This document shows positions 1 through 64,000 of a stretch of DNA of 64,000 nucleotides, one piece after another. Source of the DNA: an uncultured delta proteobacterium (GTDB lineage: Bacteria > Desulfobacterota > Binatia > JACPRU01); the NCBI GenBank assembly GCA_963745025.1, contig CAVUWD010000016.1:288001-352000 (forward strand), read 5' to 3'. Below the pieces are notes generated by a model. That model saw only the letters and a program-made list of their open reading frames with translations, did not search any database and was not told where the DNA came from. Position numbers and translations under genes: made by a program. Position 1 is the first letter of the stretch. Every line of letters begins with the position of its first letter.

Positions 1-138
1 GGCGTCAACGCGAGCCGGCTTCACACCCGTGGATTCGGCAAGAAATATCCGATTGCTCCGAACAAGAACTCCGACGGAAGCGACAATCCCGCCGGCCGCG
101 CGAAGAACCGGCGGGTCGAAGTGATCATCGAAAACTGA
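1..138 (+). CDS. OmpA-family protein, C-terminal end (5' partial)
   Basis: Frame 1 reads ...SRLHTRGFGKKYPIAPN...GRAKNRRVEVIIEN*, the OmpA C-terminal G-x-G...P...NRRVE signature. Confidence 0.9.
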   Translation, partial: GVNASRLHTRGFGKKYPIAPNKNSDGSDNPAGRAKNRRVEVIIEN

Positions 139-519
139 GTTTGCTTCAGGTCCCAATTCGAAGGCCCAGATCGACCGAAGCCTTCGTCTCTTCCGAGGTC
201 ACAGACGGGTAGGCCCGACCGTCTACATCCACATCCCGACGTTCGATACGAACGAGCCCACCCAAAAAGGGCGCGGAATTTTCACAGCGGAGGACGGCAA
301 ACATCGAGAGGCGTCTGCATAGCGGCCGAACGTTCGAGGAGCAATGGCGCGTCCAGGCACGACGGAATCGCACACACGATTAGAGGGTTTCTTGACACGA
401 ATTGTGAGACCGGCTAACTGATTTGGTTACGATCTGGCGAGCAGTTCGCGTGCGCTCCCGGATTTTTCGTTGCCCGAGCTGCGTTCGCTGTGGTGGAGAT
501 TCGGGCGAAAGAGGGATTC

Positions 520-687
520 ATGGCGGAGAAGAAGGCCAAAACGGCGGAGAAGGGCGGCGCCGTACTCAAGCACGCCTGTCCAAGGTGCGGATCGGAGAGC
601 CGAGTCGTGTTCTACACGGGGTTCGGTAAGCGCGGATTCTTCTGGTCCTGCGAGAAGACGTGCGGCTATCTGGAGCGAACCAAGTAA
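520..687 (+). CDS. Small zinc-ribbon protein (55 aa)
   Basis: GAGGG RBS before ATG 520; CPRC...CEKTC cysteine pairs. Confidence 0.7.
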   Translation: MAEKKAKTAEKGGAVLKHACPRCGSESRVVFYTGFGKRGFFWSCEKTCGYLERTK

Positions 688-698
688 CGGAGAAACCG

Positions 699-1073
699 AT
701 GGGTCGAATCCGAAGAAGAGACAAGGAAAAGAAGAAGGCCTTCAGTATCTTCGACGATGACGAGGCTTCGGACGTCTCCGAAGACGAAGACCTGCCAAAG
801 GACGAGGTGGGTCGCCGCAAGATCAAGCGGCAGTATAGTGACCTCCTTGGTGTGCGCATCGAAAAGCTGAAGGGACGCATCCTCAACCGTGAGCGCATCA
901 ACAAGACGATCGAGGGTGTTTACTTCATCTGTATCGATTGCAAGAAGGTCTGTCACAATATGGACGACGGCCTAGTCGAGGATCTGGAAAACGTCAACAA
1001 TCGCTGCGGCGCTTGCGCTAAAGCGAAAGGGATTCCGGTACCTCCGAGCGGGAAGCGCCAAGCAGCCGCTTAG
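699..1073 (+). CDS. Hypothetical protein with acidic/basic N-terminus and C-terminal Cys-rich metal-binding motif
   Basis: GGAGA RBS before ATG 699; CIDCKKVCH...CGAC motif. Confidence 0.7.
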   Translation: MGRIRRRDKEKKKAFSIFDDDEASDVSEDEDLPKDEVGRRKIKRQYSDLLGVRIEKLKGRILNRERINKTIEGVYFICIDCKKVCHNMDDGLVEDLENVNNRCGACAKAKGIPVPPSGKRQAAA

Positions 1074-1130
1074 CTCGCACTTCCCACGTGCCGCTCGCAG
1101 AAGGCGTCCTGGACTCGCTTTCGTGCGGCT

Positions 1131-1781
1131 TCAGGGAACCGCCGGCAGTAGACCCATCTTGCGCGCCTCCGACAAAGTGCGCGTGGGTCGAACGGTGCGA
1201 CGCAGCTCGCGGAGATCCTCGATCGTATCGATGTCGAAGCTCAAGCCGGGCACGTCAACCTCGCTGTATGAGACCCCGGCATCGGCTGCCGCCGCCACGT
1301 GATCCTGGAAGCTTCGACCGCCGAAGCGCGTCGAGATCACGGTGGGAGGCGTGCGCAGCAACGCGTTGGTCCCCAGGCCTTCGTGAGATCGTGCCAGGCG
1401 CACGTGAGGTCCGGTCGGAACCTCCGCGAGCAACGAGTCGATTTCCTCGACCGTGACCAACGGCAGGTCGGAGAGCACGATCAAGACCGACGTCGCTCCG
1501 TGCTCGAGGCAGCGAGTCGTACCGAGCGCGGAGGCGGCATTGAGCCCCCGCGGGCTGCTCTCGTCGATCGCCAATGCTCGCATGCGCGTGGCGAGCTCGA
1601 GCAAGCGCGGATCCGCGGTCACGACAGCCACGGCATCGACGTGGTGTGCGTGGCTGAGACATTCCAGGACGTCGTAGAACATCGCGTAGCAGAGTGCTCT
1701 TCGATCCGCGTCGCTCAGGTGGGAAGCCAAGCGGCTCTTGGCGACGGCCAGTGGCTTGCTTGGCAGCAGGGCAAAGCGCAT
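1131..1781 (-). CDS. cofC: 2-phospho-L-lactate/PEP guanylyltransferase (F420 biosynthesis)
   Basis: PxK..AKSRL, GLNAA, SDLP, GTNALL, FG..SF..H and DIDT.EDL motifs. Confidence 0.9.
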   Translation of the reverse strand: MRFALLPSKPLAVAKSRLASHLSDADRRALCYAMFYDVLECLSHAHHVDAVAVVTADPRLLELATRMRALAIDESSPRGLNAASALGTTRCLEHGATSVLIVLSDLPLVTVEEIDSLLAEVPTGPHVRLARSHEGLGTNALLRTPPTVISTRFGGRSFQDHVAAAADAGVSYSEVDVPGLSFDIDTIEDLRELRRTVRPTRTLSEARKMGLLPAVP

Positions 1782-1896
1782 CGCGAGCCGAACTATAGTC
1801 GAGCGGCCACGCCCAGTCGAGTGGCGCTCGATCTTGCGACCGTGGCCGTACCGGTGTAAGGCACGCGACCTCGGCAATTGGACCGAGGCTTTCTAA

Positions 1897-2460
1897 ATGC
1901 GGATCACCGGCGGCGCCGCCCGAGGTCGTTCCCTTCGCGCACCGCGCGGCTCGAAAGTCAGGCCCACCGCGGACAAGGTTCGTGCAGCGATCTTCAACAT
2001 TCTGGCGAACCGCATCGACATCGCTGGCAGTCGCTGGCTCGATCTGTTCGCGGGCACCGGGGCGCTCGGCCTCGACGCGCTCAGCCGGGGAGCGGCGGGC
2101 GTGACGTTCATCGACGACAGCCGTGAATCGTGCCGGTTCGTGCGCGACAACCTCACGCGAAGCGGCTTCGCCGATCGAGCCGAGGTTCGCAAGCTCTCTT
2201 TGCCGGGGGGGCTGCACCGCCTCGATCCGGGGAACGAGCGATTCAGTGGCGCGTTCGTCGACCCGCCATATCGGCGCGGCCTCTCGCAACGGACCCTGGA
2301 GGCCCTTGGCGAGGGCGGCCTGCTGTCACCCGGCGCTTGGGTCGTCGTCGAGCACGGTGCCGACGAGCAGCTCGCCGAGCGATACGGGGCGCTTCGCCTC
2401 GAGAACTCGCGTCGCTACGGTTCGACGGGCGTCGCGCTCTATGCCATGGAGGAGCAATGA
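1897..2460 (+). CDS. rsmD: 16S rRNA (guanine966-N2)-methyltransferase
   Basis: MRITGG, VRPTADKVR, LDLFAGTGALG, DPPY; directly upstream of coaD. Confidence 0.95.
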   Translation: MRITGGAARGRSLRAPRGSKVRPTADKVRAAIFNILANRIDIAGSRWLDLFAGTGALGLDALSRGAAGVTFIDDSRESCRFVRDNLTRSGFADRAEVRKLSLPGGLHRLDPGNERFSGAFVDPPYRRGLSQRTLEALGEGGLLSPGAWVVVEHGADEQLAERYGALRLENSRRYGSTGVALYAMEEQ

Positions 2461-2972
2461 AGAGCGCAAGAGGGGAGCGGGTGGCGGTATTTCCGGGATC
2501 CTTCGATCCGCTCACCAACGGTCATCTCGATATCGTCGAGCGCAGCCTCGAAATCTTCGATCGAGTCGTCGTCGCGGTCGCGTACAACGCCACGAAGGAC
2601 TCGGCCCTCTTCACGCCGGAAGAGCGAGTGCAGATGATTCTCGACGCGACCCGCAGCCAGCGTGTGGTAGCAGACAGCTTCTCGGGGTTGTTGGTCGACT
2701 ACGTCGAGCGCAGCGGGGCGCAGGCGATCGTTCGTGGACTGCGCGCGGTTGCGGATTTCGAGTACGAATTCCAGATGGCAATGATGAATCGGCACTTGCG
2801 CCCGCAGATCGAGACGATTTTCATCATGGCGAGTGAGGCGCACTTCTACACGAGCTCTCGGCTCGTGAAGGAGGTGGCGAGCCTCGGCGGCGACGTCACC
2901 GGCCTGATTCCCTCGAGCGTTCGCCGTAAGCTTGTGCGCAAGCTAGGTGAAGCGCGTGGGCGTGGCCACTGA
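2457..2972 (+). CDS. coaD: Phosphopantetheine adenylyltransferase
   Basis: FPGSFDPLTNGHLD, VRGLRAVADFEYE, SSRLVKE; ATGA overlap with rsmD stop. Confidence 0.97.
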   Translation: MKSARGERVAVFPGSFDPLTNGHLDIVERSLEIFDRVVVAVAYNATKDSALFTPEERVQMILDATRSQRVVADSFSGLLVDYVERSGAQAIVRGLRAVADFEYEFQMAMMNRHLRPQIETIFIMASEAHFYTSSRLVKEVASLGGDVTGLIPSSVRRKLVRKLGEARGRGH

Positions 2973-2974
2973 GC

Positions 2975-3952
2975 TCAGGTCTCCTCGCCGAAGACCTCCG
3001 CGGTGAAGACGGAGATTTCCGCGGCGGGATTCTGCCAGGCGTTCGCCGGTAGTCCCGCCTTCAGGCACGTCTGCTCGAGAAGCGCTTCGCGGTCCCAACC
3101 CGCCTCGGTGGCGACCTGCGGCAAGAACACACCTTTTTGCCCGCCAAGCGCGATCGACAGCCCATGAAAGCCCGGGACCACCGATGCGGCGGTCGTGCGT
3201 CGGAGCTCCGATAGAATCGAGATCTCGAGTTCGAGCGAAGCGAACTCGCTCCCGTCGACGGGCGGAAAGCGCGGATCCTCGAAAGCCGCTGCGGCTGCCA
3301 TGTCGCGCACGATTGCGTAGAGCGGCCGGTCCCGGGCGAACGTGCCGATGCAGCCGCGCAGCTCGCCCCTGCGGCGGAAGCTCACGAACGCGCCGGCAGG
3401 CTCGTGCAGCGCGCCAGGAGGCGGCATCGGTTGCGCCGCGGGCCGATCCTCGATCGTAGCGAGAATCGTCTCGCGAGCGAGGTCGAGCAGGAACGCACGG
3501 TCCGCTCTCGAGAGCCGTTCACGACGTCGAAACGTCGGTGCTGGACGCTCGCCGCTGCGTCGATAATGGAAGTAATCCGCGAGGATTCGACGGTGATCGA
3601 ATGCGATCTCCGTGGGGAGATCGAACTCCGAGAACAAACGGGCCTCGACGGCGTCGTCGCCGCCTGCGGGATCGCCATCGGCCCGGCCGATGAACACGAC
3701 GCTCAACGTGTGCTGACGCGGGTCGCGCTGTGGATCCGAGTAGACGTGGAAGAGCTCGACAAGCTCGACGTCGAGGCCGGTCTCCTCGAAGGCCTCACGA
3801 GCGGCCGCCTGCTCGGCAGTTTCGCCGACCTCGATGAAGCCGCCCGGAATCGCCCAACCGAGCGGCGGGTTACGCCGTCGGACCAGAACGACCTGATCGG
3901 CCGCTAGCTCGATCACTACGTCGGCCGCGGCACGTAACCCCCGCTGCGGCAT
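2975..3952 (-). CDS. Nudix hydrolase fused to AMMECR1 (AmmeMemoRadiSam protein A) domain
   Basis: Nudix box [24 protein letters not shown] at the N-terminus; LRGCIG, EDPRF, FLPQVA, CLKAGL at the C-terminus. Confidence 0.88.
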
Positions 3953-4062
3953 TACCGCAACGAGTAGCACAAGCCGTGCGGGCGAAGAAGCTCAGCGTAT
4001 GACCGTAAGCAAAAAAGGCGCGTGGAACGCTGCCGCGCCTTCTTTGCACGGGTGCGACGGGC

Positions 4063-4320
4063 CTACTTGCGGATAGACTTGCTGAACATTGCTTCGGCCT
4101 TTTGTGCGGCCGCTTCAGCGCGCTGCGCAGCCGCTTCGGCCCGGCTCGCTGCGCCTTCGGCGCGTGACGCGGCGGCGTCAAGCTTGCTCGCATACAATGC
4201 GCAGGCCCCGCAAGCCGAGGTGTCAACCACCGGCTCCTTGGCGCAACCGCCTGCCAACGTCAACGTGAAAAGACCCCCAACCAGCAGGGGCACACCAAGC
4301 GTTCTCAACGTTGTTCTCAT
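4063..4320 (-). CDS. OprI/Lpp-like alanine-zipper lipoprotein
   Basis: GGAGG RBS, lipobox-like AGGC, Ala heptads (AAASRAEGAASRAEAAAQRAEAAAQKAE), terminal SIRK. Confidence 0.75.
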   Translation of the reverse strand: MRTTLRTLGVPLLVGGLFTLTLAGGCAKEPVVDTSACGACALYASKLDAAASRAEGAASRAEAAAQRAEAAAQKAEAMFSKSIRK

Positions 4321-4426
4321 CGATACCTCCACCTCCTCTCGAAAACGACGGATTCTATCCCACAAATGATCGAGTCCCGCAAGGCTCCAAATGGACGGCT
4401 GCGCGCTCCTGTTACAGACAAGGGTG

Positions 4427-5653
4427 TCAGGGAGTGAGCATCCGCGCAGAGAACGTCGATTCCCCCATCACGTCGATCGGTGACACCGCAGAAATGACGC
4501 CGAGCACCCGCTGCTGATCTCGAACGACGATCTCCCCGAGTGGCTGGTCCTTCGCGATCGGCGCGGACACCATCGCGGGCACCTGGAACGTCACGTGCAA
4601 ATCGCTTTTCGCGTCGTTGCGCACCAAGTACGTCACGCTCTGGGCAGCGACTGGCTGGACGTGGTCGGTCGATCCGTTCGCGATCTTGACGTCGAAGGAG
4701 AGCGATTGTCCCGCCTCCACCACCTTCAGTTTCGAGAAGTGGGCGAATCCCCACTCCATCAGCTGCTGCGCGAGCAGGAACCGCGACTGCAGCGTTGGAC
4801 AGCCGAGAACGACTGCAATCAGCCGCAAGCCATCTCGTGAAGCCGTCGCCGTGAGATTGAAGCCGGCCTGACGATAGTAGCCGGTCTTGAGGCCGTCGGC
4901 CCCGTCCATGTGACCCACGAGGTGATTCGTGTTGCGGATCAACACGGTGCCGCCGCGGATCGGCACCAGCGGTTGCGCGGAGTAGTGAAGGACCCGCGGG
5001 TGTTCGAGGAGCTTGCGCGCGAGTATCGCGAGATCGTTCGCCGACGTCATGTCGGGGAGACCCTTGCCCCGGCGGGGAGGCAACCCGTTCACCGTCCGAT
5101 ACGTGGTCTCGCTCATACCGAGCTCTCGCGCCCGGTCGTTCATACGCGCAATCATCGCCGGCTGGCTGCCCGCGATCGCGTCCGCAATCGCGACGCTGGC
5201 CCCGTTCGCGGAGGCGACGAGCATCGCTTTCAGCAAGTCCTCGAACGGCAATCGTTCGCCTGGCTTGAGGAGCACTCCCGAGCCACCCGTGCGGCTGGCA
5301 GCGAGGCTGATCGAAATCTTATCGTCCAGATGAATTTCGCCACGCTCGAGCGCTTCGAAGGCGAGAAGCGCCGTCATCATCTTGACCATCGAAGCGGGCG
5401 GCCGCGGATCGGTCGGGTCTTTGGCAAAAAGCACGCGGCCACCGTCGGCATCGATCAACAACGCCGACACATAGGGTCCCTCCGGTGGATGCTCGGGAGG
5501 CGCCGCCAATCGCGCGGGTACGAATACGGTCCCCGGGCGCACCCGGTGCGCGAGATGGCGGTGTGCACGCTCGTGACGGGCGAAGGCAGGGCTCGATTGC
5601 GCGACCAACGCCGCCACGCCCATCAGCACACAGACCCACCCCCGCTTCATCAT
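4427..5653 (-). CDS. dacA: D-alanyl-D-alanine carboxypeptidase (peptidase S11, PBP5/6-like)
   Basis: Signal peptide, SMVK (SxxK), SAN (SxN), KTG, C-terminal PBP5_C-like region. Confidence 0.92.
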   Translation of the reverse strand: MMKRGWVCVLMGVAALVAQSSPAFARHERAHRHLAHRVRPGTVFVPARLAAPPEHPPEGPYVSALLIDADGGRVLFAKDPTDPRPPASMVKMMTALLAFEALERGEIHLDDKISISLAASRTGGSGVLLKPGERLPFEDLLKAMLVASANGASVAIADAIAGSQPAMIARMNDRARELGMSETTYRTVNGLPPRRGKGLPDMTSANDLAILARKLLEHPRVLHYSAQPLVPIRGGTVLIRNTNHLVGHMDGADGLKTGYYRQAGFNLTATASRDGLRLIAVVLGCPTLQSRFLLAQQLMEWGFAHFSKLKVVEAGQSLSFDVKIANGSTDHVQPVAAQSVTYLVRNDAKSDLHVTFQVPAMVSAPIAKDQPLGEIVVRDQQRVLGVISAVSPIDVMGESTFSARMLTP

Positions 5654-5684
5654 TACGTTCGGTCCCCGACCGCTAACGGTATTA

Positions 5685-5714
5685 AATTTACGCGTGGTTG
5701 CGAGGGGATGTCAA
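5685..5714 (-). promoter_or_regulatory. Candidate sigma70 promoter for dacA
   Basis: Minus strand TTGACA-N18-TAAATT about 30 nt upstream of the start. Confidence 0.55.
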
Positions 5715-5822
5715 CTCGAACAGTGGTTTGAACAAGATCTCGCGTCACCTTCCAGTGACTCCAGTGACTATAGAAGCGTGGTTTGACAGGTATTGGGGAA
5801 AGCAATAAGCAAGCATGATATC

Positions 5823-6803
5823 GTGCCGCGGATCTTGGGGATGGGACACTGTCTGCCTGAACGGCGGGTGGACAACCAGGAACTCGCCGAGAAACTCGGC
5901 GTCGCCGCGGCCGAGATCGAGAAGCGAAGTGGTGTCCGGTCGCGGTTTTTCGCGGCCGACGGGCAGGGTCCCTCGGACCTCGCAAGGGTGGCGGCCGAGA
6001 TCGCCCTCAGCGAAGCCGGAATCGGCCCGACCGACATCGAATTCCTGATCTTTGCCACCATGACGCCGGACGTCACGTTTCCCGGGTCCGGCTGCTATCT
6101 GCAGAAGAAGCTTGGTTGCCGCACGATCGGTGCACTCGATCTACGCGCGCAGTGTGCCGGCTTCCTCTTCGCGCTCGAAGTCGCCGATCAGTTTCTTCGG
6201 GCCGGCGCCTACCGTCGTGTCTTGATCGCGGCGGGCGACGTGCACTCGTCCGGTCTCGACTTCTCTCCGCGAGGAGCTGCTGCGACGCCACTCTTCGGAG
6301 ACGGCGCCGTGGTCGCGGTCCTGGGCGCCGAGGGCGACGACCTCCTCGGATCGGTGATCCACACCGATCCGAGCCGGTTCGAGAATTTCTGGTGCGAGCT
6401 TCCTTCGAGCCGGCGTCGGCCCACGCGTTTTCTGCCGCAGGATCTCGCTCTCGGGAAGCACTACCCGAGCCTCGATGTCGACGCGGTCTGGCGCGAGGGG
6501 GTTCAACACATGCGCGCGGCCGTGGAAGAGGTCCTCACCAAGAGTACGGTGAGGCCCGACGACGTGCGCCAGTTCTTCTTTCAACACGTGTATCGCGACG
6601 CGGCGCTGGCGGTTGCCGAAAATCTCGGCGTGGCTGCGCGCGCGACCGTCGGCGGTCTCGATGAAGGGCACATCGCGAGCGCGTCGTTGCCGCTTGCGCT
6701 TTGCCGCGCACGGCAGAATGGAGACGTTGGAGCCGGAGACCTCGTCTGCCTGGCGACTGCGGGCTCGGGAGCGAACTGGGGCGCAGCTTTGGTTCGGCTG
6801 TGA
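5823..6803 (+). CDS. 3-oxoacyl-ACP synthase III-like protein, non-canonical active site
   Basis: FabH-fold motifs (AQCAGF, FGDGA, GSGANWG) but FQHVY in place of PHQAN and GHI in place of GNT; start codon uncertain. Confidence 0.85.
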   Translation: MPRILGMGHCLPERRVDNQELAEKLGVAAAEIEKRSGVRSRFFAADGQGPSDLARVAAEIALSEAGIGPTDIEFLIFATMTPDVTFPGSGCYLQKKLGCRTIGALDLRAQCAGFLFALEVADQFLRAGAYRRVLIAAGDVHSSGLDFSPRGAAATPLFGDGAVVAVLGAEGDDLLGSVIHTDPSRFENFWCELPSSRRRPTRFLPQDLALGKHYPSLDVDAVWREGVQHMRAAVEEVLTKSTVRPDDVRQFFFQHVYRDAALAVAENLGVAARATVGGLDEGHIASASLPLALCRARQNGDVGAGDLVCLATAGSGANWGAALVRL

Positions 6804-6807
6804 GCCG

Positions 6808-7815
6808 ATGACGCACGCCAATTCGAGGATCGTCGGCGTCGGGCGGTATCTTCCCGAGCACGTCGTGACGAATCAGGATCTCACGCGCGTGATGGATACG
6901 ACCGACGAGTGGATCCAGCAACGCACCGGCATCCGCGAGCGCCGCTACATCGCGGAAGACACGGGTGCCGCCGATCTCGGGGTCGTGGCGGCCCGCGAAG
7001 CGCTCGATCGCGCGGGGCTGCGTGCGGATCAGATGGACCTCGTGCTGTTCGCGACGCTCAGCCCGGATTACGACTTCCCGGCGAGCGCCTGCGTGTTGTC
7101 GCGATTGTTCGGGCTGAAGCGCACCCCCGCCTTCGATGTCAAGAATCAATGCTCCGGCTTTCTTTATGGGCTCGCGATCGCGGACAAATTCATCAAGACG
7201 GGGCGCGCACGTCACGTCCTGCTGGTTGGAGGAGAGATCCATTCGACGGGCATCGATCTCACCACTCGCGGCCGCGACGTCGCCGTCATCTTCGGTGACG
7301 GTGCAGCTGCGGCCGTTCTCACCGCCGAGCCCGACGCGAAGCGTGGCATTCTCTCGACGCACCTCCACTCGGAGGGCCGGTACGCCGAGAAGCTCTGGCT
7401 CGAAGCGGCGGCGAGCCGATCGCGCCCGCGCCTTTCGCAGGAGATGCTCGAGGGGGCGAAGCCTCGCATCTTCCCGCACATGGAAGGCAAGTACGTCTTC
7501 AAACATGCCCTCACGCGCTTTCCGGAGGTTATCCTGGAAGCACTCTCTGCAAACGGCTTCTCCGTGAAGGACCTCGATCTGCTGATTCCCCACCAAGCGA
7601 ATCTTCGCATCAGCCAGATGGTCGCGATGGGGCTCGAGCTCCGCGAGGAGCAGATGTTCAACAACATCGACCGCTATGGCAACACGACGGCCTGCTCGAT
7701 TCCCTTGGCGCTCTACGAGGCGATCGAGCAAGGCAGGGTCGAGGCAGGCGCGCTGATTTGTCTCGCCGCGTTCGGGGCGGGCTTCACCTGGGCGGCCGCG
7801 TTGATGCGCTGGTGA
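6808..7815 (+). CDS. fabH: 3-oxoacyl-ACP synthase III
   Basis: DTTDEWIQQRTGIRERR, NQCSGF, PHQAN, GNTTAC, FGAGFTW: intact Cys-His-Asn triad. Confidence 0.93.
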   Translation: MTHANSRIVGVGRYLPEHVVTNQDLTRVMDTTDEWIQQRTGIRERRYIAEDTGAADLGVVAAREALDRAGLRADQMDLVLFATLSPDYDFPASACVLSRLFGLKRTPAFDVKNQCSGFLYGLAIADKFIKTGRARHVLLVGGEIHSTGIDLTTRGRDVAVIFGDGAAAAVLTAEPDAKRGILSTHLHSEGRYAEKLWLEAAASRSRPRLSQEMLEGAKPRIFPHMEGKYVFKHALTRFPEVILEALSANGFSVKDLDLLIPHQANLRISQMVAMGLELREEQMFNNIDRYGNTTACSIPLALYEAIEQGRVEAGALICLAAFGAGFTWAAALMRW

Positions 7816-8315
7816 GCGTGGCGATCCTCAGAAGATCCGGGGGCGCGCCGCTCGCTCTCGCCTTCGATGCCATGGGGCGGCGCGATCTGCCTTTCGTGAC
7901 CGAGCTCGAGCGCAAGTCGTTCTCCCACCCATGGACGTCCGAGGTCTTTCTCCGTGAGCTTCGACTTCCCTTCTCGAAGATCGTACTGGCCCGTCTCGCC
8001 GGAGAGCCTGGCGCCGCCGTGGTCGGCTATCTTTGTCGCTGGCTTGCCGCGGGTGCTCTCGAGATCCAGAACGTCGCGGTTCATCCCGATTGGAGACGTC
8101 GCTCGATCGGGCGCAGGCTGGTGGAGCATACGCTCACGGAGGCGTCGCAGCTCGGCGCGCAAACGGCGCTGCTCGAGGTTCGTCGTCACAATTTTCCGGC
8201 CATCTCGTTGTATCGCGGGCTCGGCTTTCGGGAGACGGGTGTTCGACCGGGATACTACGCGGACGGTGAGGATGCGCTGCAGATGGAGCTCCGGTTCGAT
8301 CGTGGCGGAGGTTGA
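7812..8315 (+). CDS. rimI: Ribosomal-protein-alanine N-acetyltransferase
   Basis: FSHPW, NVAVHPDWRRRSIG, LEVR..N.PA..LY...GF, RPGYY..GEDA. Confidence 0.88.
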   Translation: MSVAILRRSGGAPLALAFDAMGRRDLPFVTELERKSFSHPWTSEVFLRELRLPFSKIVLARLAGEPGAAVVGYLCRWLAAGALEIQNVAVHPDWRRRSIGRRLVEHTLTEASQLGAQTALLEVRRHNFPAISLYRGLGFRETGVRPGYYADGEDALQMELRFDRGGG

Positions 8316-9234
8316 TCTTCGCGTTGACGTCGGTGGCGGCCTCGTGCTCGCCAACCCGGTGATCGCGGCTTCAGGAACATTCGGCTATGGCGTCGAGTAT
8401 GCCGGAGTCACCGATCTCCGCGTGCTCGGCGCGGTGGTCGTGAAGGGCATATCGCGCAAGCCCTCCGCGGGTCATCCACCGCCGCGGCTGGTGGAGACGC
8501 CCGCGGGGATGCTCAATGCCATCGGCCTCCAGAACATCGGTGTCGAGCGGTTCTTGGCCGAGAAGCTCCCGTGGCTTCGCGAGCGTGGGATCACGGTCGT
8601 CGTCAATTGCTGGGGCAACACGGTGGAAGAGTATGGCGACGTCGTCGCCGCGCTCGACGCCGCGCCCGGCATCGCTGCGCTCGAGGTGAACATCTCGAGC
8701 CCCAACAAGCGGGAGTGGGGCGGCATCATCGCCACCGACACGAAGCGGACCGCCGAGGTCGTCGCGGTCGCGCGCGCACAAACGCGCCGACCGCTCTGGG
8801 TCAAGCTCTCTCCGAACGTGAGCGACATCGCCGAGGTCGCGCGCGCCGCCCAGGACGCGGGCGCCGACACGCTGTGCGTGGCGAACACCTACCTCGGCAT
8901 GGCCGTGGATCTTCGCCGGAGGCGGCCCGTCCTGAGCAACGTGACCGGAGGTCTATCGGGACCCGCGATCAAGCCGCTCAACCTCCGTGCCGTTTACCAG
9001 GTCGTCCATTCGACGAAGCTCCCGGTGATCGGCATCGGTGGAATCTCGAGCGGCAATGATGCGCTCGAGTACCTGCTCGTGGGCGCTTGCGCCGTTCAGG
9101 TCGGCACAGCGAATCTCTACGACCCGGGTGCGGGCCCGAAGATCCTTCGACAAATCAAGAAGTTCCTAGAGGCGGAGGGGATTGACCACGTACAGGATTT
9201 CGTGGGCTCGCTGAAAAGCGAAGTATCAAGTTGA
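8302..9234 (+). CDS. pyrD: Dihydroorotate dehydrogenase family 1 catalytic subunit
   Basis: NPVIAASGTFG, NAIGLQN, VKLSPNV, GGLSGPAIKP, GIGGI, VQVGTA; catalytic loop reads NISSPN. Confidence 0.93.
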   Translation: MAEVDLRVDVGGGLVLANPVIAASGTFGYGVEYAGVTDLRVLGAVVVKGISRKPSAGHPPPRLVETPAGMLNAIGLQNIGVERFLAEKLPWLRERGITVVVNCWGNTVEEYGDVVAALDAAPGIAALEVNISSPNKREWGGIIATDTKRTAEVVAVARAQTRRPLWVKLSPNVSDIAEVARAAQDAGADTLCVANTYLGMAVDLRRRRPVLSNVTGGLSGPAIKPLNLRAVYQVVHSTKLPVIGIGGISSGNDALEYLLVGACAVQVGTANLYDPGAGPKILRQIKKFLEAEGIDHVQDFVGSLKSEVSS

Positions 9235-9259
9235 CCACGTCTCAAAACTAACCTAAAAT
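9231..9259 (+). promoter_or_regulatory. Sigma70-type promoter for carD
   Basis: TTGACC-N17-TAAAAT followed by GGAGG RBS at 9291. Confidence 0.7.
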
Positions 9260-9301
9260 TGAGAACTTATGATATCTCTCCCCGCCCGAAGGAGGGTCTG
9301 A

Positions 9302-9805
9302 ATGCTCAAACTAGGCGCTGAGTTCAAGATCGGAGAGAAGGTCGTCTATCCGGCTCACGGGGTCGGAGTCATCGAGAGCCTGCAAGTTCGGAACGTTTCC
9401 GGAACGCAGAAGAAATTCTACATGCTCCGCATCGTCGACAGCGACATGACCATCATGATCCCGACCGAGAACGTTCAGACGGTCGGTCTTCGCCGCATCA
9501 TCGGCAGAGACATGGTGAGCAAGGTCTACAAGATTTTGCGCGAAAAGAAGGTCGAGGTCGATCAGCAGACCTGGAACCGGCGCTACCGCGAGTACACCGA
9601 GAAGATCAAGACCGGGTCGGTGCTGGAGATCGCCAAGGTGTTGCGCGATCTGTTCGTGCTGAAGGCCGACAAGGAGCTGTCGTTCGGTGAGCGCAAGATG
9701 CTCGACACCGCGCGCAATCTCCTCGTGAAAGAGTTGGCCATCGCTCGCTCGTTCCCGGAGGAGAGGATCATGGAGGAGCTGAAGACGATTTTCGCCCGCC
9801 ACTAG
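9302..9805 (+). CDS. carD: CarD/CdnL family RNA polymerase-binding regulator
   Basis: FKIGEKVVYPAHGVG, WNRRYRE...KIKTG, LSFGERKML. Confidence 0.95.
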   Translation: MLKLGAEFKIGEKVVYPAHGVGVIESLQVRNVSGTQKKFYMLRIVDSDMTIMIPTENVQTVGLRRIIGRDMVSKVYKILREKKVEVDQQTWNRRYREYTEKIKTGSVLEIAKVLRDLFVLKADKELSFGERKMLDTARNLLVKELAIARSFPEERIMEELKTIFARH

Positions 9806-9826
9806 GCGAGCGCATGGTGTTCCAGC

Positions 9827-9870
9827 CAACGCGAGGGGCCGGGAGCGATCTCGACCCCTCGCGTTGTTTT
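9827..9870 (+). terminator. Rho-independent terminator after carD
   Basis: CAACGCGAGGGG...CCCCTCGCGTTG hairpin followed by TTTT. Confidence 0.8.
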
Positions 9871-9873
9871 GAG

Positions 9874-9928
9874 CGGCTATGGGAAAGACTCGGCGCGAAT
9901 TCTTTCCCGTAGACCGAAGCCTGTAGCC
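9874..9928. repeat. Heptamer-unit palindromic intergenic repeat, copy A
   Basis: CGGCTATGGGAAAGA...TCTTTCCCGTAGACCGAAGCCTGTAGCC. Confidence 0.6.
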
Positions 9929-9932
9929 TTCT

Positions 9933-11225
9933 TCACACGTACCGCATCTCGACGAAGCGACCGCGCAGCCGATTCACCGCCGCTTTGACCACTTTGCCTC
10001 GGATGGCATCGGCGATCAGCGTCGCGAGCTCGCCCATCTCGATCGGCGTCATGCCGAACCGCGTCATCTCCTGTACGCCGACCCGCAGCCCGGAAGGGTT
10101 TCTCGGATCCTGATCGCCGGGGAGCATGTTGTAGTTGACAATGATGTCCTGACTCTCGAGCCGCGCGGCGACCTCGACGCCACCGCCGAAGCTCGCAACG
10201 TTCACCGCGATCTGATGGCTGCGAGTGAAGCCGGAGTCCTTGGCCTCGACCGGGATGCCTTGATCGAAGAGCGCGCGACCGAGCGCTTGCGCGTTGCGGA
10301 CCACCTGCGCAACGTACGCGTGGCCATGCGCTTTCATTTCCCGCGTTGCCACGAGTAGCCCAGCAAGCGAGTGCAGGTGGTGATTGCTCGACGAGCCCGG
10401 AAAGACTCCGCGATCGGCAGGCCCCCAATACGTCTCGGCTTCGGACTCATCGAGGTTTGCGAGAATTACGCCGCGCTGTGGACCCGGAAACGTCTTGTGG
10501 GTGCTGCCCGTCAGATACGTCGCCCCTTCGCGGAGTGGGTCCTGGAACCCGCCGCCGGCGATCAATCCAAGAACGTGCGCGCCGTCGAACAGAATGGGGA
10601 TCTTTCGCTCGCGACAGACGGGCGCGAGCTGGGCGAGCGGCTCGGGAAAGAGGAAGAGACTCTTGCCGAGCACGACGAGCTGAGGTCGGATGCGATCGAT
10701 CATCTCGACCGCTCCTTTCTCATCCATGTGATACTTGTCGGCGGCGAGCGGGAAGAAATGGAGCCGAACCGAGTTTTCGCGTCCCGGAGCGAGCGTCTGC
10801 CCGCGTATCTGAATCCGTCTGCCGAAGACGCCGACGAGATTGTGGCTGATGTGCCCGCCCGCATCCGTGGAATTGACGATCACGCTGTCGCCGCCACGCA
10901 ACCAGCCGAGAGCGATCGCGGTATTCGCGGCGTTGCCGCTGATCGGGCGAACGTCGGCCTGGCGGCATCGAAACAGCTCCAGGATCTCCCGGCGCGCCTT
11001 GCGTTCGATCTCGTCGACGAACCGCGTGCCTTGATAGTAGCGGTTGATCCGTCCTTCTTCGTTCGGGTGGCCCTCCGCGTAGCGGGCCATGAAGTCGGAG
11101 TTTTGAACGTCGCGGACCGCGCGGCTCTGCGCGTTCTCACTGGCGATCAGGTTGATCGTTTCTCGGCCGCGCCACTGTTCCTGGCGCTGGACGAGATCTT
11201 CGATGTCGCGGATGTCGACGGGCAT
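9933..11225 (-). CDS. glyA: Serine hydroxymethyltransferase, archaeal-type
   Basis: LIASEN, YAEG, RYYQG, GGHISH, GSTHKTFPGPQRG, VFPG...SNHHLH. Confidence 0.92.
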   Translation of the reverse strand: MPVDIRDIEDLVQRQEQWRGRETINLIASENAQSRAVRDVQNSDFMARYAEGHPNEEGRINRYYQGTRFVDEIERKARREILELFRCRQADVRPISGNAANTAIALGWLRGGDSVIVNSTDAGGHISHNLVGVFGRRIQIRGQTLAPGRENSVRLHFFPLAADKYHMDEKGAVEMIDRIRPQLVVLGKSLFLFPEPLAQLAPVCRERKIPILFDGAHVLGLIAGGGFQDPLREGATYLTGSTHKTFPGPQRGVILANLDESEAETYWGPADRGVFPGSSSNHHLHSLAGLLVATREMKAHGHAYVAQVVRNAQALGRALFDQGIPVEAKDSGFTRSHQIAVNVASFGGGVEVAARLESQDIIVNYNMLPGDQDPRNPSGLRVGVQEMTRFGMTPIEMGELATLIADAIRGKVVKAAVNRLRGRFVEMRYV

Positions 11226-11420
11226 GGGAACGCTCCTCCGGAAAGAGCGCGTGTCTATCACCGCCGCAGTGTTGCTCCAAGTCCGTGCGTCGCGGCGAGG
11301 ATCGAAGGGGCCGCGATCGAGGGTCCGCGGCCACTTGAAACGAATCGAAGGCGCTGCCGGCTCGGCTCAACTCAGGCCATGGCAGATTCCTCCCGCGGCA
11401 GAATCTCTAGGAAAAGCGGC

Positions 11421-11480
11421 GGCTACACGCTACGGGCTATCGGAGAGGTATCGCAAAGTCCTTGCCGGTAGCCGGTAGCC
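11421..11480. repeat. Heptamer-unit palindromic intergenic repeat, copy B
   Basis: GGCTACA CGCTACG GGCTATC GG...CCGGTAG CCGGTAG CC. Confidence 0.65.
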
Positions 11481-11485
11481 TTCCT

Positions 11486-12229
11486 ATGGACAGCCTGACT
11501 TCCAGCCTTCTCCTCGGCGTCGCCGCCGGCTCGGCCAACGTGCTCGGAGGGCTGATGGTGGTGGCCCGCCGCGACCCGTGGGATCCACGGATCCTGCACG
11601 GCTTCGTGGCCTTGGGAGCGGGCTTCATGCTGGCGGCGGCATTGTTGCGCATGGGTCCGGAAGCAGCCGGGCTCACCCGCGCGGCTCCCCTATTGATCCT
11701 CGCCGGCTACCTGCTCGTTCATCTGTTCGAGCATACGATCGCGCCGCATTTTCACTTTGGCGAAGAGACGCACCCGCATCTCGTCGTCGGCTCCTCGATA
11801 TGGGCGTCGGCATTGATGGGCCTAGTCGTTCACAGCCTCTTCGACGGCATCTCGATCGCCTCGGGCTTTCTGGTGAGGCCCGCGCTCGGCCTGCTGGTGT
11901 TCGCCGCCATCATCCTGCACAAGGCACCGGAGGGCTTCGCGATCGCCTCGGTGATGGTGGCCGCGGGCGTTCGCCGCGGTGGTGCGCTCGCTTCCACGCT
12001 TGCGGTCGGGCTTGCGAGCGTTGCGGGCGTGCTGGCCGCACAGGCGCTCGCAGGCTACGTCGGAGCGGCGCTCGCGCTCTCGACCGGTGTAACCCTCTAC
12101 GTGGCCGCCTCCGATCTCATCCCGGAGGTCAACAAGGAAGAGGGGGCGATCATGGCCTTGCTCGTCTTCGCCGGCGTCGCGCTGTTCTACGGAAGCGAGG
12201 TCTGCCTCTTGGCGCTCGGCCTCTCTTAG
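11486..12229 (+). CDS. ZIP family divalent metal transporter
   Basis: HSLFDG and HKAPEG metal-site motifs, His-rich loop HFHFGEETH, YVAASDLIPE. Confidence 0.92.
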   Translation: MDSLTSSLLLGVAAGSANVLGGLMVVARRDPWDPRILHGFVALGAGFMLAAALLRMGPEAAGLTRAAPLLILAGYLLVHLFEHTIAPHFHFGEETHPHLVVGSSIWASALMGLVVHSLFDGISIASGFLVRPALGLLVFAAIILHKAPEGFAIASVMVAAGVRRGGALASTLAVGLASVAGVLAAQALAGYVGAALALSTGVTLYVAASDLIPEVNKEEGAIMALLVFAGVALFYGSEVCLLALGLS

Positions 12230-12503
12230 GGACTTCTGACCCGGCACACTGGATTGGCGCCGGCTCGCTTTTTCACCAGCTGCTGTGTAAGAAAAATCAT
12301 CAACATCGAGGACACAGGCGTGGATCTGGCAGCAAAACAGCGGTCTCAGTGGCGCGAAGGCGCTGGTTATTTTCGGTCGCAGGGGCGAAGCGCGTTCGGG
12401 CGGCTTCAAGGAAAGCGGCATCGGGAGTGGGGGGGAGTGTGGGGAATGGACGAGTACGCCGAGGTCCAGACGATCACTTGAACCTCGTGAGCAGGACCGC
12501 ACG

Positions 12504-14318
12504 ATGAGCGAGACGGTACAGCCGCAGGCGACCGGTGAAGGGTCCGGCGAGCGCTTCGGCGACTACGTTCTGCTCCAGAAGATCGCGCAGGGCGGAATGG
12601 CGGAGGTGTTTCTCGCCAAGCGCCGGGGCGTCGAGGGCTTCGAAAAGACCGTCGCCATCAAGCGTATTCTTCCCGAGCTCTCGTGGAACCGCGAGTTCGT
12701 CTCGATGTTCATCAACGAGGCGAAGATCGCCGCGCGGCTCTCGCATCCGAACATCGTACAGATTTTCGATTTCGGAAAGATCGACACCTACCATTTCATC
12801 GCCATGGAGTACGTGCACGGCGAGAACCTGCGCACGATTCTCCAGCGCGCGGAGCAGAAGAAGATTCCGATCTCGCCGGAGATCGCAGCCCTCATCGCGG
12901 CGAGAGCTTGTGCAGGGCTCGAGCACGCGCATCGCAAGAGTGACGAGAGCGGCAAGCCGCTGCGCATCGTTCACCGCGACGTGAGCCCGCAGAACGTCCT
13001 CGTGTCCTACGACGGCGACGTCAAGGTCGTCGACTTCGGCATCGCCAAGGCGGTCGCCGAGAATCCCGAGGTGACGCGCGGCGTGTTGAAGGGAAAGCTC
13101 GCGTATTTGTCACCCGAACAGGTGAGCGGCCGGAACCTCGATGCACGCAGCGACATCTTCGCGATGGGGCTCGTGCTCTACGAGCTCTTGGTGGGGAAGA
13201 AGCTCTTCGATCAGCAAGACCCGGCGGACGTTCTGGATTCGATCACGAAGATCGACGCGAACGAGGTCTCTCGTTCGGTTCCGGGCCTCGATCGCGGGCT
13301 GCGCGACGTGCTGCGGCGCGCGCTCGGCGTGGACCCCGAGCAGCGGTTCCGCACCGCCGGCGAGATGCAGATGGCGCTCGACGAGTACCTGCGCGCACGG
13401 GGGGATCCGGGCGGTGCCACGCAGCTCACGAGCCTCATGCGCCTGCTCTTCGACGAGAAGATCGGCGAGCGCACGATGCAAAGCCTGCGCTCCCAGGTAC
13501 TGGGGAAGAGCGCTCGAACGAGCCGATCGACGGTACGCGCGGGATCGCCCCTGCGCTTCGTCGCGGCGGTTGGGGGCGCCGCGCTCGGCATCATCTCGCT
13601 GCTGATCGCCGCTCCTGCGCTGCGGGCGTCGCCTGCGCGGCATGCACCCGAGGAGCCGACGACGCGGCGAGCTCCCGCTCCACCCGTCAGCGACGAAAGG
13701 CTACCGAGCCCGACCGCCGCTCCGGCGATCGTAAAGAGCGCCGACGGCTCGGCCGATCTCGAGCGCGCCAACGCCGCTCTCGCGGCCAATCAGCCAGCGG
13801 CTGCAGTGGCCGCGTTCGAGAAGGCGTTTGCCGCTTCGCCGGAACTCCGTGAGAAGCATGCATCGAATTATGCCAAGGCGTTGACGGAACAGGGGAAAAG
13901 CCTATTCGAGAGCGATTTGGACGCCGCCGCACTGCGTTTCAACGCCGCGGTAGCGGCAAATCCCGAGTCCTTCGACGCACATTTCTTTCTCGCCAAGATC
14001 TACACGCGCAAGTCGGAACCCGGGGCGGCGCTGCGCGAGTACCAGGAAGCCATCCGCATCAACCCCAAATCGGCCGACGCCCAGTTCAATCTCGGCTTCG
14101 TGTATTTTTCCGAACGGCGTTACGAGGACGCGCGCCGGCAGTACGAGAAGGTTGTCGATCTCAAGCCGCCGTACCTGGCCGATGTCTTTTACAACCTCTC
14201 GGCCTGCTACGAGCAGATGAAGAGAAAGCCCGAGGCGGTGGCGACGCTTCGCCGCGGGCTCGAAGCGGTTCCGACCAGCGACCTTCTGCGCCAGCGCCTG
14301 AAGCAGCTCGGAGGTTGA
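12504..14318 (+). CDS. Membrane-anchored Hanks-type Ser/Thr kinase with C-terminal TPR repeats
   Basis: GGMAEV, VAIK, HRDVSPQN, DFG, SPEQ; one TM segment, Pro-rich linker, TPR motifs. Confidence 0.93.
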   Translation: MSETVQPQATGEGSGERFGDYVLLQKIAQGGMAEVFLAKRRGVEGFEKTVAIKRILPELSWNREFVSMFINEAKIAARLSHPNIVQIFDFGKIDTYHFIAMEYVHGENLRTILQRAEQKKIPISPEIAALIAARACAGLEHAHRKSDESGKPLRIVHRDVSPQNVLVSYDGDVKVVDFGIAKAVAENPEVTRGVLKGKLAYLSPEQVSGRNLDARSDIFAMGLVLYELLVGKKLFDQQDPADVLDSITKIDANEVSRSVPGLDRGLRDVLRRALGVDPEQRFRTAGEMQMALDEYLRARGDPGGATQLTSLMRLLFDEKIGERTMQSLRSQVLGKSARTSRSTVRAGSPLRFVAAVGGAALGIISLLIAAPALRASPARHAPEEPTTRRAPAPPVSDERLPSPTAAPAIVKSADGSADLERANAALAANQPAAAVAAFEKAFAASPELREKHASNYAKALTEQGKSLFESDLDAAALRFNAAVAANPESFDAHFFLAKIYTRKSEPGAALREYQEAIRINPKSADAQFNLGFVYFSERRYEDARRQYEKVVDLKPPYLADVFYNLSACYEQMKRKPEAVATLRRGLEAVPTSDLLRQRLKQLGG

Positions 14319-14320
14319 GG

Positions 14321-14785
14321 ATGAGACGCTCCTTGGCGAAATCGCTGCTCGCTGCCCTGCTGCTCGTGGGCTGCAGCACGTCCACGCAACAAGCGCCGAG
14401 CGACACGTCGCAGACGTACGTGAGCGCTCCTGTGGAAGCGCCGCCAATGCCGACGTTCTTCGTCTACGTCGTGAAGTTTCGCGGTGAGACGCTCGGGCGG
14501 ATCGCCGAGTGGTACACCGGTAGCTACGACAACTGGAGGAAGATCGCCCGCGTCAACAGCGATCTGTCGGTACCGAACGCTCGGTTGAAGATCGGCAGGG
14601 AAGTGAAGATCCCGACCGAGATCGTCGTTCGACAGGATCCGCTTCCCGAGCCGAAGCCAAAGCGCGCCACGACCGCTCGCAGGGAAGCGAAGCCGTCCGC
14701 CGAAGTGGAAGCTCCCACCGCACCGCAAGAGGCGCCTGAACCCGCGGAGGCACCCGCGCTCCCTCCCGTGATCGGTCCCCGGTAG
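14321..14785 (+). CDS. LysM-domain lipoprotein
   Basis: Lipobox LVGC; YVVKFRGETLGRIAEWY...IARVN...LKIGREVKIP. Confidence 0.85.
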   Translation: MRRSLAKSLLAALLLVGCSTSTQQAPSDTSQTYVSAPVEAPPMPTFFVYVVKFRGETLGRIAEWYTGSYDNWRKIARVNSDLSVPNARLKIGREVKIPTEIVVRQDPLPEPKPKRATTARREAKPSAEVEAPTAPQEAPEPAEAPALPPVIGPR

Positions 14786-14825
14786 AAGGCTCCGGAAGAC
14801 GGGCGCCGCTCCCACTTTCCGGCGG

Positions 14826-17800
14826 TTACGGCGTCCCCCTTCCTCTCCGCCGCTCGCTCCAGCTCTGGAAAACCACGTAGAACACGGGGACGAACAGCAC
14901 GGCGAGAAGGGTCGAGGTGATCATGCCGCCGAACACCGCGGTGCCGAGCGCACGGCGGCTCGCGGCGCCAGCGCCGGAAGCGATCACCAGGGGGTAGACG
15001 CCCAGGATGAAGGCGAACGACGTCATCAGGATGGGTCGGAAGCGCAGGCGCGCCGCCTCGACCGCGGCCTCGGTGATCGGCTTGCCGGCGGCTCGCGCGC
15101 TGCGCGCGAACTCCACGATCAGGATGGCGTTCTTGCTCGCCAGAGCGATCAGCAGGACGACGCCGATCTGCGTGTAGACGTTGTTGTCCATGCCTCGCAC
15201 GGCAACCGCGATCACGGTGCCGAGGAGGGCGAGGGGCACGACGAGGACCACGGCGCGGGATTGAACCAGCTCTCGTACTGGGCCGCCAGGACGAGGTAGA
15301 CGAGCAGCACCGCCAGCCCGAAGACCAGAAACGCCTCCCTTCCCGCCTTCTTCTCCTGGTACGACATGGCGGTCCATTCGTAGCCCATCGCGGCCGGCAG
15401 CTTCGCTGCTGCCATCTGCTCCATGAGGGAGAGTGCCTGGCCGGAGCTGTAACCCGGGCGCCGACTCGCCGGTGATCGCCGCTGACGGGTAGAGGTTGTA
15501 GCGAGTGATGATCTGCGGCCGAGCTTGCGCTGCACATCGACGAGCGTCCCGAGCGGCACCATCTGTCCCGCGGGGTTGCGCACCTCGAGGCTGCTTGATG
15601 TCGTCCGGCGTAACGCCGAAACGCCGGCTCGGCCTGGATGCGCACCTGATAGGTCCGGCCGAAGAGGTTGAAGTCGTTCACGTAGGCCGAGCCGAGGTAC
15701 GCCTGCAGGCGTGTCGAAGATGCTCGAGAGCGGGATGCCGAGCGTCTTCACCTTCGTGCGATCGACGTCGACGAAGACCTGCGGCACGGCCGCTCGGAAC
15801 GTCGAGTTGAGCGCGGTCAGGCCGGACTGGGAGTTGCCGTCCTGCACCATCTCCTGCGTGACCTTCTCCAGCGTCGTCAGGCCGACGTCCCCGCGGTCCT
15901 CGATCTGCATCTGAAAGCCGCCCGCCACCCCGAGGCCGCGGATGGCCGGCGGCGGGAAGACGAACGTGATGCCGTCCTGGATCTCCGCGAAGCGCCGTCG
16001 CAGGTCGTCGAGAATGACGCTCTTGGCTGAGCTGGCTCACCGCGCTCCTCCCAGGGCTTGAAGACGACGAAGAACGTGCCGGCATTCGCGGCGACCGTAC
16101 CATCGAGGATCGAGCGGCCTCCCCACGAGTTCCAGTCGGCGACGCCCGGCGTGGACTCGACGATCCGGTTCATCTTCTCGATCGACGAGCGCGGTCCGCG
16201 ACAGCGAGGCCGCGTCGGGCAGCTGGATGCCGCTGATCACGTAGCCCTGGTCCTCGGTCGGCAGGAAACCCGTCGGCAGAGATGTGAAGCCCCACAGGGT
16301 CACCGCGATCAGCGCGCCGAAGGCGAACATCATCGCCGTCGTTCTTCGCACCATCCAGGCCACGAGACCGATGTAGGCGCGCTCCACCCGCGCGTAGAGC
16401 GCGTTGAATGCGCGGAAGAAGGCGTTGCGTGCTCCGGGCTGTGCCGCAGCTAGGCGGCGCACTGCGCCGGCTTCAGCGTCAGGGCGTTGATCGCGCTGAT
16501 GAGCCGCGGTGACCGCGATCGTCAGGGCGAACTGCCGGTAGAGCTGACCGGTGATGCCGCCGAGGAACGCGCGTCGGCAGGAACACCGCCATCAGCACGA
16601 GCGTGATGCCGATGATCGGCCCGGTCACCTCGTCCATCGCCTTGATCGTCGCCTCGCGCGGGCCGACGGCGCTCGGCGTCGATGTGATGCGCCGCGTTCT
16701 CGACGATCACGATCGCGTCGTCGACGACGATGCCGATCGCCAGCACCAGGCCGAACAGCGTGAGCAGGTTCACGGAGAAGCCGAACGAGCGCCATGCCCG
16801 GCGAAGCGCGCCGATGATCGTCACGGGCACGGTCGTGGCCGGCACCAGCACCGCGCGCCAGTCCTGCAGGAAGAGCAGGATCACGATCAGCACGAGCACG
16901 CCGGCCTCGATGAGCGTCTTGTAGACCTCGCGGATCGCCTGGCGGACGAACTTGCGTCGTGTCGAAGGGGATCTCGTAGATCGATGCCCTGCGGGAAACG
17001 AGGGCTTCAGCTGCTCCATCGCCGCGCGCACCTGGTCGGCCACGTCGAGCGCGTTGGCGCCCGGGAGCTGAAAGACGGCGATGCCGGCGCGCCGGCTTGC
17101 CGTTCTTCTGGAAGAACTGATCGTAGACCTGGCCGCCGAGCTCGACGCGGGCCACGTCGCGGAGCCGCGTGATGCGGCTGCCCTCGCGTCTTGACGATGA
17201 TGTCCTCGAACTGCGCGACGTCGGTCAGCCGGCCGAGCGTCGTGACCGTGAACTGGAAGTTCTGCGTCGGGGGCGCGGGCGGCTGGCCGATCTGCCCGGC
17301 GGCGACCTGCACGTTCTGCTCGCGGATCGCGTCGATCACGTCCTGCGTCGTCAGGCCGCGCGCCTTGAGCTGCTGCGGGTCGAGCCAGACCCGCATGCTG
17401 TAGTCGCCGGCGCCGAAGACGTTGACGTCGCCGACGCCGTCGATGCGGGCCAGCTCGTCGCGGATGCGCAGGGTCGCGTAGTTGGCGAGGAAGAGGCTGT
17501 CGTAGCGGCCGTCGGGCGAGGTCAGCGCGACGACGAGGATGATGTTGGTCGACTGCTTCTTGACGGTGACCCCCTGCCGCTGCACGTCCTCCGGCAGCAG
17601 CGGCTTGCGCGATGCGCCACGCGGTTCTGCACGAGCACCTGGGCGATGTCGAGGTTCGGTGCCGACCTCGAAGGTCACGGTCAGCCCGTAGGAGCCGTCG
17701 CTCGAGCAGGTCGACGACATGTAGAGCATGTCCTCGACGCCGTTCACCTGCTGCTCGATCGGCGCGGCGACCGTGTCGGCACACGACCTGGGCGTTGGCG

Positions 17801-17955
17801 CCCGGATAGGTGGTCGAGACCTGCACGGTCGGCGGCGTGATCTGCGGGTACTGCTCGACCGGCAGCCAGCGGAGCGTCACCAGGCCGAAGACCATCGTCA
17901 CGATGGCGATGACGTTGGCGAAGATCGGCCGGTCGATGAAGAAGCGCGAGATCAT
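14826..17955 (-). pseudogene. HAE1-family RND efflux permease with many frameshifts (pseudogene or assembly error)
   Basis: MISRFFIDRPIFA, AIGIVVDDAIVIVEN, LASKNAILIVEFA, RFRPILMTSFAF scattered over several frames. Confidence 0.9.
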
Positions 17956-19175
17956 GCGGGCGGTGGAGTCGGCGAGGCGGCGTCAGCCGCCGGCGTCGCC
18001 GGCGGCGCCTTCGTCTCGATGCGCAGCGGCTTCACGGCGCTGCCCGGCCGGGCACGCTGCAACCCGTCGACCACCACCCACTCCGCGGGCGTCACGCCGT
18101 CCTGGATCACCCGCAGATCGCCTTCCGTGAGCGGTCCGACGTGGACGCGGCGGTACTGGACGGTGTTCTGGGCGTCGACAAGCAGCAGGTAGGATCCGCC
18201 TTGGTCCGCCTGTACGGCGACGTCGGGCACCAGCACCGCCTGCCCGCGCGTGTAGGGCACGCGTACGCGCGCGAAGAGCCCGGCCAGGATCACGTGATTC
18301 GGATTCGGAAACACGGCTCGAACCTCGATGGTGCCGGTATCGGGATCGACCCTGTTGCCCGCGTAGTCGACCTTCCCGGCGTGCGGGAAGCCAGTCTCGG
18401 TGGCGAGGCCGAGAAAACTCTTCCATCCCGACCTTGGCGCGGCCACGTTGTCCTGGCCCTCGGGTGCGACCGTGCGCCCCTGCCGCTGTAGCTCCAGGGC
18501 CTGCAGGAGCTGGCGCTCGCTCACGGTGAAGTACACGTAGACCGAATCGTCGTGGACGATCGAGGCGAGCAGCGTCGCCTGGCCGCTGCCGACGAGATTG
18601 CCGACGTCGACGAAGTTGCGGTCGATGCGCCCGTCGATCGGCGCGAAGATGTGGGTGTAGGAGAGATCGAGCTTGGCGGCTTGGAGGTTTGCCTGCGCCA
18701 TCGCCAGCTGCGCCTTGGCGAGATCCCGGGCTTGGGTCTTCTGCACGAGATCGGTGCGGCTTCCGGCCGAGCCCTTGATGATCGCTTCGGTGATCTCGAG
18801 CTGCGCCTGCGCCGCCCGGTACTGCGCTTCCTTGCCTTCGAGGTCCGCTTGCGCCTGATCGGCCCGAGCCTGGTAGAGCGAGGGCTCGATGATGAAGAGC
18901 AGGTCGCCCTTCTTGACGTTCTCTCCCGGTTTGAAGTTGACGCTCTGCAGGTAGCCCTGAACGCGAGCGCGGATGTCGACGGCTTCGACCGCCGCGGTAT
19001 AACCGGTGAATTCGTTGTAGGTAGTGATCTCTTGCGCGATCGGCTGGCTGACGGTCACCTCGGGGGGCGGTGGTGGCACGTAGCGGTTGCGGCCGCACGC
19101 GCCGAGAACGACTGCCGCGAGACCGACCGCGAGAACACGGCTCCTCGCCACCGACGTGGGCTTCCCGTGGTTCAT
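17952..19175 (-). CDS. RND efflux periplasmic adaptor (membrane fusion protein)
   Basis: Lipobox LGAC, VDIRARVQG, APIDGRI, VDPDTGT; stop overlaps the permease start. Confidence 0.93.
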   Translation of the reverse strand: MNHGKPTSVARSRVLAVGLAAVVLGACGRNRYVPPPPPEVTVSQPIAQEITTYNEFTGYTAAVEAVDIRARVQGYLQSVNFKPGENVKKGDLLFIIEPSLYQARADQAQADLEGKEAQYRAAQAQLEITEAIIKGSAGSRTDLVQKTQARDLAKAQLAMAQANLQAAKLDLSYTHIFAPIDGRIDRNFVDVGNLVGSGQATLLASIVHDDSVYVYFTVSERQLLQALELQRQGRTVAPEGQDNVAAPRSGWKSFLGLATETGFPHAGKVDYAGNRVDPDTGTIEVRAVFPNPNHVILAGLFARVRVPYTRGQAVLVPDVAVQADQGGSYLLLVDAQNTVQYRRVHVGPLTEGDLRVIQDGVTPAEWVVVDGLQRARPGSAVKPLRIETKAPPATPAADAASPTPPPA

Positions 19176-19191
19176 GAATTGCTCCGCCGAG

Positions 19192-20802
19192 TCACCACTC
19201 GGGCCACCACCATCGCCACTGCCACCAGCGACGGCTCTTGGTTTCGGCCGCCGCCGCGTCGACGTCGCGCGCGCGCGCCTCGGGTGGGAGCAGGCTTCCC
19301 CAATACGTGCGCGCGCGCATTTCGTCGCGCGTTTCCTCTGGGATGAAGTCTTGGCCGTTACGGATCTCCCATCCGCCACCGAGCGCCTTGTTGAGCGCGA
19401 TCACGCTGAGCGCGACCGCGCCGCGGATCGAGGCGAGTAGGTCTTCCTCGCGGAGCTTTGATTGTTGCGCGTTGAGGACCGACGTGAAGTCGGTTGCACC
19501 TTCGCGATACTGCACCCCCGATATCTCGACGGCGCGCTCGGCAGCCGCCACGCTCTCGGCCAGTAGCTCCACCTGCTGGCTGCCGCGCAGATAGCCGACC
19601 AGCGCGTCCTCGACCTCCTGCTGCGCGGTGAGCACCGTGTTCGCGTAGGAGACGGCGAGCTCCTGAAACGTGGCATCCTGGAGCCGCACGTCGTTCACCA
19701 AGCGCCCGTAATTCAGGATCGGCCAGTTGAACGCGGGACCCGTCGACGCCTCGAACGAACGGCCCTCGAAGAAGTTGGCGGCGTCTTCAGCGCGCAGGCC
19801 GATCGAGCCGACGAGCTGGAAGGAGGGAAGGAGGTCGGCCGTCGAAACGCCGATGCGTGCGCTCTGCGCTGCCGCGGCCCGTTCGGCGCGGCGGACGTCG
19901 GGCCGCCGACGCAACAGGTCGGCTGGAATGCCGACGGCCATGGTCGCAGGGACGTGCGGGACGTGGCCCTCGCCGCCGACTTGCTGCGCGAGCTCGCTCG
20001 GCGGCAAGCCGAGGAGCACGCAGAGCGAGTCGACGGATTGGCGCATCTCGATGCCGAGCTGCGGAATCGTCGCCTCGGTGTCCTTCAGCAGGGCGGTCGC
20101 TTGCTGGACGTCGAGCTCCGACGTGCCGCCCGCCTCGAAGCGCACGCGGGCGATCTCGAGGCTGTTGCGCTGCACGCGCACGTTGTCGCGGGCGACGGCG
20201 AGACGCTCGTCGAGCACGCGGATCCGCACGTACGTGGCGGCGACCTCGGCGATGAGGCTGACCAGCACATCGTCGTAACCGGCCACGGCGGCGAGGAGAT
20301 CTGAATCCGCCGCTTCGATCGCGCGGCGGAATTTCCCCCAAAGGTCGAGTTCCCACACGGTGTCGAAACCGGCCTGCCAGGTATCGAAGGCACGGGGCCC
20401 GATCTGGCTGAACGCTGCGTTGGTGCTGCGCTCATTCGAGGTATAGCCGCCGCGCAACGCCTGTTGCTGCGGAAAGAAATCGCCGATGGCCACGGCGCGG
20501 CGCGCTTGTGCCTGGAGGACGCGGAGCCCGGCGGCGCGCAGCGAAAGATTTTGCTGGTAGGCGGCGTCGACGAGCCCGCTGAGCACTGGGTCCTGGAAGG
20601 CGTCCCACCAGCGCTCCGCGCTCACGGGTTCGGTACGAACCCCCGGTTGCTGCGCTTCGATCCAGCTTCCGCTCGTCGGCGCCGCCGGGCGGGCGTAGTC
20701 GGGACCGACGCTGCAGCCGCACGCAAGGAAAACGAGGGCCGCGCCGATGCTCGTCCGTTCGGCATACGTCCGCCAATCGCGCCTATTCGCTGTCGCCGGC
20801 AT
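19192..20802 (-). CDS. NodT/OprM-family outer membrane efflux lipoprotein
   Basis: CGCSVGPDY, WELDLWGK, PADLLRRRPDVRRAER, KALGGGW. Confidence 0.93.
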   Translation of the reverse strand: MPATANRRDWRTYAERTSIGAALVFLACGCSVGPDYARPAAPTSGSWIEAQQPGVRTEPVSAERWWDAFQDPVLSGLVDAAYQQNLSLRAAGLRVLQAQARRAVAIGDFFPQQQALRGGYTSNERSTNAAFSQIGPRAFDTWQAGFDTVWELDLWGKFRRAIEAADSDLLAAVAGYDDVLVSLIAEVAATYVRIRVLDERLAVARDNVRVQRNSLEIARVRFEAGGTSELDVQQATALLKDTEATIPQLGIEMRQSVDSLCVLLGLPPSELAQQVGGEGHVPHVPATMAVGIPADLLRRRPDVRRAERAAAAQSARIGVSTADLLPSFQLVGSIGLRAEDAANFFEGRSFEASTGPAFNWPILNYGRLVNDVRLQDATFQELAVSYANTVLTAQQEVEDALVGYLRGSQQVELLAESVAAAERAVEISGVQYREGATDFTSVLNAQQSKLREEDLLASIRGAVALSVIALNKALGGGWEIRNGQDFIPEETRDEMRARTYWGSLLPPEARARDVDAAAAETKSRRWWQWRWWWPEW

Positions 20803-20879
20803 CGACCGGGGATCTCTACCGCACCGCGACAGCCGATGTAAGTGCGAGTCGCCGCCGCCGCGGATGGTGGCTCGCTCGG

Positions 20880-20960
20880 CTACTGCGTGAGGAAGCTCGT
20901 CACCGCTTCGACGAATGCCTCCCGCTGCTCGAGCATCGCCAGATGGCGGTGCCGGTGCCG
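20880..20960 (-). pseudogene. 3' remnant of an alpha/beta hydrolase
   Basis: (GTG)HLAMLEQREAFVEAVTSFLTQ* resembles the catalytic-His C-terminus; no upstream gene body. Confidence 0.5.
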
Positions 20961-21003
20961 TTCGTCCGGTAGCGCGTCGGTCTTGGCAACCGAAGATTTC
21001 GGC

Positions 21004-21168
21004 AAGCCGCGAATCAGCGGTCTCTGGCAAGGTGCCGCCCGACGTCGTAAGCTCCCATTCTCGGAATGGGTGAAGCTCGACCCGGAGCACATCGAGAGTT
21101 GTTCGTTGGCCCTCGATCTTCGGATCTTGCTGTCGACCGTGGCGATCCTCGGAAAAGGAGCGCAATGA
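21004..21168 (+). pseudogene. 3' remnant of a bacterial sugar transferase (WcaJ-like)
   Basis: KPRISGLWQ...PFSEWVKLD.EHIE..SLALDLRILLST...KGA, a degenerate KPGITGLWQ...W..LD..YI..WSL.LDL.IL. Confidence 0.65.
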
Positions 21169-21395
21169 AGAGGAAGATCGCACTGTTGCTCGCATGGATC
21201 GCCGTTGCGGCCCCCGTGCTGGCCGCCGAGGAGCCTGAGTCGCGGCGAAAAGAGTCAGAGACCTACGAGAGCCCCGTTCTTTCGCTTCTGCTGCTGCCGG
21301 TCAACGTGCTGATCAAGATCTCGTCCGTGTTCGGCCCCGGTGAGACCGACAAGTCACCTCGCGACTCTCGTCCCGCGGGCAGCTCGTCGAAGTAA
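21165..21395 (+). CDS. Small exported hypothetical protein
   Basis: AAAGGAG RBS; signal peptide MKRKIALLLAWIAVAAPVLA. Confidence 0.65.
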   Translation: MKRKIALLLAWIAVAAPVLAAEEPESRRKESETYESPVLSLLLLPVNVLIKISSVFGPGETDKSPRDSRPAGSSSK

Positions 21396-21559
21396 GCCTC
21401 CGCCACGCGCGGACAGGTGCGCGCCGTGCTCGTCGGTCTCGTTTTGCTCGGTCCGGTAGATCAGGGAGAGGTGGGGGCTGATGGATCGCGCCGGGGGCTC
21501 TGGCGAGTCCGTCGCTGCAGGTCGCGGTGATCCGCTATCGCCAGCGTCAGCCCCGAGGA

Positions 21560-22489
21560 CTAACGTGGCGTCGGCGTCGGTGCGGGGGTCGGCGACAGAC
21601 GCTCGATCGTCGATGCGTCGATGCCGAAGCTGGTCTCGTTGCCCTGGACCTGGACGCCGTCGCCGCCGTTCAGCTCGTTACACTGGAGCGACGTGCCGTC
21701 CTGGTCGCTGATCTTGGTCGTGGAGTTCAGGTTGACCTGAACGTTGCCTCCCGCGTTCTGCGCTACGGTCAAGTTCGTCGGGCAATCGAGGGAAGCGATC
21801 GTGCCTTCGAGCGTCGCCGGCGTCGGGGTCGCGTTCGTCGCCGGACTCACTTGGATTAGCGCTGCCTCCACGTCGCCTCTTGAATCCACGGTGCCCTGGA
21901 CCTGAGCCGTCGGTCCCGTCGAGAGATCGCCGCAGCCCAGAGGTACTCCGTCTTGGCCGACCAGCACCGTCGAAGACTGGAGGCGAACCCGGAAGGGCAC
22001 CTGCTCGCCCGAGAGTACCTGCAGGAGATTTCCCTGGCAGTCGATGCCCGTGATCGGTCCCTCGAAGGAAATTCGCTCCTGCGAGACGGTGATCTCTGCG
22101 CCGCTTAGATCCACGTCGATGAGATCGAGCTCGCCGCCCGCCGGAAGCGTGACGGCGAGCGTAGCGTCGGCACCGTTGCCCGCGAACCGCAGAAGGGACT
22201 GGCCGAACTGGTTGCCCTGCAACCGGAAGAACCCGTTGCTGTCGGTCGTCGTGGTATTGCTCGACAACTGGATCGACACGGCGATACCCGGCACCTGGGC
22301 CACGGCTTCCGGAAGCGTCCAGGCCCGCACCAGCTGCCACAGCCTGCCGAGGCCATGGCGCGCGGTACCCGCCGACGCCGAGCGTACGTTGCCGGTGACG
22401 ATGGTGGGCGGCCGTCCGCTGGAGCCTCCACTGCAGCCTGCCACGAGCGGCGCGGAGAGCGAAAGCAACACGAAGACCGGGAGGTTCAT
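21560..22489 (-). CDS. Lipoprotein with two DUF5666-like beta-barrel repeats
   Basis: Lipobox VAGC; two EG.I..xDC...T.....G..L.C..L..G....VQG repeats; PT-rich tails. Confidence 0.7.
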   Translation of the reverse strand: MNLPVFVLLSLSAPLVAGCSGGSSGRPPTIVTGNVRSASAGTARHGLGRLWQLVRAWTLPEAVAQVPGIAVSIQLSSNTTTTDSNGFFRLQGNQFGQSLLRFAGNGADATLAVTLPAGGELDLIDVDLSGAEITVSQERISFEGPITGIDCQGNLLQVLSGEQVPFRVRLQSSTVLVGQDGVPLGCGDLSTGPTAQVQGTVDSRGDVEAALIQVSPATNATPTPATLEGTIASLDCPTNLTVAQNAGGNVQVNLNSTTKISDQDGTSLQCNELNGGDGVQVQGNETSFGIDASTIERLSPTPAPTPTPR

Positions 22490-22603
22490 TCGGTGCATCC
22501 CGTCTCTCGTAGCCGATGAATCCGCAAGCCTCAACACTTTTGAGGGGTAGGCAGCAACATTCCGCCTGGTTCGCGACGGCAGAGCCGCGCCCAACCGGAA
22601 CAT

Positions 22604-25600
22604 TTACGACGTGGTCAATGTCCCTGCCTCGAGGGGCGAGAACGTACGGGGACCCACACGGCCCCAGCCGACGGCTCTTCCCTGGATGGCGCGCAGGATG
22701 GCACGGAAGAGCACGAGATCCATGAGTTGTCGATAGTAGAAGCGCTGGAACGGCAGCGAGACGAGCAGCGACCAATCCTCGTCGCGCTCCAGAGTGAAGG
22801 CGACCAGGCTCGTCACGAGATCGATCAACAGGAACACTGCGAAGAAAAGGACCGCGCGCTCGACGTCTCCCGGCGTCCAGAACTGGAGGAACGGTCCGAT
22901 GTGTGCGCGCGCGAGGGCCCAGAGCACGATCGATCCGAAGAACAACAGGTCGACGACCGGGCAGAAGAGCGGCAACACGATCTGGAAGAGCAGGATGTGC
23001 GGTAGCGCCACGCGTCCGAGCGTACCGTAGCGCTCGCGGCCGAAGGCGTCGCGGTGCTTCCAGAGGGCCTGCAGAGTTCCGAAGGTCCAGCGAAAGCGCT
23101 GGCGTACCAGCGCGTCGGAAGTCTCTGGAGCGATGGTGCGGCCGACGGCCTCGTCATCGAAGAGAATGCGCCAACCGTTGCGCCGGATCGTCAACGTCAG
23201 GTCCGTATCCTCGGCGACCGTGTGACGCGAAAACCCTCCGCTCGAGCGAATAACCTCTGTTCGCCAGGCGCCGACCGCGCCGGGCACGACGGTGATGCAG
23301 TTGAGCAGATCGAACGCCCGTTTCTCGAGGTTCTGCCCGCTGATGTACTCGAGCGCTTGCCAGCGCGTCAGCCACCGGCCGCGGTTGGCCACCTTGGTGT
23401 TGCCGGCGACGCCTGCCACGTCGCGATCGACGAAGTGCCGGACGAGCTTCCACATCGTCGTCGAGTCGATCTGCGTGTCGGCATCGATCGTGAGCAGGAT
23501 TTCACCCCCTGCCTCGGCAACCGCACGGTTCAGCGCCGCGGATTTTCCTTGGTTCGGTTGGCGGAAGAGCCGCACGCGCGGGTCGCGCGCGAATTGGGCC
23601 TCGACGATCGCGCTGGTCGCGTCTCGCGACCCGTCGTCGACGACGATCACCTCGAAGTTGGCGTAGTCCGACCGGAGCACCGAAGCGAGAGTGGAGGCGA
23701 TCACCCCCTCCTCGTCGTAGGCGGGTATGAGAACGCTCACTCGAGGCCGGAATCCCGCCGCTGGAACGGGGGCTCGTCGGCGTCTGTGCAAAACCGCGAG
23801 AGTCACGACGGCAAGCGATCGCACGGCGATCAAAACGATCGCCGTCAGGCATACCGCGGCGACGCCGAGGCGCAACCCGCGAAACGCATCGAAGACGAGC
23901 ATGTTGGCACGCGCCATCCAACGATCGATCCGCCCGAGACGCGGCATCGTCTCGTCGCGTGTCTCGCCGAGCAGCGTCGAAACGGCGACGAGCTCGAAGC
24001 CCGCGCCGCGAAGCCCATCGATCAAGCGGGGCAGGGCGGCCATCGTGCTCTGCCGATCCCCTCCGCCGTCGTGCATCAGAACGACGTGGCCGTCTCCCTC
24101 GCGCGCCTGCTCGATCACCGTGGCGACGATCTCGTCGGCGCTCGGCGGCGCCTCGTGGTCCCCGTCGCCCCAATCATTGGCGTCGATCTGCGAGCCGACG
24201 ATGCTGTAGCCGAGTTGCTGGGCGTAGCGCAGACGTTCCAGACCTCCGGACGACACGGCCTGATCGTCGACCCCGTAGGGAGGCCGAAAGAGCCGTGTGC
24301 TGACGCCGAGCCAGCTCTGGATCAGCCGCTGGGTTAGCATGAGCTCGAGCTTCAACTGCGAGGGGGACATCTCCTCGAGGTCGGTATGCGTGTAGGTGTG
24401 ATTCCCGATCTCGTGTCCCTCGGCGTAGATTCGCTCCAGCAGTCGCGGCGACTGATACGCGGCGATGCCCGTCACGAAGAACGTGGCCACGACGTGCTTG
24501 TCGTGTAGTGCCTGCAGAATGCCAGGCGTGAAGCGGGGGTCGGGGCCGTCGTCGAAGGTGAGCGCGATCTTGCCAGGGGCGCCTCCCTGCTGCTCGACTT
24601 GGTAGGGATGCGGATAGCTCGAGAAGCGCTCGTCGACGATCGTTCCCGTGTTCGGATCACGGCGGATGTGGCGGCGGCCCGCCTGCGCGGTGCGCGTAAT
24701 CTTCCAGACGTCGCCCTCACCGACGACCTGGGGAATCTTGTCCGGCGGCACGTTCTGCAGCGCGCGGAGCGCGGTCTCGCGATTCGCGGTTCGGTTCCAT
24801 AGCGACCAGAAAGTAGGGTCTTCGGAGCCGAGTCGCCAGAGCGCGGTGCCGAGTACCTGGGCGGTCTCGGCGGCGTGGATCTGGTTGTGCGCGGTCACCG
24901 CGTCGAGAAGCCACACGCGATGCGTCCGCTTGCTCGCGTCGAGGTACGAAAAGTGTGGATTCAGCGACTGCGAATCGAGAACGAGACCGACGGCGGATGC
25001 CTGCGCCGCGCTGAGCGCGTCGGATACGGTCAGCGATTCCGCCGTCGACGCGCCCGGCGCGCCTTCGACCCAGTCGTAGGCGTAGTTCGCCACGCCGACT
25101 ACGAGCTTTTCAGCGGGGATGGATTCGAGCGCCTTTTCGAGGTTGGCGGCGAACCAATTCTGCGCAGCGATCGGCCCCGGGGGAGAGCTTTCCCAGTGTT
25201 GGTCGTAGTTCATCAACACCACCGCATCGCAGACGCGGCCGAAAAACGCGTAGTCGTAGTCCGGGTCCATGGCGGGGAGCGCCATGAGAAGCCGGCGTCC
25301 GTGCCCGTGAAGCCGGGTCGCGAGCTCGCTGGCGAATGCTCGGAGAGCCGGCTGAGCCGCCGCGGGCACGTCTTCGAAATCGACGACGAGGCCAGCGGAG
25401 CGATGCTCGACGGCGTAGCGGTCGAGGTCGGTGACCAGAGTCCGACGCGATTCGACGCGGTCGAGCACGCCGCCGAGCTCCGCGCCACGCCAAGCCGTGC
25501 CCTCGAAATTGTCGACGAGCGGGGTCACGGCGATTCCTCCTCCGTTCTCCCGCAACCATCCGGTGAGCTCGGCATCTGAGTCTGCGATACATGACCGTCG

Positions 25601-25971
25601 CGCGAGGTCGCGTGCAGTAGCGCCGGCGCCAGCACGTCGAGATCCTGATGATGCTCTTTGAGCGAGCGCAGGCTCGTCGCATCGTCGCTGACGTAGAAGC
25701 CGATTCGCAAGGGGGACGCCGTGCCGCCGGCATGGGGCGCCGGCCATCGCAGGGTGCCCCCTGTGGCGCTGCGCCCGGCGGGCAGCATGAGTGCGTCCGA
25801 CTCATTCGCTCCCGGCGAATCCTGCGGCAGCTCCGGCCCTTCGAACACCGCAAACGCAAACACCGAGAGCAACAAGGCCGCGGCGACGGCGGCGACGGAC
25901 AGGACACCACACGTCCGGCGCCAGCGCTTCTCGCGCTCGTCGAAGAAGATCGCCTTGGTCTCGCTGCTCAT
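22604..25971 (-). CDS. GH18-like + NodB polysaccharide deacetylase + GT2 multidomain protein (one frameshift near 25590)
   Basis: GLVVDFE and MNYDQH (GH18); TFDDGP, GNHTYTH, FRPPYG, LMHDGGG (CE4); DDGS, DAD, AED, QRFRW (processive GT2); N-terminus in ORF 25525-25971. Confidence 0.9.
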
Positions 25972-26224
25972 CGAGTGTGGAGGGTGTCGACGAGTCGTAA
26001 ATGCCGGTCGCCGACCGACGGGTCAACAAGGGACGATTGACGACCGCGGCGGTGGCGATCGAAACTCGCCAGGCGGAGCTGACCCGCGAGCGCTGCGACA
26101 TCTTCAAGCCGGACTTCGCGACCGATCTCGACCTCGTTTTCGAGACGCCTGATGCGAAAGTCCGCTCGCTGTCGTGCCATGGCCACGCGCACGGATCGCC
26201 GTGCGGGGTGGATTGATCCGTTGC

Positions 26225-27667
26225 TCAGGTGGTTTCCCCGAGTTTCGGCTCGATCGGGCTCGCGGACGCCGCTGGCGTGCGTAGCGAAGCGGCGCGTGGC
26301 AAGCGGAACCGGAAGGTGGATCCTCGCTCCGGAACGCTCTCGACCTCGAGGCGGCCACCGTGACGCGCGATCAGATCCCTGCAAACCAGGAGCCCGAGTC
26401 CGGTCCCGGGCTCCCCGCTCGTACCCGGTGTCGAGCGTTGACCGGAACCGTCGAAGAGATGCTCGAGCGCCCCGGGCGCGATCCCGACGCCGTTGTCGAT
26501 GACTTCGATGACGACGGACTCGGCTTCGGCGCGGGCGCGGACGTCGACGTGCCCGCCGGGGTAGGTGAACTTGACTCCGTTGCCGATCAGGTTGCGCAGA
26601 ATCGCTTCGAGCATGACCGCGTCTGCCGAGACCGCGAGGCCGGCGACGTTGCTCTGAACGCGCACGCCCTTCGTCGCCGCGGTCGGGGCGATGTCGTCGA
26701 TGGCCCGTCGCACGTGCTCCGCGAGGTCCTGCGGCGCCGGCGCGAAGCTCACTCGATTCATCTGCAGCCTCGTCCAGTGGAGCAGGTTTTCGAGCAGGCG
26801 AAAGACCCGCCTGCCGCTTTCGTGCATCGCTCGGCTGTAGCGTTCTACCTCGTCCGCGCTGAGATCGTGTGCCTCCTCGGCGAGCATGCTGGAATACCCG
26901 AGCAGCACGTTGAACGGGCCGCGGAGATCGTGCGCGATGATCGAGAACAGCCGGTCCTTCTGTTCTTCGGACGCCTTACGCCGCTTGACTTCGAGCTCGA
27001 GCGTGGCGTTGGCACGCTGCTCCTCGAGGATCTTCGTGTAGTCCATTCGGCGAAGCGCATGCAGGTGCGATGCGAGGAGCATGCCGAGCGCGTTCGCCAA
27101 GGCGAGAAACATGGTGCGGGAGACCATCTGGCCGGCGGATGTCGTGCCGACCAGAGCTGGCAACGAAAGGTCGACCGCCGCACTCATCCAGCCGACGGCG
27201 AGCTTCGCTCGAAAACGGTTCGGCAGGAAGAGGTAGACACCCGCCACCATGACCATTTGCGAGGCCAGCAGGAACTCGTCGCGGCGGAGCTCCGGCGGTC
27301 CGTGTTCGATGATTCCGAAAATCACGAAGGAGCCGAGCTCGACGGCGATCGCGAACAGGATCGAGATGCGGTCCATCGTAGCCGGATCTTGGACGGTGCG
27401 GAGCCGGCGGAAGCAAGCGATGCCGGCGAGCAACACGGCAGCGCGATCTCCAACGGCCCAGTAGAATTTCGGACCTAGGCCCGCAGCGGCAAAATCGGCG
27501 ATGAAGAAAGAAGCGTAGAGCAACGCAATGGCGAGAACCGTCCCCCGGAAGATGCGTAGATCCTCGGTGAACGCCCAGCGGCGAAATTGTCGTTCTGCGG
27601 CTTCGTCGGGGAACTCGCCGCTCCAGCGATTGACGGCGAAACCGGCACGTTCCTCTTCGGTCGTCAT
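26225..27667 (-). CDS. Membrane sensor histidine kinase
   Basis: About 6 TM segments; H-box AHDLRGP, N-box NLIGNGVKF, G-boxes DNGVG and GTGLGL. Confidence 0.92.
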   Translation of the reverse strand: MTTEEERAGFAVNRWSGEFPDEAAERQFRRWAFTEDLRIFRGTVLAIALLYASFFIADFAAAGLGPKFYWAVGDRAAVLLAGIACFRRLRTVQDPATMDRISILFAIAVELGSFVIFGIIEHGPPELRRDEFLLASQMVMVAGVYLFLPNRFRAKLAVGWMSAAVDLSLPALVGTTSAGQMVSRTMFLALANALGMLLASHLHALRRMDYTKILEEQRANATLELEVKRRKASEEQKDRLFSIIAHDLRGPFNVLLGYSSMLAEEAHDLSADEVERYSRAMHESGRRVFRLLENLLHWTRLQMNRVSFAPAPQDLAEHVRRAIDDIAPTAATKGVRVQSNVAGLAVSADAVMLEAILRNLIGNGVKFTYPGGHVDVRARAEAESVVIEVIDNGVGIAPGALEHLFDGSGQRSTPGTSGEPGTGLGLLVCRDLIARHGGRLEVESVPERGSTFRFRLPRAASLRTPAASASPIEPKLGETT

Positions 27668-27812
27668 GCTATACCCGAGCGCAATGTAGCATGGAGAACA
27701 CAGCGACAAGGAGAAGCCCCGAACGCCGTGGTTCGGGTCGGTCGAAATTCGCGGCGCCCGGCAGGAAAGCGCGTTGCGAACGGTAGCCGCCAACGGCTAG
27801 TCTGAAGCGGTC

Positions 27813-29549
27813 ATGGCGGATCCCATTAGTTCCGGGACGGGTATGGAAAGGGCCGCTCCGCCGCGGCTCGGGGAGCTGCTGGTCAAGCGCGGGATCATCA
27901 CCGCCGACCAACTGATCGCGGTGGCGACCGAGCAGCGCAAACACGGCGGGCATTTCGCCGCCGCCCTGGTCCGACTCGGCGTCATCTCCGAGGACCACCT
28001 CATCACCTGTCTCCACCAGGAATACCGGCTCGCGGTCATCGATCCGATGAGTGCCGAGCCGAGCCCCGACGTGCTGCATCTGATTCCACATGTCCTGGCT
28101 CGCAAGCACGAGATTCTGCCGATCGGCTTGTTGGGCTCGACGCTCACTCTGGCGATGGCAGATCCCTCCAACATCGCGGGCCTGAACGAAGTGAAATTTC
28201 TCACCGGGTGCGACGTCAAGGTGGTTCTGGCCGCGCCCCGCGCCATCGAGAAGGCCATTCAGAAGCATTACAGCCTGAGCGCGAAGGCCTACGAGGAGGT
28301 GTTCGCCAGGCTCGAAGTCGACAAGCCCGCTCGCGGCGAGATCGACCGCGACCAGCTGCAGCGCGCGAGCGAGGAGGCGCCGGTCGTCAAGCTGCTCTCC
28401 ACGCTGATGGCGGACGCCATCGACAAGCAAGCGAGCGACATTCACCTGGAGCCGTACGAAGGGCGACTCCGCGTACGCTTCCGCGTCGACGGCGTGCTGC
28501 AAGAGATCATGGAGCCGCCGACCCGGCTGAAGGCGGCCCTCGTTTCCCGCATCAAGGTGATGGCGGCGCTCGACATCGCCGAGCGCCGGCTGCCCCAGGA
28601 CGGCGTCATCAAGCTCAATGCGAGCGACGGTCGGGAGATCAATTTCCGTGTGTCGATCCTGCCGACGGTCTTCGGCGAGAAGGTCGTGCTTCGGCTTCTC
28701 GCCAAGGGCAATCTCGAGCTCGACCTGACGAAGCTCGGCATGGATGCGCGCTCCTACGATCTCTTCAAGAAGGCGATCTCCGAGCCTTCCGGAATGGTGC
28801 TGGTGACCGGCCCAACGGGAAGCGGCAAGACGACGACCCTCTACTCGGCGCTGGCGGCGCTCAACAAGGCCGAGCGCAACATTTCGTCCGCCGAAGACCC
28901 GGTCGAGATCTATCTCGACGGTGTGAACCAGGTGCAGATCATGGAGGAGATCGGCCTCACGTTCGCCGCCGTGCTGCGCTCGTTTTTGCGCCAGGATCCG
29001 GACGTCCTGATGGTCGGAGAGATTCGCGACTTCGAGACGATCGAGATCGCCATCAAGGCGGCCTTGACCGGCCACCTCGTGCTTTCGACGCTCCATACGA
29101 ACGACGCGGCGGCGACCGTGGGCCGTATGCTCAACATGGGGGTGGACCCGTTCCTGGTCGCGTCGTCTCTGAATCTCGTCGTCGCACAGCGGCTCGCCCG
29201 CGTGATCTGTCGTCACTGCAAGGCCCTCGTCGAGGACTATCCGGTCGAGGCGCTTCGGGACGTCGGGTTGCGCGAGGAAGATCTCGGGTCGCTGAAAATT
29301 TATCGAGGTCGCGGATGCGACGAGTGCGCCAAGACCGGCTACCAGGGGCGACTCGCGTTCTACGAGGTGCTGGCCATGAACGACGAGATGCGGGCGCTGG
29401 TGATCGCGCGTGCGAGCACCGACGATATTCGCAAACATGCGATCGTCGCGGGCATGACCACGCTTCGCGAGGGCGGGCTCGCCAAGGTTCGCGCAGGACG
29501 GACCACGATCGAGGAAGTCTTGCGCGTCACGGCGTCGGAGACGCACTAG
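27813..29549 (+). CDS. pilB: Type IV pilus assembly ATPase PilB/GspE
   Basis: RLGELLV (MshEN-like), ASDIHLEP, GPTGSGKTTTLY, LRQDPD, GHLVLSTLHTN, two CxxC. Confidence 0.93.
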   Translation: MADPISSGTGMERAAPPRLGELLVKRGIITADQLIAVATEQRKHGGHFAAALVRLGVISEDHLITCLHQEYRLAVIDPMSAEPSPDVLHLIPHVLARKHEILPIGLLGSTLTLAMADPSNIAGLNEVKFLTGCDVKVVLAAPRAIEKAIQKHYSLSAKAYEEVFARLEVDKPARGEIDRDQLQRASEEAPVVKLLSTLMADAIDKQASDIHLEPYEGRLRVRFRVDGVLQEIMEPPTRLKAALVSRIKVMAALDIAERRLPQDGVIKLNASDGREINFRVSILPTVFGEKVVLRLLAKGNLELDLTKLGMDARSYDLFKKAISEPSGMVLVTGPTGSGKTTTLYSALAALNKAERNISSAEDPVEIYLDGVNQVQIMEEIGLTFAAVLRSFLRQDPDVLMVGEIRDFETIEIAIKAALTGHLVLSTLHTNDAAATVGRMLNMGVDPFLVASSLNLVVAQRLARVICRHCKALVEDYPVEALRDVGLREEDLGSLKIYRGRGCDECAKTGYQGRLAFYEVLAMNDEMRALVIARASTDDIRKHAIVAGMTTLREGGLAKVRAGRTTIEEVLRVTASETH

Positions 29550-29614
29550 GCGATTCAGCGGCCGGCGTCAGCGCGCTGCCCAAGGCGTCGTCCGTGTGAA
29601 CGACATGCACGTCA

Positions 29615-29676
29615 TGGACACTTTTTGGACACCCTCACACCGCATTGACCAAGCGGTCCTCAGCAAGTATTTGATT
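29615..29676. promoter_or_regulatory. Tandem TGGACAC repeats plus IHF consensus site (att-arm-like) upstream of tRNA-Leu
   Basis: TGGACAC at 29615 and 29626; reverse complement of 29664-29676 is AATCAAATACTTG, matching WATCAAnnnnTTR. Confidence 0.5.
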
Positions 29677-29684
29677 TTCCTCAC

Positions 29685-29768
29685 GCGAGAGTGGCGGAAC
29701 TGGCAGACGCGCAAGACTCAGGATCTTGTGGGGTAACACCTGTGGGGGTTCAAATCCCCCCTCTCGCA
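29685..29768 (+). tRNA. tRNA-Leu(CAG), CCA not encoded
   Basis: Acceptor stem GCGAGAG/CTCTCGC, anticodon arm CAAGA-CTCAGGA-TCTTG, long variable arm, T arm GGGGG-TTCAAAT-CCCCC. Confidence 0.97.
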
Positions 29769-29777
29769 TTAAGTTTT

Positions 29778-30890
29778 TCAATTCATGTACCCCTCGGCGG
29801 AGTCGAAAGTCTCCAAAATGTCTCCACGAGCGTCGGGAAGTGTTGGCGTGAGGAGTTCTCTTGCGAGATGTCCGGCGCCTTCGCTCTTCTGGTTCCGGTA
29901 CCAGTGCGCGTAGACGGTGCGCGTGACGCTCGCGTCCTTGTGGCCGAGGGCGTAGGCGACTTCGGTGTCTGGCTTACCGGCGGCGATCATTGAGCTTGCG
30001 GCGGTGTGTCTGAGGGCCTTGATATCACGCTTTGGGACTGAAGCCTTGGTCTGAGTCGCGTGGAGGTGGTCGAGGACGGTCTCGCGGCGCATGGGCTCGC
30101 CGGCCTGGTTCGGGAAGACGAGGCCGTGGGGGCTTTCGGGGCATTCGGCTTTCCAGAGCTTCAATTCGAGGACGAGCTCAGGGGGTAGCTTCACGTCGCG
30201 GATGCCGGCGCGGGTTTTGGGAGGCTTGAAGCTGAAGCGGGGCCGGTCGGCGCTTGCGATGCGCGGGTCCTTGGCGTTGGTGAGCGAGCGGCGAATGCGC
30301 ACGTAGGGGGTTTCGGCGTCGAGCATGAGGTCTTGCCACTGGAGCGCGAGCATCTCGGAATGCCGCGGGCCGAGGAGGGCTCCGACGAGGAAGAGGCACG
30401 GTATTTCCGGGAGTGCTCGGCGTCGAGGAGCCTTCGGAGCTCGGCGGTCGGGTAGATGTCCTCTTCGGTGACGACGGAATCGTCCTCATTGAGGTCGGCG
30501 GGGTTTTGGCGGAGGCGCTCGGCGAGCTCGAAGGGGTTGAGCCTCACGAACTGGCGGCGCATGGCGAAGTCGAAGACGGCGGTGCCTGTGGTGAGGACCT
30601 TGTTGACGGTTTTCGGGGCGAGTCCGGCGGCGTGGATCCGGTCGCGCAGCCGCTCGGCGGCAGCGACGTTGATTCGGTCGATGCGCGCGTCTCCGAGGAT
30701 CGGAATCAGGTATTTGTCGAGGTGAATGCGCCAGTAGAGGACGCTTCCGGCGGCGTGGGTGCGCTTTCCGGCGAGCCAATCCTCGCAGATTTCGGCGAAG
30801 CGGGGGAGGCGTCTCGAGTCGACGAAACCGCCGTTGTCGCTCTCGGTTTTCGCGTCGCGTTCGAAGCGTTCGGCCTGGGTGAAGCGGCAG
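29778..30890 (-). pseudogene. Tyrosine integrase, 5'-truncated and frameshifted near 30395
   Basis: Core-binding domain (LIPILGDARIDRIN...LAPKTVN...NP); GPRHSE after frame correction; KALRH, LGH, VYAH catalytic motifs. Confidence 0.9.
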
Positions 30891-31106
30891 GGGCGGTCAA
30901 AGCCTCTCATTGAGCGCATCGGGGGTGACGACCTCCATCGGAAGTCGGGCCGATGGTACAAGAAGGAGCGCGTCATCGATCAGGAGAAGGACCGCTATCG
31001 AGAGCGCATCACAGATCCTGAAACCGGTGAGGTGATCCGCGACGTGGACGAACCATTGACCGCGCATCGCGGGCACGACTCTGCTAAGAGGCCGAAGCCA
31101 AAGTGA
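30888..31106 (+). pseudogene. 5'-truncated small hypothetical protein
   Basis: KPLIERIGGDDLHRKSGRWYKKERVID...DPETGEVI...H.GH.SAK reads as a real protein C-terminus; its 5' end abuts the truncated integrase. Confidence 0.55.
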
Positions 31107-31191
31107 CAGGGAGCGTGAGCAGCCTGCTGCACGTCGCGAAATAAGCGGTGCCACCAGGTGCGCGGGAGATGAGAGGAGCGCGAACACTCCG

Positions 31192-32304
31192 ATGAGATTC
31201 GCTGTTGCCTTCCTGGCACTGCTCCTCGTGCTTCCCGCTTCATGCGAGCAGGCACCCGAACGCGCGCCTGATGCGGCGACCCGGGAGCGTCAGAGGCGAA
31301 TCGACGAAGCGTTTAAGCGAGCAGCCGACCCCGTACCGCAGGCAGAGCATGACTGGATAAACGAGTGGAAATACCTTCAGGGGGAGTGGCAGGCTGCGAA
31401 ATCGAATGAACTGGCTCGGCGCGATGTGGGGGCTCAGGCCAGACGCTTTTTCGAAAGGAAGCAGGAGATCGTGGGATGGGTGGGCACGGTAGACCGCGTC
31501 ACGATTGGGGCGACCGGCGCTGTCTGGGCCTACGCCAAGTACGCGGGGAGCACATTCGAGATTCGCATGTCGGATTCTGACGCAGGGGCGCCACCACCCG
31601 CCTTCGCAAGGCTCCAAAAGGGTGACGCGGTCCGGTTTAGCGGCAAGATAGGGATGGAAGGCTCGTGGACGATTAGCGGAGCGCTCGAAGAGCCGGAGAT
31701 GATTGTGGTGGCAACGCGGATAGCCTGGCCAGGCTATGAGGTCGTGGCAGCCGCTAGCGCCAGCCCTCTCGCGACAGCCCGGCCCGACGCGGCGGTGGCA
31801 GCCCAGGAACAGGAACAGCAGGCGAAGGTCACGGCATGGGAGAAGCGGACTGATGAGCTGCGAAAGGGCGTCAGCATAGAAAACCTCCGGCTCGTAAGAG
31901 CGAGAGACTCAAAGGGTGGCGAGAGCGTCGCTGTGCTCGGGCGGGCAGTTAACCACAACGGCGTGGCGCTTTCGGACCTCGCGATCCACTTGGCGCTGAG
32001 CGGGCCAGAGGGCACAACTGCCAATGTGGCGATTCTCAGAGACAAAGGCGACACGCTGGGCGCAGGCGACGCGGCCCGTCCAGGGGATCTAACTGGGTTG
32101 AAGCTAATACCTCGTCGCGAATACCGCGTACTCTATCTCCCACTCGCCGCTGCCAACGTATTGAAGGGTTACGGAATACTTGCGCTGGATCGGCTTGTTG
32201 AAGCTGCGAGGTATCTCGACATGGACCTCGGCCTCGTAACGGGACCGCTCGATGCCGTCGACGAAACTCCCGCCGCCGATGCGCTTGGCGAGCACGGATT
32301 TTAG
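31192..32304 (+). CDS. Putative lipoprotein with OB-fold-like and Ig-like domains; 3' end probably disrupted
   Basis: GAGGAG RBS, signal peptide ending ASC, WVGTV...LQKGDAVRFSG; last 200 nt overlap the convergent ORF. Confidence 0.6.
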   Translation: MRFAVAFLALLLVLPASCEQAPERAPDAATRERQRRIDEAFKRAADPVPQAEHDWINEWKYLQGEWQAAKSNELARRDVGAQARRFFERKQEIVGWVGTVDRVTIGATGAVWAYAKYAGSTFEIRMSDSDAGAPPPAFARLQKGDAVRFSGKIGMEGSWTISGALEEPEMIVVATRIAWPGYEVVAAASASPLATARPDAAVAAQEQEQQAKVTAWEKRTDELRKGVSIENLRLVRARDSKGGESVAVLGRAVNHNGVALSDLAIHLALSGPEGTTANVAILRDKGDTLGAGDAARPGDLTGLKLIPRREYRVLYLPLAAANVLKGYGILALDRLVEAARYLDMDLGLVTGPLDAVDETPAADALGEHGF

Positions 32305-34107
32305 AACCCTCGCGTTGGAATTTTCGTACCGCTGCACGGCAGCCTTTGCCCAAGCCGCAGCGGCATCTCGCGATGCAAGATCCGAAGCCCCTGTGGCCAC
32401 AGCGGTAACTGGTAACGTCGGTTCGCGAGCCATCGCCGCCATCGCCGTAGCGGCGGCAGTTGGCGATGTCGGTTCAGGCGCTCTCATCGCCGTTGCGGGT
32501 GGGGTGGGATTGGCCCGCGTGTTGATCCGGGTTTGGGCGATCAGTCGAAGAGTTCCCGCGGCCATGGAGAGAACTACGACCGCAGCGAGGAGTCGCGGGA
32601 ATCCCTGCCGACGGCCCGAAGCCATGGCAGGATAGAAAACACGTGGTGTGGCCGCGAAACGAGCCGCTCGACGTCTAAACGCCTCCAACCACTCGGTCGG
32701 GTTCCACATCATGTGCATGACCACTTCAGGCTCAGGGGCAGACGGTGAGACGACGACTTTCCCTTCGACCTCGTTCGCCATCCCTTTTCCTTCGCTACCC
32801 GGTTGGAAGGAATCGTCTCGTGCCGATCTTGTGGCGAGCCGAGGAAGCTTGTTCGCTCCCAGCGCGCGTCTCGGAGGAGAGTGGGAAACTCTCAGCTCCT
32901 TGAGGCCACCACTCCCTGGGAGCGGAGAATGGCCTACCAGAACGATCTTGGCGGTCGCGAACAGCACCCACAGATCGCGCCGCAGCGACGGTCGCGCGAT
33001 CGCACAGAGGTCGTAGCGCATCTTCTCGATCTCGCCAGGAAGATCGTGCGCGTAGCCTTGTCGGACCTGCGCCCACCCGGTGAGGCCGGGCCGGACCAGG
33101 GAACGGAGGGAGTAGTAAGGGATGGAGCGAGCGAACAGTTCGTAGTTCGAGACCGGGTGCGGACGGGGACCGACGAGGTCCATGTCCCCGCGCAGGATGT
33201 TCCAGAGCTGGGGCAGCTCATCGAGGTGGAGCTTTCGAAGCCACCGGCCGAGTGGAGTGATGCGATTTACGTTGTCCCGCTCCCATTCCGAGGAGGTGGC
33301 CTTCTCGCTGCCCATGGAGCGGAACTTCAGCAGCCTGAAAGGCCGACCGTGCAGCCCCACACGCTCCTGGACGAACAGCACGGGACCTCTGTCGGCCATG
33401 TAGATGGACAAAGCGATGAGCGCCATCACCGGGAGAGCCGGCAGCAGCGCCACGGCGGCCACGACGGCGCTCACGCACCGCTTCATCGTACCGTAGAGAC
33501 GGTTGCTCAGACACGCATGCGAGACCAGCAGATGCAACGAAGTTCTCTCATCGAAGAAGATCTTGCCGGTCAGCCGCTCATAGGCTTCGTGCCCGGTCTC
33601 CACCGGAACGCCCCCGATCTGTTGCGCGAAGAGCTCGCACATGGGTAGCTCCTCGAGAGGCGAGCGAAGGCAGACGACGATCCGTACGGGTCTCGTCTCT
33701 GCGATAACCTTGGAGACTCTCGAAATCGTACGCAGCGGCTGTCCTGGATTTCCGTCTCCGTCGCTCTCGGTGAAGCGGATGGCCGTGTAGCCGCTACGCT
33801 CGAGTTCCCACGTCGCCGCCCGCGCCACCGCGCTCGTTCCGAAGACCAGGACGTTCCGACTGGAAGACGTTCGCGCACCCGAAAAAATCGAACGAACACG
33901 CCATCGCCGCGAGAACGCGTCGCGACGCGTGAAAAAGTAGAACGCCTTCGCAAGAACTCTACGGTGGATAAAGGTCGCCACTTTGCGATTCGCTGGTCCG
34001 TTCGGGGCCTGCTCGACCAGTAGTCCTCGCGCTCGAGAGGAGGCTCGCAACGCTTGCATGGGGGCGCGGACGCGCCGTTCCGCCTTCCGTCCGGCGAGGC
34101 GTATCAC
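32104..34107 (-). CDS. Priming glycosylphosphotransferase (WcaJ/EpsL-like) in frame with a second membrane protein that has its own start at 32781
   Basis: MKR..S, GPVLFVQERVGLHG..F.LLKFRSM, DELPQLWNILRGDMDLVGPRP, RPGLTGWAQV; GAAGGAAAAGGG-ATG at 32781; true 5' start uncertain. Confidence 0.8.
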   Translation of the reverse strand: MIRLAGRKAERRVRAPMQALRASSRARGLLVEQAPNGPANRKVATFIHRRVLAKAFYFFTRRDAFSRRWRVRSIFSGARTSSSRNVLVFGTSAVARAATWELERSGYTAIRFTESDGDGNPGQPLRTISRVSKVIAETRPVRIVVCLRSPLEELPMCELFAQQIGGVPVETGHEAYERLTGKIFFDERTSLHLLVSHACLSNRLYGTMKRCVSAVVAAVALLPALPVMALIALSIYMADRGPVLFVQERVGLHGRPFRLLKFRSMGSEKATSSEWERDNVNRITPLGRWLRKLHLDELPQLWNILRGDMDLVGPRPHPVSNYELFARSIPYYSLRSLVRPGLTGWAQVRQGYAHDLPGEIEKMRYDLCAIARPSLRRDLWVLFATAKIVLVGHSPLPGSGGLKELRVSHSPPRRALGANKLPRLATRSARDDSFQPGSEGKGMANEVEGKVVVSPSAPEPEVVMHMMWNPTEWLEAFRRRAARFAATPRVFYPAMASGRRQGFPRLLAAVVVLSMAAGTLRLIAQTRINTRANPTPPATAMRAPEPTSPTAAATAMAAMAREPTLPVTAVATGASDLASRDAAAAWAKAAVQRYENSNARVLKSVLAKRIGGGSFVDGIERSRYEAEVHVEIPRSFNKPIQRKYSVTLQYVGSGEWEIEYAVFATRY

Positions 34108-34137
34108 AGTGCGCGGCGATTTCGCAAACGCCGTTTC

Positions 34138-34371
34138 TTAGCAGCTCGGGTCGCCTTTGCGGCGGCGCTGCGAGGGTGCGCTCCTCACGGGCGACGCCGC
34201 CCTCCAGTGACTCCACATAGTGAGCGCGATGATGATCGCAAGGCCGAGGTAGAGCACGAGCTGCGCGGCGATCATGCGATCGGGATGCCAGGCGGGTAGC
34301 TCGAAGAGGCGAGCGAGATCGAGTGCGCGTCCGATTCTATCGAGGAGCCTTCGAGGCATTCGGCGACTCAT
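34138..34371 (-). CDS. Small single-TM hypothetical protein
   Basis: AAGG before ATG; hydrophobic segment LVLYLGLAIIIALTMW. Confidence 0.4.
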   Translation of the reverse strand: MSRRMPRRLLDRIGRALDLARLFELPAWHPDRMIAAQLVLYLGLAIIIALTMWSHWRAASPVRSAPSQRRRKGDPSC

Positions 34372-34984
34372 ACCTTACCGTTGGCGTGGAGGAAGTCGAG
34401 CCGTCCAGCACGCGGTGCCGATCTGCGTTCAGGGTGATCTGCGGCAACACCTTGGACACGGCTGCGGATGTACGCGCGGTACGTTCTGGGAGTGCCTATT
34501 AAGCTCCAGCCATGTCTATCGCCGGAAGGCCGCCTCGACCGCGCCGTCGGCACCGGCAAGCCGCCTGAGAGCGGTGAGACCCGACGACCCCGCGCCGATC
34601 TGGTTGTTGGCGCTCCCCGTCGTGGCCGCCGGGCTATTCTGCCACGCGGAATGTTGGTCTTCTCGCAGCACCATCGTGCTCGCGCACGGTGTTGTCGCCG
34701 GATCGCCGGCGATGGCCCGGGCTGCTCAGCCGTGGATCGCGAACGGCCGCATTGGGCGCCTGAGCTTCGACGGCATCTGCTTCGCGCTCGGATGGTCAGC
34801 GCGGGACGTCCGGGACGCCGTACTCCATCGACGTCGTGAACGCAGGCGCGCCGCATGACATGAGAGGTTGCCGATCCAGCGGGAGTCCAGGCCCGCTGGA
34901 CCGGGCGGAACCAGGAACACACCGGAGGAGGATCCGATGTCGAGACGAACATTACCAACCCGAAGGGAGAATCGCCAACTCAGC

Positions 34985-35390
34985 CTGACCCGTCGCCGGG
35001 CGAAGACGTTCTCGTCTTGGCCAACGCCCTGTTGCAAAGGTACTCCACCGAGACCGGAAGAAAGATTACCGGCTTTGATCGATCGGCGCTTGAGGCCCTG
35101 AGGACCTACGGATGGCCGGGGAACGTTCGCGAGCTCGAAAACCGGGTCAAACGAGCGGTGATCATGGCGGAACGAAGAAGAGAGTGGCTCCGGCCGACCT
35201 CGAGCTCGACTCGCCGTTCGAGAAGTATCAAGGGAAGCGGCTTCGCGAGGCTCGCGAGGCTCTCGAAAGAGAGATCATCGAGAAAGCGCTTGCGAAGCAC
35301 GGCGGCAACATCACTCACGCCGCGACCGAGTTGGGAATAAGCCGCCCCACGCTGCATGACCTGATCAACAAATATTCCATCGTGATTTAG
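34985..35390 (+). pseudogene. C-terminal remnant of a sigma54-dependent activator (PrsR/NtrC-like)
   Basis: WPGNVRELENRVKRAVIMAE, frameshift, then Fis-HTH GGNITHAATELGISRPTLHDLINKY; no receiver or GAFTGA region. Confidence 0.85.
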
Positions 35391-35422
35391 AGAATGGCGA
35401 CCCGAGCACTTCTGTGCCGAGC

Positions 35423-35643
35423 TGTCGATAATCCTTACAATTCGACATACGTTTCCGAACTTTAGGATCAAGACAAACGTTTTCGCGCCGTTGCGATTTT
35501 GCTCATCTCGGCCAAAGCCCCGTAGGCCCTCGGATCGTCGGAAATCTTTACGGTTACGCTCATTCGTACGGGATGATCAATCACGAAAACGTGGGATATT
35601 TCCATCATTTCTCGTCCTCGGCTCGACCTGGACCAATTCTTGG
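35423..35643 (+). promoter_or_regulatory. Candidate PEP-CTERM enhancer boxes and degenerate sigma54 promoter
   Basis: TGTCGATAATCCTTACA at 35423, GTCGGAAATCTTTACG at 35537, TGGACCAATTCTTGG (GG-N10-GG) at 35629. Confidence 0.45.
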
Positions 35644-35681
35644 AGGAGAACTCGGGTATGATGTCTTCTTAGGAGCGAGGA

Positions 35682-36413
35682 ATGAGACTAGTCAAATTTG
35701 TTTCGGCAGGAGCATTCGCGCTGACAATGGCCTTAGGGCTGTCTACGGCCCAGGCCACCGCGATCACCTTCACCGCGAGCGGCACCGGTTCGGACGGGGC
35801 GCTGTCCGCGAGTGCCCTATTCACGACAACTGCCGGCGAGGTCGACGTGACTCTGACGAACCTTCTGGGCGCGAACGTGATCCGGAGCGCCGGGCAGGCA
35901 CTGAGCGACATCACGTTTACCCTGAGCAATACCGCAGGGACGCTCGGTACGACGTCGGCTTCCGGGCAGCTCGGCAACATCTCGGGTATTGTTCCACCTG
36001 GCGGAGGCACGGTGACCTATACGTCCGGCGACCCCACACGCTGGCTGGGTGCTGGGGGCCAGGGTGACTTTAGCGTCGTTGGAGACACCGTTACGCTTGA
36101 GGCGATCGGCGGCGGGAAGCCGAGCCAAATGATCATCCCATTCCAAGTGGATGGAGGCGCGTACTCGAACGTGAACCCCGGGTTCGACAACTTCAACCCC
36201 TACACGATCGGCCCGGCCACCTTCAGTCTCCACCTCTCGGGCGTAACGGCGGCCACGACCATCACGTCGGCGACCTTCTCGTTCGGGACCGGGCCTGACA
36301 CTTTCTTGAGCGGTACGCCTGGGGGAGTGGCGCCCGAGCCAGGGTCGGTATTTCTCCTTGGGTCAGGTTTAGCGGCACTTGGGTTGTTCCGCTGGCGTCG
36401 TCATAGCCCCTGA
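35682..36413 (+). CDS. PEP-CTERM sorting-domain surface protein
   Basis: Signal peptide ending AQA, Gly/Ser/Thr-rich body, C-terminal APEPGSVFLLGSGLAALGLFRWRR. Confidence 0.95.
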   Translation: MRLVKFVSAGAFALTMALGLSTAQATAITFTASGTGSDGALSASALFTTTAGEVDVTLTNLLGANVIRSAGQALSDITFTLSNTAGTLGTTSASGQLGNISGIVPPGGGTVTYTSGDPTRWLGAGGQGDFSVVGDTVTLEAIGGGKPSQMIIPFQVDGGAYSNVNPGFDNFNPYTIGPATFSLHLSGVTAATTITSATFSFGTGPDTFLSGTPGGVAPEPGSVFLLGSGLAALGLFRWRRHSP

Positions 36414-36427
36414 AGAGATTGACAAGC

Positions 36428-36848
36428 CTAGCTTGAAGGGGTCACCCGCAGTGCGGGTGACCCCTTTTTCTCTCCGACTTCTTCGACGCTCCTGGACAGC
36501 GCGTCGCACTTGCTCCTCGAGGACGGTCGGGCTCCACGAGCCGTCGGCGTCAGCGCAGGTGGAGCAGACGCCCAGGCGCTGGAAGAAGCCCTCCGCCCTG
36601 GCGGCCTGGACAGGACGGTCCGCGGGGGGTGCGACTTTGGCGAGCTCACGTACCTCGCCGATTCCCTGCATCAGCTTCGCCACGTACTCCGCCGTGATTG
36701 CGAAGTTGAGGTTCTGTCCCGTCTTCAACGACGACGTCGCCACGCGATGACACGTGCGTTCGCGTCGAGCACCGGCCCGCCGCTGCTCCCAGCGGAAATC
36801 GGGGCGGTGATCTGCAAAAGCAACGTGGTTCTTGCCGCTCCTCCGCAT
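36428..36848 (-). pseudogene. Remnant of a trypsin-like (S1C) serine protease
   Basis: LQITAPISAGSSGGPVLDANARVI, 1-nt deletion near 36745, then VATSSLKTGQNLNFAI. Confidence 0.75.
36436..36469 (+). terminator. Rho-independent terminator
   Basis: AAGGGGTCACCCGCA-G-TGCGGGTGACCCCTT then TTT. Confidence 0.85.
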
Positions 36849-36947
36849 TGGTTCAGGAGTTCGTCAGGATTTGCGCCAGCTCGGAGGCTGCGTCACGAAT
36901 CGCTTCCGTTGGTCGCGATCCCCGCTCCGGCCGCGCCAACTGCCGAG

Positions 36948-37241
36948 CTAGTCTCGGCGGGAAGTGGTGCCCATCTCCTGCAAATGCCGCCTCAGCGTCT
37001 GAAGCGCCTCGAGGACTACCCGATCGTGAAAGCCGGGGTGCGAGAACGCCGCCTGTAGACCTTCCAGCGCCTCGATCAGCGGCTGGATGCGTGCCCGTGG
37101 ATCCGGATCGATCCGATCGCGAACCGCGTTGGCGAGCAATCGGGCGTAGTCGGGCTTCAAGCGCCCGCCCGCCGGATAGTCTTCGTCCTTTATGCCGAAG
37201 TCCAGCTCGCCGAGCCGCTCTGCGATCCGATCGGCCACCAC
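36948..37241 (-). CDS. Hypothetical protein
   Basis: Protein-like composition only; no recognised motif. Confidence 0.35.
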   Translation of the reverse strand: MVADRIAERLGELDFGIKDEDYPAGGRLKPDYARLLANAVRDRIDPDPRARIQPLIEALEGLQAAFSHPGFHDRVVLEALQTLRRHLQEMGTTSRRD

Positions 37242-37619
37242 CGCTGGATCCTCGGTCTCAGCTCGAAAACCTCAGTTCCCGGTTGGAGTAGAAGAGGATC
37301 GTCCTGAAGCTCGTTTGGTATTGTTGGGTTAGGAGACTCAACGAATGCCGAACGGAGGGACAGGACGATGGCGCTCGAACCAACAACCGCGCTACTTTCG
37401 CCTCGCATCCTTCAATGAAATCGTTTGCCGTTCTGAAAACGATTTCACCCCCCGGCGCCCGGGGCTTTCCCTTATCGAAACGTGCTCAGTCCACCAGTCA
37501 ATAAACAGTTCCTGATCGACGACCTTCTGCTCGACAGCCTTTTCGAGTAGCGGCCAATCCTAGCGGCCTCTCGTCTCGGTCTGTCGGGTTCCGTCGACTG
37601 CTGTTGCCTTCCGTTGTCG

Positions 37620-39017
37620 TCAAACCGCCATCCAGAGCCGCCGAGGCTTCGCGACCACCGCCGCCGCAAGGCAGAGAGCGTTCGCCGCGTCGTCCCGGCC
37701 CCCGTGGGGGTGATCCACCATCGTCCGGCCCCCGGATCGCGCCCGGCGCTCGAGCTGCTTCAACTCCCGCGCCTGCTCCGAATGATCGAGTATGTCGATC
37801 CGCCCCGATGCGAAGAAGGGCTCCGCTTCGAGAAACGCCTCGCTCTTCGTCTTGGGCGCGTCCTCGTACTTCACCTTCTCGGCCTCGAATCTCTGGCGCG
37901 TCCAGCCCGCCCCGTAGCGGTCCGCGTACACACAGCGTAGCCAGTACCGCTGAAGAATTTGCGCCATCTCGTGAACCATCGCCTCGAGATCGAGGTCCCG
38001 GCCGCGGCCCCCGTAGACCTTCAGAAGATCCTGGACGATCCGCATCTCCGCGCCCTTGCCCTCCGCGTGAACGATCGAGATGGCACTGCGCTCCCGGCCG
38101 CCGCCGGCGAGATCGACCGCCGCGGTGTACACGCAGCCAGGAACCGGCGGCAATTCGTGCCGGCCCCGGACGATCGCATCATCCACCCACACGCCCGGCA
38201 GGAACGCCTCGAGGTCGTCGACGAACTCGGCTTCGTACTCCCGCGCGAACCGCGACGGATCGAGCCGCCGCTCCCGCTCTAGACGGCTCTGGCGGATCGA
38301 AGGATTCATCACGATCGAGGGCGCCCGCCATACCAGCACGTCGGGCGAGTCGACGCCGAAATGGTTCTTGAAGTCGTCGTAAAGAACCCCGCCCTTCATG
38401 TACGGTGTCGAGATCTTCACGACCTTCGTCCGGTCGAAGGCGATCATGCCCCGGCGGATTGATGCCTGAACTTCGACGTCGCTGTCCGAAGATCCCTCGA
38501 GGCGATAGAAGCCGGCCTCGTCCATCACCCCGCACGGGATCGACCAGCCCCTAAGGCTTCGCTGCGTGCACGGGAAGCAACTGATCGTGATGCCGTTCGT
38601 GAGCTCGATCTCCGAGGCCCGCACCTCGGCCACGAGCGCGCGCAAGACGTCCGACCCCGTCAGGTAGTCCCGAACGAAGCCGAAGGCGATCTTCGCCGCC
38701 CGCGCATCCTGCGCAACGCACGGAATGACCGCCCGCTCGCCTCGCTGGAGCTCCTTCTCGTGGCCGCCGTACGTAGCCTCGTAACAGACGATCGGCGCCG
38801 CGATGCGGCTGTCCTTGCCGGACCGCGCTCCGGCAATCACCGTCGCCTCCGGGAAGGGATGCCCCGGATACGTCTCCCGGCCCGTGCAGAGCCGCCAGAG
38901 CTCCATCTGCTCCGAAGTGAGGGGTAGACCCTCGATCGAACGGAGAAGCGTCTCCTGGGCGTCGCTGAGCGTGAGGCCGAGCAGACGCGAATCGGTCGTG
39001 AACTCGACCAGGTTCAC
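37620..39017 (-). CDS. Phage terminase large subunit
   Basis: Walker A AGARSGKD, Walker B GVMDEAGF, coupling motif ISTP, nuclease acidic motifs AVDLAGG, ADRY, DHP.G.RDDAANA. Confidence 0.85.
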   Translation of the reverse strand: MNLVEFTTDSRLLGLTLSDAQETLLRSIEGLPLTSEQMELWRLCTGRETYPGHPFPEATVIAGARSGKDSRIAAPIVCYEATYGGHEKELQRGERAVIPCVAQDARAAKIAFGFVRDYLTGSDVLRALVAEVRASEIELTNGITISCFPCTQRSLRGWSIPCGVMDEAGFYRLEGSSDSDVEVQASIRRGMIAFDRTKVVKISTPYMKGGVLYDDFKNHFGVDSPDVLVWRAPSIVMNPSIRQSRLERERRLDPSRFAREYEAEFVDDLEAFLPGVWVDDAIVRGRHELPPVPGCVYTAAVDLAGGGRERSAISIVHAEGKGAEMRIVQDLLKVYGGRGRDLDLEAMVHEMAQILQRYWLRCVYADRYGAGWTRQRFEAEKVKYEDAPKTKSEAFLEAEPFFASGRIDILDHSEQARELKQLERRARSGGRTMVDHPHGGRDDAANALCLAAAVVAKPRRLWMAV

Positions 39018-39658
39018 GACGGGCTCTCGTCGGGTTTCGTCGTTTCCTTCGTTTCTTCCGTCACCCCGGTAGACTCAACGGAGTCGGGTTTCCGCGTTTC
39101 AGGCGTTTTCCGCGTCACTGCGGTAGACTCCGAATGGCCATTGTCCTTCGTGGCGTACTCGGCCGCGATGTCCCCGAGGGTCAGTGCCTGCTTCGTGCGC
39201 CTCTCGAGCCCGAGGGCTTGAAGCAGCCGAGCCCGAGTCTCCACCAGCGCGGTACGTTCTTTGACTACCGGGATCAGCGTCCGCTTCCGCTTGATGACAA
39301 TGGTGTCCAGGGTGAGGAGCCAGCCGTCTACCGAGTCGATCCAGAGCGTCAGCCGCGCCACGTCATCGATGAGGATCTGCTGCGCCTGAGAGAGCCGCTC
39401 CTTCCCGCCGAGGTCGGCTGTGATCGCATCGCGTAGGTTGCGCAGCGTCAGCGCGAGCTTCGTGCGTCCGTCGATCGCACGGGTACCTATCTTGCGAACC
39501 TTCTCCTTGAGGAGCGTCAGGCCGTGCTTCTGGCTGTTCTGATTGCCCGGCGGCCCGCTCCGGCCAGGTTTGCCACCTGCCTTAGGACGCTTGGCAACGT
39601 CCGGCCCGGATGGAGACTCGATGGAGACCTCCTCGGTTATCGCCTTGGAATCGTTCAC
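39014..39658 (-). CDS. Putative terminase small subunit
   Basis: GPPGNQNSQKHG motif, helical core ending LLQALGL; GTGA overlap with the TerL start. Confidence 0.65.
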   Translation of the reverse strand: MNDSKAITEEVSIESPSGPDVAKRPKAGGKPGRSGPPGNQNSQKHGLTLLKEKVRKIGTRAIDGRTKLALTLRNLRDAITADLGGKERLSQAQQILIDDVARLTLWIDSVDGWLLTLDTIVIKRKRTLIPVVKERTALVETRARLLQALGLERRTKQALTLGDIAAEYATKDNGHSESTAVTRKTPETRKPDSVESTGVTEETKETTKPDESPS

Positions 39659-39855
39659 GTTCTCTCTGACGTGCAAGAGGCTTTATCTTGTGGGGTAGGG
39701 ACCTCCGACCATTCGTTTCTGACTGGCCGATCCGCTTGCCATTGAAGACGGCGGCCGAGCGGCTCGATGGTTGGAGATAGGGAATCCACCGAATTGCGAT
39801 CGACAAAGGGCTGCGGCGCGAGGTAAGCGGTCGCTAAGCGAAGGAGGACTCCGCG

Positions 39856-40254
39856 ATGCAAGCTCGTCCCATCAATCCCCAACCGTTCCTCTCCGAGTCG
39901 TTCAACATCAATCAGGCAATCGAAGTGACCGGCGGCCAGCGCGTGCTGTACGTGTCCGGTCAGACCTCGAACGACGCGAGCGGTGCGCCGATGAACCCGG
40001 GTGATCTCGTCGCCCAGTTCAAGCTGGCCTGGAAGAATCTCGTCGAGGTACTCGCAGCCGCGAACATGGAGCCGAGGAACATCGTGCGGCTCAACTTCTA
40101 CACGACAGACGTCGAGACGTTCATGGCAAGGGCCGGGGAGATGGTGCCGGTCCTTGCGCAGGCGGGGTGCAAGCCGGTGGCGACGCTGCTCGGTGTCGTG
40201 CGCCTCTTCGAGCCGAGCATCATGGTCGAGATCGAAGCGACCGCCGTAGCCTGA
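39856..40254 (+). CDS. RidA/YjgF family protein
   Basis: AAGGAGG RBS; LYVSGQ, NLVEVL..A, VRLNFY, VEIEATA; lacks the canonical catalytic Arg (PVATLLGV). Confidence 0.9.
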   Translation: MQARPINPQPFLSESFNINQAIEVTGGQRVLYVSGQTSNDASGAPMNPGDLVAQFKLAWKNLVEVLAAANMEPRNIVRLNFYTTDVETFMARAGEMVPVLAQAGCKPVATLLGVVRLFEPSIMVEIEATAVA

Positions 40255-40463
40255 AGCGAATCTCGCGCTGAATGCGGTCTTGTCGGGTGGGGGGTAGGGA
40301 ATCGGGGTGAACGACCAGAGTAGGGCCTCGCGTCCCTCAATGTCTCCACGAAGTCTCCATGAGGTCGCGTGAGGTCGCCTCAACTGGCGTGAGGGATTGC
40401 CTGAAATCGGGGGATTTCTTACGTGAATTGACGCGACTTGACGTGATCTGAGGTGAAAAATTG

Positions 40464-40520
40464 GACTCAGGATCTTGTGGGGTAACACCTGTGGGGGTTC
40501 AAATCCCCCCTCTCGCATTA
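40464..40520 (+). repeat. att site: exact duplicate of the tRNA-Leu 3' portion
   Basis: 57/57 identity with 29715-29771. Confidence 0.97.
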
Positions 40521-40740
40521 GGTTTTCCAGAGAAGGGATTTCTCGGCGCTGGTGGAGGTCTTCCCACAGCTCGGGCCGCCGTGCCGCATGCCCCGTGCCG
40601 GGCCGGCCGCGCGGTACGTCGAGCGCGGGGTTCCTGCCCTTCGCGGCGGCCATCCCCCAGCGTACGGAGGCAACAGTTTGATCTTCAGAGGGCACCAGTT
40701 TACGGTTTACAAGCTCGCTTTACGGCAAATTCGCTTCGCC

Positions 40741-41811
40741 ATGTCCGACTGTCCCGCACACAACGCGCCGCAGACACCGCACAGGCGCCGTCCACGCTAC
40801 CGCGGGAAACACCCGCGCCGCTTCGAGGAGAAATACAAGGAGCGCGATCCGCAGCGTTATGCCGAGACGGTCGCGAAAGTTCTCGCCTCCGGCAAAACGC
40901 CTGCCGGCACGCACCGGCCCATCATGGTTGCCGAAATTCTAGAAACGCTTGCGCCCAAGCCTGGTGAGGTCGCCGTCGATTGCACGCTAGGCTACGGTGG
41001 GCATGCGCAGGAACTTCTCGCGCGGCTTCAGCCGGGCGGACTTTTGCTCGGTCTCGACGTCGATCCCATCGAACTTCCGAAGGCTGAGGCTCGATTACGA
41101 GCGCTTGGCTTCGGTCCCGAAAGTTTTACCGCGCACCGCACCAACTTTGCGGGTCTTCCGCAAGTCCTCGCCTCGACGGGATTCTCCGGCGCGGACATCA
41201 TTCTCGCTGACCTCGGCATGTCCTCGATGCAATTGGATGATCCGTCGCGCGGCTTGTCCCTGAAACATACCGGCCCGCTCGACCTGCGCATGAACCCGCA
41301 ACGCGGTCAGCCCGCCTCGGTGCTGGTCGAAAAAATACGGCCCGATGCGCTCGCAGAGTTGCTCGTCAGAAATGCGGATGAACCAAACGCGCGCTCTCTG
41401 GCCGAAAGGCTCGCTGGCCGCCACTTTGCTACCACCACATCGCTCGCGGCGACCATCCGCGCCGCGTTGCCGCGTGTCAACGACGAAGATCGCGAGCTTT
41501 CCATCCGCCGCGTCTTTCAAGCCCTGCGCATCGCCGTCAACGACGAATTTTCTGCGCTCGGAACTTTTCTGCGTCATCTTCCCGCGTGCCTCAATTCCGG
41601 CGGTCGCGTCGCGATCCTGACGTTCCACTCCGGTGAAGACCGGCGCGTGAAAAAGTCTTTCGAGTCCGGCCTGAGCGCTGGTCTCTACATCGACATCGCC
41701 CGCGAAGTCATTCGCCCCACGCCCGCCGAACGTCACGCCAATCCTCGTTCGGCGCCGGCCAAGTTGCGCTGGGCGCGGAAGGGCCGCAGCGGCGCAGTTG
41801 GCAGTTCGTAG
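40741..41811 (+). CDS. rsmH: RsmH/MraW-like SAM-dependent methyltransferase (non-dcw paralog)
   Basis: HRPIM, DCTLGYGGH, ADLGMSSMQLD, LDLRM, FQALRIAVNDE, FHSGEDR, NPRS..AKLR; extra basic N-terminus. Confidence 0.88.
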   Translation: MSDCPAHNAPQTPHRRRPRYRGKHPRRFEEKYKERDPQRYAETVAKVLASGKTPAGTHRPIMVAEILETLAPKPGEVAVDCTLGYGGHAQELLARLQPGGLLLGLDVDPIELPKAEARLRALGFGPESFTAHRTNFAGLPQVLASTGFSGADIILADLGMSSMQLDDPSRGLSLKHTGPLDLRMNPQRGQPASVLVEKIRPDALAELLVRNADEPNARSLAERLAGRHFATTTSLAATIRAALPRVNDEDRELSIRRVFQALRIAVNDEFSALGTFLRHLPACLNSGGRVAILTFHSGEDRRVKKSFESGLSAGLYIDIAREVIRPTPAERHANPRSAPAKLRWARKGRSGAVGSS

Positions 41812-41929
41812 TCCCGGCTCTAGCCGATTCCGATCTCGAGCGTCCGTTTCATGGTTTCAGACCATGCTTCGGGGCGTTCTCGTTGCCTGGCGGACCGCTG
41901 CGACCAAGCTTGCTGCGAACGCACGTGGG

Positions 41930-42008
41930 TTGACGTGACCCGAGCCCAAAAATAGAACTCACAGGATCTTGTGGGGTAACACCTGCTGGGGGGGCGGATT
42001 CCCCCTCG
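41930..42008 (+). repeat. Degenerate second att copy (tRNA-Leu 3' fragment plus element-side flank)
   Basis: Exact 24-mer CAGGATCTTGTGGGGTAACACCTG at 41962-41985; upstream flank resembles 40438-40468. Confidence 0.8.
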
Positions 42009-42040
42009 AATTTCTGTGTGCTTTCCCCCAACATTAGACG

Positions 42041-42646
42041 ATGGCCAAGCTCGTTCTCGTCCGTCACGGGCAATCGCTTTGGAACCTCGAGAATCGCTTT
42101 ACGGGATGGGTCGACGTCCCGCTGACGGACAAGGGGCGTGACGAGGCGCGTGTTGCCGGAGAGCGGCTGAGAGACATCCGCTTCGACGTGGTCTACACGT
42201 CGGTGCTGTCGCGCGCGCAAGAGACGCTAGAAATCATTCTCTCCGTTCTCGGGCAGCGCCCGCCGATGATCCGGGATCAGGCCCTGAACGAACGCCACTA
42301 CGGCGACCTCCAGGGGCTCAACAAGGAGAAGACCGCCGAGCGATACGGTGCCGAGCAGGTCAAGCTCTGGCGCCGCTCCTACGATGTGCCGCCGCCGAAC
42401 GGCGAGGCGCTGAAGAACACGGCCGAGCGCACGTTGCCATTCTTCGAGCGCGCGATTCTCGGCGATCTCCAGCTCGGCAAGAACGTGCTTGTCGTGGCGC
42501 ACGGCAACTCCAACCGTTCGATCGTCATGAAGCTCGACGGACTCACCAAGGAGCAGGTGATCGCTCTCGAGCTCGGCACCGGTGTGCCGCTCGTCTACGA
42601 GATTGGAGCGAGTGGTGAGGTGATTTCGAAGGAGATCAGAGGATGA
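42041..42646 (+). CDS. gpmA: 2,3-bisphosphoglycerate-dependent phosphoglycerate mutase
   Basis: LVRHGQSLWN..NRFTGW, LNERHYGDLQG, AHGNS. Confidence 0.96.
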   Translation: MAKLVLVRHGQSLWNLENRFTGWVDVPLTDKGRDEARVAGERLRDIRFDVVYTSVLSRAQETLEIILSVLGQRPPMIRDQALNERHYGDLQGLNKEKTAERYGAEQVKLWRRSYDVPPPNGEALKNTAERTLPFFERAILGDLQLGKNVLVVAHGNSNRSIVMKLDGLTKEQVIALELGTGVPLVYEIGASGEVISKEIRG

Positions 42647-42650
42647 GAGA

Positions 42651-42718
42651 GGCTACGGGACTACAGGCTACAGGCAAGGCACCTCGGAGTCCGTAGCTGT
42701 AGCCTGAAGCCCGTAGCC
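42651..42718. repeat. Heptamer-unit palindromic intergenic repeat, copy C
   Basis: GGCTACG GGACTACA GGCTACA GG...CTGTAGC CTGAAGC CCGTAGCC. Confidence 0.75.
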
Positions 42719-42726
42719 ATATTCTC

Positions 42727-45420
42727 ATGGACCTCCCGAAGACATACGAGCCGTCCGCGGTGGAAGAGAAGTGGTACCGCTTCTGGCGGGAGCGTGGCTA
42801 CTTTCACGGCGACGAGACGCGGGGCGGGAAGACGTTCTCGATGGTCATCCCGCCGCCGAACATCACCGGCTCGCTGCACATGGGCCATGCGCTCAACAAC
42901 ACCATTCAGGACATCCTCTGCCGCTACCACCGGATGCTCGGCGACGTGACGCTGTGGATTCCCGGAACCGACCACGCCGGCATCGCGACTCAGAACGTCG
43001 TCGAGCGCCAGCTCGCGGCCGAAGGCACGGATCGCCGCGCGATCGGTCGCGAGAAGTTCGTCGAGCGTGTCTGGTCGTGGAAGAAGGAATCGGGATCGAC
43101 GATCACGCGCCAGCTCGCGCGCCTCGGCGTGTCCTGCGACTGGGAGCGAGAGCGGTTCACGATGGACGAGGGACTGTCGCGCGCGGTGCGCGAGGTGTTC
43201 GTCACGCTCTACGAGCAGGGCCTCATCTACCGCGACCGCTATCTCATCAACTGGTGCCCTCGCTGCCGGACCGCGCTCTCGGATCTCGAGGCGGAGCACC
43301 AGGAGATTGCGGGCGAGCTCTACCATCTGCGCTACGCTTACGCCGACGGCTCGGGCGCGATCGTAGTCGCGACCACGCGGCCCGAGACCTTGCTTGGCGA
43401 TACCGCGGTCGCGGTTCACCCCGAGGACGAGCGCTATCGCGACAAGGTGGGCAAGGAGGTGATCCTGCCGGCTCTCGGCCGGCGCATCCCGATCATCGCA
43501 GATGCGGTGGTGTCGCGCGAGTTTGGCACGGGCGCGGTGAAGATCACCCCCGGCCACGATCCGAACGACTTTTTGACCGGCAAGCGCCACGGCCTGCCGA
43601 TGATCTCGGTGATGGACGAGGAGGCGCGCATGACGGTCGAGGCCGGTCGCTACCGAGGCCTCGACCGCTACGAGTGTCGCAAGCAACTGGTGGCGGATCT
43701 CGAGGCCGAGGGTCTCGTCGAGAAGATCGAGCCTCACCAGCTGGCCGTCGGGCAGTGCTATCGGTGTCGCACGGTCGTGGAGCCGCTGCTCTCCGTGCAG
43801 TGGTTCGTCAAGGTCGGCCCGCTCGCTGCCCCGGCGATTGCTGCCGTTCGCGAAGGTCGCACGCGCTTCGTGCCCGAGCACTGGGAGAAGGTCTACTACG
43901 GCTGGATGGAGAACATTCGCGACTGGTGCATTTCGCGCCAGTTGTGGTGGGGACACCAGGTGCCGGCGTGGTACTGCCTCGACTGCGATCGCGGCGCGAT
44001 CCGCGGCGCGGCGCCCGAGGGGATCATCGTGTCGGAGCACGCCATCCCGATCGTCTCGCGCACCGACCCGACCGACTGTCCGCGCTGCCACGAGAAGAAC
44101 CTGATCCGCGACGGCGACGTCCTCGACACCTGGTTCAGCTCGGCGCTCTGGCCCTTCAGCACGATGGGCTGGCCGGAGAGGACCGCGACGCTCTCGCGCT
44201 TCTATCCGACCTCCGCGCTGGTGACCGGCTTCGACATCATCTTCTTCTGGGTGGCCCGCATGATGATGATGGGCCTCCACTTCATGAACGACGTGCCATT
44301 CCGCGACGTCTACGTGCACGCGCTCGTGCGCGACGAGCAAGGCCAGAAGATGTCGAAGTCCAAGGGCAATGTCATCGACCCGCTCGCACTCCTCGACCGC
44401 TATGGAACCGACGCCTTGCGCTTCACCCTGGTCGCGCTCTCGGCGATGGGCCGCGACATCAAGCTCTCCGAGGACCGCGTGGAGGGGTATCGGAATTACG
44501 CGAACAAGATCTGGAACGCGGCGCGCTTCGTGCTCTTGAATGCCGCCGGCGAGCAGACGGTGCCAAGCGACTTGCCGCTTCCGGCCGACGACCTCACGCT
44601 CGCCGATCGCTGGATCCTCCACCGCTTCGCGGTGGTGAGCGCCGAGGTGCGGGCGGCTCTCGAATCGTACCGGTTCAACGAGGCGGCGTCGGCGCTCTAC
44701 CGCTTCCTCTGGTCGGACTACTGCGACTGGTATCTGGAGATGGCGAAGATCTCGCTCGCCGAGCCGGAGCGTCGCTCGACCACGCTCGGCGTGCTGGTCG
44801 GCGTGCTGGAGCGCTTTCTGCGCTTGCTTCATCCGTTCATGCCGTTCCTAACCGAGGAGCTCTGGCAGGCGCTTCCCGCGCCGAAGAGTGAGGAGAGCAT
44901 CGTGATCTCCGCCTATCCGGAGGCCGCCGGCGAGTGGCTGCGCGCCGACGTCGATGCGATGGACACAGTGATCGAGGCCATCCGCGCCGTTCGCAACGTG
45001 AGGGCGGATCTCAACGTGGCGCCGAGCGCGGCGATCGAGCTCGTGGTCTTCGGTGACGGCCGTCCACGCCTCGAGCCCCACGAGAGCTACCTTCGCCGGC
45101 TCGCGGGCGTAAAGACAATCGACTACCGTGACGGGGGAGAGCGCCCGAAGGGCGCGGCCACCGTGGTGGTCGACGGCCTCGAGCTGGCGATCCCGCTGCG
45201 CGGGCTCGTCGAGGATCCGGCGGCCGAGATCGCGCGCAACCGCAAGCAGCTCGAGAAGCTCGAGAAGGAGATGCGCGGCATCGCCGCCAAGCTCGCCAAC
45301 CCCCAGTTCCTCGAGCGCGCTCCCGCGGAGATCATCGAGAAGGAGCGAGAGAAGGAGCGCGAGCTCGCGGAGCGACGAGCGAGCCTCGAACGGAACGTCG
45401 AGCGGCTGAGCACCTTATGA
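42727..45420 (+). CDS. valS: Valine--tRNA ligase
   Basis: [31 protein letters not shown]-terminal coiled coil. Confidence 0.98.
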
Positions 45421-46262
45421 GCATCTTCGGGCAGGCTAGCGTTCGCCGGCTGATCCGGCTCGCCCTCGAGGAGGATGTGGGGCGCGGGGACGTGACCACC
45501 GCAGCGACGGTGGGAGAGGCGATCGAGGCGGTCGGGACGATCGTCGCTCGCCATCCGGTGGTCGTCGCGGGCTTGCCAATCGTCCCGGTGATCGTCGAGG
45601 AGGCGGGAATCGAGGCGCCGGGAATCGAGGCCCGTTGCCACGAAGGCGTGGCCGTCGGGTCGGAGACCGTGATCGGCGAGCTGCGTGGCAAGGCGGCCGG
45701 GCTCCTGACCATCGAGCGCGTGATGCTAAACTTCTTGCAGCGGATGTGTGGGGTCGCCACGCTGACGCGGCGTTACGTCGAGGCGGTTGCAGGCACACGC
45801 GCGAAGATCGTCGATACCCGGAAAACCGTGCCGGGGTGGCGGCTCCTCGACAAGTACGCGGTCGTGACCGGCGGCGGTGTGAACCATCGCTTCGGTCTCG
45901 ACGACGGCGTCTTGATCAAGGACAACCACATCGTCGCCAGCGGCGGCATTGGCGCCGCGATCGAACGCGCGCGGCGCCACGCGCATCACCTGATCCGCGT
46001 CGAGGTCGAGTGCGAGACGATGGCGCAGGTCGACGTGGCGCTTGCCACCGGCGTGGACGCGATCCTGCTCGACAACATGGCGGCAGCGGAGATCGCTGCG
46101 GCGGTGCGCCGCGTCGGCGGCAGAGTGTGCGTCGAGGCCTCGGGCGGGGTGACGCTCGCCACCGTGCGCGAAATCGCCGAGGCAGGGCCGGATCTGATTT
46201 CGGTCGGTGCGCTCACGCACTCGGCTCCGGCGGCCGATTTGTCGCTGGAGCTCAGGATTTGA
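45417..46262 (+). CDS. nadC: Nicotinate-nucleotide diphosphorylase (carboxylating)
   Basis: EED...GDVT, DTRKT.PG, HRFGLDD..LIKDNH, LLDNM, EASGG, GALTHS. Confidence 0.96.
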
Positions 46263-46425
46263 GAGGTTGCAGACTTCGGGAAACGACAGAGACGCCGGCC
46301 ACTCACCTTGCCCGTAGCCTGTACCCCCTCTCCAACGATTGCCCCCTTACAGCCTTTGGGCTATTTGCGGGAGCTCGCCGAAGCCGCGAGAGGAAACGAT
46401 TCGCGAACCCAAGGAGGAAGAAGCA

Positions 46426-47076
46426 ATGCAGATCTACGGCTCGTTTGGTCCGAACCCACGTGCGCTGAGGATGTTCGTCGCCGAGAAAGGCATCACGATC
46501 CCGACGAAGGAGCTCGACATCCTCGGCGGTGAGAACCGTCGCGCTCCCTACACCGACAAAAATCCGGGCGGCCAGCTGCCCGCGCTTGAGCTCGACGACG
46601 GAACGGTGATTGGTGAGACCGTGGCGATCTTCGAGTATCTCGAGGAGCAGAATCCGAAGGCGCCGCTCGTCGGCACCAACGCCAAAGAGCGCGCGGAGAC
46701 CCGCATGTGGCAGCGGAGGGTCGAGCAACGGATCACCGAGAACCTCTACAACGGATTCCGCTTCGCCGAGGGGCTCGCACTGTTCAAGGACCGCATGCGC
46801 TGCCTGCCGGAGGCGGCTGCCGGCTTGAAGCAGAACGCCCAGGACAACCTGCACTGGCTGGACAAGCTGCTCGGCAACCGAAATTTCATCGTGCCCGACC
46901 GCTTCACCATCGCGGACATCATCCTCTATTGCGCGCTCGACTTCGGCCAGAGCGTCGGCCAGGCGCTGCCGAGCGATGCGCCGAAGGTGAAGGCGTGGTT
47001 CGACCGCGTGGCGGCCCGACCGAGCGCAAAGGCAAGCCTGCACCCCAACTCGGCGCAAGTCGGGATGCGGGGCTGA
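46426..47076 (+). CDS. Glutathione S-transferase family protein
   Basis: PNPRALRMF..EKG, NPGGQLPAL, GETVAI.EYLEE, FTIADI. Confidence 0.9.
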   Translation: MQIYGSFGPNPRALRMFVAEKGITIPTKELDILGGENRRAPYTDKNPGGQLPALELDDGTVIGETVAIFEYLEEQNPKAPLVGTNAKERAETRMWQRRVEQRITENLYNGFRFAEGLALFKDRMRCLPEAAAGLKQNAQDNLHWLDKLLGNRNFIVPDRFTIADIILYCALDFGQSVGQALPSDAPKVKAWFDRVAARPSAKASLHPNSAQVGMRG

Positions 47077-47125
47077 CACCGGCCGTCGGATCATCCCCGG
47101 CCGGCCGAAGACCGGAGAAACGTTC

Positions 47126-47962
47126 ATGCACCACGGCGTAGTGTTCTTCCAGGGCGATTTTGCCATGCGTCCCGGCGATGTGGCCCGCGCCTCCGAGGAT
47201 CGCGGGTTCGAGTCGATCTTCTTCGTCGACCACACCCACATCCCGGTGCGGCGCACTACGCCGTATGCGCTCGGCGGCGAGCTGCCGAAGGACTACTACC
47301 ATAATCACGACATCTTCGTGGCGATGTCGTTCGCCGCAGCGGCGACCAAGAAGATCAAGATCGGCAGCGGCATCTGTCTCGTCATCGAGCGCGATCCGAT
47401 CACTCTCGCCAAGGAGGTCGCGAGCCTCGACTTCCTCTCGAACGGCCGAGTGATCTTCGGCATCGGCGGCGGCTGGAACCGCGAGGAGATGGAGGATCAC
47501 GGCACGACCTTCCCCACGCGGTGGAAGCTCCTCCGCGAGCGCGTCGAAGCGATGAAGGCGATCTGGCGCGAAGACGAGGCCGAGTATCACGGCGAGCTGG
47601 TGCGCTTCGACAAAATCTGGTCGTGGCCCAAGCCCGTGCAGAGGCCGCATCCGCCGATCCTGCTCGGCGGTCACGGCGAGAAGGCGTTCGATCGGGTGAT
47701 CCGCTACTGCGACGGCTGGATGCCGCTCACGTGGGTGGACAAGAACATTGTCCCCGAGATCGGCCAGCTCCGTGGCCGAGCGAAGCGTGCGGGCCGCGAC
47801 CCACGAACGATCTCGGTCACGGTCTTCGGCGCCGCACCCGACGCCAAGGAGCTCGCCGCGTATGCCGAGGCCGGAGTTGCGCGGGTGCTCTTCGGGCTGC
47901 CCAATGCCGCGGCCGATCAGGTGTTGCCGGCGCTCGATCGCCTGGCGAAGCTGCGCGCGTAG
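47126..47962 (+). CDS. LLM-class (probably F420-dependent, Rv2161c-like) oxidoreductase
   Basis: DHTHIP, ERDPITLAKEVASLD.LS.GR, GGWNREEM, PKPVQ.PHPP. Confidence 0.88.
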   Translation: MHHGVVFFQGDFAMRPGDVARASEDRGFESIFFVDHTHIPVRRTTPYALGGELPKDYYHNHDIFVAMSFAAAATKKIKIGSGICLVIERDPITLAKEVASLDFLSNGRVIFGIGGGWNREEMEDHGTTFPTRWKLLRERVEAMKAIWREDEAEYHGELVRFDKIWSWPKPVQRPHPPILLGGHGEKAFDRVIRYCDGWMPLTWVDKNIVPEIGQLRGRAKRAGRDPRTISVTVFGAAPDAKELAAYAEAGVARVLFGLPNAAADQVLPALDRLAKLRA

Positions 47963-48017
47963 GCCGTGCGAATCGTTGCCAGGCGGTTGCCAAAGATTTG
48001 CCAAAGGAGTCAGTGAC

Positions 48018-48389
48018 ATGAGTCAGAAGACACTCTATGAACGCCTGGGCGGCTATGATGCGATCTGCGCGGTTGCGAACGATCTCTTGCCGCGCTTGCA
48101 AGCGGATCCGCGATTGGGGCGCTTCTGGCAGCATCGGGGCGAGGACGGCATCGAGCGGGAAAAGCAGCTGCTGATCGATTTCCTCTGCTCGAGCGCCGGC
48201 GGTCCGCTCTACTATACGGGACGGGACATGAAGATCTCGCACAAGGGGATGAAGATCAGCGAAGGCGATTGGGGGGCGTTGTTGGCACACCTGAACGCCA
48301 CGCTCGACGCCTTCAAAGTGCCACAGCCGGAACGGGGCGAGGTCGTCGCGTTCATACAGAGCACGAAGACGGATATCGTCGAAGTGTAA
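48018..48389 (+). CDS. Group I truncated (2/2) hemoglobin
   Basis: TLYERLGG, GGP..YTGRDM...H.GM.I motifs; AAGGAG RBS. Confidence 0.9.
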   Translation: MSQKTLYERLGGYDAICAVANDLLPRLQADPRLGRFWQHRGEDGIEREKQLLIDFLCSSAGGPLYYTGRDMKISHKGMKISEGDWGALLAHLNATLDAFKVPQPERGEVVAFIQSTKTDIVEV

Positions 48390-48408
48390 AGGAGGCATCA
48401 GCGAGCCA

Positions 48409-49641
48409 ATGGAAGCCCTCTACATCGTCGGCGTCGGCATGACGCGCTTCGGGAAGCTGCTCGAGCGTTCGGTGAAGGATCTCACCCGCGAGGCGGTGAC
48501 CGCCGCGCTCCGCGACGCCGGCTGCTCCGTGTCGGATCCTGAAGCGGCGTATTTTTCCAACGCGTGTCAGGGGCACATGCAGGGCCAGGATCTGATCCGC
48601 GGTGAGATCGCGCTGCGATCGATGGGCATCGAGGGAATCCCCGTGACCAACGTCGAGAACGCCTGCGCGAGCGCGAGCACGGCACTTTATGGGGCGGTGC
48701 AATTTCTGCGCGCGGGTATGGGCGAGATCGCGCTCGCCGTCGGCGTAGACAAGATGTACTCGACGGACCGCGCGAAGATGTTCAGCGTGTTCGACAGCGG
48801 GTGGGACGTGGAGACGGTGGAGGAGAACCGGCAGCGCTTGCTCGCTCTCGGGGCGGGTGTCCCGGTTCCCGAGGGCACGATGTCGACGCGACCGTACAGC
48901 GCGATGATGGACGTGTACGCCGCGTGGGCGCGCTTTCACATGCGCACGTTCGGGACGACGCGGGAACAAATCGCCGCGGTCGCGGCCAAGAACCACCAGC
49001 ACTCGACGGAGAATCCTCTCTCGCAGTACCGCGAGGCCTACAGCGTGGAAGAGGTGCTGAGGGCGCCGCCGATCACCTATCCTTTGACGCTGCCGATGTG
49101 TGCGCCGATCAGCGACGGCGCGGCGGCGGCGGTCATCGTCCGCGAGAGCGTGCTCGGGCGCTTTGATCGGCGCCGTGCGATCAAGATTTGCGCGTCGGTC
49201 TTGATGAGCGGCACAGACCGGCGGCCCGAGGAGGTCGAGAAGCACATCGGGCGCCGCGCGGCGTTGAAGGCCTACGAGCAAGCGGGAGTCGGCCCTCGAG
49301 ACATGTCCCTCGCCGAGGTGCACGACGCGACCGCGATGGGCGAGATCATTCAGATCGAGAACCTCGGCTTCTGTCCCTTTGGCGAGGGGGGGCCGACGGC
49401 CGCGCGCGGTGAAACGCGGATCGGCGGGCGCATTCCCGTGAACCCCTCCGGCGGCCTCGAATCGAAGGGACATCCGATCGGCGCCACGGGTCTTGGCCAG
49501 GTCTTCGAACTCGCGACCCAGCTCCGCGGTGAGGCGGGCCGGCGACAGGTCGAGAATGCGCGCTTCGCGATCGCCGAGAACGGCGGTGGCATCTACGGCA
49601 TCGAGGAGGCCGCCTGCTGCGTCACGATCTTGGGGGGCTGA
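48409..49641 (+). CDS. SCP2/SCP-x type thiolase
   Basis: VENACAS, SDGAAA, AEVHDA, NPSGGLESKGHPIGATG. Confidence 0.92.
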   Translation: MEALYIVGVGMTRFGKLLERSVKDLTREAVTAALRDAGCSVSDPEAAYFSNACQGHMQGQDLIRGEIALRSMGIEGIPVTNVENACASASTALYGAVQFLRAGMGEIALAVGVDKMYSTDRAKMFSVFDSGWDVETVEENRQRLLALGAGVPVPEGTMSTRPYSAMMDVYAAWARFHMRTFGTTREQIAAVAAKNHQHSTENPLSQYREAYSVEEVLRAPPITYPLTLPMCAPISDGAAAAVIVRESVLGRFDRRRAIKICASVLMSGTDRRPEEVEKHIGRRAALKAYEQAGVGPRDMSLAEVHDATAMGEIIQIENLGFCPFGEGGPTAARGETRIGGRIPVNPSGGLESKGHPIGATGLGQVFELATQLRGEAGRRQVENARFAIAENGGGIYGIEEAACCVTILGG

Positions 49642-50290
49642 GGCGTCGCCTGCCTCCCGGTCGCGAGCGCGCGTCGTTGGGTGGCAACAAGCCGTGCTCG
49701 ACGATGTCGTAGAACTCGGCGAAGGCCTGGCTCATCGTCAGCCCGACCCGCGCGAGCATTTCCGGGTCGACGAGCTGCGCGACCACGTTGAGCATGACCT
49801 CGGCGATGAGCTTCGCGTGGACGCCGCGAAAGTGCCCGCGCGTCGCGCCGTCATGGATGAGCCGCTCGAGGCCCGCGATCCGCTCCCGTTGATGGCTCAT
49901 CAGGCGCCGATGCGTGGCCGGAAAACGCGATAGATCGCGCACGAATTGCGCTCCGGCGTCGCGCGTGGCGATGATCGCGGCACCGAGGTAACCGGTGAGG
50001 GCGGCAAATGGATCCGTGGCCGCCGCGGCGGCGGCCACGCCCGCGCGCCGAAGCTTGGCGAGCCAGCGCTCGACGACGAGCTCGAAGAGCTTTTCGCGGC
50101 TCGGCGCGAGCTGATAGAGGGCGCGCTTGGAGCAGTGCAGCCGGCGCGCCAGCTCCTCGGTGCGGAAGTGCAGGAAGCCGTCGCGCAGGAAGACGTGCTC
50201 GAGCTCCTCGAGCAGGCGCTCCAAGCGTGGCGAAGCGAGGCGCAGGACAGGGACTGGCTTGGATGAGGAAGATTTCGCTTGACGCTGCAT
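49622..50290 (-). CDS. TetR/AcrR family regulator (copy 1)
   Basis: HTH FLRDGF....EELARRLHCSKRALY.....EKLF; divergent from apcA. Confidence 0.88.
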   Translation of the reverse strand: MQRQAKSSSSKPVPVLRLASPRLERLLEELEHVFLRDGFLHFRTEELARRLHCSKRALYQLAPSREKLFELVVERWLAKLRRAGVAAAAAATDPFAALTGYLGAAIIATRDAGAQFVRDLSRFPATHRRLMSHQRERIAGLERLIHDGATRGHFRGVHAKLIAEVMLNVVAQLVDPEMLARVGLTMSQAFAEFYDIVEHGLLPPNDARSRPGGRRRLSPPRS

Positions 50291-50300
50291 GAAAACCCGT

Positions 50301-50326
50301 GGTACCGGGTGCGAGATCATAGTACC
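50301..50326. promoter_or_regulatory. Candidate TetR operator
   Basis: GGTAC-N16-GTACC between tetR1 and apcA; similar site at 60235-60260. Confidence 0.5.
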
Positions 50327-50364
50327 GGAGGATCCGAGGGGTCAAGCGACGAGGGAGACGCTTC

Positions 50365-52293
50365 ATGGCTTGGATGGTGACCATCGACAACGGCTCGACC
50401 TTCACCGACGGCTGTCTGCTCGCCGACGGCGAGCTCTCGACCGTGAAGGTGCTGACGACGCCGTACGACCTGATGCGCTGTTTCGTCGACGTGTTCAAAG
50501 GCCTGGCGCGCGAAGCGGGCCTCGCCTCGGAGAGCGAGCTGCTGCGCCGCGTCGAGGAAGTGCGCTACTCGACGACCTCGGGAACCAACGCGCTCTTGGT
50601 GCGCAAGGGCGTTCGCGTAGGCGTCATCACGGGCCCGGACGGAACGGCCGACCTCTACGGGTTGCGTCGCACCGACCCGAGCCTCGTCGATGCGCTGGTG
50701 GGCGACCGGGTCGTCGCCTACGTCGTCGGTGAGGGCCTGGCGCGCGACGTCGACGACCGCATTCTGCCCCCGATCCGCCAGCTGCTCGCGCGCGGCGCGC
50801 AGTGGATCGTCGTGTCCTTGCCCGAGCCGTGGGGGGCGCGCGCCGAGCGCGACTTCAAGCGCAGCCACATGAAGCTTCTTCCCGGGCACCTCCTCGGCTC
50901 CGTGCCCGTGCTCTATTCGCGCGAGATCTGCGCCGATCCGGACGACGCGCGGCGCACCGCCACCGCGATCCTCAACGGCTTTCTGCACCGCGAGATGGCG
51001 CGGTTCCTGTACCACGCCGAAGCGTGGGTGCGGGACCACCACGTCGCCCAGCCACTGCGAATCATGCGCAACGACGGCGCTTGCGGACGCGTCGCCAAGA
51101 CCACCGCGGTCAAGACGCTCGACTCGGGCCCGATGGGCGGCCTGGCGGGTGCCGCGGCACTTGCCCGCATTTCTGGCGAGAGCAAGCTGGTGACGCTCGA
51201 CGTCGGGGGCACGAGCTCCGACATCGGTGTGATCGACGGCGATCGCCCGGCATTCGATCTCTTCGGGTCGGTGCACGGACTGCCGCTGTCGTTCTCGTTT
51301 CCCCAGCTGCGCACCGCCGCGCTCGGCGGGGGGTCGCTGTTCCGGGTCGAGGGGGGAGCGATTCGTATCGGTCCGGAGAGCGCCGGGGCGCTGCCCGGAC
51401 CGGCGTGCTTCGGCCGCGGTGGCAACGAGGCCACGCTGACGGATGCTGCGTTGATCGTCGGCTATCTCGATGCCAAGCGCTTCGCGGCCGGCGCCATCGC
51501 GCTGCGTACGGAGCTCGCCGCCAAGGCGATCGAAGAGCGCATCGCCAAGCCGCTCGGCCTTCAAGGCGCGAGCGCCGGGGCGGCGGCGATGATCGAGGCC
51601 TTCGCCGACCGGCTCGCCGCGGAGGTGTCACTCGTGCTCGGCCGGCGTGGCTGGAAGCCCGCGGACACCGCGCTCGCCGTGTTCGGTGGGTCGGGGCCGC
51701 TGCTGTCCTGCCTCGTCGCCGACCGCATGGGGCTTCGGCGCGTGATCGTCCCGCCCGCCTCGTCGAGCTTCAGCGCCCTCGGCGTCGGCTTCAGCGAGCT
51801 CGCCCACGAGTACCGGGCGCTGCTGACGGGTCCGGTAGCGGCGGACGCCTGGCGGATGGTCGTCGAGGAGCTCCGCGAGCGCGCGCAGCGCGACATGTTC
51901 GGGGAGGGCGTGGAAGGCGTGGAGTGCCGCGTGACGATGCGCGCTCGCGATGAGGACGGTGGCGCGGAGCATGCCGTATCGGATTCCCGCGACCCGCCGG
52001 AATCGCTGCGCGCCGGCAAGGGCCGCTTCGCGCTCGATTACCGCCTCGGCGTGACGGGGAGTGGCCGCAAGGAATTTCCGCGCTGGGCTGCTGAGGGAGC
52101 GCGAGCGGAGCATGCCGGCGAGCGGATCGTGCTCGTCGGACGAGAGACCAGGAGCGTACGGGTGCTCGACGCCGGCGCGCTCGGCGGAACCGTGAGCGGG
52201 CCGTGCCTGCTCGAGACGCCCTTCTGGAGCGCGGTCGTTCCAACCGGTTGGAACGTGGCCGAGACGGGATATGGGCTCCGACTGAACCGATAG
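50365..52293 (+). CDS. apcA: Hydantoinase A/oxoprolinase-family ATP-binding subunit (acetophenone carboxylase-like, first ATPase subunit)
   Basis: IDNGSTFTD, STTSGTNAL, SGPMGG, DVGGTSSD, GPESAGALPGPAC, TDA, SFSALG. Confidence 0.8.
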   Translation: MAWMVTIDNGSTFTDGCLLADGELSTVKVLTTPYDLMRCFVDVFKGLAREAGLASESELLRRVEEVRYSTTSGTNALLVRKGVRVGVITGPDGTADLYGLRRTDPSLVDALVGDRVVAYVVGEGLARDVDDRILPPIRQLLARGAQWIVVSLPEPWGARAERDFKRSHMKLLPGHLLGSVPVLYSREICADPDDARRTATAILNGFLHREMARFLYHAEAWVRDHHVAQPLRIMRNDGACGRVAKTTAVKTLDSGPMGGLAGAAALARISGESKLVTLDVGGTSSDIGVIDGDRPAFDLFGSVHGLPLSFSFPQLRTAALGGGSLFRVEGGAIRIGPESAGALPGPACFGRGGNEATLTDAALIVGYLDAKRFAAGAIALRTELAAKAIEERIAKPLGLQGASAGAAAMIEAFADRLAAEVSLVLGRRGWKPADTALAVFGGSGPLLSCLVADRMGLRRVIVPPASSSFSALGVGFSELAHEYRALLTGPVAADAWRMVVEELRERAQRDMFGEGVEGVECRVTMRARDEDGGAEHAVSDSRDPPESLRAGKGRFALDYRLGVTGSGRKEFPRWAAEGARAEHAGERIVLVGRETRSVRVLDAGALGGTVSGPCLLETPFWSAVVPTGWNVAETGYGLRLNR

Positions 52294-52303
52294 GAGGCGC
52301 CGC

Positions 52304-52663
52304 ATGCAAGTCGTCATTACCGAGTACCTCGAGATCGAGCTCGAGCAGGAGCGCTGGCGTTGCCGGCGCTGCCAGCACGACCTCGGCTCCGCGCGGGACA
52401 ACTACAAGCGTGGCCTGCTGGTCCACGACCGCGATCCCAAGGAGATCCACCGTCCGATCATCGATCCGAAGAAGTATCGCTACACGTTCGCGCCGGATTC
52501 GAAATGGTGCCGGATCCTCGAATACTACTGCCCGGGCTGCGGGGTGCAGATGGAGACGGAATACCTGCCCCCAGGCCATCCACCGACCCACGACATCGAG
52601 CTCGACATCGACGACTTGAAGCGGCGCTTCGCCGGCAACGCGGAGAAGATCGAGAGAGCGTAA
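52304..52663 (+). CDS. apcB: Acetophenone/acetone carboxylase small Zn-binding subunit
   Basis: TEYLEI, CRRC, NYK.G, EIH, EYYCPGCG..METEYLPPGHP..DIELDID. Confidence 0.9.
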   Translation: MQVVITEYLEIELEQERWRCRRCQHDLGSARDNYKRGLLVHDRDPKEIHRPIIDPKKYRYTFAPDSKWCRILEYYCPGCGVQMETEYLPPGHPPTHDIELDIDDLKRRFAGNAEKIERA

Positions 52664-52688
52664 AGACGTAGACGGAAGGAGAGCGCGC

Positions 52689-54821
52689 GTGCGTCGACTA
52701 TCGATCGACATCGGTGGAACGTTCACCGATTGCTTCCTCGAGTGGGATGGCCGTCACATCGAGGCCAAGGCCCTCACCACTCACCACAACCTTTCGCTCG
52801 GCTTCCTCGAGGCGGTCGGCCGTGCGGCCGAGGACGCGGGCAAGACACCGGAGAGCGTCCTGTCCTCGGTCGATTCGGTCCGCTACGGGACGACGCTCGG
52901 CACGAACGCGCTGATCGAGCGCAAGGGGCCGCGGATCGGCGTGCTCGTCACCGCCGGCTTCGAGAGCGGCCTCCGCCTGTCGCGCGGGCGCGGTTACGGC
53001 GAGGGCCTGCCGCGCCACCTACAGGTCGATCTCGGGCGGGCGACGCGCCCGGATCCTTTGGTGCCGAACTCGCTGGTCGTCGGCATCCAGGAGCGCATCG
53101 ATTTCCTCGGTGAGGTGGTGATCCCGATCAACGTCGAGGACGTGCGCACGAAGATTCGCCGTCTCGTCGACAACGGCGCTGAAGCGTTCGTGATCTCGCT
53201 GGTGAACTCGGTCGTGAACGACAAACACGAAGAGATCGTCGAGCAGGTGATCCGCGACGAGTACCCGTCGAGCCTGCTCGGGTCGTTTCCGGTCATTCTC
53301 TCGCATCGCATCTCGCGCCGCAAATCCGAGTACGCCCGCACGATGGCGGCGGTGATCTGCGGCTATCTCCACGAGCACATGTTCTACTCGCTCGGTACCC
53401 TCGAGGACGCGCTTCGTGAGCGCGGTTACCAAAAGCCGGTTTTGCTGATCCACAACACGGGCGGCATGGCGGCTCTCGAGTCGACCCACGCTCTCCAGAC
53501 CATTCACTCGGGTCCGGTCGCCGGTCTGGCAGCCTCGCAGCACCTGACGCGGGAGTACGACATCCCGCTGATCATCGCGACCGACATGGGCGGTACGTCG
53601 TTCGACATCGGCATCATCGAGCGAGACGGCACCTGGATCTACGATTTCCATCCGGTCGTCGATCGCTGGCTGGTGTCGACGCCGATGGTCTATCTGCAGA
53701 CGCTCGGCGCCGGCGGCGGATCGATCGCGCGCTATGATCGCTTATGGCGCTCGGTCGAAGTGGGACCGGATTCCGCCGGGTCGGATCCGGGCCCCGCCGC
53801 GTACGCCCGCGGCGGAAGCCGGCCGACGGTGTCCGACGCCGACCTCGTGCTCGGTTACCTGAACCCCGAATACTACGCCGACGGCACGATCCCCCTCGAC
53901 GTCTCATTCGCCGAGCTGGCGATCGAAGAACACGTCGCGGAGCCGCTCGGCATCTCGGTCCTCGAGGCCGCGAAGCTCATCAAGCGGAAGGTCGACGCGA
54001 ACATGGCCGGCGCGATTTTCAAAGAGGTTGCGACGCGAGGCTTCGACCCGAAGAACCTGAAGCTCCTGTCCTACGGCGGCGGTGGTCCGGTGCACTGCTG
54101 TGGATTCGCCCGCGCCCTCGAGGCCAAGAGCGTGCTCGTGCCGCCGTTCGCCTCCGTGTTCTCGGCGTTCGGCGCCGGCAATCTCGGGCAGCTGCACATC
54201 CACGAGCGCTCCGCGTACCTGGTCGTCTACAACCCGCTCACCCGCCAGATGACGCTCGACATCAGCATCGTGAACGGCATGATCGACGAGCTCGAGCAGC
54301 TCGGACGCGACGACCTCGTGCGGCAGGGCTTCCAGCCGAAGGACGTTCAGTATCAGGTCGAGTTCGACATGCGCTACGGAAACCAGCTCGTCCAGCTCTC
54401 CGTGCTGTCCCCCGTCAAGAGACTGAAGGACATCGACGACGTGCTGGCGATGATCGAGGTCTTCAGCAAGACGTACGCATCGCGCTTCGGCGCGAAAGCG
54501 TCGGCTCCGGAAGCCGGCATCAAGATCATCGCGGTGCGCGTGCTCTCCTGGGTGCCCGCGGAGAAGATCCCGCTCGCCGGCCACAACGGAGCGAAGGAAT
54601 ACAAGCCGAAGGCGAGCGGCTCCCGCACGTGCCACTTCTGGACGGAGGAGCAGCCGATCGATACGCCGATCTATCGCTGGACCGACATGAAGGCCGGCGC
54701 CGTCGTCGACGGGCCCGCCATCGTCGAATCCCCGCACACCACGTTCGTCGTCGAGTCGGGCTGGGACTTCCACCTGGGCTCCGCGGGCGAAGTGTGGCTG
54801 AACGACATCACGAAGAAGTAG
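52689..54821 (+). CDS. apcC: Hydantoinase A-family ATP-binding subunit (acetophenone carboxylase-like, second ATPase subunit)
   Basis: IDIGGTFTD, GTTLGTNALIER, SGPVAG, DMGGTSFD, GAGGGS, SAGSDPGP, YGGGGP.H. Confidence 0.85.
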   Translation: MRRLSIDIGGTFTDCFLEWDGRHIEAKALTTHHNLSLGFLEAVGRAAEDAGKTPESVLSSVDSVRYGTTLGTNALIERKGPRIGVLVTAGFESGLRLSRGRGYGEGLPRHLQVDLGRATRPDPLVPNSLVVGIQERIDFLGEVVIPINVEDVRTKIRRLVDNGAEAFVISLVNSVVNDKHEEIVEQVIRDEYPSSLLGSFPVILSHRISRRKSEYARTMAAVICGYLHEHMFYSLGTLEDALRERGYQKPVLLIHNTGGMAALESTHALQTIHSGPVAGLAASQHLTREYDIPLIIATDMGGTSFDIGIIERDGTWIYDFHPVVDRWLVSTPMVYLQTLGAGGGSIARYDRLWRSVEVGPDSAGSDPGPAAYARGGSRPTVSDADLVLGYLNPEYYADGTIPLDVSFAELAIEEHVAEPLGISVLEAAKLIKRKVDANMAGAIFKEVATRGFDPKNLKLLSYGGGGPVHCCGFARALEAKSVLVPPFASVFSAFGAGNLGQLHIHERSAYLVVYNPLTRQMTLDISIVNGMIDELEQLGRDDLVRQGFQPKDVQYQVEFDMRYGNQLVQLSVLSPVKRLKDIDDVLAMIEVFSKTYASRFGAKASAPEAGIKIIAVRVLSWVPAEKIPLAGHNGAKEYKPKASGSRTCHFWTEEQPIDTPIYRWTDMKAGAVVDGPAIVESPHTTFVVESGWDFHLGSAGEVWLNDITKK

Positions 54822-54833
54822 CCGGAGGATTCC

Positions 54834-57062
54834 ATGGCCGCTGAGAAGAGCAAGCTCGACAAGTTCCTCGAGGATACCGTCGTCTTCCTCGGACCGGATC
54901 GCGAGATCCTGAAGGATCATCGCCTCGCCCCTCGCGACGAGCGCGAGGAGCGCGTCATGCGGGAGCACAAGGATCCGCACAAGATCAGCCTGATTCGGGC
55001 GAAGCTCGAAGTGCTCGCGGAAGAAGCCTTCGATCAGCTCGAGCAGACCGGCGCGGCGGCGGGTGCAAAGTGGGGAGACCTGATTGCCGGCGTGTTCACG
55101 GCATCGGGCGACCTCGCGCAGGCGTCGACGGGCGGCGTGCTGATCTTTTCGGTCGTCTGCCAGCCGGTGCTCCGCTACATCAACAAGTACTGGGGAAGCG
55201 AGCCGACCGTGGGGATCAGGCCCGGCGACGTCTTCATGTCGACCGACCCGCGCTACGGCAACATCCACACCCCCGACCAGAACACGATCCTGCCGATCTT
55301 CGACGACGAGGGGAAGCTCGTGCTGTGGGTCGTCGTGATCGTGCACGAGGGCGAGAACGGCTCGGTCGAGCCGGGCGGCATGCCCTCGGCCGCCGAGTCA
55401 CCGTACATGGAGGGCATCCGCATGCCTCCCTGCAAGGTCGGCGAGAACTACGAGTACAAGAAGGACTGGGTCACGTATCTGCAGAACAGCGTGCGCGATC
55501 CGATGCTGCAGGTGCAGGACATGAAGGTCCGGCTCGCCGCCTGCCTGAAGATGCGCGAACGCATCAAGGACATCGCGAAGGAATACGGCTGGGACGCGCT
55601 CGCCTCGACGCTTCGCTGGACGCTCGAGGATACCGAGGCCGAGGTTCGTCGGCGTCTCCGGGCGTGGCCGGAGGGCGTGGTGCGCTCCATCGCGTGGACC
55701 GACTCGACGCTGCGCGAGAACGCACTCATCAAGATCTCGCTCGAAGCCAGGAAGAAGGACGACGAGCTGATTCTCGACTTCCGGGGCACGAGCCCGCAGT
55801 TCGTGAACCGCTCGATCAACACGCAGCTGCACGCGCTGAAGGGCATGCTCGCCCAGGTGTTCCTGACGTTCGTCTGGCCCGATCTGCCGCGCAATCAGGC
55901 GGTGTTCGCGCCGATGCGCCTGATGAGCGACTGGGGTTCCGCGCTCGATTCGACGCCGGAGGCGCCGAACGCGCAGAGCATGATGACGTTCTTCCCGGGC
56001 TTCACGGCGCTTCAGATGTGCGTGTCGAAGTTCCTCTATCCCACCACGACGCGCTACACGAAGATCCTCGCGCCCTGGTACAACATGATCACCACGTTCA
56101 TCTACGGCGGCGTGAACCAGTACGGTGAGACCGTCGGCAACCTGTGCGCCGACCTGAACGGCATGAGCGGCGGGGCGCGCGAGGACCAGGACGGCGAGCA
56201 CTCGATCGCGCCGATCTTCGCGGCCATGACCGACCTCGGCGAGAGCGAGATCCTCGAGGAAGAGACGCCGATCGTCAAGATCGTCCCGAACCGGCTGCTC
56301 GAGGACAACCAGGGCTTCGGCAGGTTTCGCGGCGGCAGCGGCTACCAGGTGATCGGCACCGTGCGCCGCTCCGACATGTTCGGCTTCATGACGACGTGCA
56401 CGGGATCGAAGTTCCCGACCACATACGGTCTCTACGGCGGATACGGCGCGCCGTCGTACCCGCTCTGCAAGATCAAGGGAGTCAACGCGTTCGAAACGCT
56501 GAAGGACCTGCCGGAAGCGGAGTGGACGATTCCCGGCCTGATGAACGGTCAACCGTTCGAGGGCGCGAAGTACTCGACGCACCACATGGGCATGCAGTTC
56601 GAGATCGTGAAGCAGGGCGAGCTCTACATGATCTGCCAAGGGGCGGGCGGGGGCTACGGCGATCCGCTCGAGCGCGATCCCGAGGCGGTCACGCGCGACC
56701 TCCGAGACGGGCTGATCTCGGGCCGCACCGCCAAGGAGCTGTACTTCGTCGCCTATGACGAGCGCACGCTCTCCGTCGACGCGGAGGGTACCGAGAGGCT
56801 TCGCCAGGCCGAGCGCGAAGCGCGGAAGAAGCGCGGCAAACCGTTCGACGCGTTCGTCAGGGAATGGGTCAAGCCGGAACCGCCGAAAGACCTGCCGTAC
56901 TACGGCCCGTGGGGCGACCGCGAGGAGATCTACCTCGGCAGTCCGGACAACAAGGTGGCGCGCGGCACCTGCCTGGGGATCACCATGACCGATCCTCGCG
57001 AGGTGCGGATCGCCGAGCTCGAGAAGAAGCTGCGCGATCTCGGCGTCGAGCTCGCGCTATAG
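54834..57062 (+). CDS. apcD: Hydantoinase B-family metal-binding catalytic subunit (acetophenone/acetone carboxylase-like)
   Basis: HTPD (HxxD) and VHEGE candidate metal ligands, EG.RMPP, G.GRFRGG, GAGGGYGDPLERDP. Confidence 0.85.
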   Translation: MAAEKSKLDKFLEDTVVFLGPDREILKDHRLAPRDEREERVMREHKDPHKISLIRAKLEVLAEEAFDQLEQTGAAAGAKWGDLIAGVFTASGDLAQASTGGVLIFSVVCQPVLRYINKYWGSEPTVGIRPGDVFMSTDPRYGNIHTPDQNTILPIFDDEGKLVLWVVVIVHEGENGSVEPGGMPSAAESPYMEGIRMPPCKVGENYEYKKDWVTYLQNSVRDPMLQVQDMKVRLAACLKMRERIKDIAKEYGWDALASTLRWTLEDTEAEVRRRLRAWPEGVVRSIAWTDSTLRENALIKISLEARKKDDELILDFRGTSPQFVNRSINTQLHALKGMLAQVFLTFVWPDLPRNQAVFAPMRLMSDWGSALDSTPEAPNAQSMMTFFPGFTALQMCVSKFLYPTTTRYTKILAPWYNMITTFIYGGVNQYGETVGNLCADLNGMSGGAREDQDGEHSIAPIFAAMTDLGESEILEEETPIVKIVPNRLLEDNQGFGRFRGGSGYQVIGTVRRSDMFGFMTTCTGSKFPTTYGLYGGYGAPSYPLCKIKGVNAFETLKDLPEAEWTIPGLMNGQPFEGAKYSTHHMGMQFEIVKQGELYMICQGAGGGYGDPLERDPEAVTRDLRDGLISGRTAKELYFVAYDERTLSVDAEGTERLRQAEREARKKRGKPFDAFVREWVKPEPPKDLPYYGPWGDREEIYLGSPDNKVARGTCLGITMTDPREVRIAELEKKLRDLGVELAL

Positions 57063-57065
57063 GCA

Positions 57066-57836
57066 ATGCTCGACGGCCAGCAACGCTCCGTTTGGCTGCG
57101 CGTCGCTGCGGGAATCGAGACGCTCTCGGGCCTCGGCCGAAGTGTCTGGAATGAGCCGGCGGCAGGCCGCAACGCGCTACGTGAGCTACTGTCGGTCTTG
57201 CCGCTGACGCACGTGCAGGTCGACCTCGCGGCTCTACGCGGACGGAGCGATCCCGCGGCCGATTGGAAGGCCGTGTTGTCGCGAGCCGCCGACTGGGCGG
57301 ACGTGCTCCGCGAAACCGCCGCGGCGATGGCGGACGCGGTGCGCGGTCGCGCCGTCTGGGGTCTCGGCATGCCGAGCCCGGCCGCGGTCGCCGAAGATCT
57401 CGGCGACTCGAGCGAGCGCGGCGTGCTCAAAGCGGGTCTGCAGCTCGCGGGCTTCCTGCAGGGATTTCGCGAAGCGGGGCTCGCCTTCGTCGCGCTCGAC
57501 CTCACCAGCGGCGCCGTGGCGGACAAGGCGGTCGCTCCCCTTCTGCGCAACGCCGAGCTGTACGGCTGGCGGCGCGCCGTCGTGCTCGGGGACATCGCAC
57601 AGGCGAGCGCCGGGGCAGAGATCCGTCTCGCCGCCGGGCAAGACTATCAAACGCTGACCGGTGCCTGGGAGCGGGGCGAGCTCATCGGCGGCGGTCTCGA
57701 CGGGGCGTTCTGGGCCGGCCAGCCGCCACCGCGGCCGGCACCGGCGCGTGCGCTCCTCTTCGGCGCGATCCCCGCAGGCCTCGAAGCCGCCGCGATCGTC
57801 GCCGCCGGGCGAAGCCTGCAGGCGTGGATGGCGTGA
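57066..57836 (+). CDS. apcE: Putative ApcE-like accessory subunit
   Basis: Fifth gene of the operon, between apcD and the CoA ligase as in Aromatoleum; PSP, FL..F, P...AE.Y.W and G.IP pattern recalled from ApcE-like proteins. Confidence 0.6.
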   Translation: MLDGQQRSVWLRVAAGIETLSGLGRSVWNEPAAGRNALRELLSVLPLTHVQVDLAALRGRSDPAADWKAVLSRAADWADVLRETAAAMADAVRGRAVWGLGMPSPAAVAEDLGDSSERGVLKAGLQLAGFLQGFREAGLAFVALDLTSGAVADKAVAPLLRNAELYGWRRAVVLGDIAQASAGAEIRLAAGQDYQTLTGAWERGELIGGGLDGAFWAGQPPPRPAPARALLFGAIPAGLEAAAIVAAGRSLQAWMA

Positions 57837-57840
57837 GCGG

Positions 57841-59451
57841 ATGCTGAGCCTGCCGACCGAACGCTGGACACTGGTCGAGCTCGCGCGCCGCCAAGCCGAG
57901 AGCTACGGCGAGCGCGAATTCATGCGCTTCGAGGACGGCACCGCGCTCTCCTTTGCCGAGCTCGACCGTCGCAGTACGCGCCTCGCCCATGCGCTCGACG
58001 CGCTCGGGCTCCGCCCGGGCGATCGTCTGCTCGCGCTCTTGCTGAACGGTCCGTCGTTCCTGCCGCTGCTGCTCGCGACCAACAAGGTCGGGGCCGTCTT
58101 CGTGACGGTGAACACGGAGCTCAAGGGGGCATTTCTCGAACACCAGCTCCGCAACAGCGGCCCGCGCATCGTCGCCGTGGATCGCGAGCTCGCCAAGGCG
58201 TTCTCGGGAATCGACCTCGCGGGAGTCGAGTCGGTCCTCCTCGTCGGCGACGGCGGGCCGGGCGTCGAGGCGCTCGAAGGTCCTCGGCTTCTCGACCTCG
58301 ACGCGCTAGAGAGTCCGATCGAGAATCCAAACCCCCTCGTCGAGCCTCTCGCGCGGGACATCGCGACGGTGATCTACACTTCCGGCACGACGGGCCCCTC
58401 GAAAGGCGTGCTCATGCCGCACGCGCACGCCTACCTGATGGGCTACACGCTCGCGCGGCGGCTCGCGATCACCGAGGACGACCTCTACTACGTCTGCATG
58501 CCGATGTTTCACTCCAACGCTCTGTTCATGCAGACGATCGGCAGCTTGATCGCCGGCGCGCGTGTGTTCGTCGTGCGACGCTTCAGTCCATCGCGCTGGC
58601 TCGAGGACGTCCGGCGGACGGGAGCGACGTTGACGAACGGCCTCGGCGTGATGCCCGAGTTCATCTTCCGCCAGCCCCCGAGCGACAACGATCGCCGTCA
58701 CCGCCTGCGCGCGATGATGGCCGTGCCGATCGCCGCCGAGTGGGGACGCGCATTCGAGGAGCGCTTCGGCGTGCCCCTCGTCCAGGGGTACGGCATGACG
58801 GAGATCAACATCGTCGCCTACACGGCTCCCGGAGATGGCGTGGAGCCCGGCTGCGCCGGCCTCGTCCTCGAGGAGTTCTTCGACTTGAGACTCGTCGACG
58901 GCGAGGATCGCCCGGTGCCGGCCGGCCAGACGGGCGAGATCGTCGTACGGCCGAAGCGACCCTGGTGCTTCATGGCGGGGTATCAGCGAATGCCCGAGAA
59001 GACCGTCGAGGCGTGGCGGAACCTGTGGTTTCACACGGGCGATGCGGGGCGTTTCGATGCGCGCGGCCGGCTCTTCTTCGTCGATCGCATCAAAGACTGC
59101 ATCCGCAGACGCGGCGAGAACATCTCGTCGTTCGAGATCGAGCAGGTCATCGGCTCGCATCCGGAGGTCGCCGAGTGCGCGGTCGTGGCCGTGAAGGCGA
59201 CCGACCAAGGTGGGGAGGACGAGATCAAAGCCTGCGTCGTGGTCAAACCAGGCGCGGTGCTCGCCGCCGAAGCGCTCCTCGATCATTGCCAGGAGCGCAT
59301 GCCGAGGTTCGCCGTGCCGCGCTTCGTCGAGTTCGTCACCGCGCTGCCGAAGACCGCCACGGGAAAGCTGCAGAAGGAAGAGCTACGGCGCCACGGTAGA
59401 ACCCCCTCGACGTGGGACCGAGAATCGGTCGGATACGTCGTGCGGCGCTGA
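57841..59451 (+). CDS. Acyl-CoA synthetase (CaiC-like; positional analogue of benzoylacetate-CoA ligase)
   Basis: YTSGTTGPSKG, GYGMTE, FHTGD, DRIKD.IRRRGENISS.E, LPKTATGK. Confidence 0.92.
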   Translation: MLSLPTERWTLVELARRQAESYGEREFMRFEDGTALSFAELDRRSTRLAHALDALGLRPGDRLLALLLNGPSFLPLLLATNKVGAVFVTVNTELKGAFLEHQLRNSGPRIVAVDRELAKAFSGIDLAGVESVLLVGDGGPGVEALEGPRLLDLDALESPIENPNPLVEPLARDIATVIYTSGTTGPSKGVLMPHAHAYLMGYTLARRLAITEDDLYYVCMPMFHSNALFMQTIGSLIAGARVFVVRRFSPSRWLEDVRRTGATLTNGLGVMPEFIFRQPPSDNDRRHRLRAMMAVPIAAEWGRAFEERFGVPLVQGYGMTEINIVAYTAPGDGVEPGCAGLVLEEFFDLRLVDGEDRPVPAGQTGEIVVRPKRPWCFMAGYQRMPEKTVEAWRNLWFHTGDAGRFDARGRLFFVDRIKDCIRRRGENISSFEIEQVIGSHPEVAECAVVAVKATDQGGEDEIKACVVVKPGAVLAAEALLDHCQERMPRFAVPRFVEFVTALPKTATGKLQKEELRRHGRTPSTWDRESVGYVVRR

Positions 59452-59473
59452 GCCGGGCGAGTTCGTGACAACT

Positions 59474-59523
59474 CCCCCTCACCCGGCCTTCGGCCGACCT
59501 CGCCCCAACGGGGGGTAGAGGTG
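59474..59523. repeat. CIR/RPE-like palindromic repeat
   Basis: CCCCCTCACCCGGCCTTCGGCCGACCTCGCCCC...GGGGG.AGAGGT double hairpin between convergent genes. Confidence 0.6.
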
Positions 59524-60210
59524 AAAAGACTGGCCGGCGCGTGCTCCACGGGGTGAGCCTCGAGCGCCGCCGGACCGGCGTCGCTCCGGCCGTGTCGGCT
59601 CGCTCTCCGGGTGGAGGAGGCCGTGGCGCAACAGCCGCGACAGCTCGGCGTAGGCTTCGGTCATCGAGAAATTGGCGGCTACGAGAAAGTCCGGCTGAGA
59701 GACGCGTCGGTAGGCATGGGTGAAGACCTCCGCGACGAGATACGGATCGAGCCCGCGAAAGACGCCATGACGAGTCCCGTCGACGACGATCTTGCGGACA
59801 CCTTCCATGCGCCGTCGCTGGTGGTCATCGAGCATTCGCTTGGCGGGCAAGAAGCCGGCGATGTCGCTGAACAGGATGTTGCGCGTCCGCGCGACCTCGC
59901 GGATTCCTGGCGCGAGATAGGCCTCGATACGCGCGGCGGGGTCAGGGGCTGCTGCTGCTGCGGCCTCCCCCTGGCGGCGGATGCGCTCGAGAAAGCGGTC
60001 GAGGACCATCAAGAACAAATCCTCCTTGCTCGCCGCGAGCTCGTAGAGCGTGCGGCGCGAGCAGCGGAGGCGGGCGGCCAGGTCGCCGACGCTGACGCGT
60101 CGAAAGCCCTCGGTCAAGAAGATCTCTTCGATCGTGTCGAGCGTCCGCGCCGCGCGAGACGCGACCAACGACAGGCGCGGAGAGGAGGGAAGGGATTTTG
60201 CTCTTGCCAA
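59479..60210 (-). CDS. TetR/AcrR family regulator (copy 2, paralog of 49622-50290)
   Basis: FLTEGF....GDLAARLRCSRRTLY.....EDLF; shared G.FRG...L.AEV and HGLL; start uncertain. Confidence 0.87.
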   Translation of the reverse strand: MARAKSLPSSPRLSLVASRAARTLDTIEEIFLTEGFRRVSVGDLAARLRCSRRTLYELAASKEDLFLMVLDRFLERIRRQGEAAAAAAPDPAARIEAYLAPGIREVARTRNILFSDIAGFLPAKRMLDDHQRRRMEGVRKIVVDGTRHGVFRGLDPYLVAEVFTHAYRRVSQPDFLVAANFSMTEAYAELSRLLRHGLLHPESEPTRPERRRSGGARGSPRGARAGQSFHLYPPLGRGRPKAG

Positions 60211-60403
60211 GGTCGTGCGGTCCGTGGTACGGCCGGTACCAGTTTTCGGTAAGTGATACCAGACGATCGTCGTACGAGCCCACGCCATTGCCCACGAATC
60301 CGCGCCCGCGCGATGCTGTCGCGGAGCGAGCACGAGACGAGCTTCATCGAGGTGATCAAAGGCGACGGGCAATGATGCGGATGGATCTGAGGGAGATGAG
60401 CAC

Positions 60404-60472
60404 CGGCTACCGGCAACAGGAAAGGCGCCGCTAAGGCTTTGCCGGTAGCCGGAAGTCGGTAGCCGGAAGCCG
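60404..60472. repeat. Heptamer-unit palindromic intergenic repeat, copy E
   Basis: CGGCTAC CGGCAAC AGG...CCGGTAG CCGGAAG TCGGTAG CCGGAAG CCG. Confidence 0.75.
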
Positions 60473-60493
60473 AACTCGCATAGGAGGTACATC

Positions 60494-61330
60494 ATGAAAT
60501 TTCTCGAAGTCTGTGGTCTTCGCCGCAGCATCCGCATCTTCGATCGCAAGAAGCCGGTCGACCGGCAGCAGATCCAGCGAATTCTGGAGGTGGTGCGGGT
60601 GGCGACGACCTGCCCCGGAAACCTCCAGCCGTGGCGCGCAATCGTCGTTGACCAAGACAAGCTTGCGGCTGCCGACCGCAAGACGTTGCTCGCCGCCGAC
60701 AATTACCAGGCGGCCCATGCCCAGGCCCCGATCTGGATCTACTGGTGCGCCAATACGGATTCGGCGCGTCCGGAATCCTTCCGCATCCGGGTCCACGAGC
60801 TCATCGACGTCGGCGCAATGCCGACCTACTACGGCTGGACGCACGAGACGGTCGACGGCTCGATTCTGCGCGGTGAGATCGCACCCGAGGGAATGGCCAA
60901 CATCGAGCAGATCATCCACGGAATGCCTGCCGAAATGAGCGCGATGATCGCGAGGCAGGAAACCGTCGGCGCCTGCGCGGTCGCCGTGCTGGCCGCCGTG
61001 AACGAGGGGCTCGGCACGTGCCTCCACGCCTGCCACGGCGCCGACAAGATCGAGGACGTGCGCCGCGTGTTGAAGCTCCCCGAATCGTGGAACACCATCT
61101 GGGTGCAGCTGATCGGTCATCCGTTGGAGGACCGTGAAGCCGGCGGACAACGGCCCCGGCTGCCGTTCGGCGAGCTCTTCTTCGAGATGGATCCGACTCG
61201 TCCGTTCGTGCGCGACGAGACGGTGGTGAAGGATCTCGAGCGCGAAGGGTTGTTTCGGGCGCCGAGCCCGAAGCCCGGACGCTTTGAGGAGCTCATGCAG
61301 ATCGGGCGGAAGCTCGGCTATCCGATCTGA
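60494..61330 (+). CDS. Nitroreductase family flavoprotein
   Basis: AGGAGG RBS; RRSIR.F, PGNLQPW, LAAVNEGLGTC, IG.P. Confidence 0.88.
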   Translation: MKFLEVCGLRRSIRIFDRKKPVDRQQIQRILEVVRVATTCPGNLQPWRAIVVDQDKLAAADRKTLLAADNYQAAHAQAPIWIYWCANTDSARPESFRIRVHELIDVGAMPTYYGWTHETVDGSILRGEIAPEGMANIEQIIHGMPAEMSAMIARQETVGACAVAVLAAVNEGLGTCLHACHGADKIEDVRRVLKLPESWNTIWVQLIGHPLEDREAGGQRPRLPFGELFFEMDPTRPFVRDETVVKDLEREGLFRAPSPKPGRFEELMQIGRKLGYPI

Positions 61331-61344
61331 ACCCGGGCCCTGCC

Positions 61345-61668
61345 ATGAACGATCTTCGGAGCTACGCTTCCGTCACGCGATGGATCGACAACGTGAACCG
61401 CTACTACCAGCTTCCCGAGAGCGAGTGGGTCGACCGACTCGCGGCGCTACGCGTCTTCTGTGAGCAGGTGGGCAAGGACCCCGACGCCGTGATCCGCTCC
61501 GCCGTCGAAGAGAAAGGGGCAAAGGTCGAGATGATGCGCCGCTCGAAGCAGATCGCCAAAGAAGCGACCCGCGATGCGCGCGCCGCTCATGATCAGGACG
61601 GCTTCGTGCGCAGCTTCTTCATCCACAACGGCGCACGGGTGGTGGTCCGGCCCTACGAAGAGGAATGA
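61345..61668 (+). CDS. Hypothetical protein co-transcribed with the nitroreductase
   Basis: ATG 14 nt after the upstream stop; protein-like composition (FCEQVGKDPD, RSFFIHNG). Confidence 0.7.
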   Translation: MNDLRSYASVTRWIDNVNRYYQLPESEWVDRLAALRVFCEQVGKDPDAVIRSAVEEKGAKVEMMRRSKQIAKEATRDARAAHDQDGFVRSFFIHNGARVVVRPYEEE

Positions 61669-61684
61669 CGCTTCGGGCGGCGGG

Positions 61685-61880
61685 CTGCAGCGGCGCGACC
61701 TGGGAGCGGAGCCCGTGCTGAACCTCTGCGGCGGAGACGTCGCGCGAACTTCGTCTCGAGCGGGCGGATAGCGCCGCGCAGATACCGGCGGCTTGCCCCG
61801 TCGCCATAGCGATCCGCGTCACGCGGCACGAGGAATGCGCCTCGTGGGTTGGCCGCAGCGGCCCATCGGGCGCATCTGCC
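61685..61880 (-). pseudogene. 3' remnant of an FAD-dependent oxidoreductase (PF12831-like)
   Basis: GRC...THEAHSSCRV..IAMATGQAAG.CAAL...RDV...VQ..L; rest of gene absent. Confidence 0.65.
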
Positions 61881-61960
61881 GCTGGCTCAGGCTCTCCGCA
61901 TAGTAGAGATGGCAGAGGCGAGGCTTCTCTCTCCCCCGCAAGTCGAGTAATGGGCACGGC

Positions 61961-62983
61961 ATGAGCGGGGAGCCGTCGACCGCGGAGCGGATTCTGCGAA
62001 TCTTGCGGGACGCCGCCGGTCCGGTGAGTGGCCCGGACATTGCGCGTCGACTGAACATCTCTTGTGCCGCAGTGCGAAAGCACGTGCGCGCCCTCGTCGC
62101 GAACGGCTATCGCATCGGCAGCGAGAATCCCGCCGGTTACCGTCTCGAGGCCCCGTCGACGCGCCTGCTTCCCGCAGAGATCGCTCGACATCTCACGACG
62201 AAGAGGATCGGTCGGATCGTTCATCACTTCGATTCCATCGATTCGACGAATCGCCACGCCATGGACCTGGCGAGGCGCGGCGCCGGGGAAGGCGAGGTGG
62301 TGGTCGCGGAGGTGCAAACCGCCGGCCGCGGGCGGCTCGGCCGCTCGTTCTTTTCGCCCGAGGGTGTCAGCTTCTATGGATCGATCATCTTGCGACCGGA
62401 CATCCCGCCGGCGCGAGCGCCGCAGATCACTCTGCTTGCCGGCCTCGCGGTCGCCGAAACCGTCGAGAAGCATGCGGGAATCCGCCCGGGACTCAAATGG
62501 CCAAACGACGTGCTCCTCGGCCCGCGGAAGATCGCCGGGATCCTCACCGAGATGGAATCGGAAGCGGCCCGCGTCCTCCATGTCGTCTGTGGCCCCGGCA
62601 TCAACCTGAACGTCCCGACGGCGGAGTTTCCGCTCGAGCTACGCGCCATCGCCACGTCCATTCTCGCGGCGACCGGCCGCAGCGTCGATCGCGCCGCCTT
62701 CGCGGCCGACCTGTTCGGTAGCTTCGAGCGCCTCTACGACGAGTTCCTCTCCAGGGGCCTCGGTCGCTTGCGAGAGCCCTGGGACGCGTATTCGGTCCTC
62801 AACGGCGAATGGGTCAGTGTCGAAGGCGCAGGAGAGACGCTCGAAGGTCGAGTGCTCGGCATCGACGAGGAGGGTGCGCTCCGGCTCGAAGGTCGGCAGG
62901 GTCGACTCGTGCGCGCGATCGCCGGCGACGTGACGTTGAAGAAGGAGGCTACTGGCTTACCGGCTACCCGAAAGAGGCCCTGA
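61961..62983 (+). CDS. birA: Bifunctional biotin operon repressor/biotin-protein ligase
   Basis: N-terminal HTH, DSTN, QTAGRGRLGR, KWPND, KIAGIL, G.D..GAL. Confidence 0.95.
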   Translation: MSGEPSTAERILRILRDAAGPVSGPDIARRLNISCAAVRKHVRALVANGYRIGSENPAGYRLEAPSTRLLPAEIARHLTTKRIGRIVHHFDSIDSTNRHAMDLARRGAGEGEVVVAEVQTAGRGRLGRSFFSPEGVSFYGSIILRPDIPPARAPQITLLAGLAVAETVEKHAGIRPGLKWPNDVLLGPRKIAGILTEMESEAARVLHVVCGPGINLNVPTAEFPLELRAIATSILAATGRSVDRAAFAADLFGSFERLYDEFLSRGLGRLREPWDAYSVLNGEWVSVEGAGETLEGRVLGIDEEGALRLEGRQGRLVRAIAGDVTLKKEATGLPATRKRP

Positions 62984-63132
62984 GTCTTTGGGGTAGTCTC
63001 CTGAAAGGAGACCGAGCACTCCTCCAGATGCGCGTCGCGCCGATCTGCGGTAGCGACGTCCACATTCCCCGACGAGTCGATCCCGACCGACGGAACATTC
63101 GCTCGTGAAATCTTCGAGAACGGCGGTGGTTC

Positions 63133-63999
<867 letters not shown>

Positions 64000-64000
64000 C

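Follow-up and report, generated by a model that had tools for sequence, protein, structure and literature searches.

A predicted five-subunit ketone carboxylase operon with an adjoining CoA ligase in an uncultured bacterium of the class Binatia

What does an operon resembling that of acetophenone carboxylase do in an uncultured member of the class Binatia from soil and sediment, and on which ketone would its products act? We addressed this question for a stretch of 64,000 nucleotides (the window), in which six tightly spaced genes on the + strand (50365-59451), with intergenic gaps of 10, 25, 12, 3 and 4 nt, encode ApcA-, ApcB-, ApcC- and ApcD-like proteins, a 256-aa protein and an AMP-forming acyl-CoA ligase (Table 1). 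Our reading, to which we give a probability of roughly 0.55, is that the region encodes a five-subunit ketone carboxylase with a CoA ligase, and that its substrate is a ketone bigger than acetone, aliphatic or hydrophobic in some other way, and not acetophenone. The enzyme class and operon logic are very probable; for the substrate class just named, the odds are about even.

Gene content and conservation of the operon

All of the genes that a first-pass annotation had listed for this region were recovered in their places by ORF calls, Pfam and NCBIfam, and the apcABCDE-plus-ligase order it had described holds for the operon. The flanks comprise a divergent TetR gene, an upstream SCP2-type thiolase gene, a second, paralogous TetR gene and a nitroreductase-family gene.

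Table 1. Features in and around the operon (positions in the window).
Feature	Position	Strand	Evidence or remark
SCP2/SCP-x-type thiolase, 410 aa	48409..49641	+	Pfam Thiolase_C_1 9e-38, Thiolase_N 1e-20
TetR1, TetR-family regulator divergent from the operon	49622..50320	-	Pfam TetR_N, TetR_C_27, TetR_C_24
Candidate TetR1 operator, TGGTACCGG-N11-TAGTACCGG	50300..50330		Two GTAC cores, 20 bp apart
Alpha' subunit (gene A), ApcA-like, 642 aa; ASKHA ATPase	50365..52293	+	Pfam Hydantoinase_A 2.7e-67
Gamma subunit (gene B), ApcB-like, 119 aa, Zn-Cys4	52304..52663	+	Pfam Acetone_carb_G 4.7e-40
Alpha subunit (gene C), ApcC-like, 710 aa; ASKHA ATPase	52689..54821	+	Pfam Hydantoinase_A, Hydant_A_N, Hydant_A_C
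Beta subunit (gene D), ApcD-like, 742 aa; core subunit	54834..57062	+	Pfam Hydantoinase_B 1.4e-78
Epsilon subunit, 256 aa, URO-D-like TIM barrel	57066..57836	+	Fold, profile-profile comparison, complex model
AMP-forming acyl-CoA ligase, 536 aa	57841..59451	+	Pfam AMP-binding 1.3e-67, AMP-binding_C
TetR2, TetR1 paralogue, convergent with the ligase gene	59479..60210	-	Pfam TetR_N 8e-8, 32.4 bits
Palindrome TGGTACGGCCGGTACCA upstream of TetR2	60225..60241		GGTACC core in common with the TetR1 site
Nitroreductase-family protein, 278 aa	60494..61330	+	Pfam Nitroreductase 1.9e-13
107-aa protein	61345..61668	+	Always paired with the nitroreductase-family gene

The gene arrangement of the operon is not due to chance. 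The pair formed by gene D and the epsilon gene is kept in all nine related loci, and the ligase gene follows the epsilon gene in seven of the nine; it is absent from the 2.7 kb of sequence downstream of the operon in L017, and none was seen in L015. Across Binatia genomes, which are metagenome-assembled, the core order TetR-ABCDE-ligase is conserved, but the thiolase and the second TetR are not: among the Binatia loci TetR2 is in its position only in the window and L013. The SCP-x thiolase that had been counted as part of the module does lie upstream, but its membership of a conserved module does not stand, as among the Binatia loci only the window and its 93%-identical relative L010 have it there. 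We regard this protein, whose best solved relative is an SCP2-thiolase of type 1 (6hsj, 240 bits), as a candidate beta-ketoacyl-CoA thiolase and an accessory neighbour.

In L012 a GST gene directly adjoins TetR1. The nitroreductase-family gene is a conserved downstream neighbour, found after the ligase gene in L010, L011, L012 and L013, and in L010, L012 and L013 it is followed by the gene for the 107-aa protein, which had no Pfam or NCBIfam match. Elsewhere in the genome there are three nitroreductase-family paralogues at 32-35% identity and a broken copy on C8; a paralogous pair of nitroreductase-family and 107-aa genes lies at C16:33703-34848. Short contigs from RNA libraries (four runs from three studies) map to the operon, some of them crossing the B/C and C/D junctions without mismatch; these libraries may contain DNA, and the contigs are no proof of transcription.

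The five predicted subunits

The two ATPase subunits, the small Zn subunit and the HxxD/HE subunit that had been claimed are all seen, as Hydantoinase_A domains, two CxxC pairs (C20/C23 and C76/C79) and metal-type residues H145-x-x-D148 and H171-E172, respectively. Proteins A, B, C and D match the four core chains of the Apc structure 5L9W one-to-one as best solved relatives, and the top NCBIfam model of each is an Apc model, with scores far below the equivalog cut-offs (ApcA 336 bits against 1250, ApcB 159.5 against 250, ApcC 566 against 1500 and ApcD 319 against 1500). The top PDB chain of A is 5l9w_b (Apc alpha, 288 bits), while C scored 537 bits with 5l9w_B, 321 with Acx beta and 279 with 6yra_A. 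ASKHA motifs are retained both in A (DNGSTFTD, DVGGTSSD and GALPGP), the presumed bicarbonate kinase, and in C (DIGGTFTD, DMGGT and GSDPGP), the presumed ketone kinase, in which QERIDFLG occupies the position of the alpha-specific R/KERiDsxG motif.

The three-subunit acetone carboxylase AcxABC of Xanthobacter autotrophicus (5SVB/5M45) belongs to the same superfamily, and D82, H145, D148 and H171 of the window beta subunit align with its Mn ligands, given as E89, H150, D153 and H175 in PMC5543143. However, Acx is without alpha' and epsilon, its gamma subunit has 168 aa relative to 119 in the window, and its chains score much lower than those of Apc both for gamma (43 against 134 bits with 5l9w_C) and for beta (133 against 303 bits with 5l9w_A; 6yra_B gave 93).

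Is the 256-aa protein really a fifth subunit? It had no Pfam or NCBIfam family match, the ApcE model NF042977 included, and its HMM (A1) found nothing among PDB sequences. Its structure model is nevertheless a confident TIM barrel (pLDDT 93.5) with the ApcE crystal structure 9FOU as top match in a fold search, and it belongs to a conserved family with 72 members. The profile comparison with ApcE that had been proposed gave a divided answer: there is no direct profile match (A1 against A2 by hhalign, 0.3%), but a transitive sequence link runs through a broader family, A3, which A1 matches at 99.7% (E 1.8e-26) and which matches the ApcE-like family at 92.6%. The A3 HMM also matches the last gene of the five-gene operons of Neorhizobium (4e-48), R. 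jostii RHA1 (7e-43) and Halorientalis (1e-19), whereas the A1 HMM finds the Neorhizobium epsilon at just 1.4e-5 and misses that of RHA1; the published AcrE HMM matches the Neorhizobium epsilon at 1e-75, according to the supplement of PMC13677872. A modelled complex of alpha' and epsilon scored 0.76 and the best control 0.00; of 157 solved complexes 116 attained the former mark, and of 215 mismatched pairs 2 did. The model runs have at least 96% of contacts in common with a partner pLDDT of at least 90, and the modelled interface includes alpha' 341-344, inside the GALPGP adenosine motif. From the modelling and profile comparison we conclude that the 256-aa protein is a real epsilon subunit, predicted to have diverged within the Acr-epsilon/Apc-epsilon superfamily; fold, profile-profile comparison and complex model thus bear out the annotation of the fifth gene as an ApcE homolog.

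Placement and probable substrate

Where does this enzyme belong among the carboxylases and hydrolases of its superfamily? Our beta-subunit tree has 23 rows without true Apc, Acr or Acx sequences, so that its clades are named by proxies, namely NCBIfam scores and the supplement of PMC13677872. The window and seven Binatia rows group together (support 100/100) within a 13-row clade that also holds Neorhizobium, Cupriavidus, RHA1 and Halorientalis (100/99) and is separate from the Acx-type and Hyd-type paralogs. The same genome encodes four three-subunit Acx-type clusters, which form a separate branch, as do its three Hyd-type paralogs (100/100). At the seven positions equivalent to the Apc substrate pocket, which the Apc paper assigns tentatively, the window beta subunit has T-I-H-P-V-Y-L, compared with L-F-N-P-I-Q-T in Apc and T-I-H-P-I-H-L in Neorhizobium and RHA1. 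On the tree and these seven putative pocket positions, we place the enzyme with the Acr-type carboxylases as its probable relatives; the same evidence led us to reject placements with the Aromatoleum acetophenone carboxylase, the hydantoinases and the three-subunit acetone carboxylases.

Acr of Rhodococcus aetherivorans was described in 2026 as a five-subunit carboxylase of acetone and aliphatic ketones (Müller, Kahnt, Paczia and Heider; PMC13677872), with related five-gene operons in Actinomycetota and Pseudomonadota. Its characterization makes outdated the first-pass statement that acetone carboxylases have three subunits, and the suggestion of a new ketone-carboxylation pathway overstates the case because the window's enzyme belongs to the Acr-like clade. 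Acr and the window have in common five genes in the order alpha'-gamma-alpha-beta-epsilon and an epsilon of about 260-275 aa; within Acr-like operons the epsilon is homologous to that of the window by profile-profile comparison, and the window beta subunit is 52% identical to that of Neorhizobium petrolearium, 49% to that of Cupriavidus necator N-1 and 46% to that of R. jostii RHA1. The differences lie in lineage, Binatia being absent from a supplement file of PMC13677872, and in the neighboring genes, as Acr-like operons have CoA-transferase genes downstream whereas the window has an AMP-forming ligase and a TetR regulator. An uncharacterized archaeal plasmid, NZ_CP095488.1 of Halorientalis marina, brings together an AMP-binding ligase, alpha'-gamma-alpha-beta, an epsilon (a 295-aa hypothetical protein, the A3 HMM match noted above) and a thiolase-domain gene with an OB-fold partner. 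Its thiolase is 38% identical to that of the window and its beta subunit has Y at the same pocket position as Binatia, but its ligase gene lies upstream of the operon and the product is just 29% identical to ours.

Could the operon simply serve acetone? An Acr-type acetone/butanone carboxylase would convert acetone to acetoacetate, and the ligase would then form acetoacetyl-CoA. Identity between the core subunits and their counterparts in N. petrolearium and RHA1 is 40-66%; both fall in the same clade and agree with the window beta subunit at six of the seven putative pocket positions, and in Neorhizobium CoA-transferase A/B genes, a mark of acetone use (PMC13677872), come after the operon. 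The neighbor in the window, however, is an AMP-forming ligase of PRK06155/long-chain type (553.7 bits with NCBIfam PRK06155, cut-off 722; other best models, long-chain ligases; top PDB matches 8weu and 8wev, 218 bits) and not a 3-oxoacid CoA transferase, and its identification as an acetoacetyl-CoA synthetase was rejected at 31.5 bits on that model against a cut-off of 520.9. Also speaking against acetone are the four Acx-type clusters, which could serve it, and pocket residue Y335, consistent in 7/7 Binatia rows where Neorhizobium, RHA1, Cupriavidus and the C11 paralog have H. A DUF1329 gene lies directly upstream of gene A in two distant relatives, L014 and L018, accompanied in L014 by DUF1302; both families have a putative role in hydrophobic uptake. 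The non-AACS ligase and these DUF1302/DUF1329 genes in distant relatives are hints of a larger hydrophobic ketone, and we consider acetone or butanone the less probable substrate.

Less probable still is the reading that the operon mirrors apcABCDE-bal of Aromatoleum aromaticum EbN1 (5L9W core, 9FOU ApcE; PMC5214803) and encodes a genuine carboxylase of acetophenone (aryl methyl ketones) along with a benzoylacetate-CoA ligase. The gene order is identical, with the ligase (Bal) gene after the fifth gene; Apc too has a short four-cysteine gamma, two ASKHA ATPase subunits and a TIM-barrel epsilon, and its chains are the best structural matches described above, ApcE among them. However, acetophenone is improbable because just one of the seven putative pocket positions matches Apc and six differ, which supports the doubt that had been voiced about this substrate. 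The window also falls in a different clade, outside that of the paralogs scoring highest on the ApcD model (C12, 637 bits; C16b, 375 bits), the NCBIfam scores are those given above, and the window epsilon has no direct sequence match to ApcE. As had been noted at the outset, no ethylbenzene or phenylethanol dehydrogenase gene (ebd or ped) was found in the window. The substrate is thus probably not acetophenone.

An ATP-dependent amide hydrolase of the hydantoinase, 5-oxoprolinase or caprolactamase type that fixes no bicarbonate is very improbable: all large subunits have Hydantoinase_A/B Pfam domains and secondary matches to caprolactamase models, but the cluster has a Zn-Cys4 gamma, described in the literature as specific to Apc and Acx carboxylases, together with an epsilon and a further ATPase subunit, the scores with chains of caprolactamase, oxoprolinase and N-methylhydantoinase are well below those with Apc, the Hyd-type paralogs of the genome branch separately, and in the beta tree the subunits do not show the hydantoinase/oxoprolinase grouping that had been named beforehand as refuting.

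Proposed pathway, regulation and distribution

If the operon encodes a carboxylase of a ketone larger than acetone, how might the pathway run? The enzyme would be a heterodecameric, five-subunit carboxylase of Apc/Acr type, dependent on ATP but not on biotin, with carboxylation predicted from homology alone. On the model of Apc and Acr, the enol form of the ketone would be phosphorylated by alpha (gene C) and bicarbonate by alpha' (gene A). The core would consist of beta, with its His/Asp/His metal site, and the Zn-Cys4 gamma, and the epsilon TIM barrel, docked on alpha' beside the nucleotide cleft, would be needed to unite both activated species. The presumably co-transcribed AMP-forming ligase, a presumed beta-keto acid-CoA ligase, would convert the beta-keto acid product to its CoA thioester, which would then be thiolysed, in the strain of the window perhaps by the upstream SCP2-type thiolase.

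Regulation may be under TetR1, a homolog of which adjoins the operon in L010, L012, L013, L014 and L018. Its TetR_N match (E 1.2e-4, 22.2 bits) is slightly below the 24-bit cut-off, and its true start is likely the ATG at 50290, giving 222 aa; the start of TetR2 is uncertain (TTG at 60210 or 60168). The two regulators are 38-39% identical over 170 aa, and the description of paralogous TetRs bracketing the operon therefore holds. The candidate TetR1 operator, so assigned from its motif, overlaps a minus-strand promoter-like site (TTGACC-18-TATGAT). Its exact 9-mer occurs three times in the 64 kb, two of these upstream of the two TetR genes, and L010, L012 and L013 retain the pattern TGGTAC...AGTACCG in the corresponding intergenic region, where L018 has a similar one. 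The palindrome upstream of TetR2 is likewise a candidate operator for that regulator. Acting through the GTAC-core operator, TetR1 would keep the divergent promoters repressed for as long as neither the substrate nor an intermediate is present.

Five-gene ketone carboxylase operons were reported in 2026 to be widespread (PMC13677872). The enzyme type encoded by this operon is, consequently, already known, and what is new here is its occurrence in Binatia.

The operon and its four core subunits

The first-pass annotation had read a thiolase, paired TetR regulators, five carboxylase genes, an acyl-CoA ligase and a nitroreductase from this locus, and each of the genes it named was recovered by our ORF listing and by Pfam and NCBIfam scans. 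Genes A to D (subunits alpha', gamma, alpha and beta), the 256-aa ORF and the ligase form an operon of six genes with spacings of 10, 25, 12, 3 and 4 nt. The window is G+C-rich (61-70% per 2-kb bin), its contig, C16, belongs to a 20-contig genome of 5.6 Mb (completeness 92.65%, contamination 7.6%), and the wider flanks of the locus hold the housekeeping genes valS, nadC, birA and groEL.

Features of the carboxylase locus (window positions)
Feature	Position	Strand	Basis
SCP2-type thiolase	48409-49641	+	ORF/Pfam/NCBIfam
TetR1	49622-50320	-	
A (alpha')	50365-52293	+	
B (gamma)	52304-52663	+	
C (alpha)	52689-54821	+	
D (beta)	54834-57062	+	
256-aa ORF (epsilon, see text)	57066-57836	+	
AMP-forming ligase	57841-59451	+	
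TetR2	59479 to about 60210	-	
Nitroreductase-family gene	60494-61330	+	
107-aa ORF	61345-61668	+	

The best solved relatives of the core proteins are the chains of acetophenone carboxylase (Apc) of Aromatoleum aromaticum, 5L9W: gene A matches Apc alpha at 288 bits (three-subunit acetone carboxylase, Acx, 133; caprolactamase 6YRA, 166), gene B matches Apc beta (129 aa) at 134 bits (Acx gamma, 168 aa, 43), gene C matches Apc gamma at 537 bits (Acx 321, 6YRA 279) and gene D matches Apc delta at 303 bits (Acx 133, 6YRA 93). A and C are paralogous ASKHA ATPase subunits, each with all three ATP motifs as defined in PMC5214803 (PHOSPHATE 1, PHOSPHATE 2 and ADENOSINE, GxxPGP), which read DNGSTFTD, DVGGTSSD and GALPGP in A and DIGGTFTD, DMGGT and GSDPGP in C. 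The alpha-motif R/KERiDsxG takes the form QERIDFLG in C, with Q for R/K, and has no counterpart in A; among the six sequences scanned, the strict pattern was matched by Neorhizobium C only. The product of gene B (119 aa) is a short gamma subunit, about 50 residues under that of Acx, and its two CxxC pairs (C20/C23 and C76/C79) supply the four conserved cysteines. Residues D82, H145, D148 and H171 of gene D align with E89, H150, D153 and H175, the Mn ligands of the Xanthobacter acetone carboxylase (PMC5543143), and the earlier label of D as an HxxD/HE metal subunit is therefore correct.

The gene order described for five-subunit enzymes in PMC5214803, alpha' (ApcA)-gamma (ApcB)-alpha (ApcC)-beta (ApcD)-epsilon, is found in the window with one-to-one best matches, and the module has the predicted architecture of a five-subunit (heterodecameric) ketone carboxylase of the Apc type or of the Acr type, Acr being the acetone/aliphatic-ketone carboxylase of Rhodococcus aetherivorans. 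In the plasmid collection, the nearest annotated relatives of D are from Neorhizobium petrolearium (51.8% identity) and Cupriavidus necator N-1 (49.3%), followed by Rhodococcus jostii RHA1 and DK17 (45.7%) and Halorientalis marina (45.0%), while identities to Neorhizobium and RHA1 are 40/38% for A, 56/66% for B and 53/53% for C. We built a maximum-likelihood tree with 23 beta-subunit rows, namely the window's own, 7 from Binatia, 10 paralogues encoded in the window's genome and 5 from plasmids, in which the hydantoinase-type (Hyd; 3 rows) and Acx-type (4 rows) branches had support of 100/100 and 100/99, respectively, and the remaining 16 rows formed a four/five-subunit group at 80/69, under the star threshold. 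Within it the window and the 7 Binatia rows group at 100/100, inside a 13-row clade (100/99) that also holds Neorhizobium, Cupriavidus, RHA1, Halorientalis and a paralogue from contig C11; the paralogues with the highest ApcD-model scores, C12 (637 bits) and C16b (375 bits; window 319), cluster with Haloterrigena in a separate clade. The tree thus places the window enzyme by sequence in a putative four/five-subunit branch that is separate from those of the Acx and Hyd types, as far as a tree built without the true Aromatoleum Apc, R. aetherivorans Acr and Xanthobacter Acx sequences can place it.

The module falls outside acetophenone carboxylase in the strict sense. Of the NCBIfam Apc equivalog models (NF042960, NF042974, NF042975, NF042976 and NF042977), those for the core subunits rank first for A, B, C and D, yet the scores of 336.2, 159.5, 566.2 and 319.2 bits all lie below the curated cut-offs of 1250, 250, 1500 and 1500; the ApcE model found no match, and only one of the seven putative Apc pocket positions is identical. 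It is no canonical AcxABC enzyme either, which would have three subunits with a long gamma, since there are five genes that include alpha' and epsilon and gamma has 119 aa. Nor does it fit a hydantoinase, 5-oxoprolinase or caprolactamase (HydAB, two subunits and no gamma), as gamma is present and 6yra and 7hk5 score below Apc, and the grouping with hydantoinases that the first-pass annotation had named as the result that would speak against it was not seen, the Hyd-type paralogues forming their own 100/100 branch.

The 256-aa protein and its predicted contact with alpha'

The protein encoded 3' of the beta subunit gene belongs to no Pfam or NCBIfam family that we could find (NCBIfam to E 1). 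Codon-position G+C of its frame (0.79/0.56/0.83) is compatible with coding and indecisive alone, and it is homology that settles the frame as coding: there are 72 homologues with 49-90% identity, all of them unnamed or “hypothetical”. An alignment of 28 of the 72 (A1) has 40 invariant columns, and from it AlphaFold2 predicts a (beta/alpha)8 barrel (mean pLDDT 93.5, pTM 0.90), for which the top match of a fold search was 9FOU, the crystal structure of ApcE, an entry on which our literature search found no paper.

Is this protein the epsilon subunit? The first-pass annotation had suggested a profile search against ApcE, and at the direct level that comparison failed: the ApcE model (NF042977, cut-off 450) had no match on the protein in the NCBIfam scan to E 1, phmmer against the PDB returned noise only, the A1 profile had 0 matches to PDB sequences at E up to 10, and hhalign of A1 against A2, the family to which an ApcE-like protein (NF042977 2.8e-6; URO-D 8.4e-7) encoded in another, paralogous cluster of this genome belongs, gave 0.3% only, A2 being shallow because a homologue search with that protein gave only 5 proteins. 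What did emerge was an indirect link. The A1 profile search over 1.84 billion representatives yielded 71 proteins, and 45 distant full-length proteins from it (260-300 aa) make up a third alignment, A3, which matches A1 at 99.7% (E 1.8e-26, 247 columns) and A2 at 92.6% (E 4.7e-7); in an NCBIfam scan of 48 distant relatives, one (P0097) matched the ApcE model, at 3.8e-5. The A3 HMM also matches the “hypothetical protein” 3' of the beta subunit in the annotated five-gene operon of Neorhizobium petrolearium (4e-48), on pRHL2 of Rhodococcus jostii RHA1 (7e-43) and in Halorientalis marina (1e-19), as well as a “uroporphyrinogen decarboxylase family protein” within the five-gene operon of Haloterrigena (4e-8). 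The Neorhizobium protein is one that the AcrE HMM in the supplement of PMC13677872 matches at 1e-75. According to the same source, epsilon subunits fall into groups with little or no pairwise identity and a common origin, and both the divergence of the 256-aa protein from ApcE and its transitive profile link are consistent with that grouping. We consider the chain A1 to A3 to A2, transitive as it is, strong support for a predicted epsilon homologue, that is, for an approximately 30-kDa fifth protein encoded with the core genes and related to Acr and Apc epsilons, and the 256-aa proteins would make up a highly divergent subfamily of epsilon, one that is recognised by none of the Pfam and NCBIfam models searched.

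We modelled the complex of alpha', from alignment A4 of gene A (5 rows), and the 256-aa protein, from A1; it scored 0.76, against 0.00 for the best of 3 controls. Among the 157 solved complexes 116 attain this mark, as do 2 among the 215 mismatched pairs, counts that are approximate for custom alignments. Three model runs had at least 96% of contacts in common, with partner pLDDT of at least 90. The modelled interface on alpha' comprises residues 12, 29-35, 38-39, 79, 341-344 and 350-353, and residues 341-344 fall within the GALPGP adenosine motif. On the epsilon side, the predicted contacts fall at residues 30-44, 83-94 and 241-246, and 8 of 23 interface residues are at least 90% conserved compared with 73 of 256 overall, which by hand count is no clear enrichment. 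The model supports a predicted binding of epsilon to alpha' near the nucleotide cleft, alpha'-epsilon being the only pairing modelled and preference over other subunits lying outside its scope, and this docking agrees with the published idea that alpha' and epsilon work together (PMC5214803). An NTP- and bicarbonate-dependent carboxylation of ketones for which epsilon is indispensable is a trait of the class, which by homology would extend to the window enzyme.

Conservation, regulation and related clusters

Scanning genome contigs with A1 gave 9 loci, all in metagenome-assembled genomes labelled Candidatus Binatia, Binataceae or “Deltaproteobacteria/delta proteobacterium”. Gene D precedes the epsilon gene in 9/9, and the ligase lies 3' of epsilon in 7/9; it is absent from the 2.7 kb of downstream sequence in L017 and none was seen in the 1.1 kb of L015. 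A TetR1 homologue adjoins the operon in all 5 loci that reach far enough, and the nitroreductase-family gene lies downstream in 4, followed by the 107-aa gene in 3 of these (L011 ends inside the nitroreductase gene). Among the Binatia loci, TetR2 is restricted to the window and L013, and the combination of thiolase, luciferase-like monooxygenase and globin to the window and L010. L014 and L018, the most distant of the loci, have a DUF1329 gene directly upstream of gene A, preceded in L014 by DUF1302. Two loci have additional genes: a 495-aa PaaK-like AMP-binding protein (AMP-binding_C_2) between TetR2 and the nitroreductase-family gene (L013:11169-12656), and a second full-length beta copy right 3' of the ligase (L014:12556-14787), which is 72% identical to window D and sister to the first L014 copy in the beta tree.

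In whole-genome samples, the 256-aa protein was matched at E <= 1e-10 in 14 of 401 genomes of a class-level sample and in 6 of the 7 other genomes of the window's own family, and at E <= 1e-20 in 1 of 401 phylum-level genomes, the window's own, that sample being poor in close relatives. Metagenomes from bogs, sediments and soils, spread over many studies, contain near-identical DNA, with about half of the sampled words shared. In the papers that our literature search listed, Binatia is nowhere mentioned alongside acetophenone carboxylase or acetone carboxylase, and the strings “Binat” and “Deltaproteobacteria” are absent from the searched supplement file of PMC13677872, the other supplements of which (gamma homologues) could list such genomes.

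Both regulators appear to be TetR-family proteins, with a predicted N-terminal HTH and a TetR-type C-terminal domain: the HTH (PF00440) of TetR2 scores 32.4 bits against a 24-bit cut-off, that of TetR1 lies slightly below it (22.2 bits, E 1.2e-4) and is accompanied by TetR_C_27 and TetR_C_24 matches, and the two proteins share 38-39% identity over 170 residues. The TetR1/A intergenic region contains TGGTACCGG-N11-TAGTACCGG, which overlaps a promoter-like site. An inverted-repeat scan of the region found none, the motif being a direct repeat of GTAC cores; the window has 3 exact copies of its 9-mer, 2 of which lie upstream of TetR genes, and the pattern is conserved in L010, L012 and L013 and looser in L018. 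The count of terminator-like sequences between 48 and 62 kb (10, with 6.7 +/- 2.5 expected) is uninformative. Four RNA libraries, from three studies, contain short contigs that lie on the operon, among them pieces at 52577-52743 and 54728-54889 that cross the B/C and C/D junctions, respectively, without mismatch. They cover 18 to 29 of 30 bins by run, are short and partly those of relatives, and leave bins uncovered in a way that has no meaning; because RNA libraries can contain DNA, we take them as a hint that the operon is expressed.

Of the 8 acetone-carboxylase-gamma genes in the genome, 4 belong to four-subunit clusters of the Apc/Acr type and 4 to three-subunit clusters of the Acx type; there are also 3 two-subunit hydantoinase-type pairs, the gamma and hydantoinase genes being located on contigs C6, C11, C12, C13 and C16; gamma genes number 2-5 in 5 of 7 family relatives and 0-2 in most others of the 41 genomes sampled. 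About 30 kb past the window end (L019, C16:381000-396000) lies a paralogous cluster ordered A-B-epsilon-C-D, with an ApcE-like epsilon (NF042977 2.8e-6, Pfam URO-D 8.4e-7). After the cluster come an AMP ligase, which shares 39% identity with that of the window, and an O-methyltransferase, with a divergent gene for a 918-aa molybdopterin oxidoreductase opposite, a layout that would suit an anaerobic route from hydroxylase to ketone to carboxylase. The closest paralogous cluster (L020, C11:360000-375000; D 46% and B 64% identical) has its own TetR and ligase, and its genes A and C are each split over two frames by frameshifts or assembly errors. An orphan Acr-epsilon-like gene (C2:157115-158587, at about 5.7-6.6 kb of L022; A3 HMM 2.3e-79) adjoins a Zn-alcohol dehydrogenase and an SDR fragment, distant from all carboxylase clusters; it could be a partner for the C11 cluster, which has no adjacent epsilon gene, or sit on a contaminant contig.

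Other repeated or broken genes were also observed. The pair of 278-aa nitroreductase-family and 107-aa genes (window 60494-61668) recurs at C16:33703-34848, with more nitroreductase paralogues at C16:62082-62855 and C16:1019873-1020658 and a broken copy on C8. In the window, an integrase fragment on the minus strand (29778-30353) comes after a tRNA gene (29685-29768); few convincing ORFs follow, with an unusual G/C skew of 0.186 in 30001-32000, and we regard the stretch 29685-36400 as a probable integrated element or the remains of one. At 15212-17747, beside HlyD-like and outer-membrane-factor genes, an AcrB-type RND transporter gene is spread over at least 3 ORFs (ACR_tran 69-249, 491-578 and 666-889), either as a broken gene or through assembly frameshifts.

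Likely substrates and implications

Which ketone would the operon serve? Seven residues of Apc alpha (L81, F281, N282, P285, I333, Q344 and T345; PMC5214803) have been tentatively assigned to an acetophenone pocket. They read L-F-N-P-I-Q-T in Apc, and at the equivalent positions the window has T72, I272, H273, P276, V324, Y335 and L336; all 7 Binatia rows read T-I-H-P-V/I-Y-L, Neorhizobium and RHA1 T-I-H-P-I-H-L, and Halorientalis T-M-H-P-I-Y-M. By alignment, and with the pocket assignment itself tentative, the putative pocket is Acr-like with one consistent change, H to Y. Acr takes acetone to 2-hexanone and does not take acetophenone (PMC13677872).

The ligase's top NCBIfam model is PRK06155 (553.7 bits against a 722-bit cut-off), with long-chain ligases also among the best models, and its best solved relatives are a fatty-acyl-CoA synthetase and a feruloyl-CoA synthetase. 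Within the genome, the paralogue closest to it, at 39%, belongs to the ApcE-type cluster and is the ligase there. An acetoacetyl-CoA synthetase (TIGR01217) can be set aside, the ligase region scoring 31.5 and 26.6 bits against a cut-off of 520.9, and the Neorhizobium operon has CoA-transferase genes in the ligase's place. Because the ligase is of a long-chain/PRK06155 type, falls below the acetoacetyl-CoA synthetase cut-off and is replaced in Neorhizobium by CoA-transferases, plain acetone use is disfavoured. The DUF1302 and DUF1329 families have a presumed role in hydrophobic uptake. Taken together, the traits of the ligase and these neighbours in related loci would favour a larger hydrophobic ketone. 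A further-reaching reading, to which we give a probability of roughly 0.3, is tentatively that of a Binatia-specific five-subunit branch with a dedicated beta-keto-acid CoA ligase, acting on a medium-chain, branched or alicyclic hydrophobic ketone, which could come from, for example, sub-terminal alkane or isoprenoid oxidation, and serving as a major carbon-entry route.

ATP-dependent ketone carboxylases use chemically inert ketones as acceptors for inorganic carbon, and to our knowledge few have been characterised, namely Acx, Apc and, since 2026, Acr. The module would work like apcABCDE-bal, in which bal encodes the benzoylacetate-CoA ligase of A. aromaticum, yet it lies outside acetophenone carboxylase proper. 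It pairs an Acr-like core with an Apc-style CoA ligase under TetR control. A parallel is L026, the haloarchaeal plasmid NZ_CP095488.1 of Halorientalis marina, which brings an AMP ligase, the full set of five genes for the carboxylase and a thiolase that has an OB-fold partner together in one place, and the alpha subunit of which has the Binatia-type Tyr at the single pocket position that differs from Neorhizobium and RHA1. Since a publication of October 2026 (PMC13677872) already describes the five-subunit class, its divergent epsilons and its wide occurrence in Actinomycetota, Pseudomonadota and some Bacillota, our observations extend current knowledge and do not overturn it. New here are the Binatia lineage, as far as our literature search shows, the unrecognised epsilon subfamily, the combination of Acr-like core and Apc-style ligase under TetR, and the epsilon-alpha' model.

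We conclude that these results extend the five-subunit type to the Binatia, a widespread uncultured lineage of soils and sediments, and offer a defined set of genes that can be expressed and screened for substrates, a candidate pair of repressor and operator that could serve as a ketone biosensor, and a testable model of the epsilon-alpha' contact. Docking on the alpha' nucleotide cleft, if true, would be the first concrete structural hypothesis for the essential and unexplained epsilon. The presence of eight gamma genes points to ketones as an important class of substrates in the family of this bacterium, and, if the further-reaching reading is right, eight clusters in one genome would make ketone carboxylation a major carbon-entry route of the lineage.
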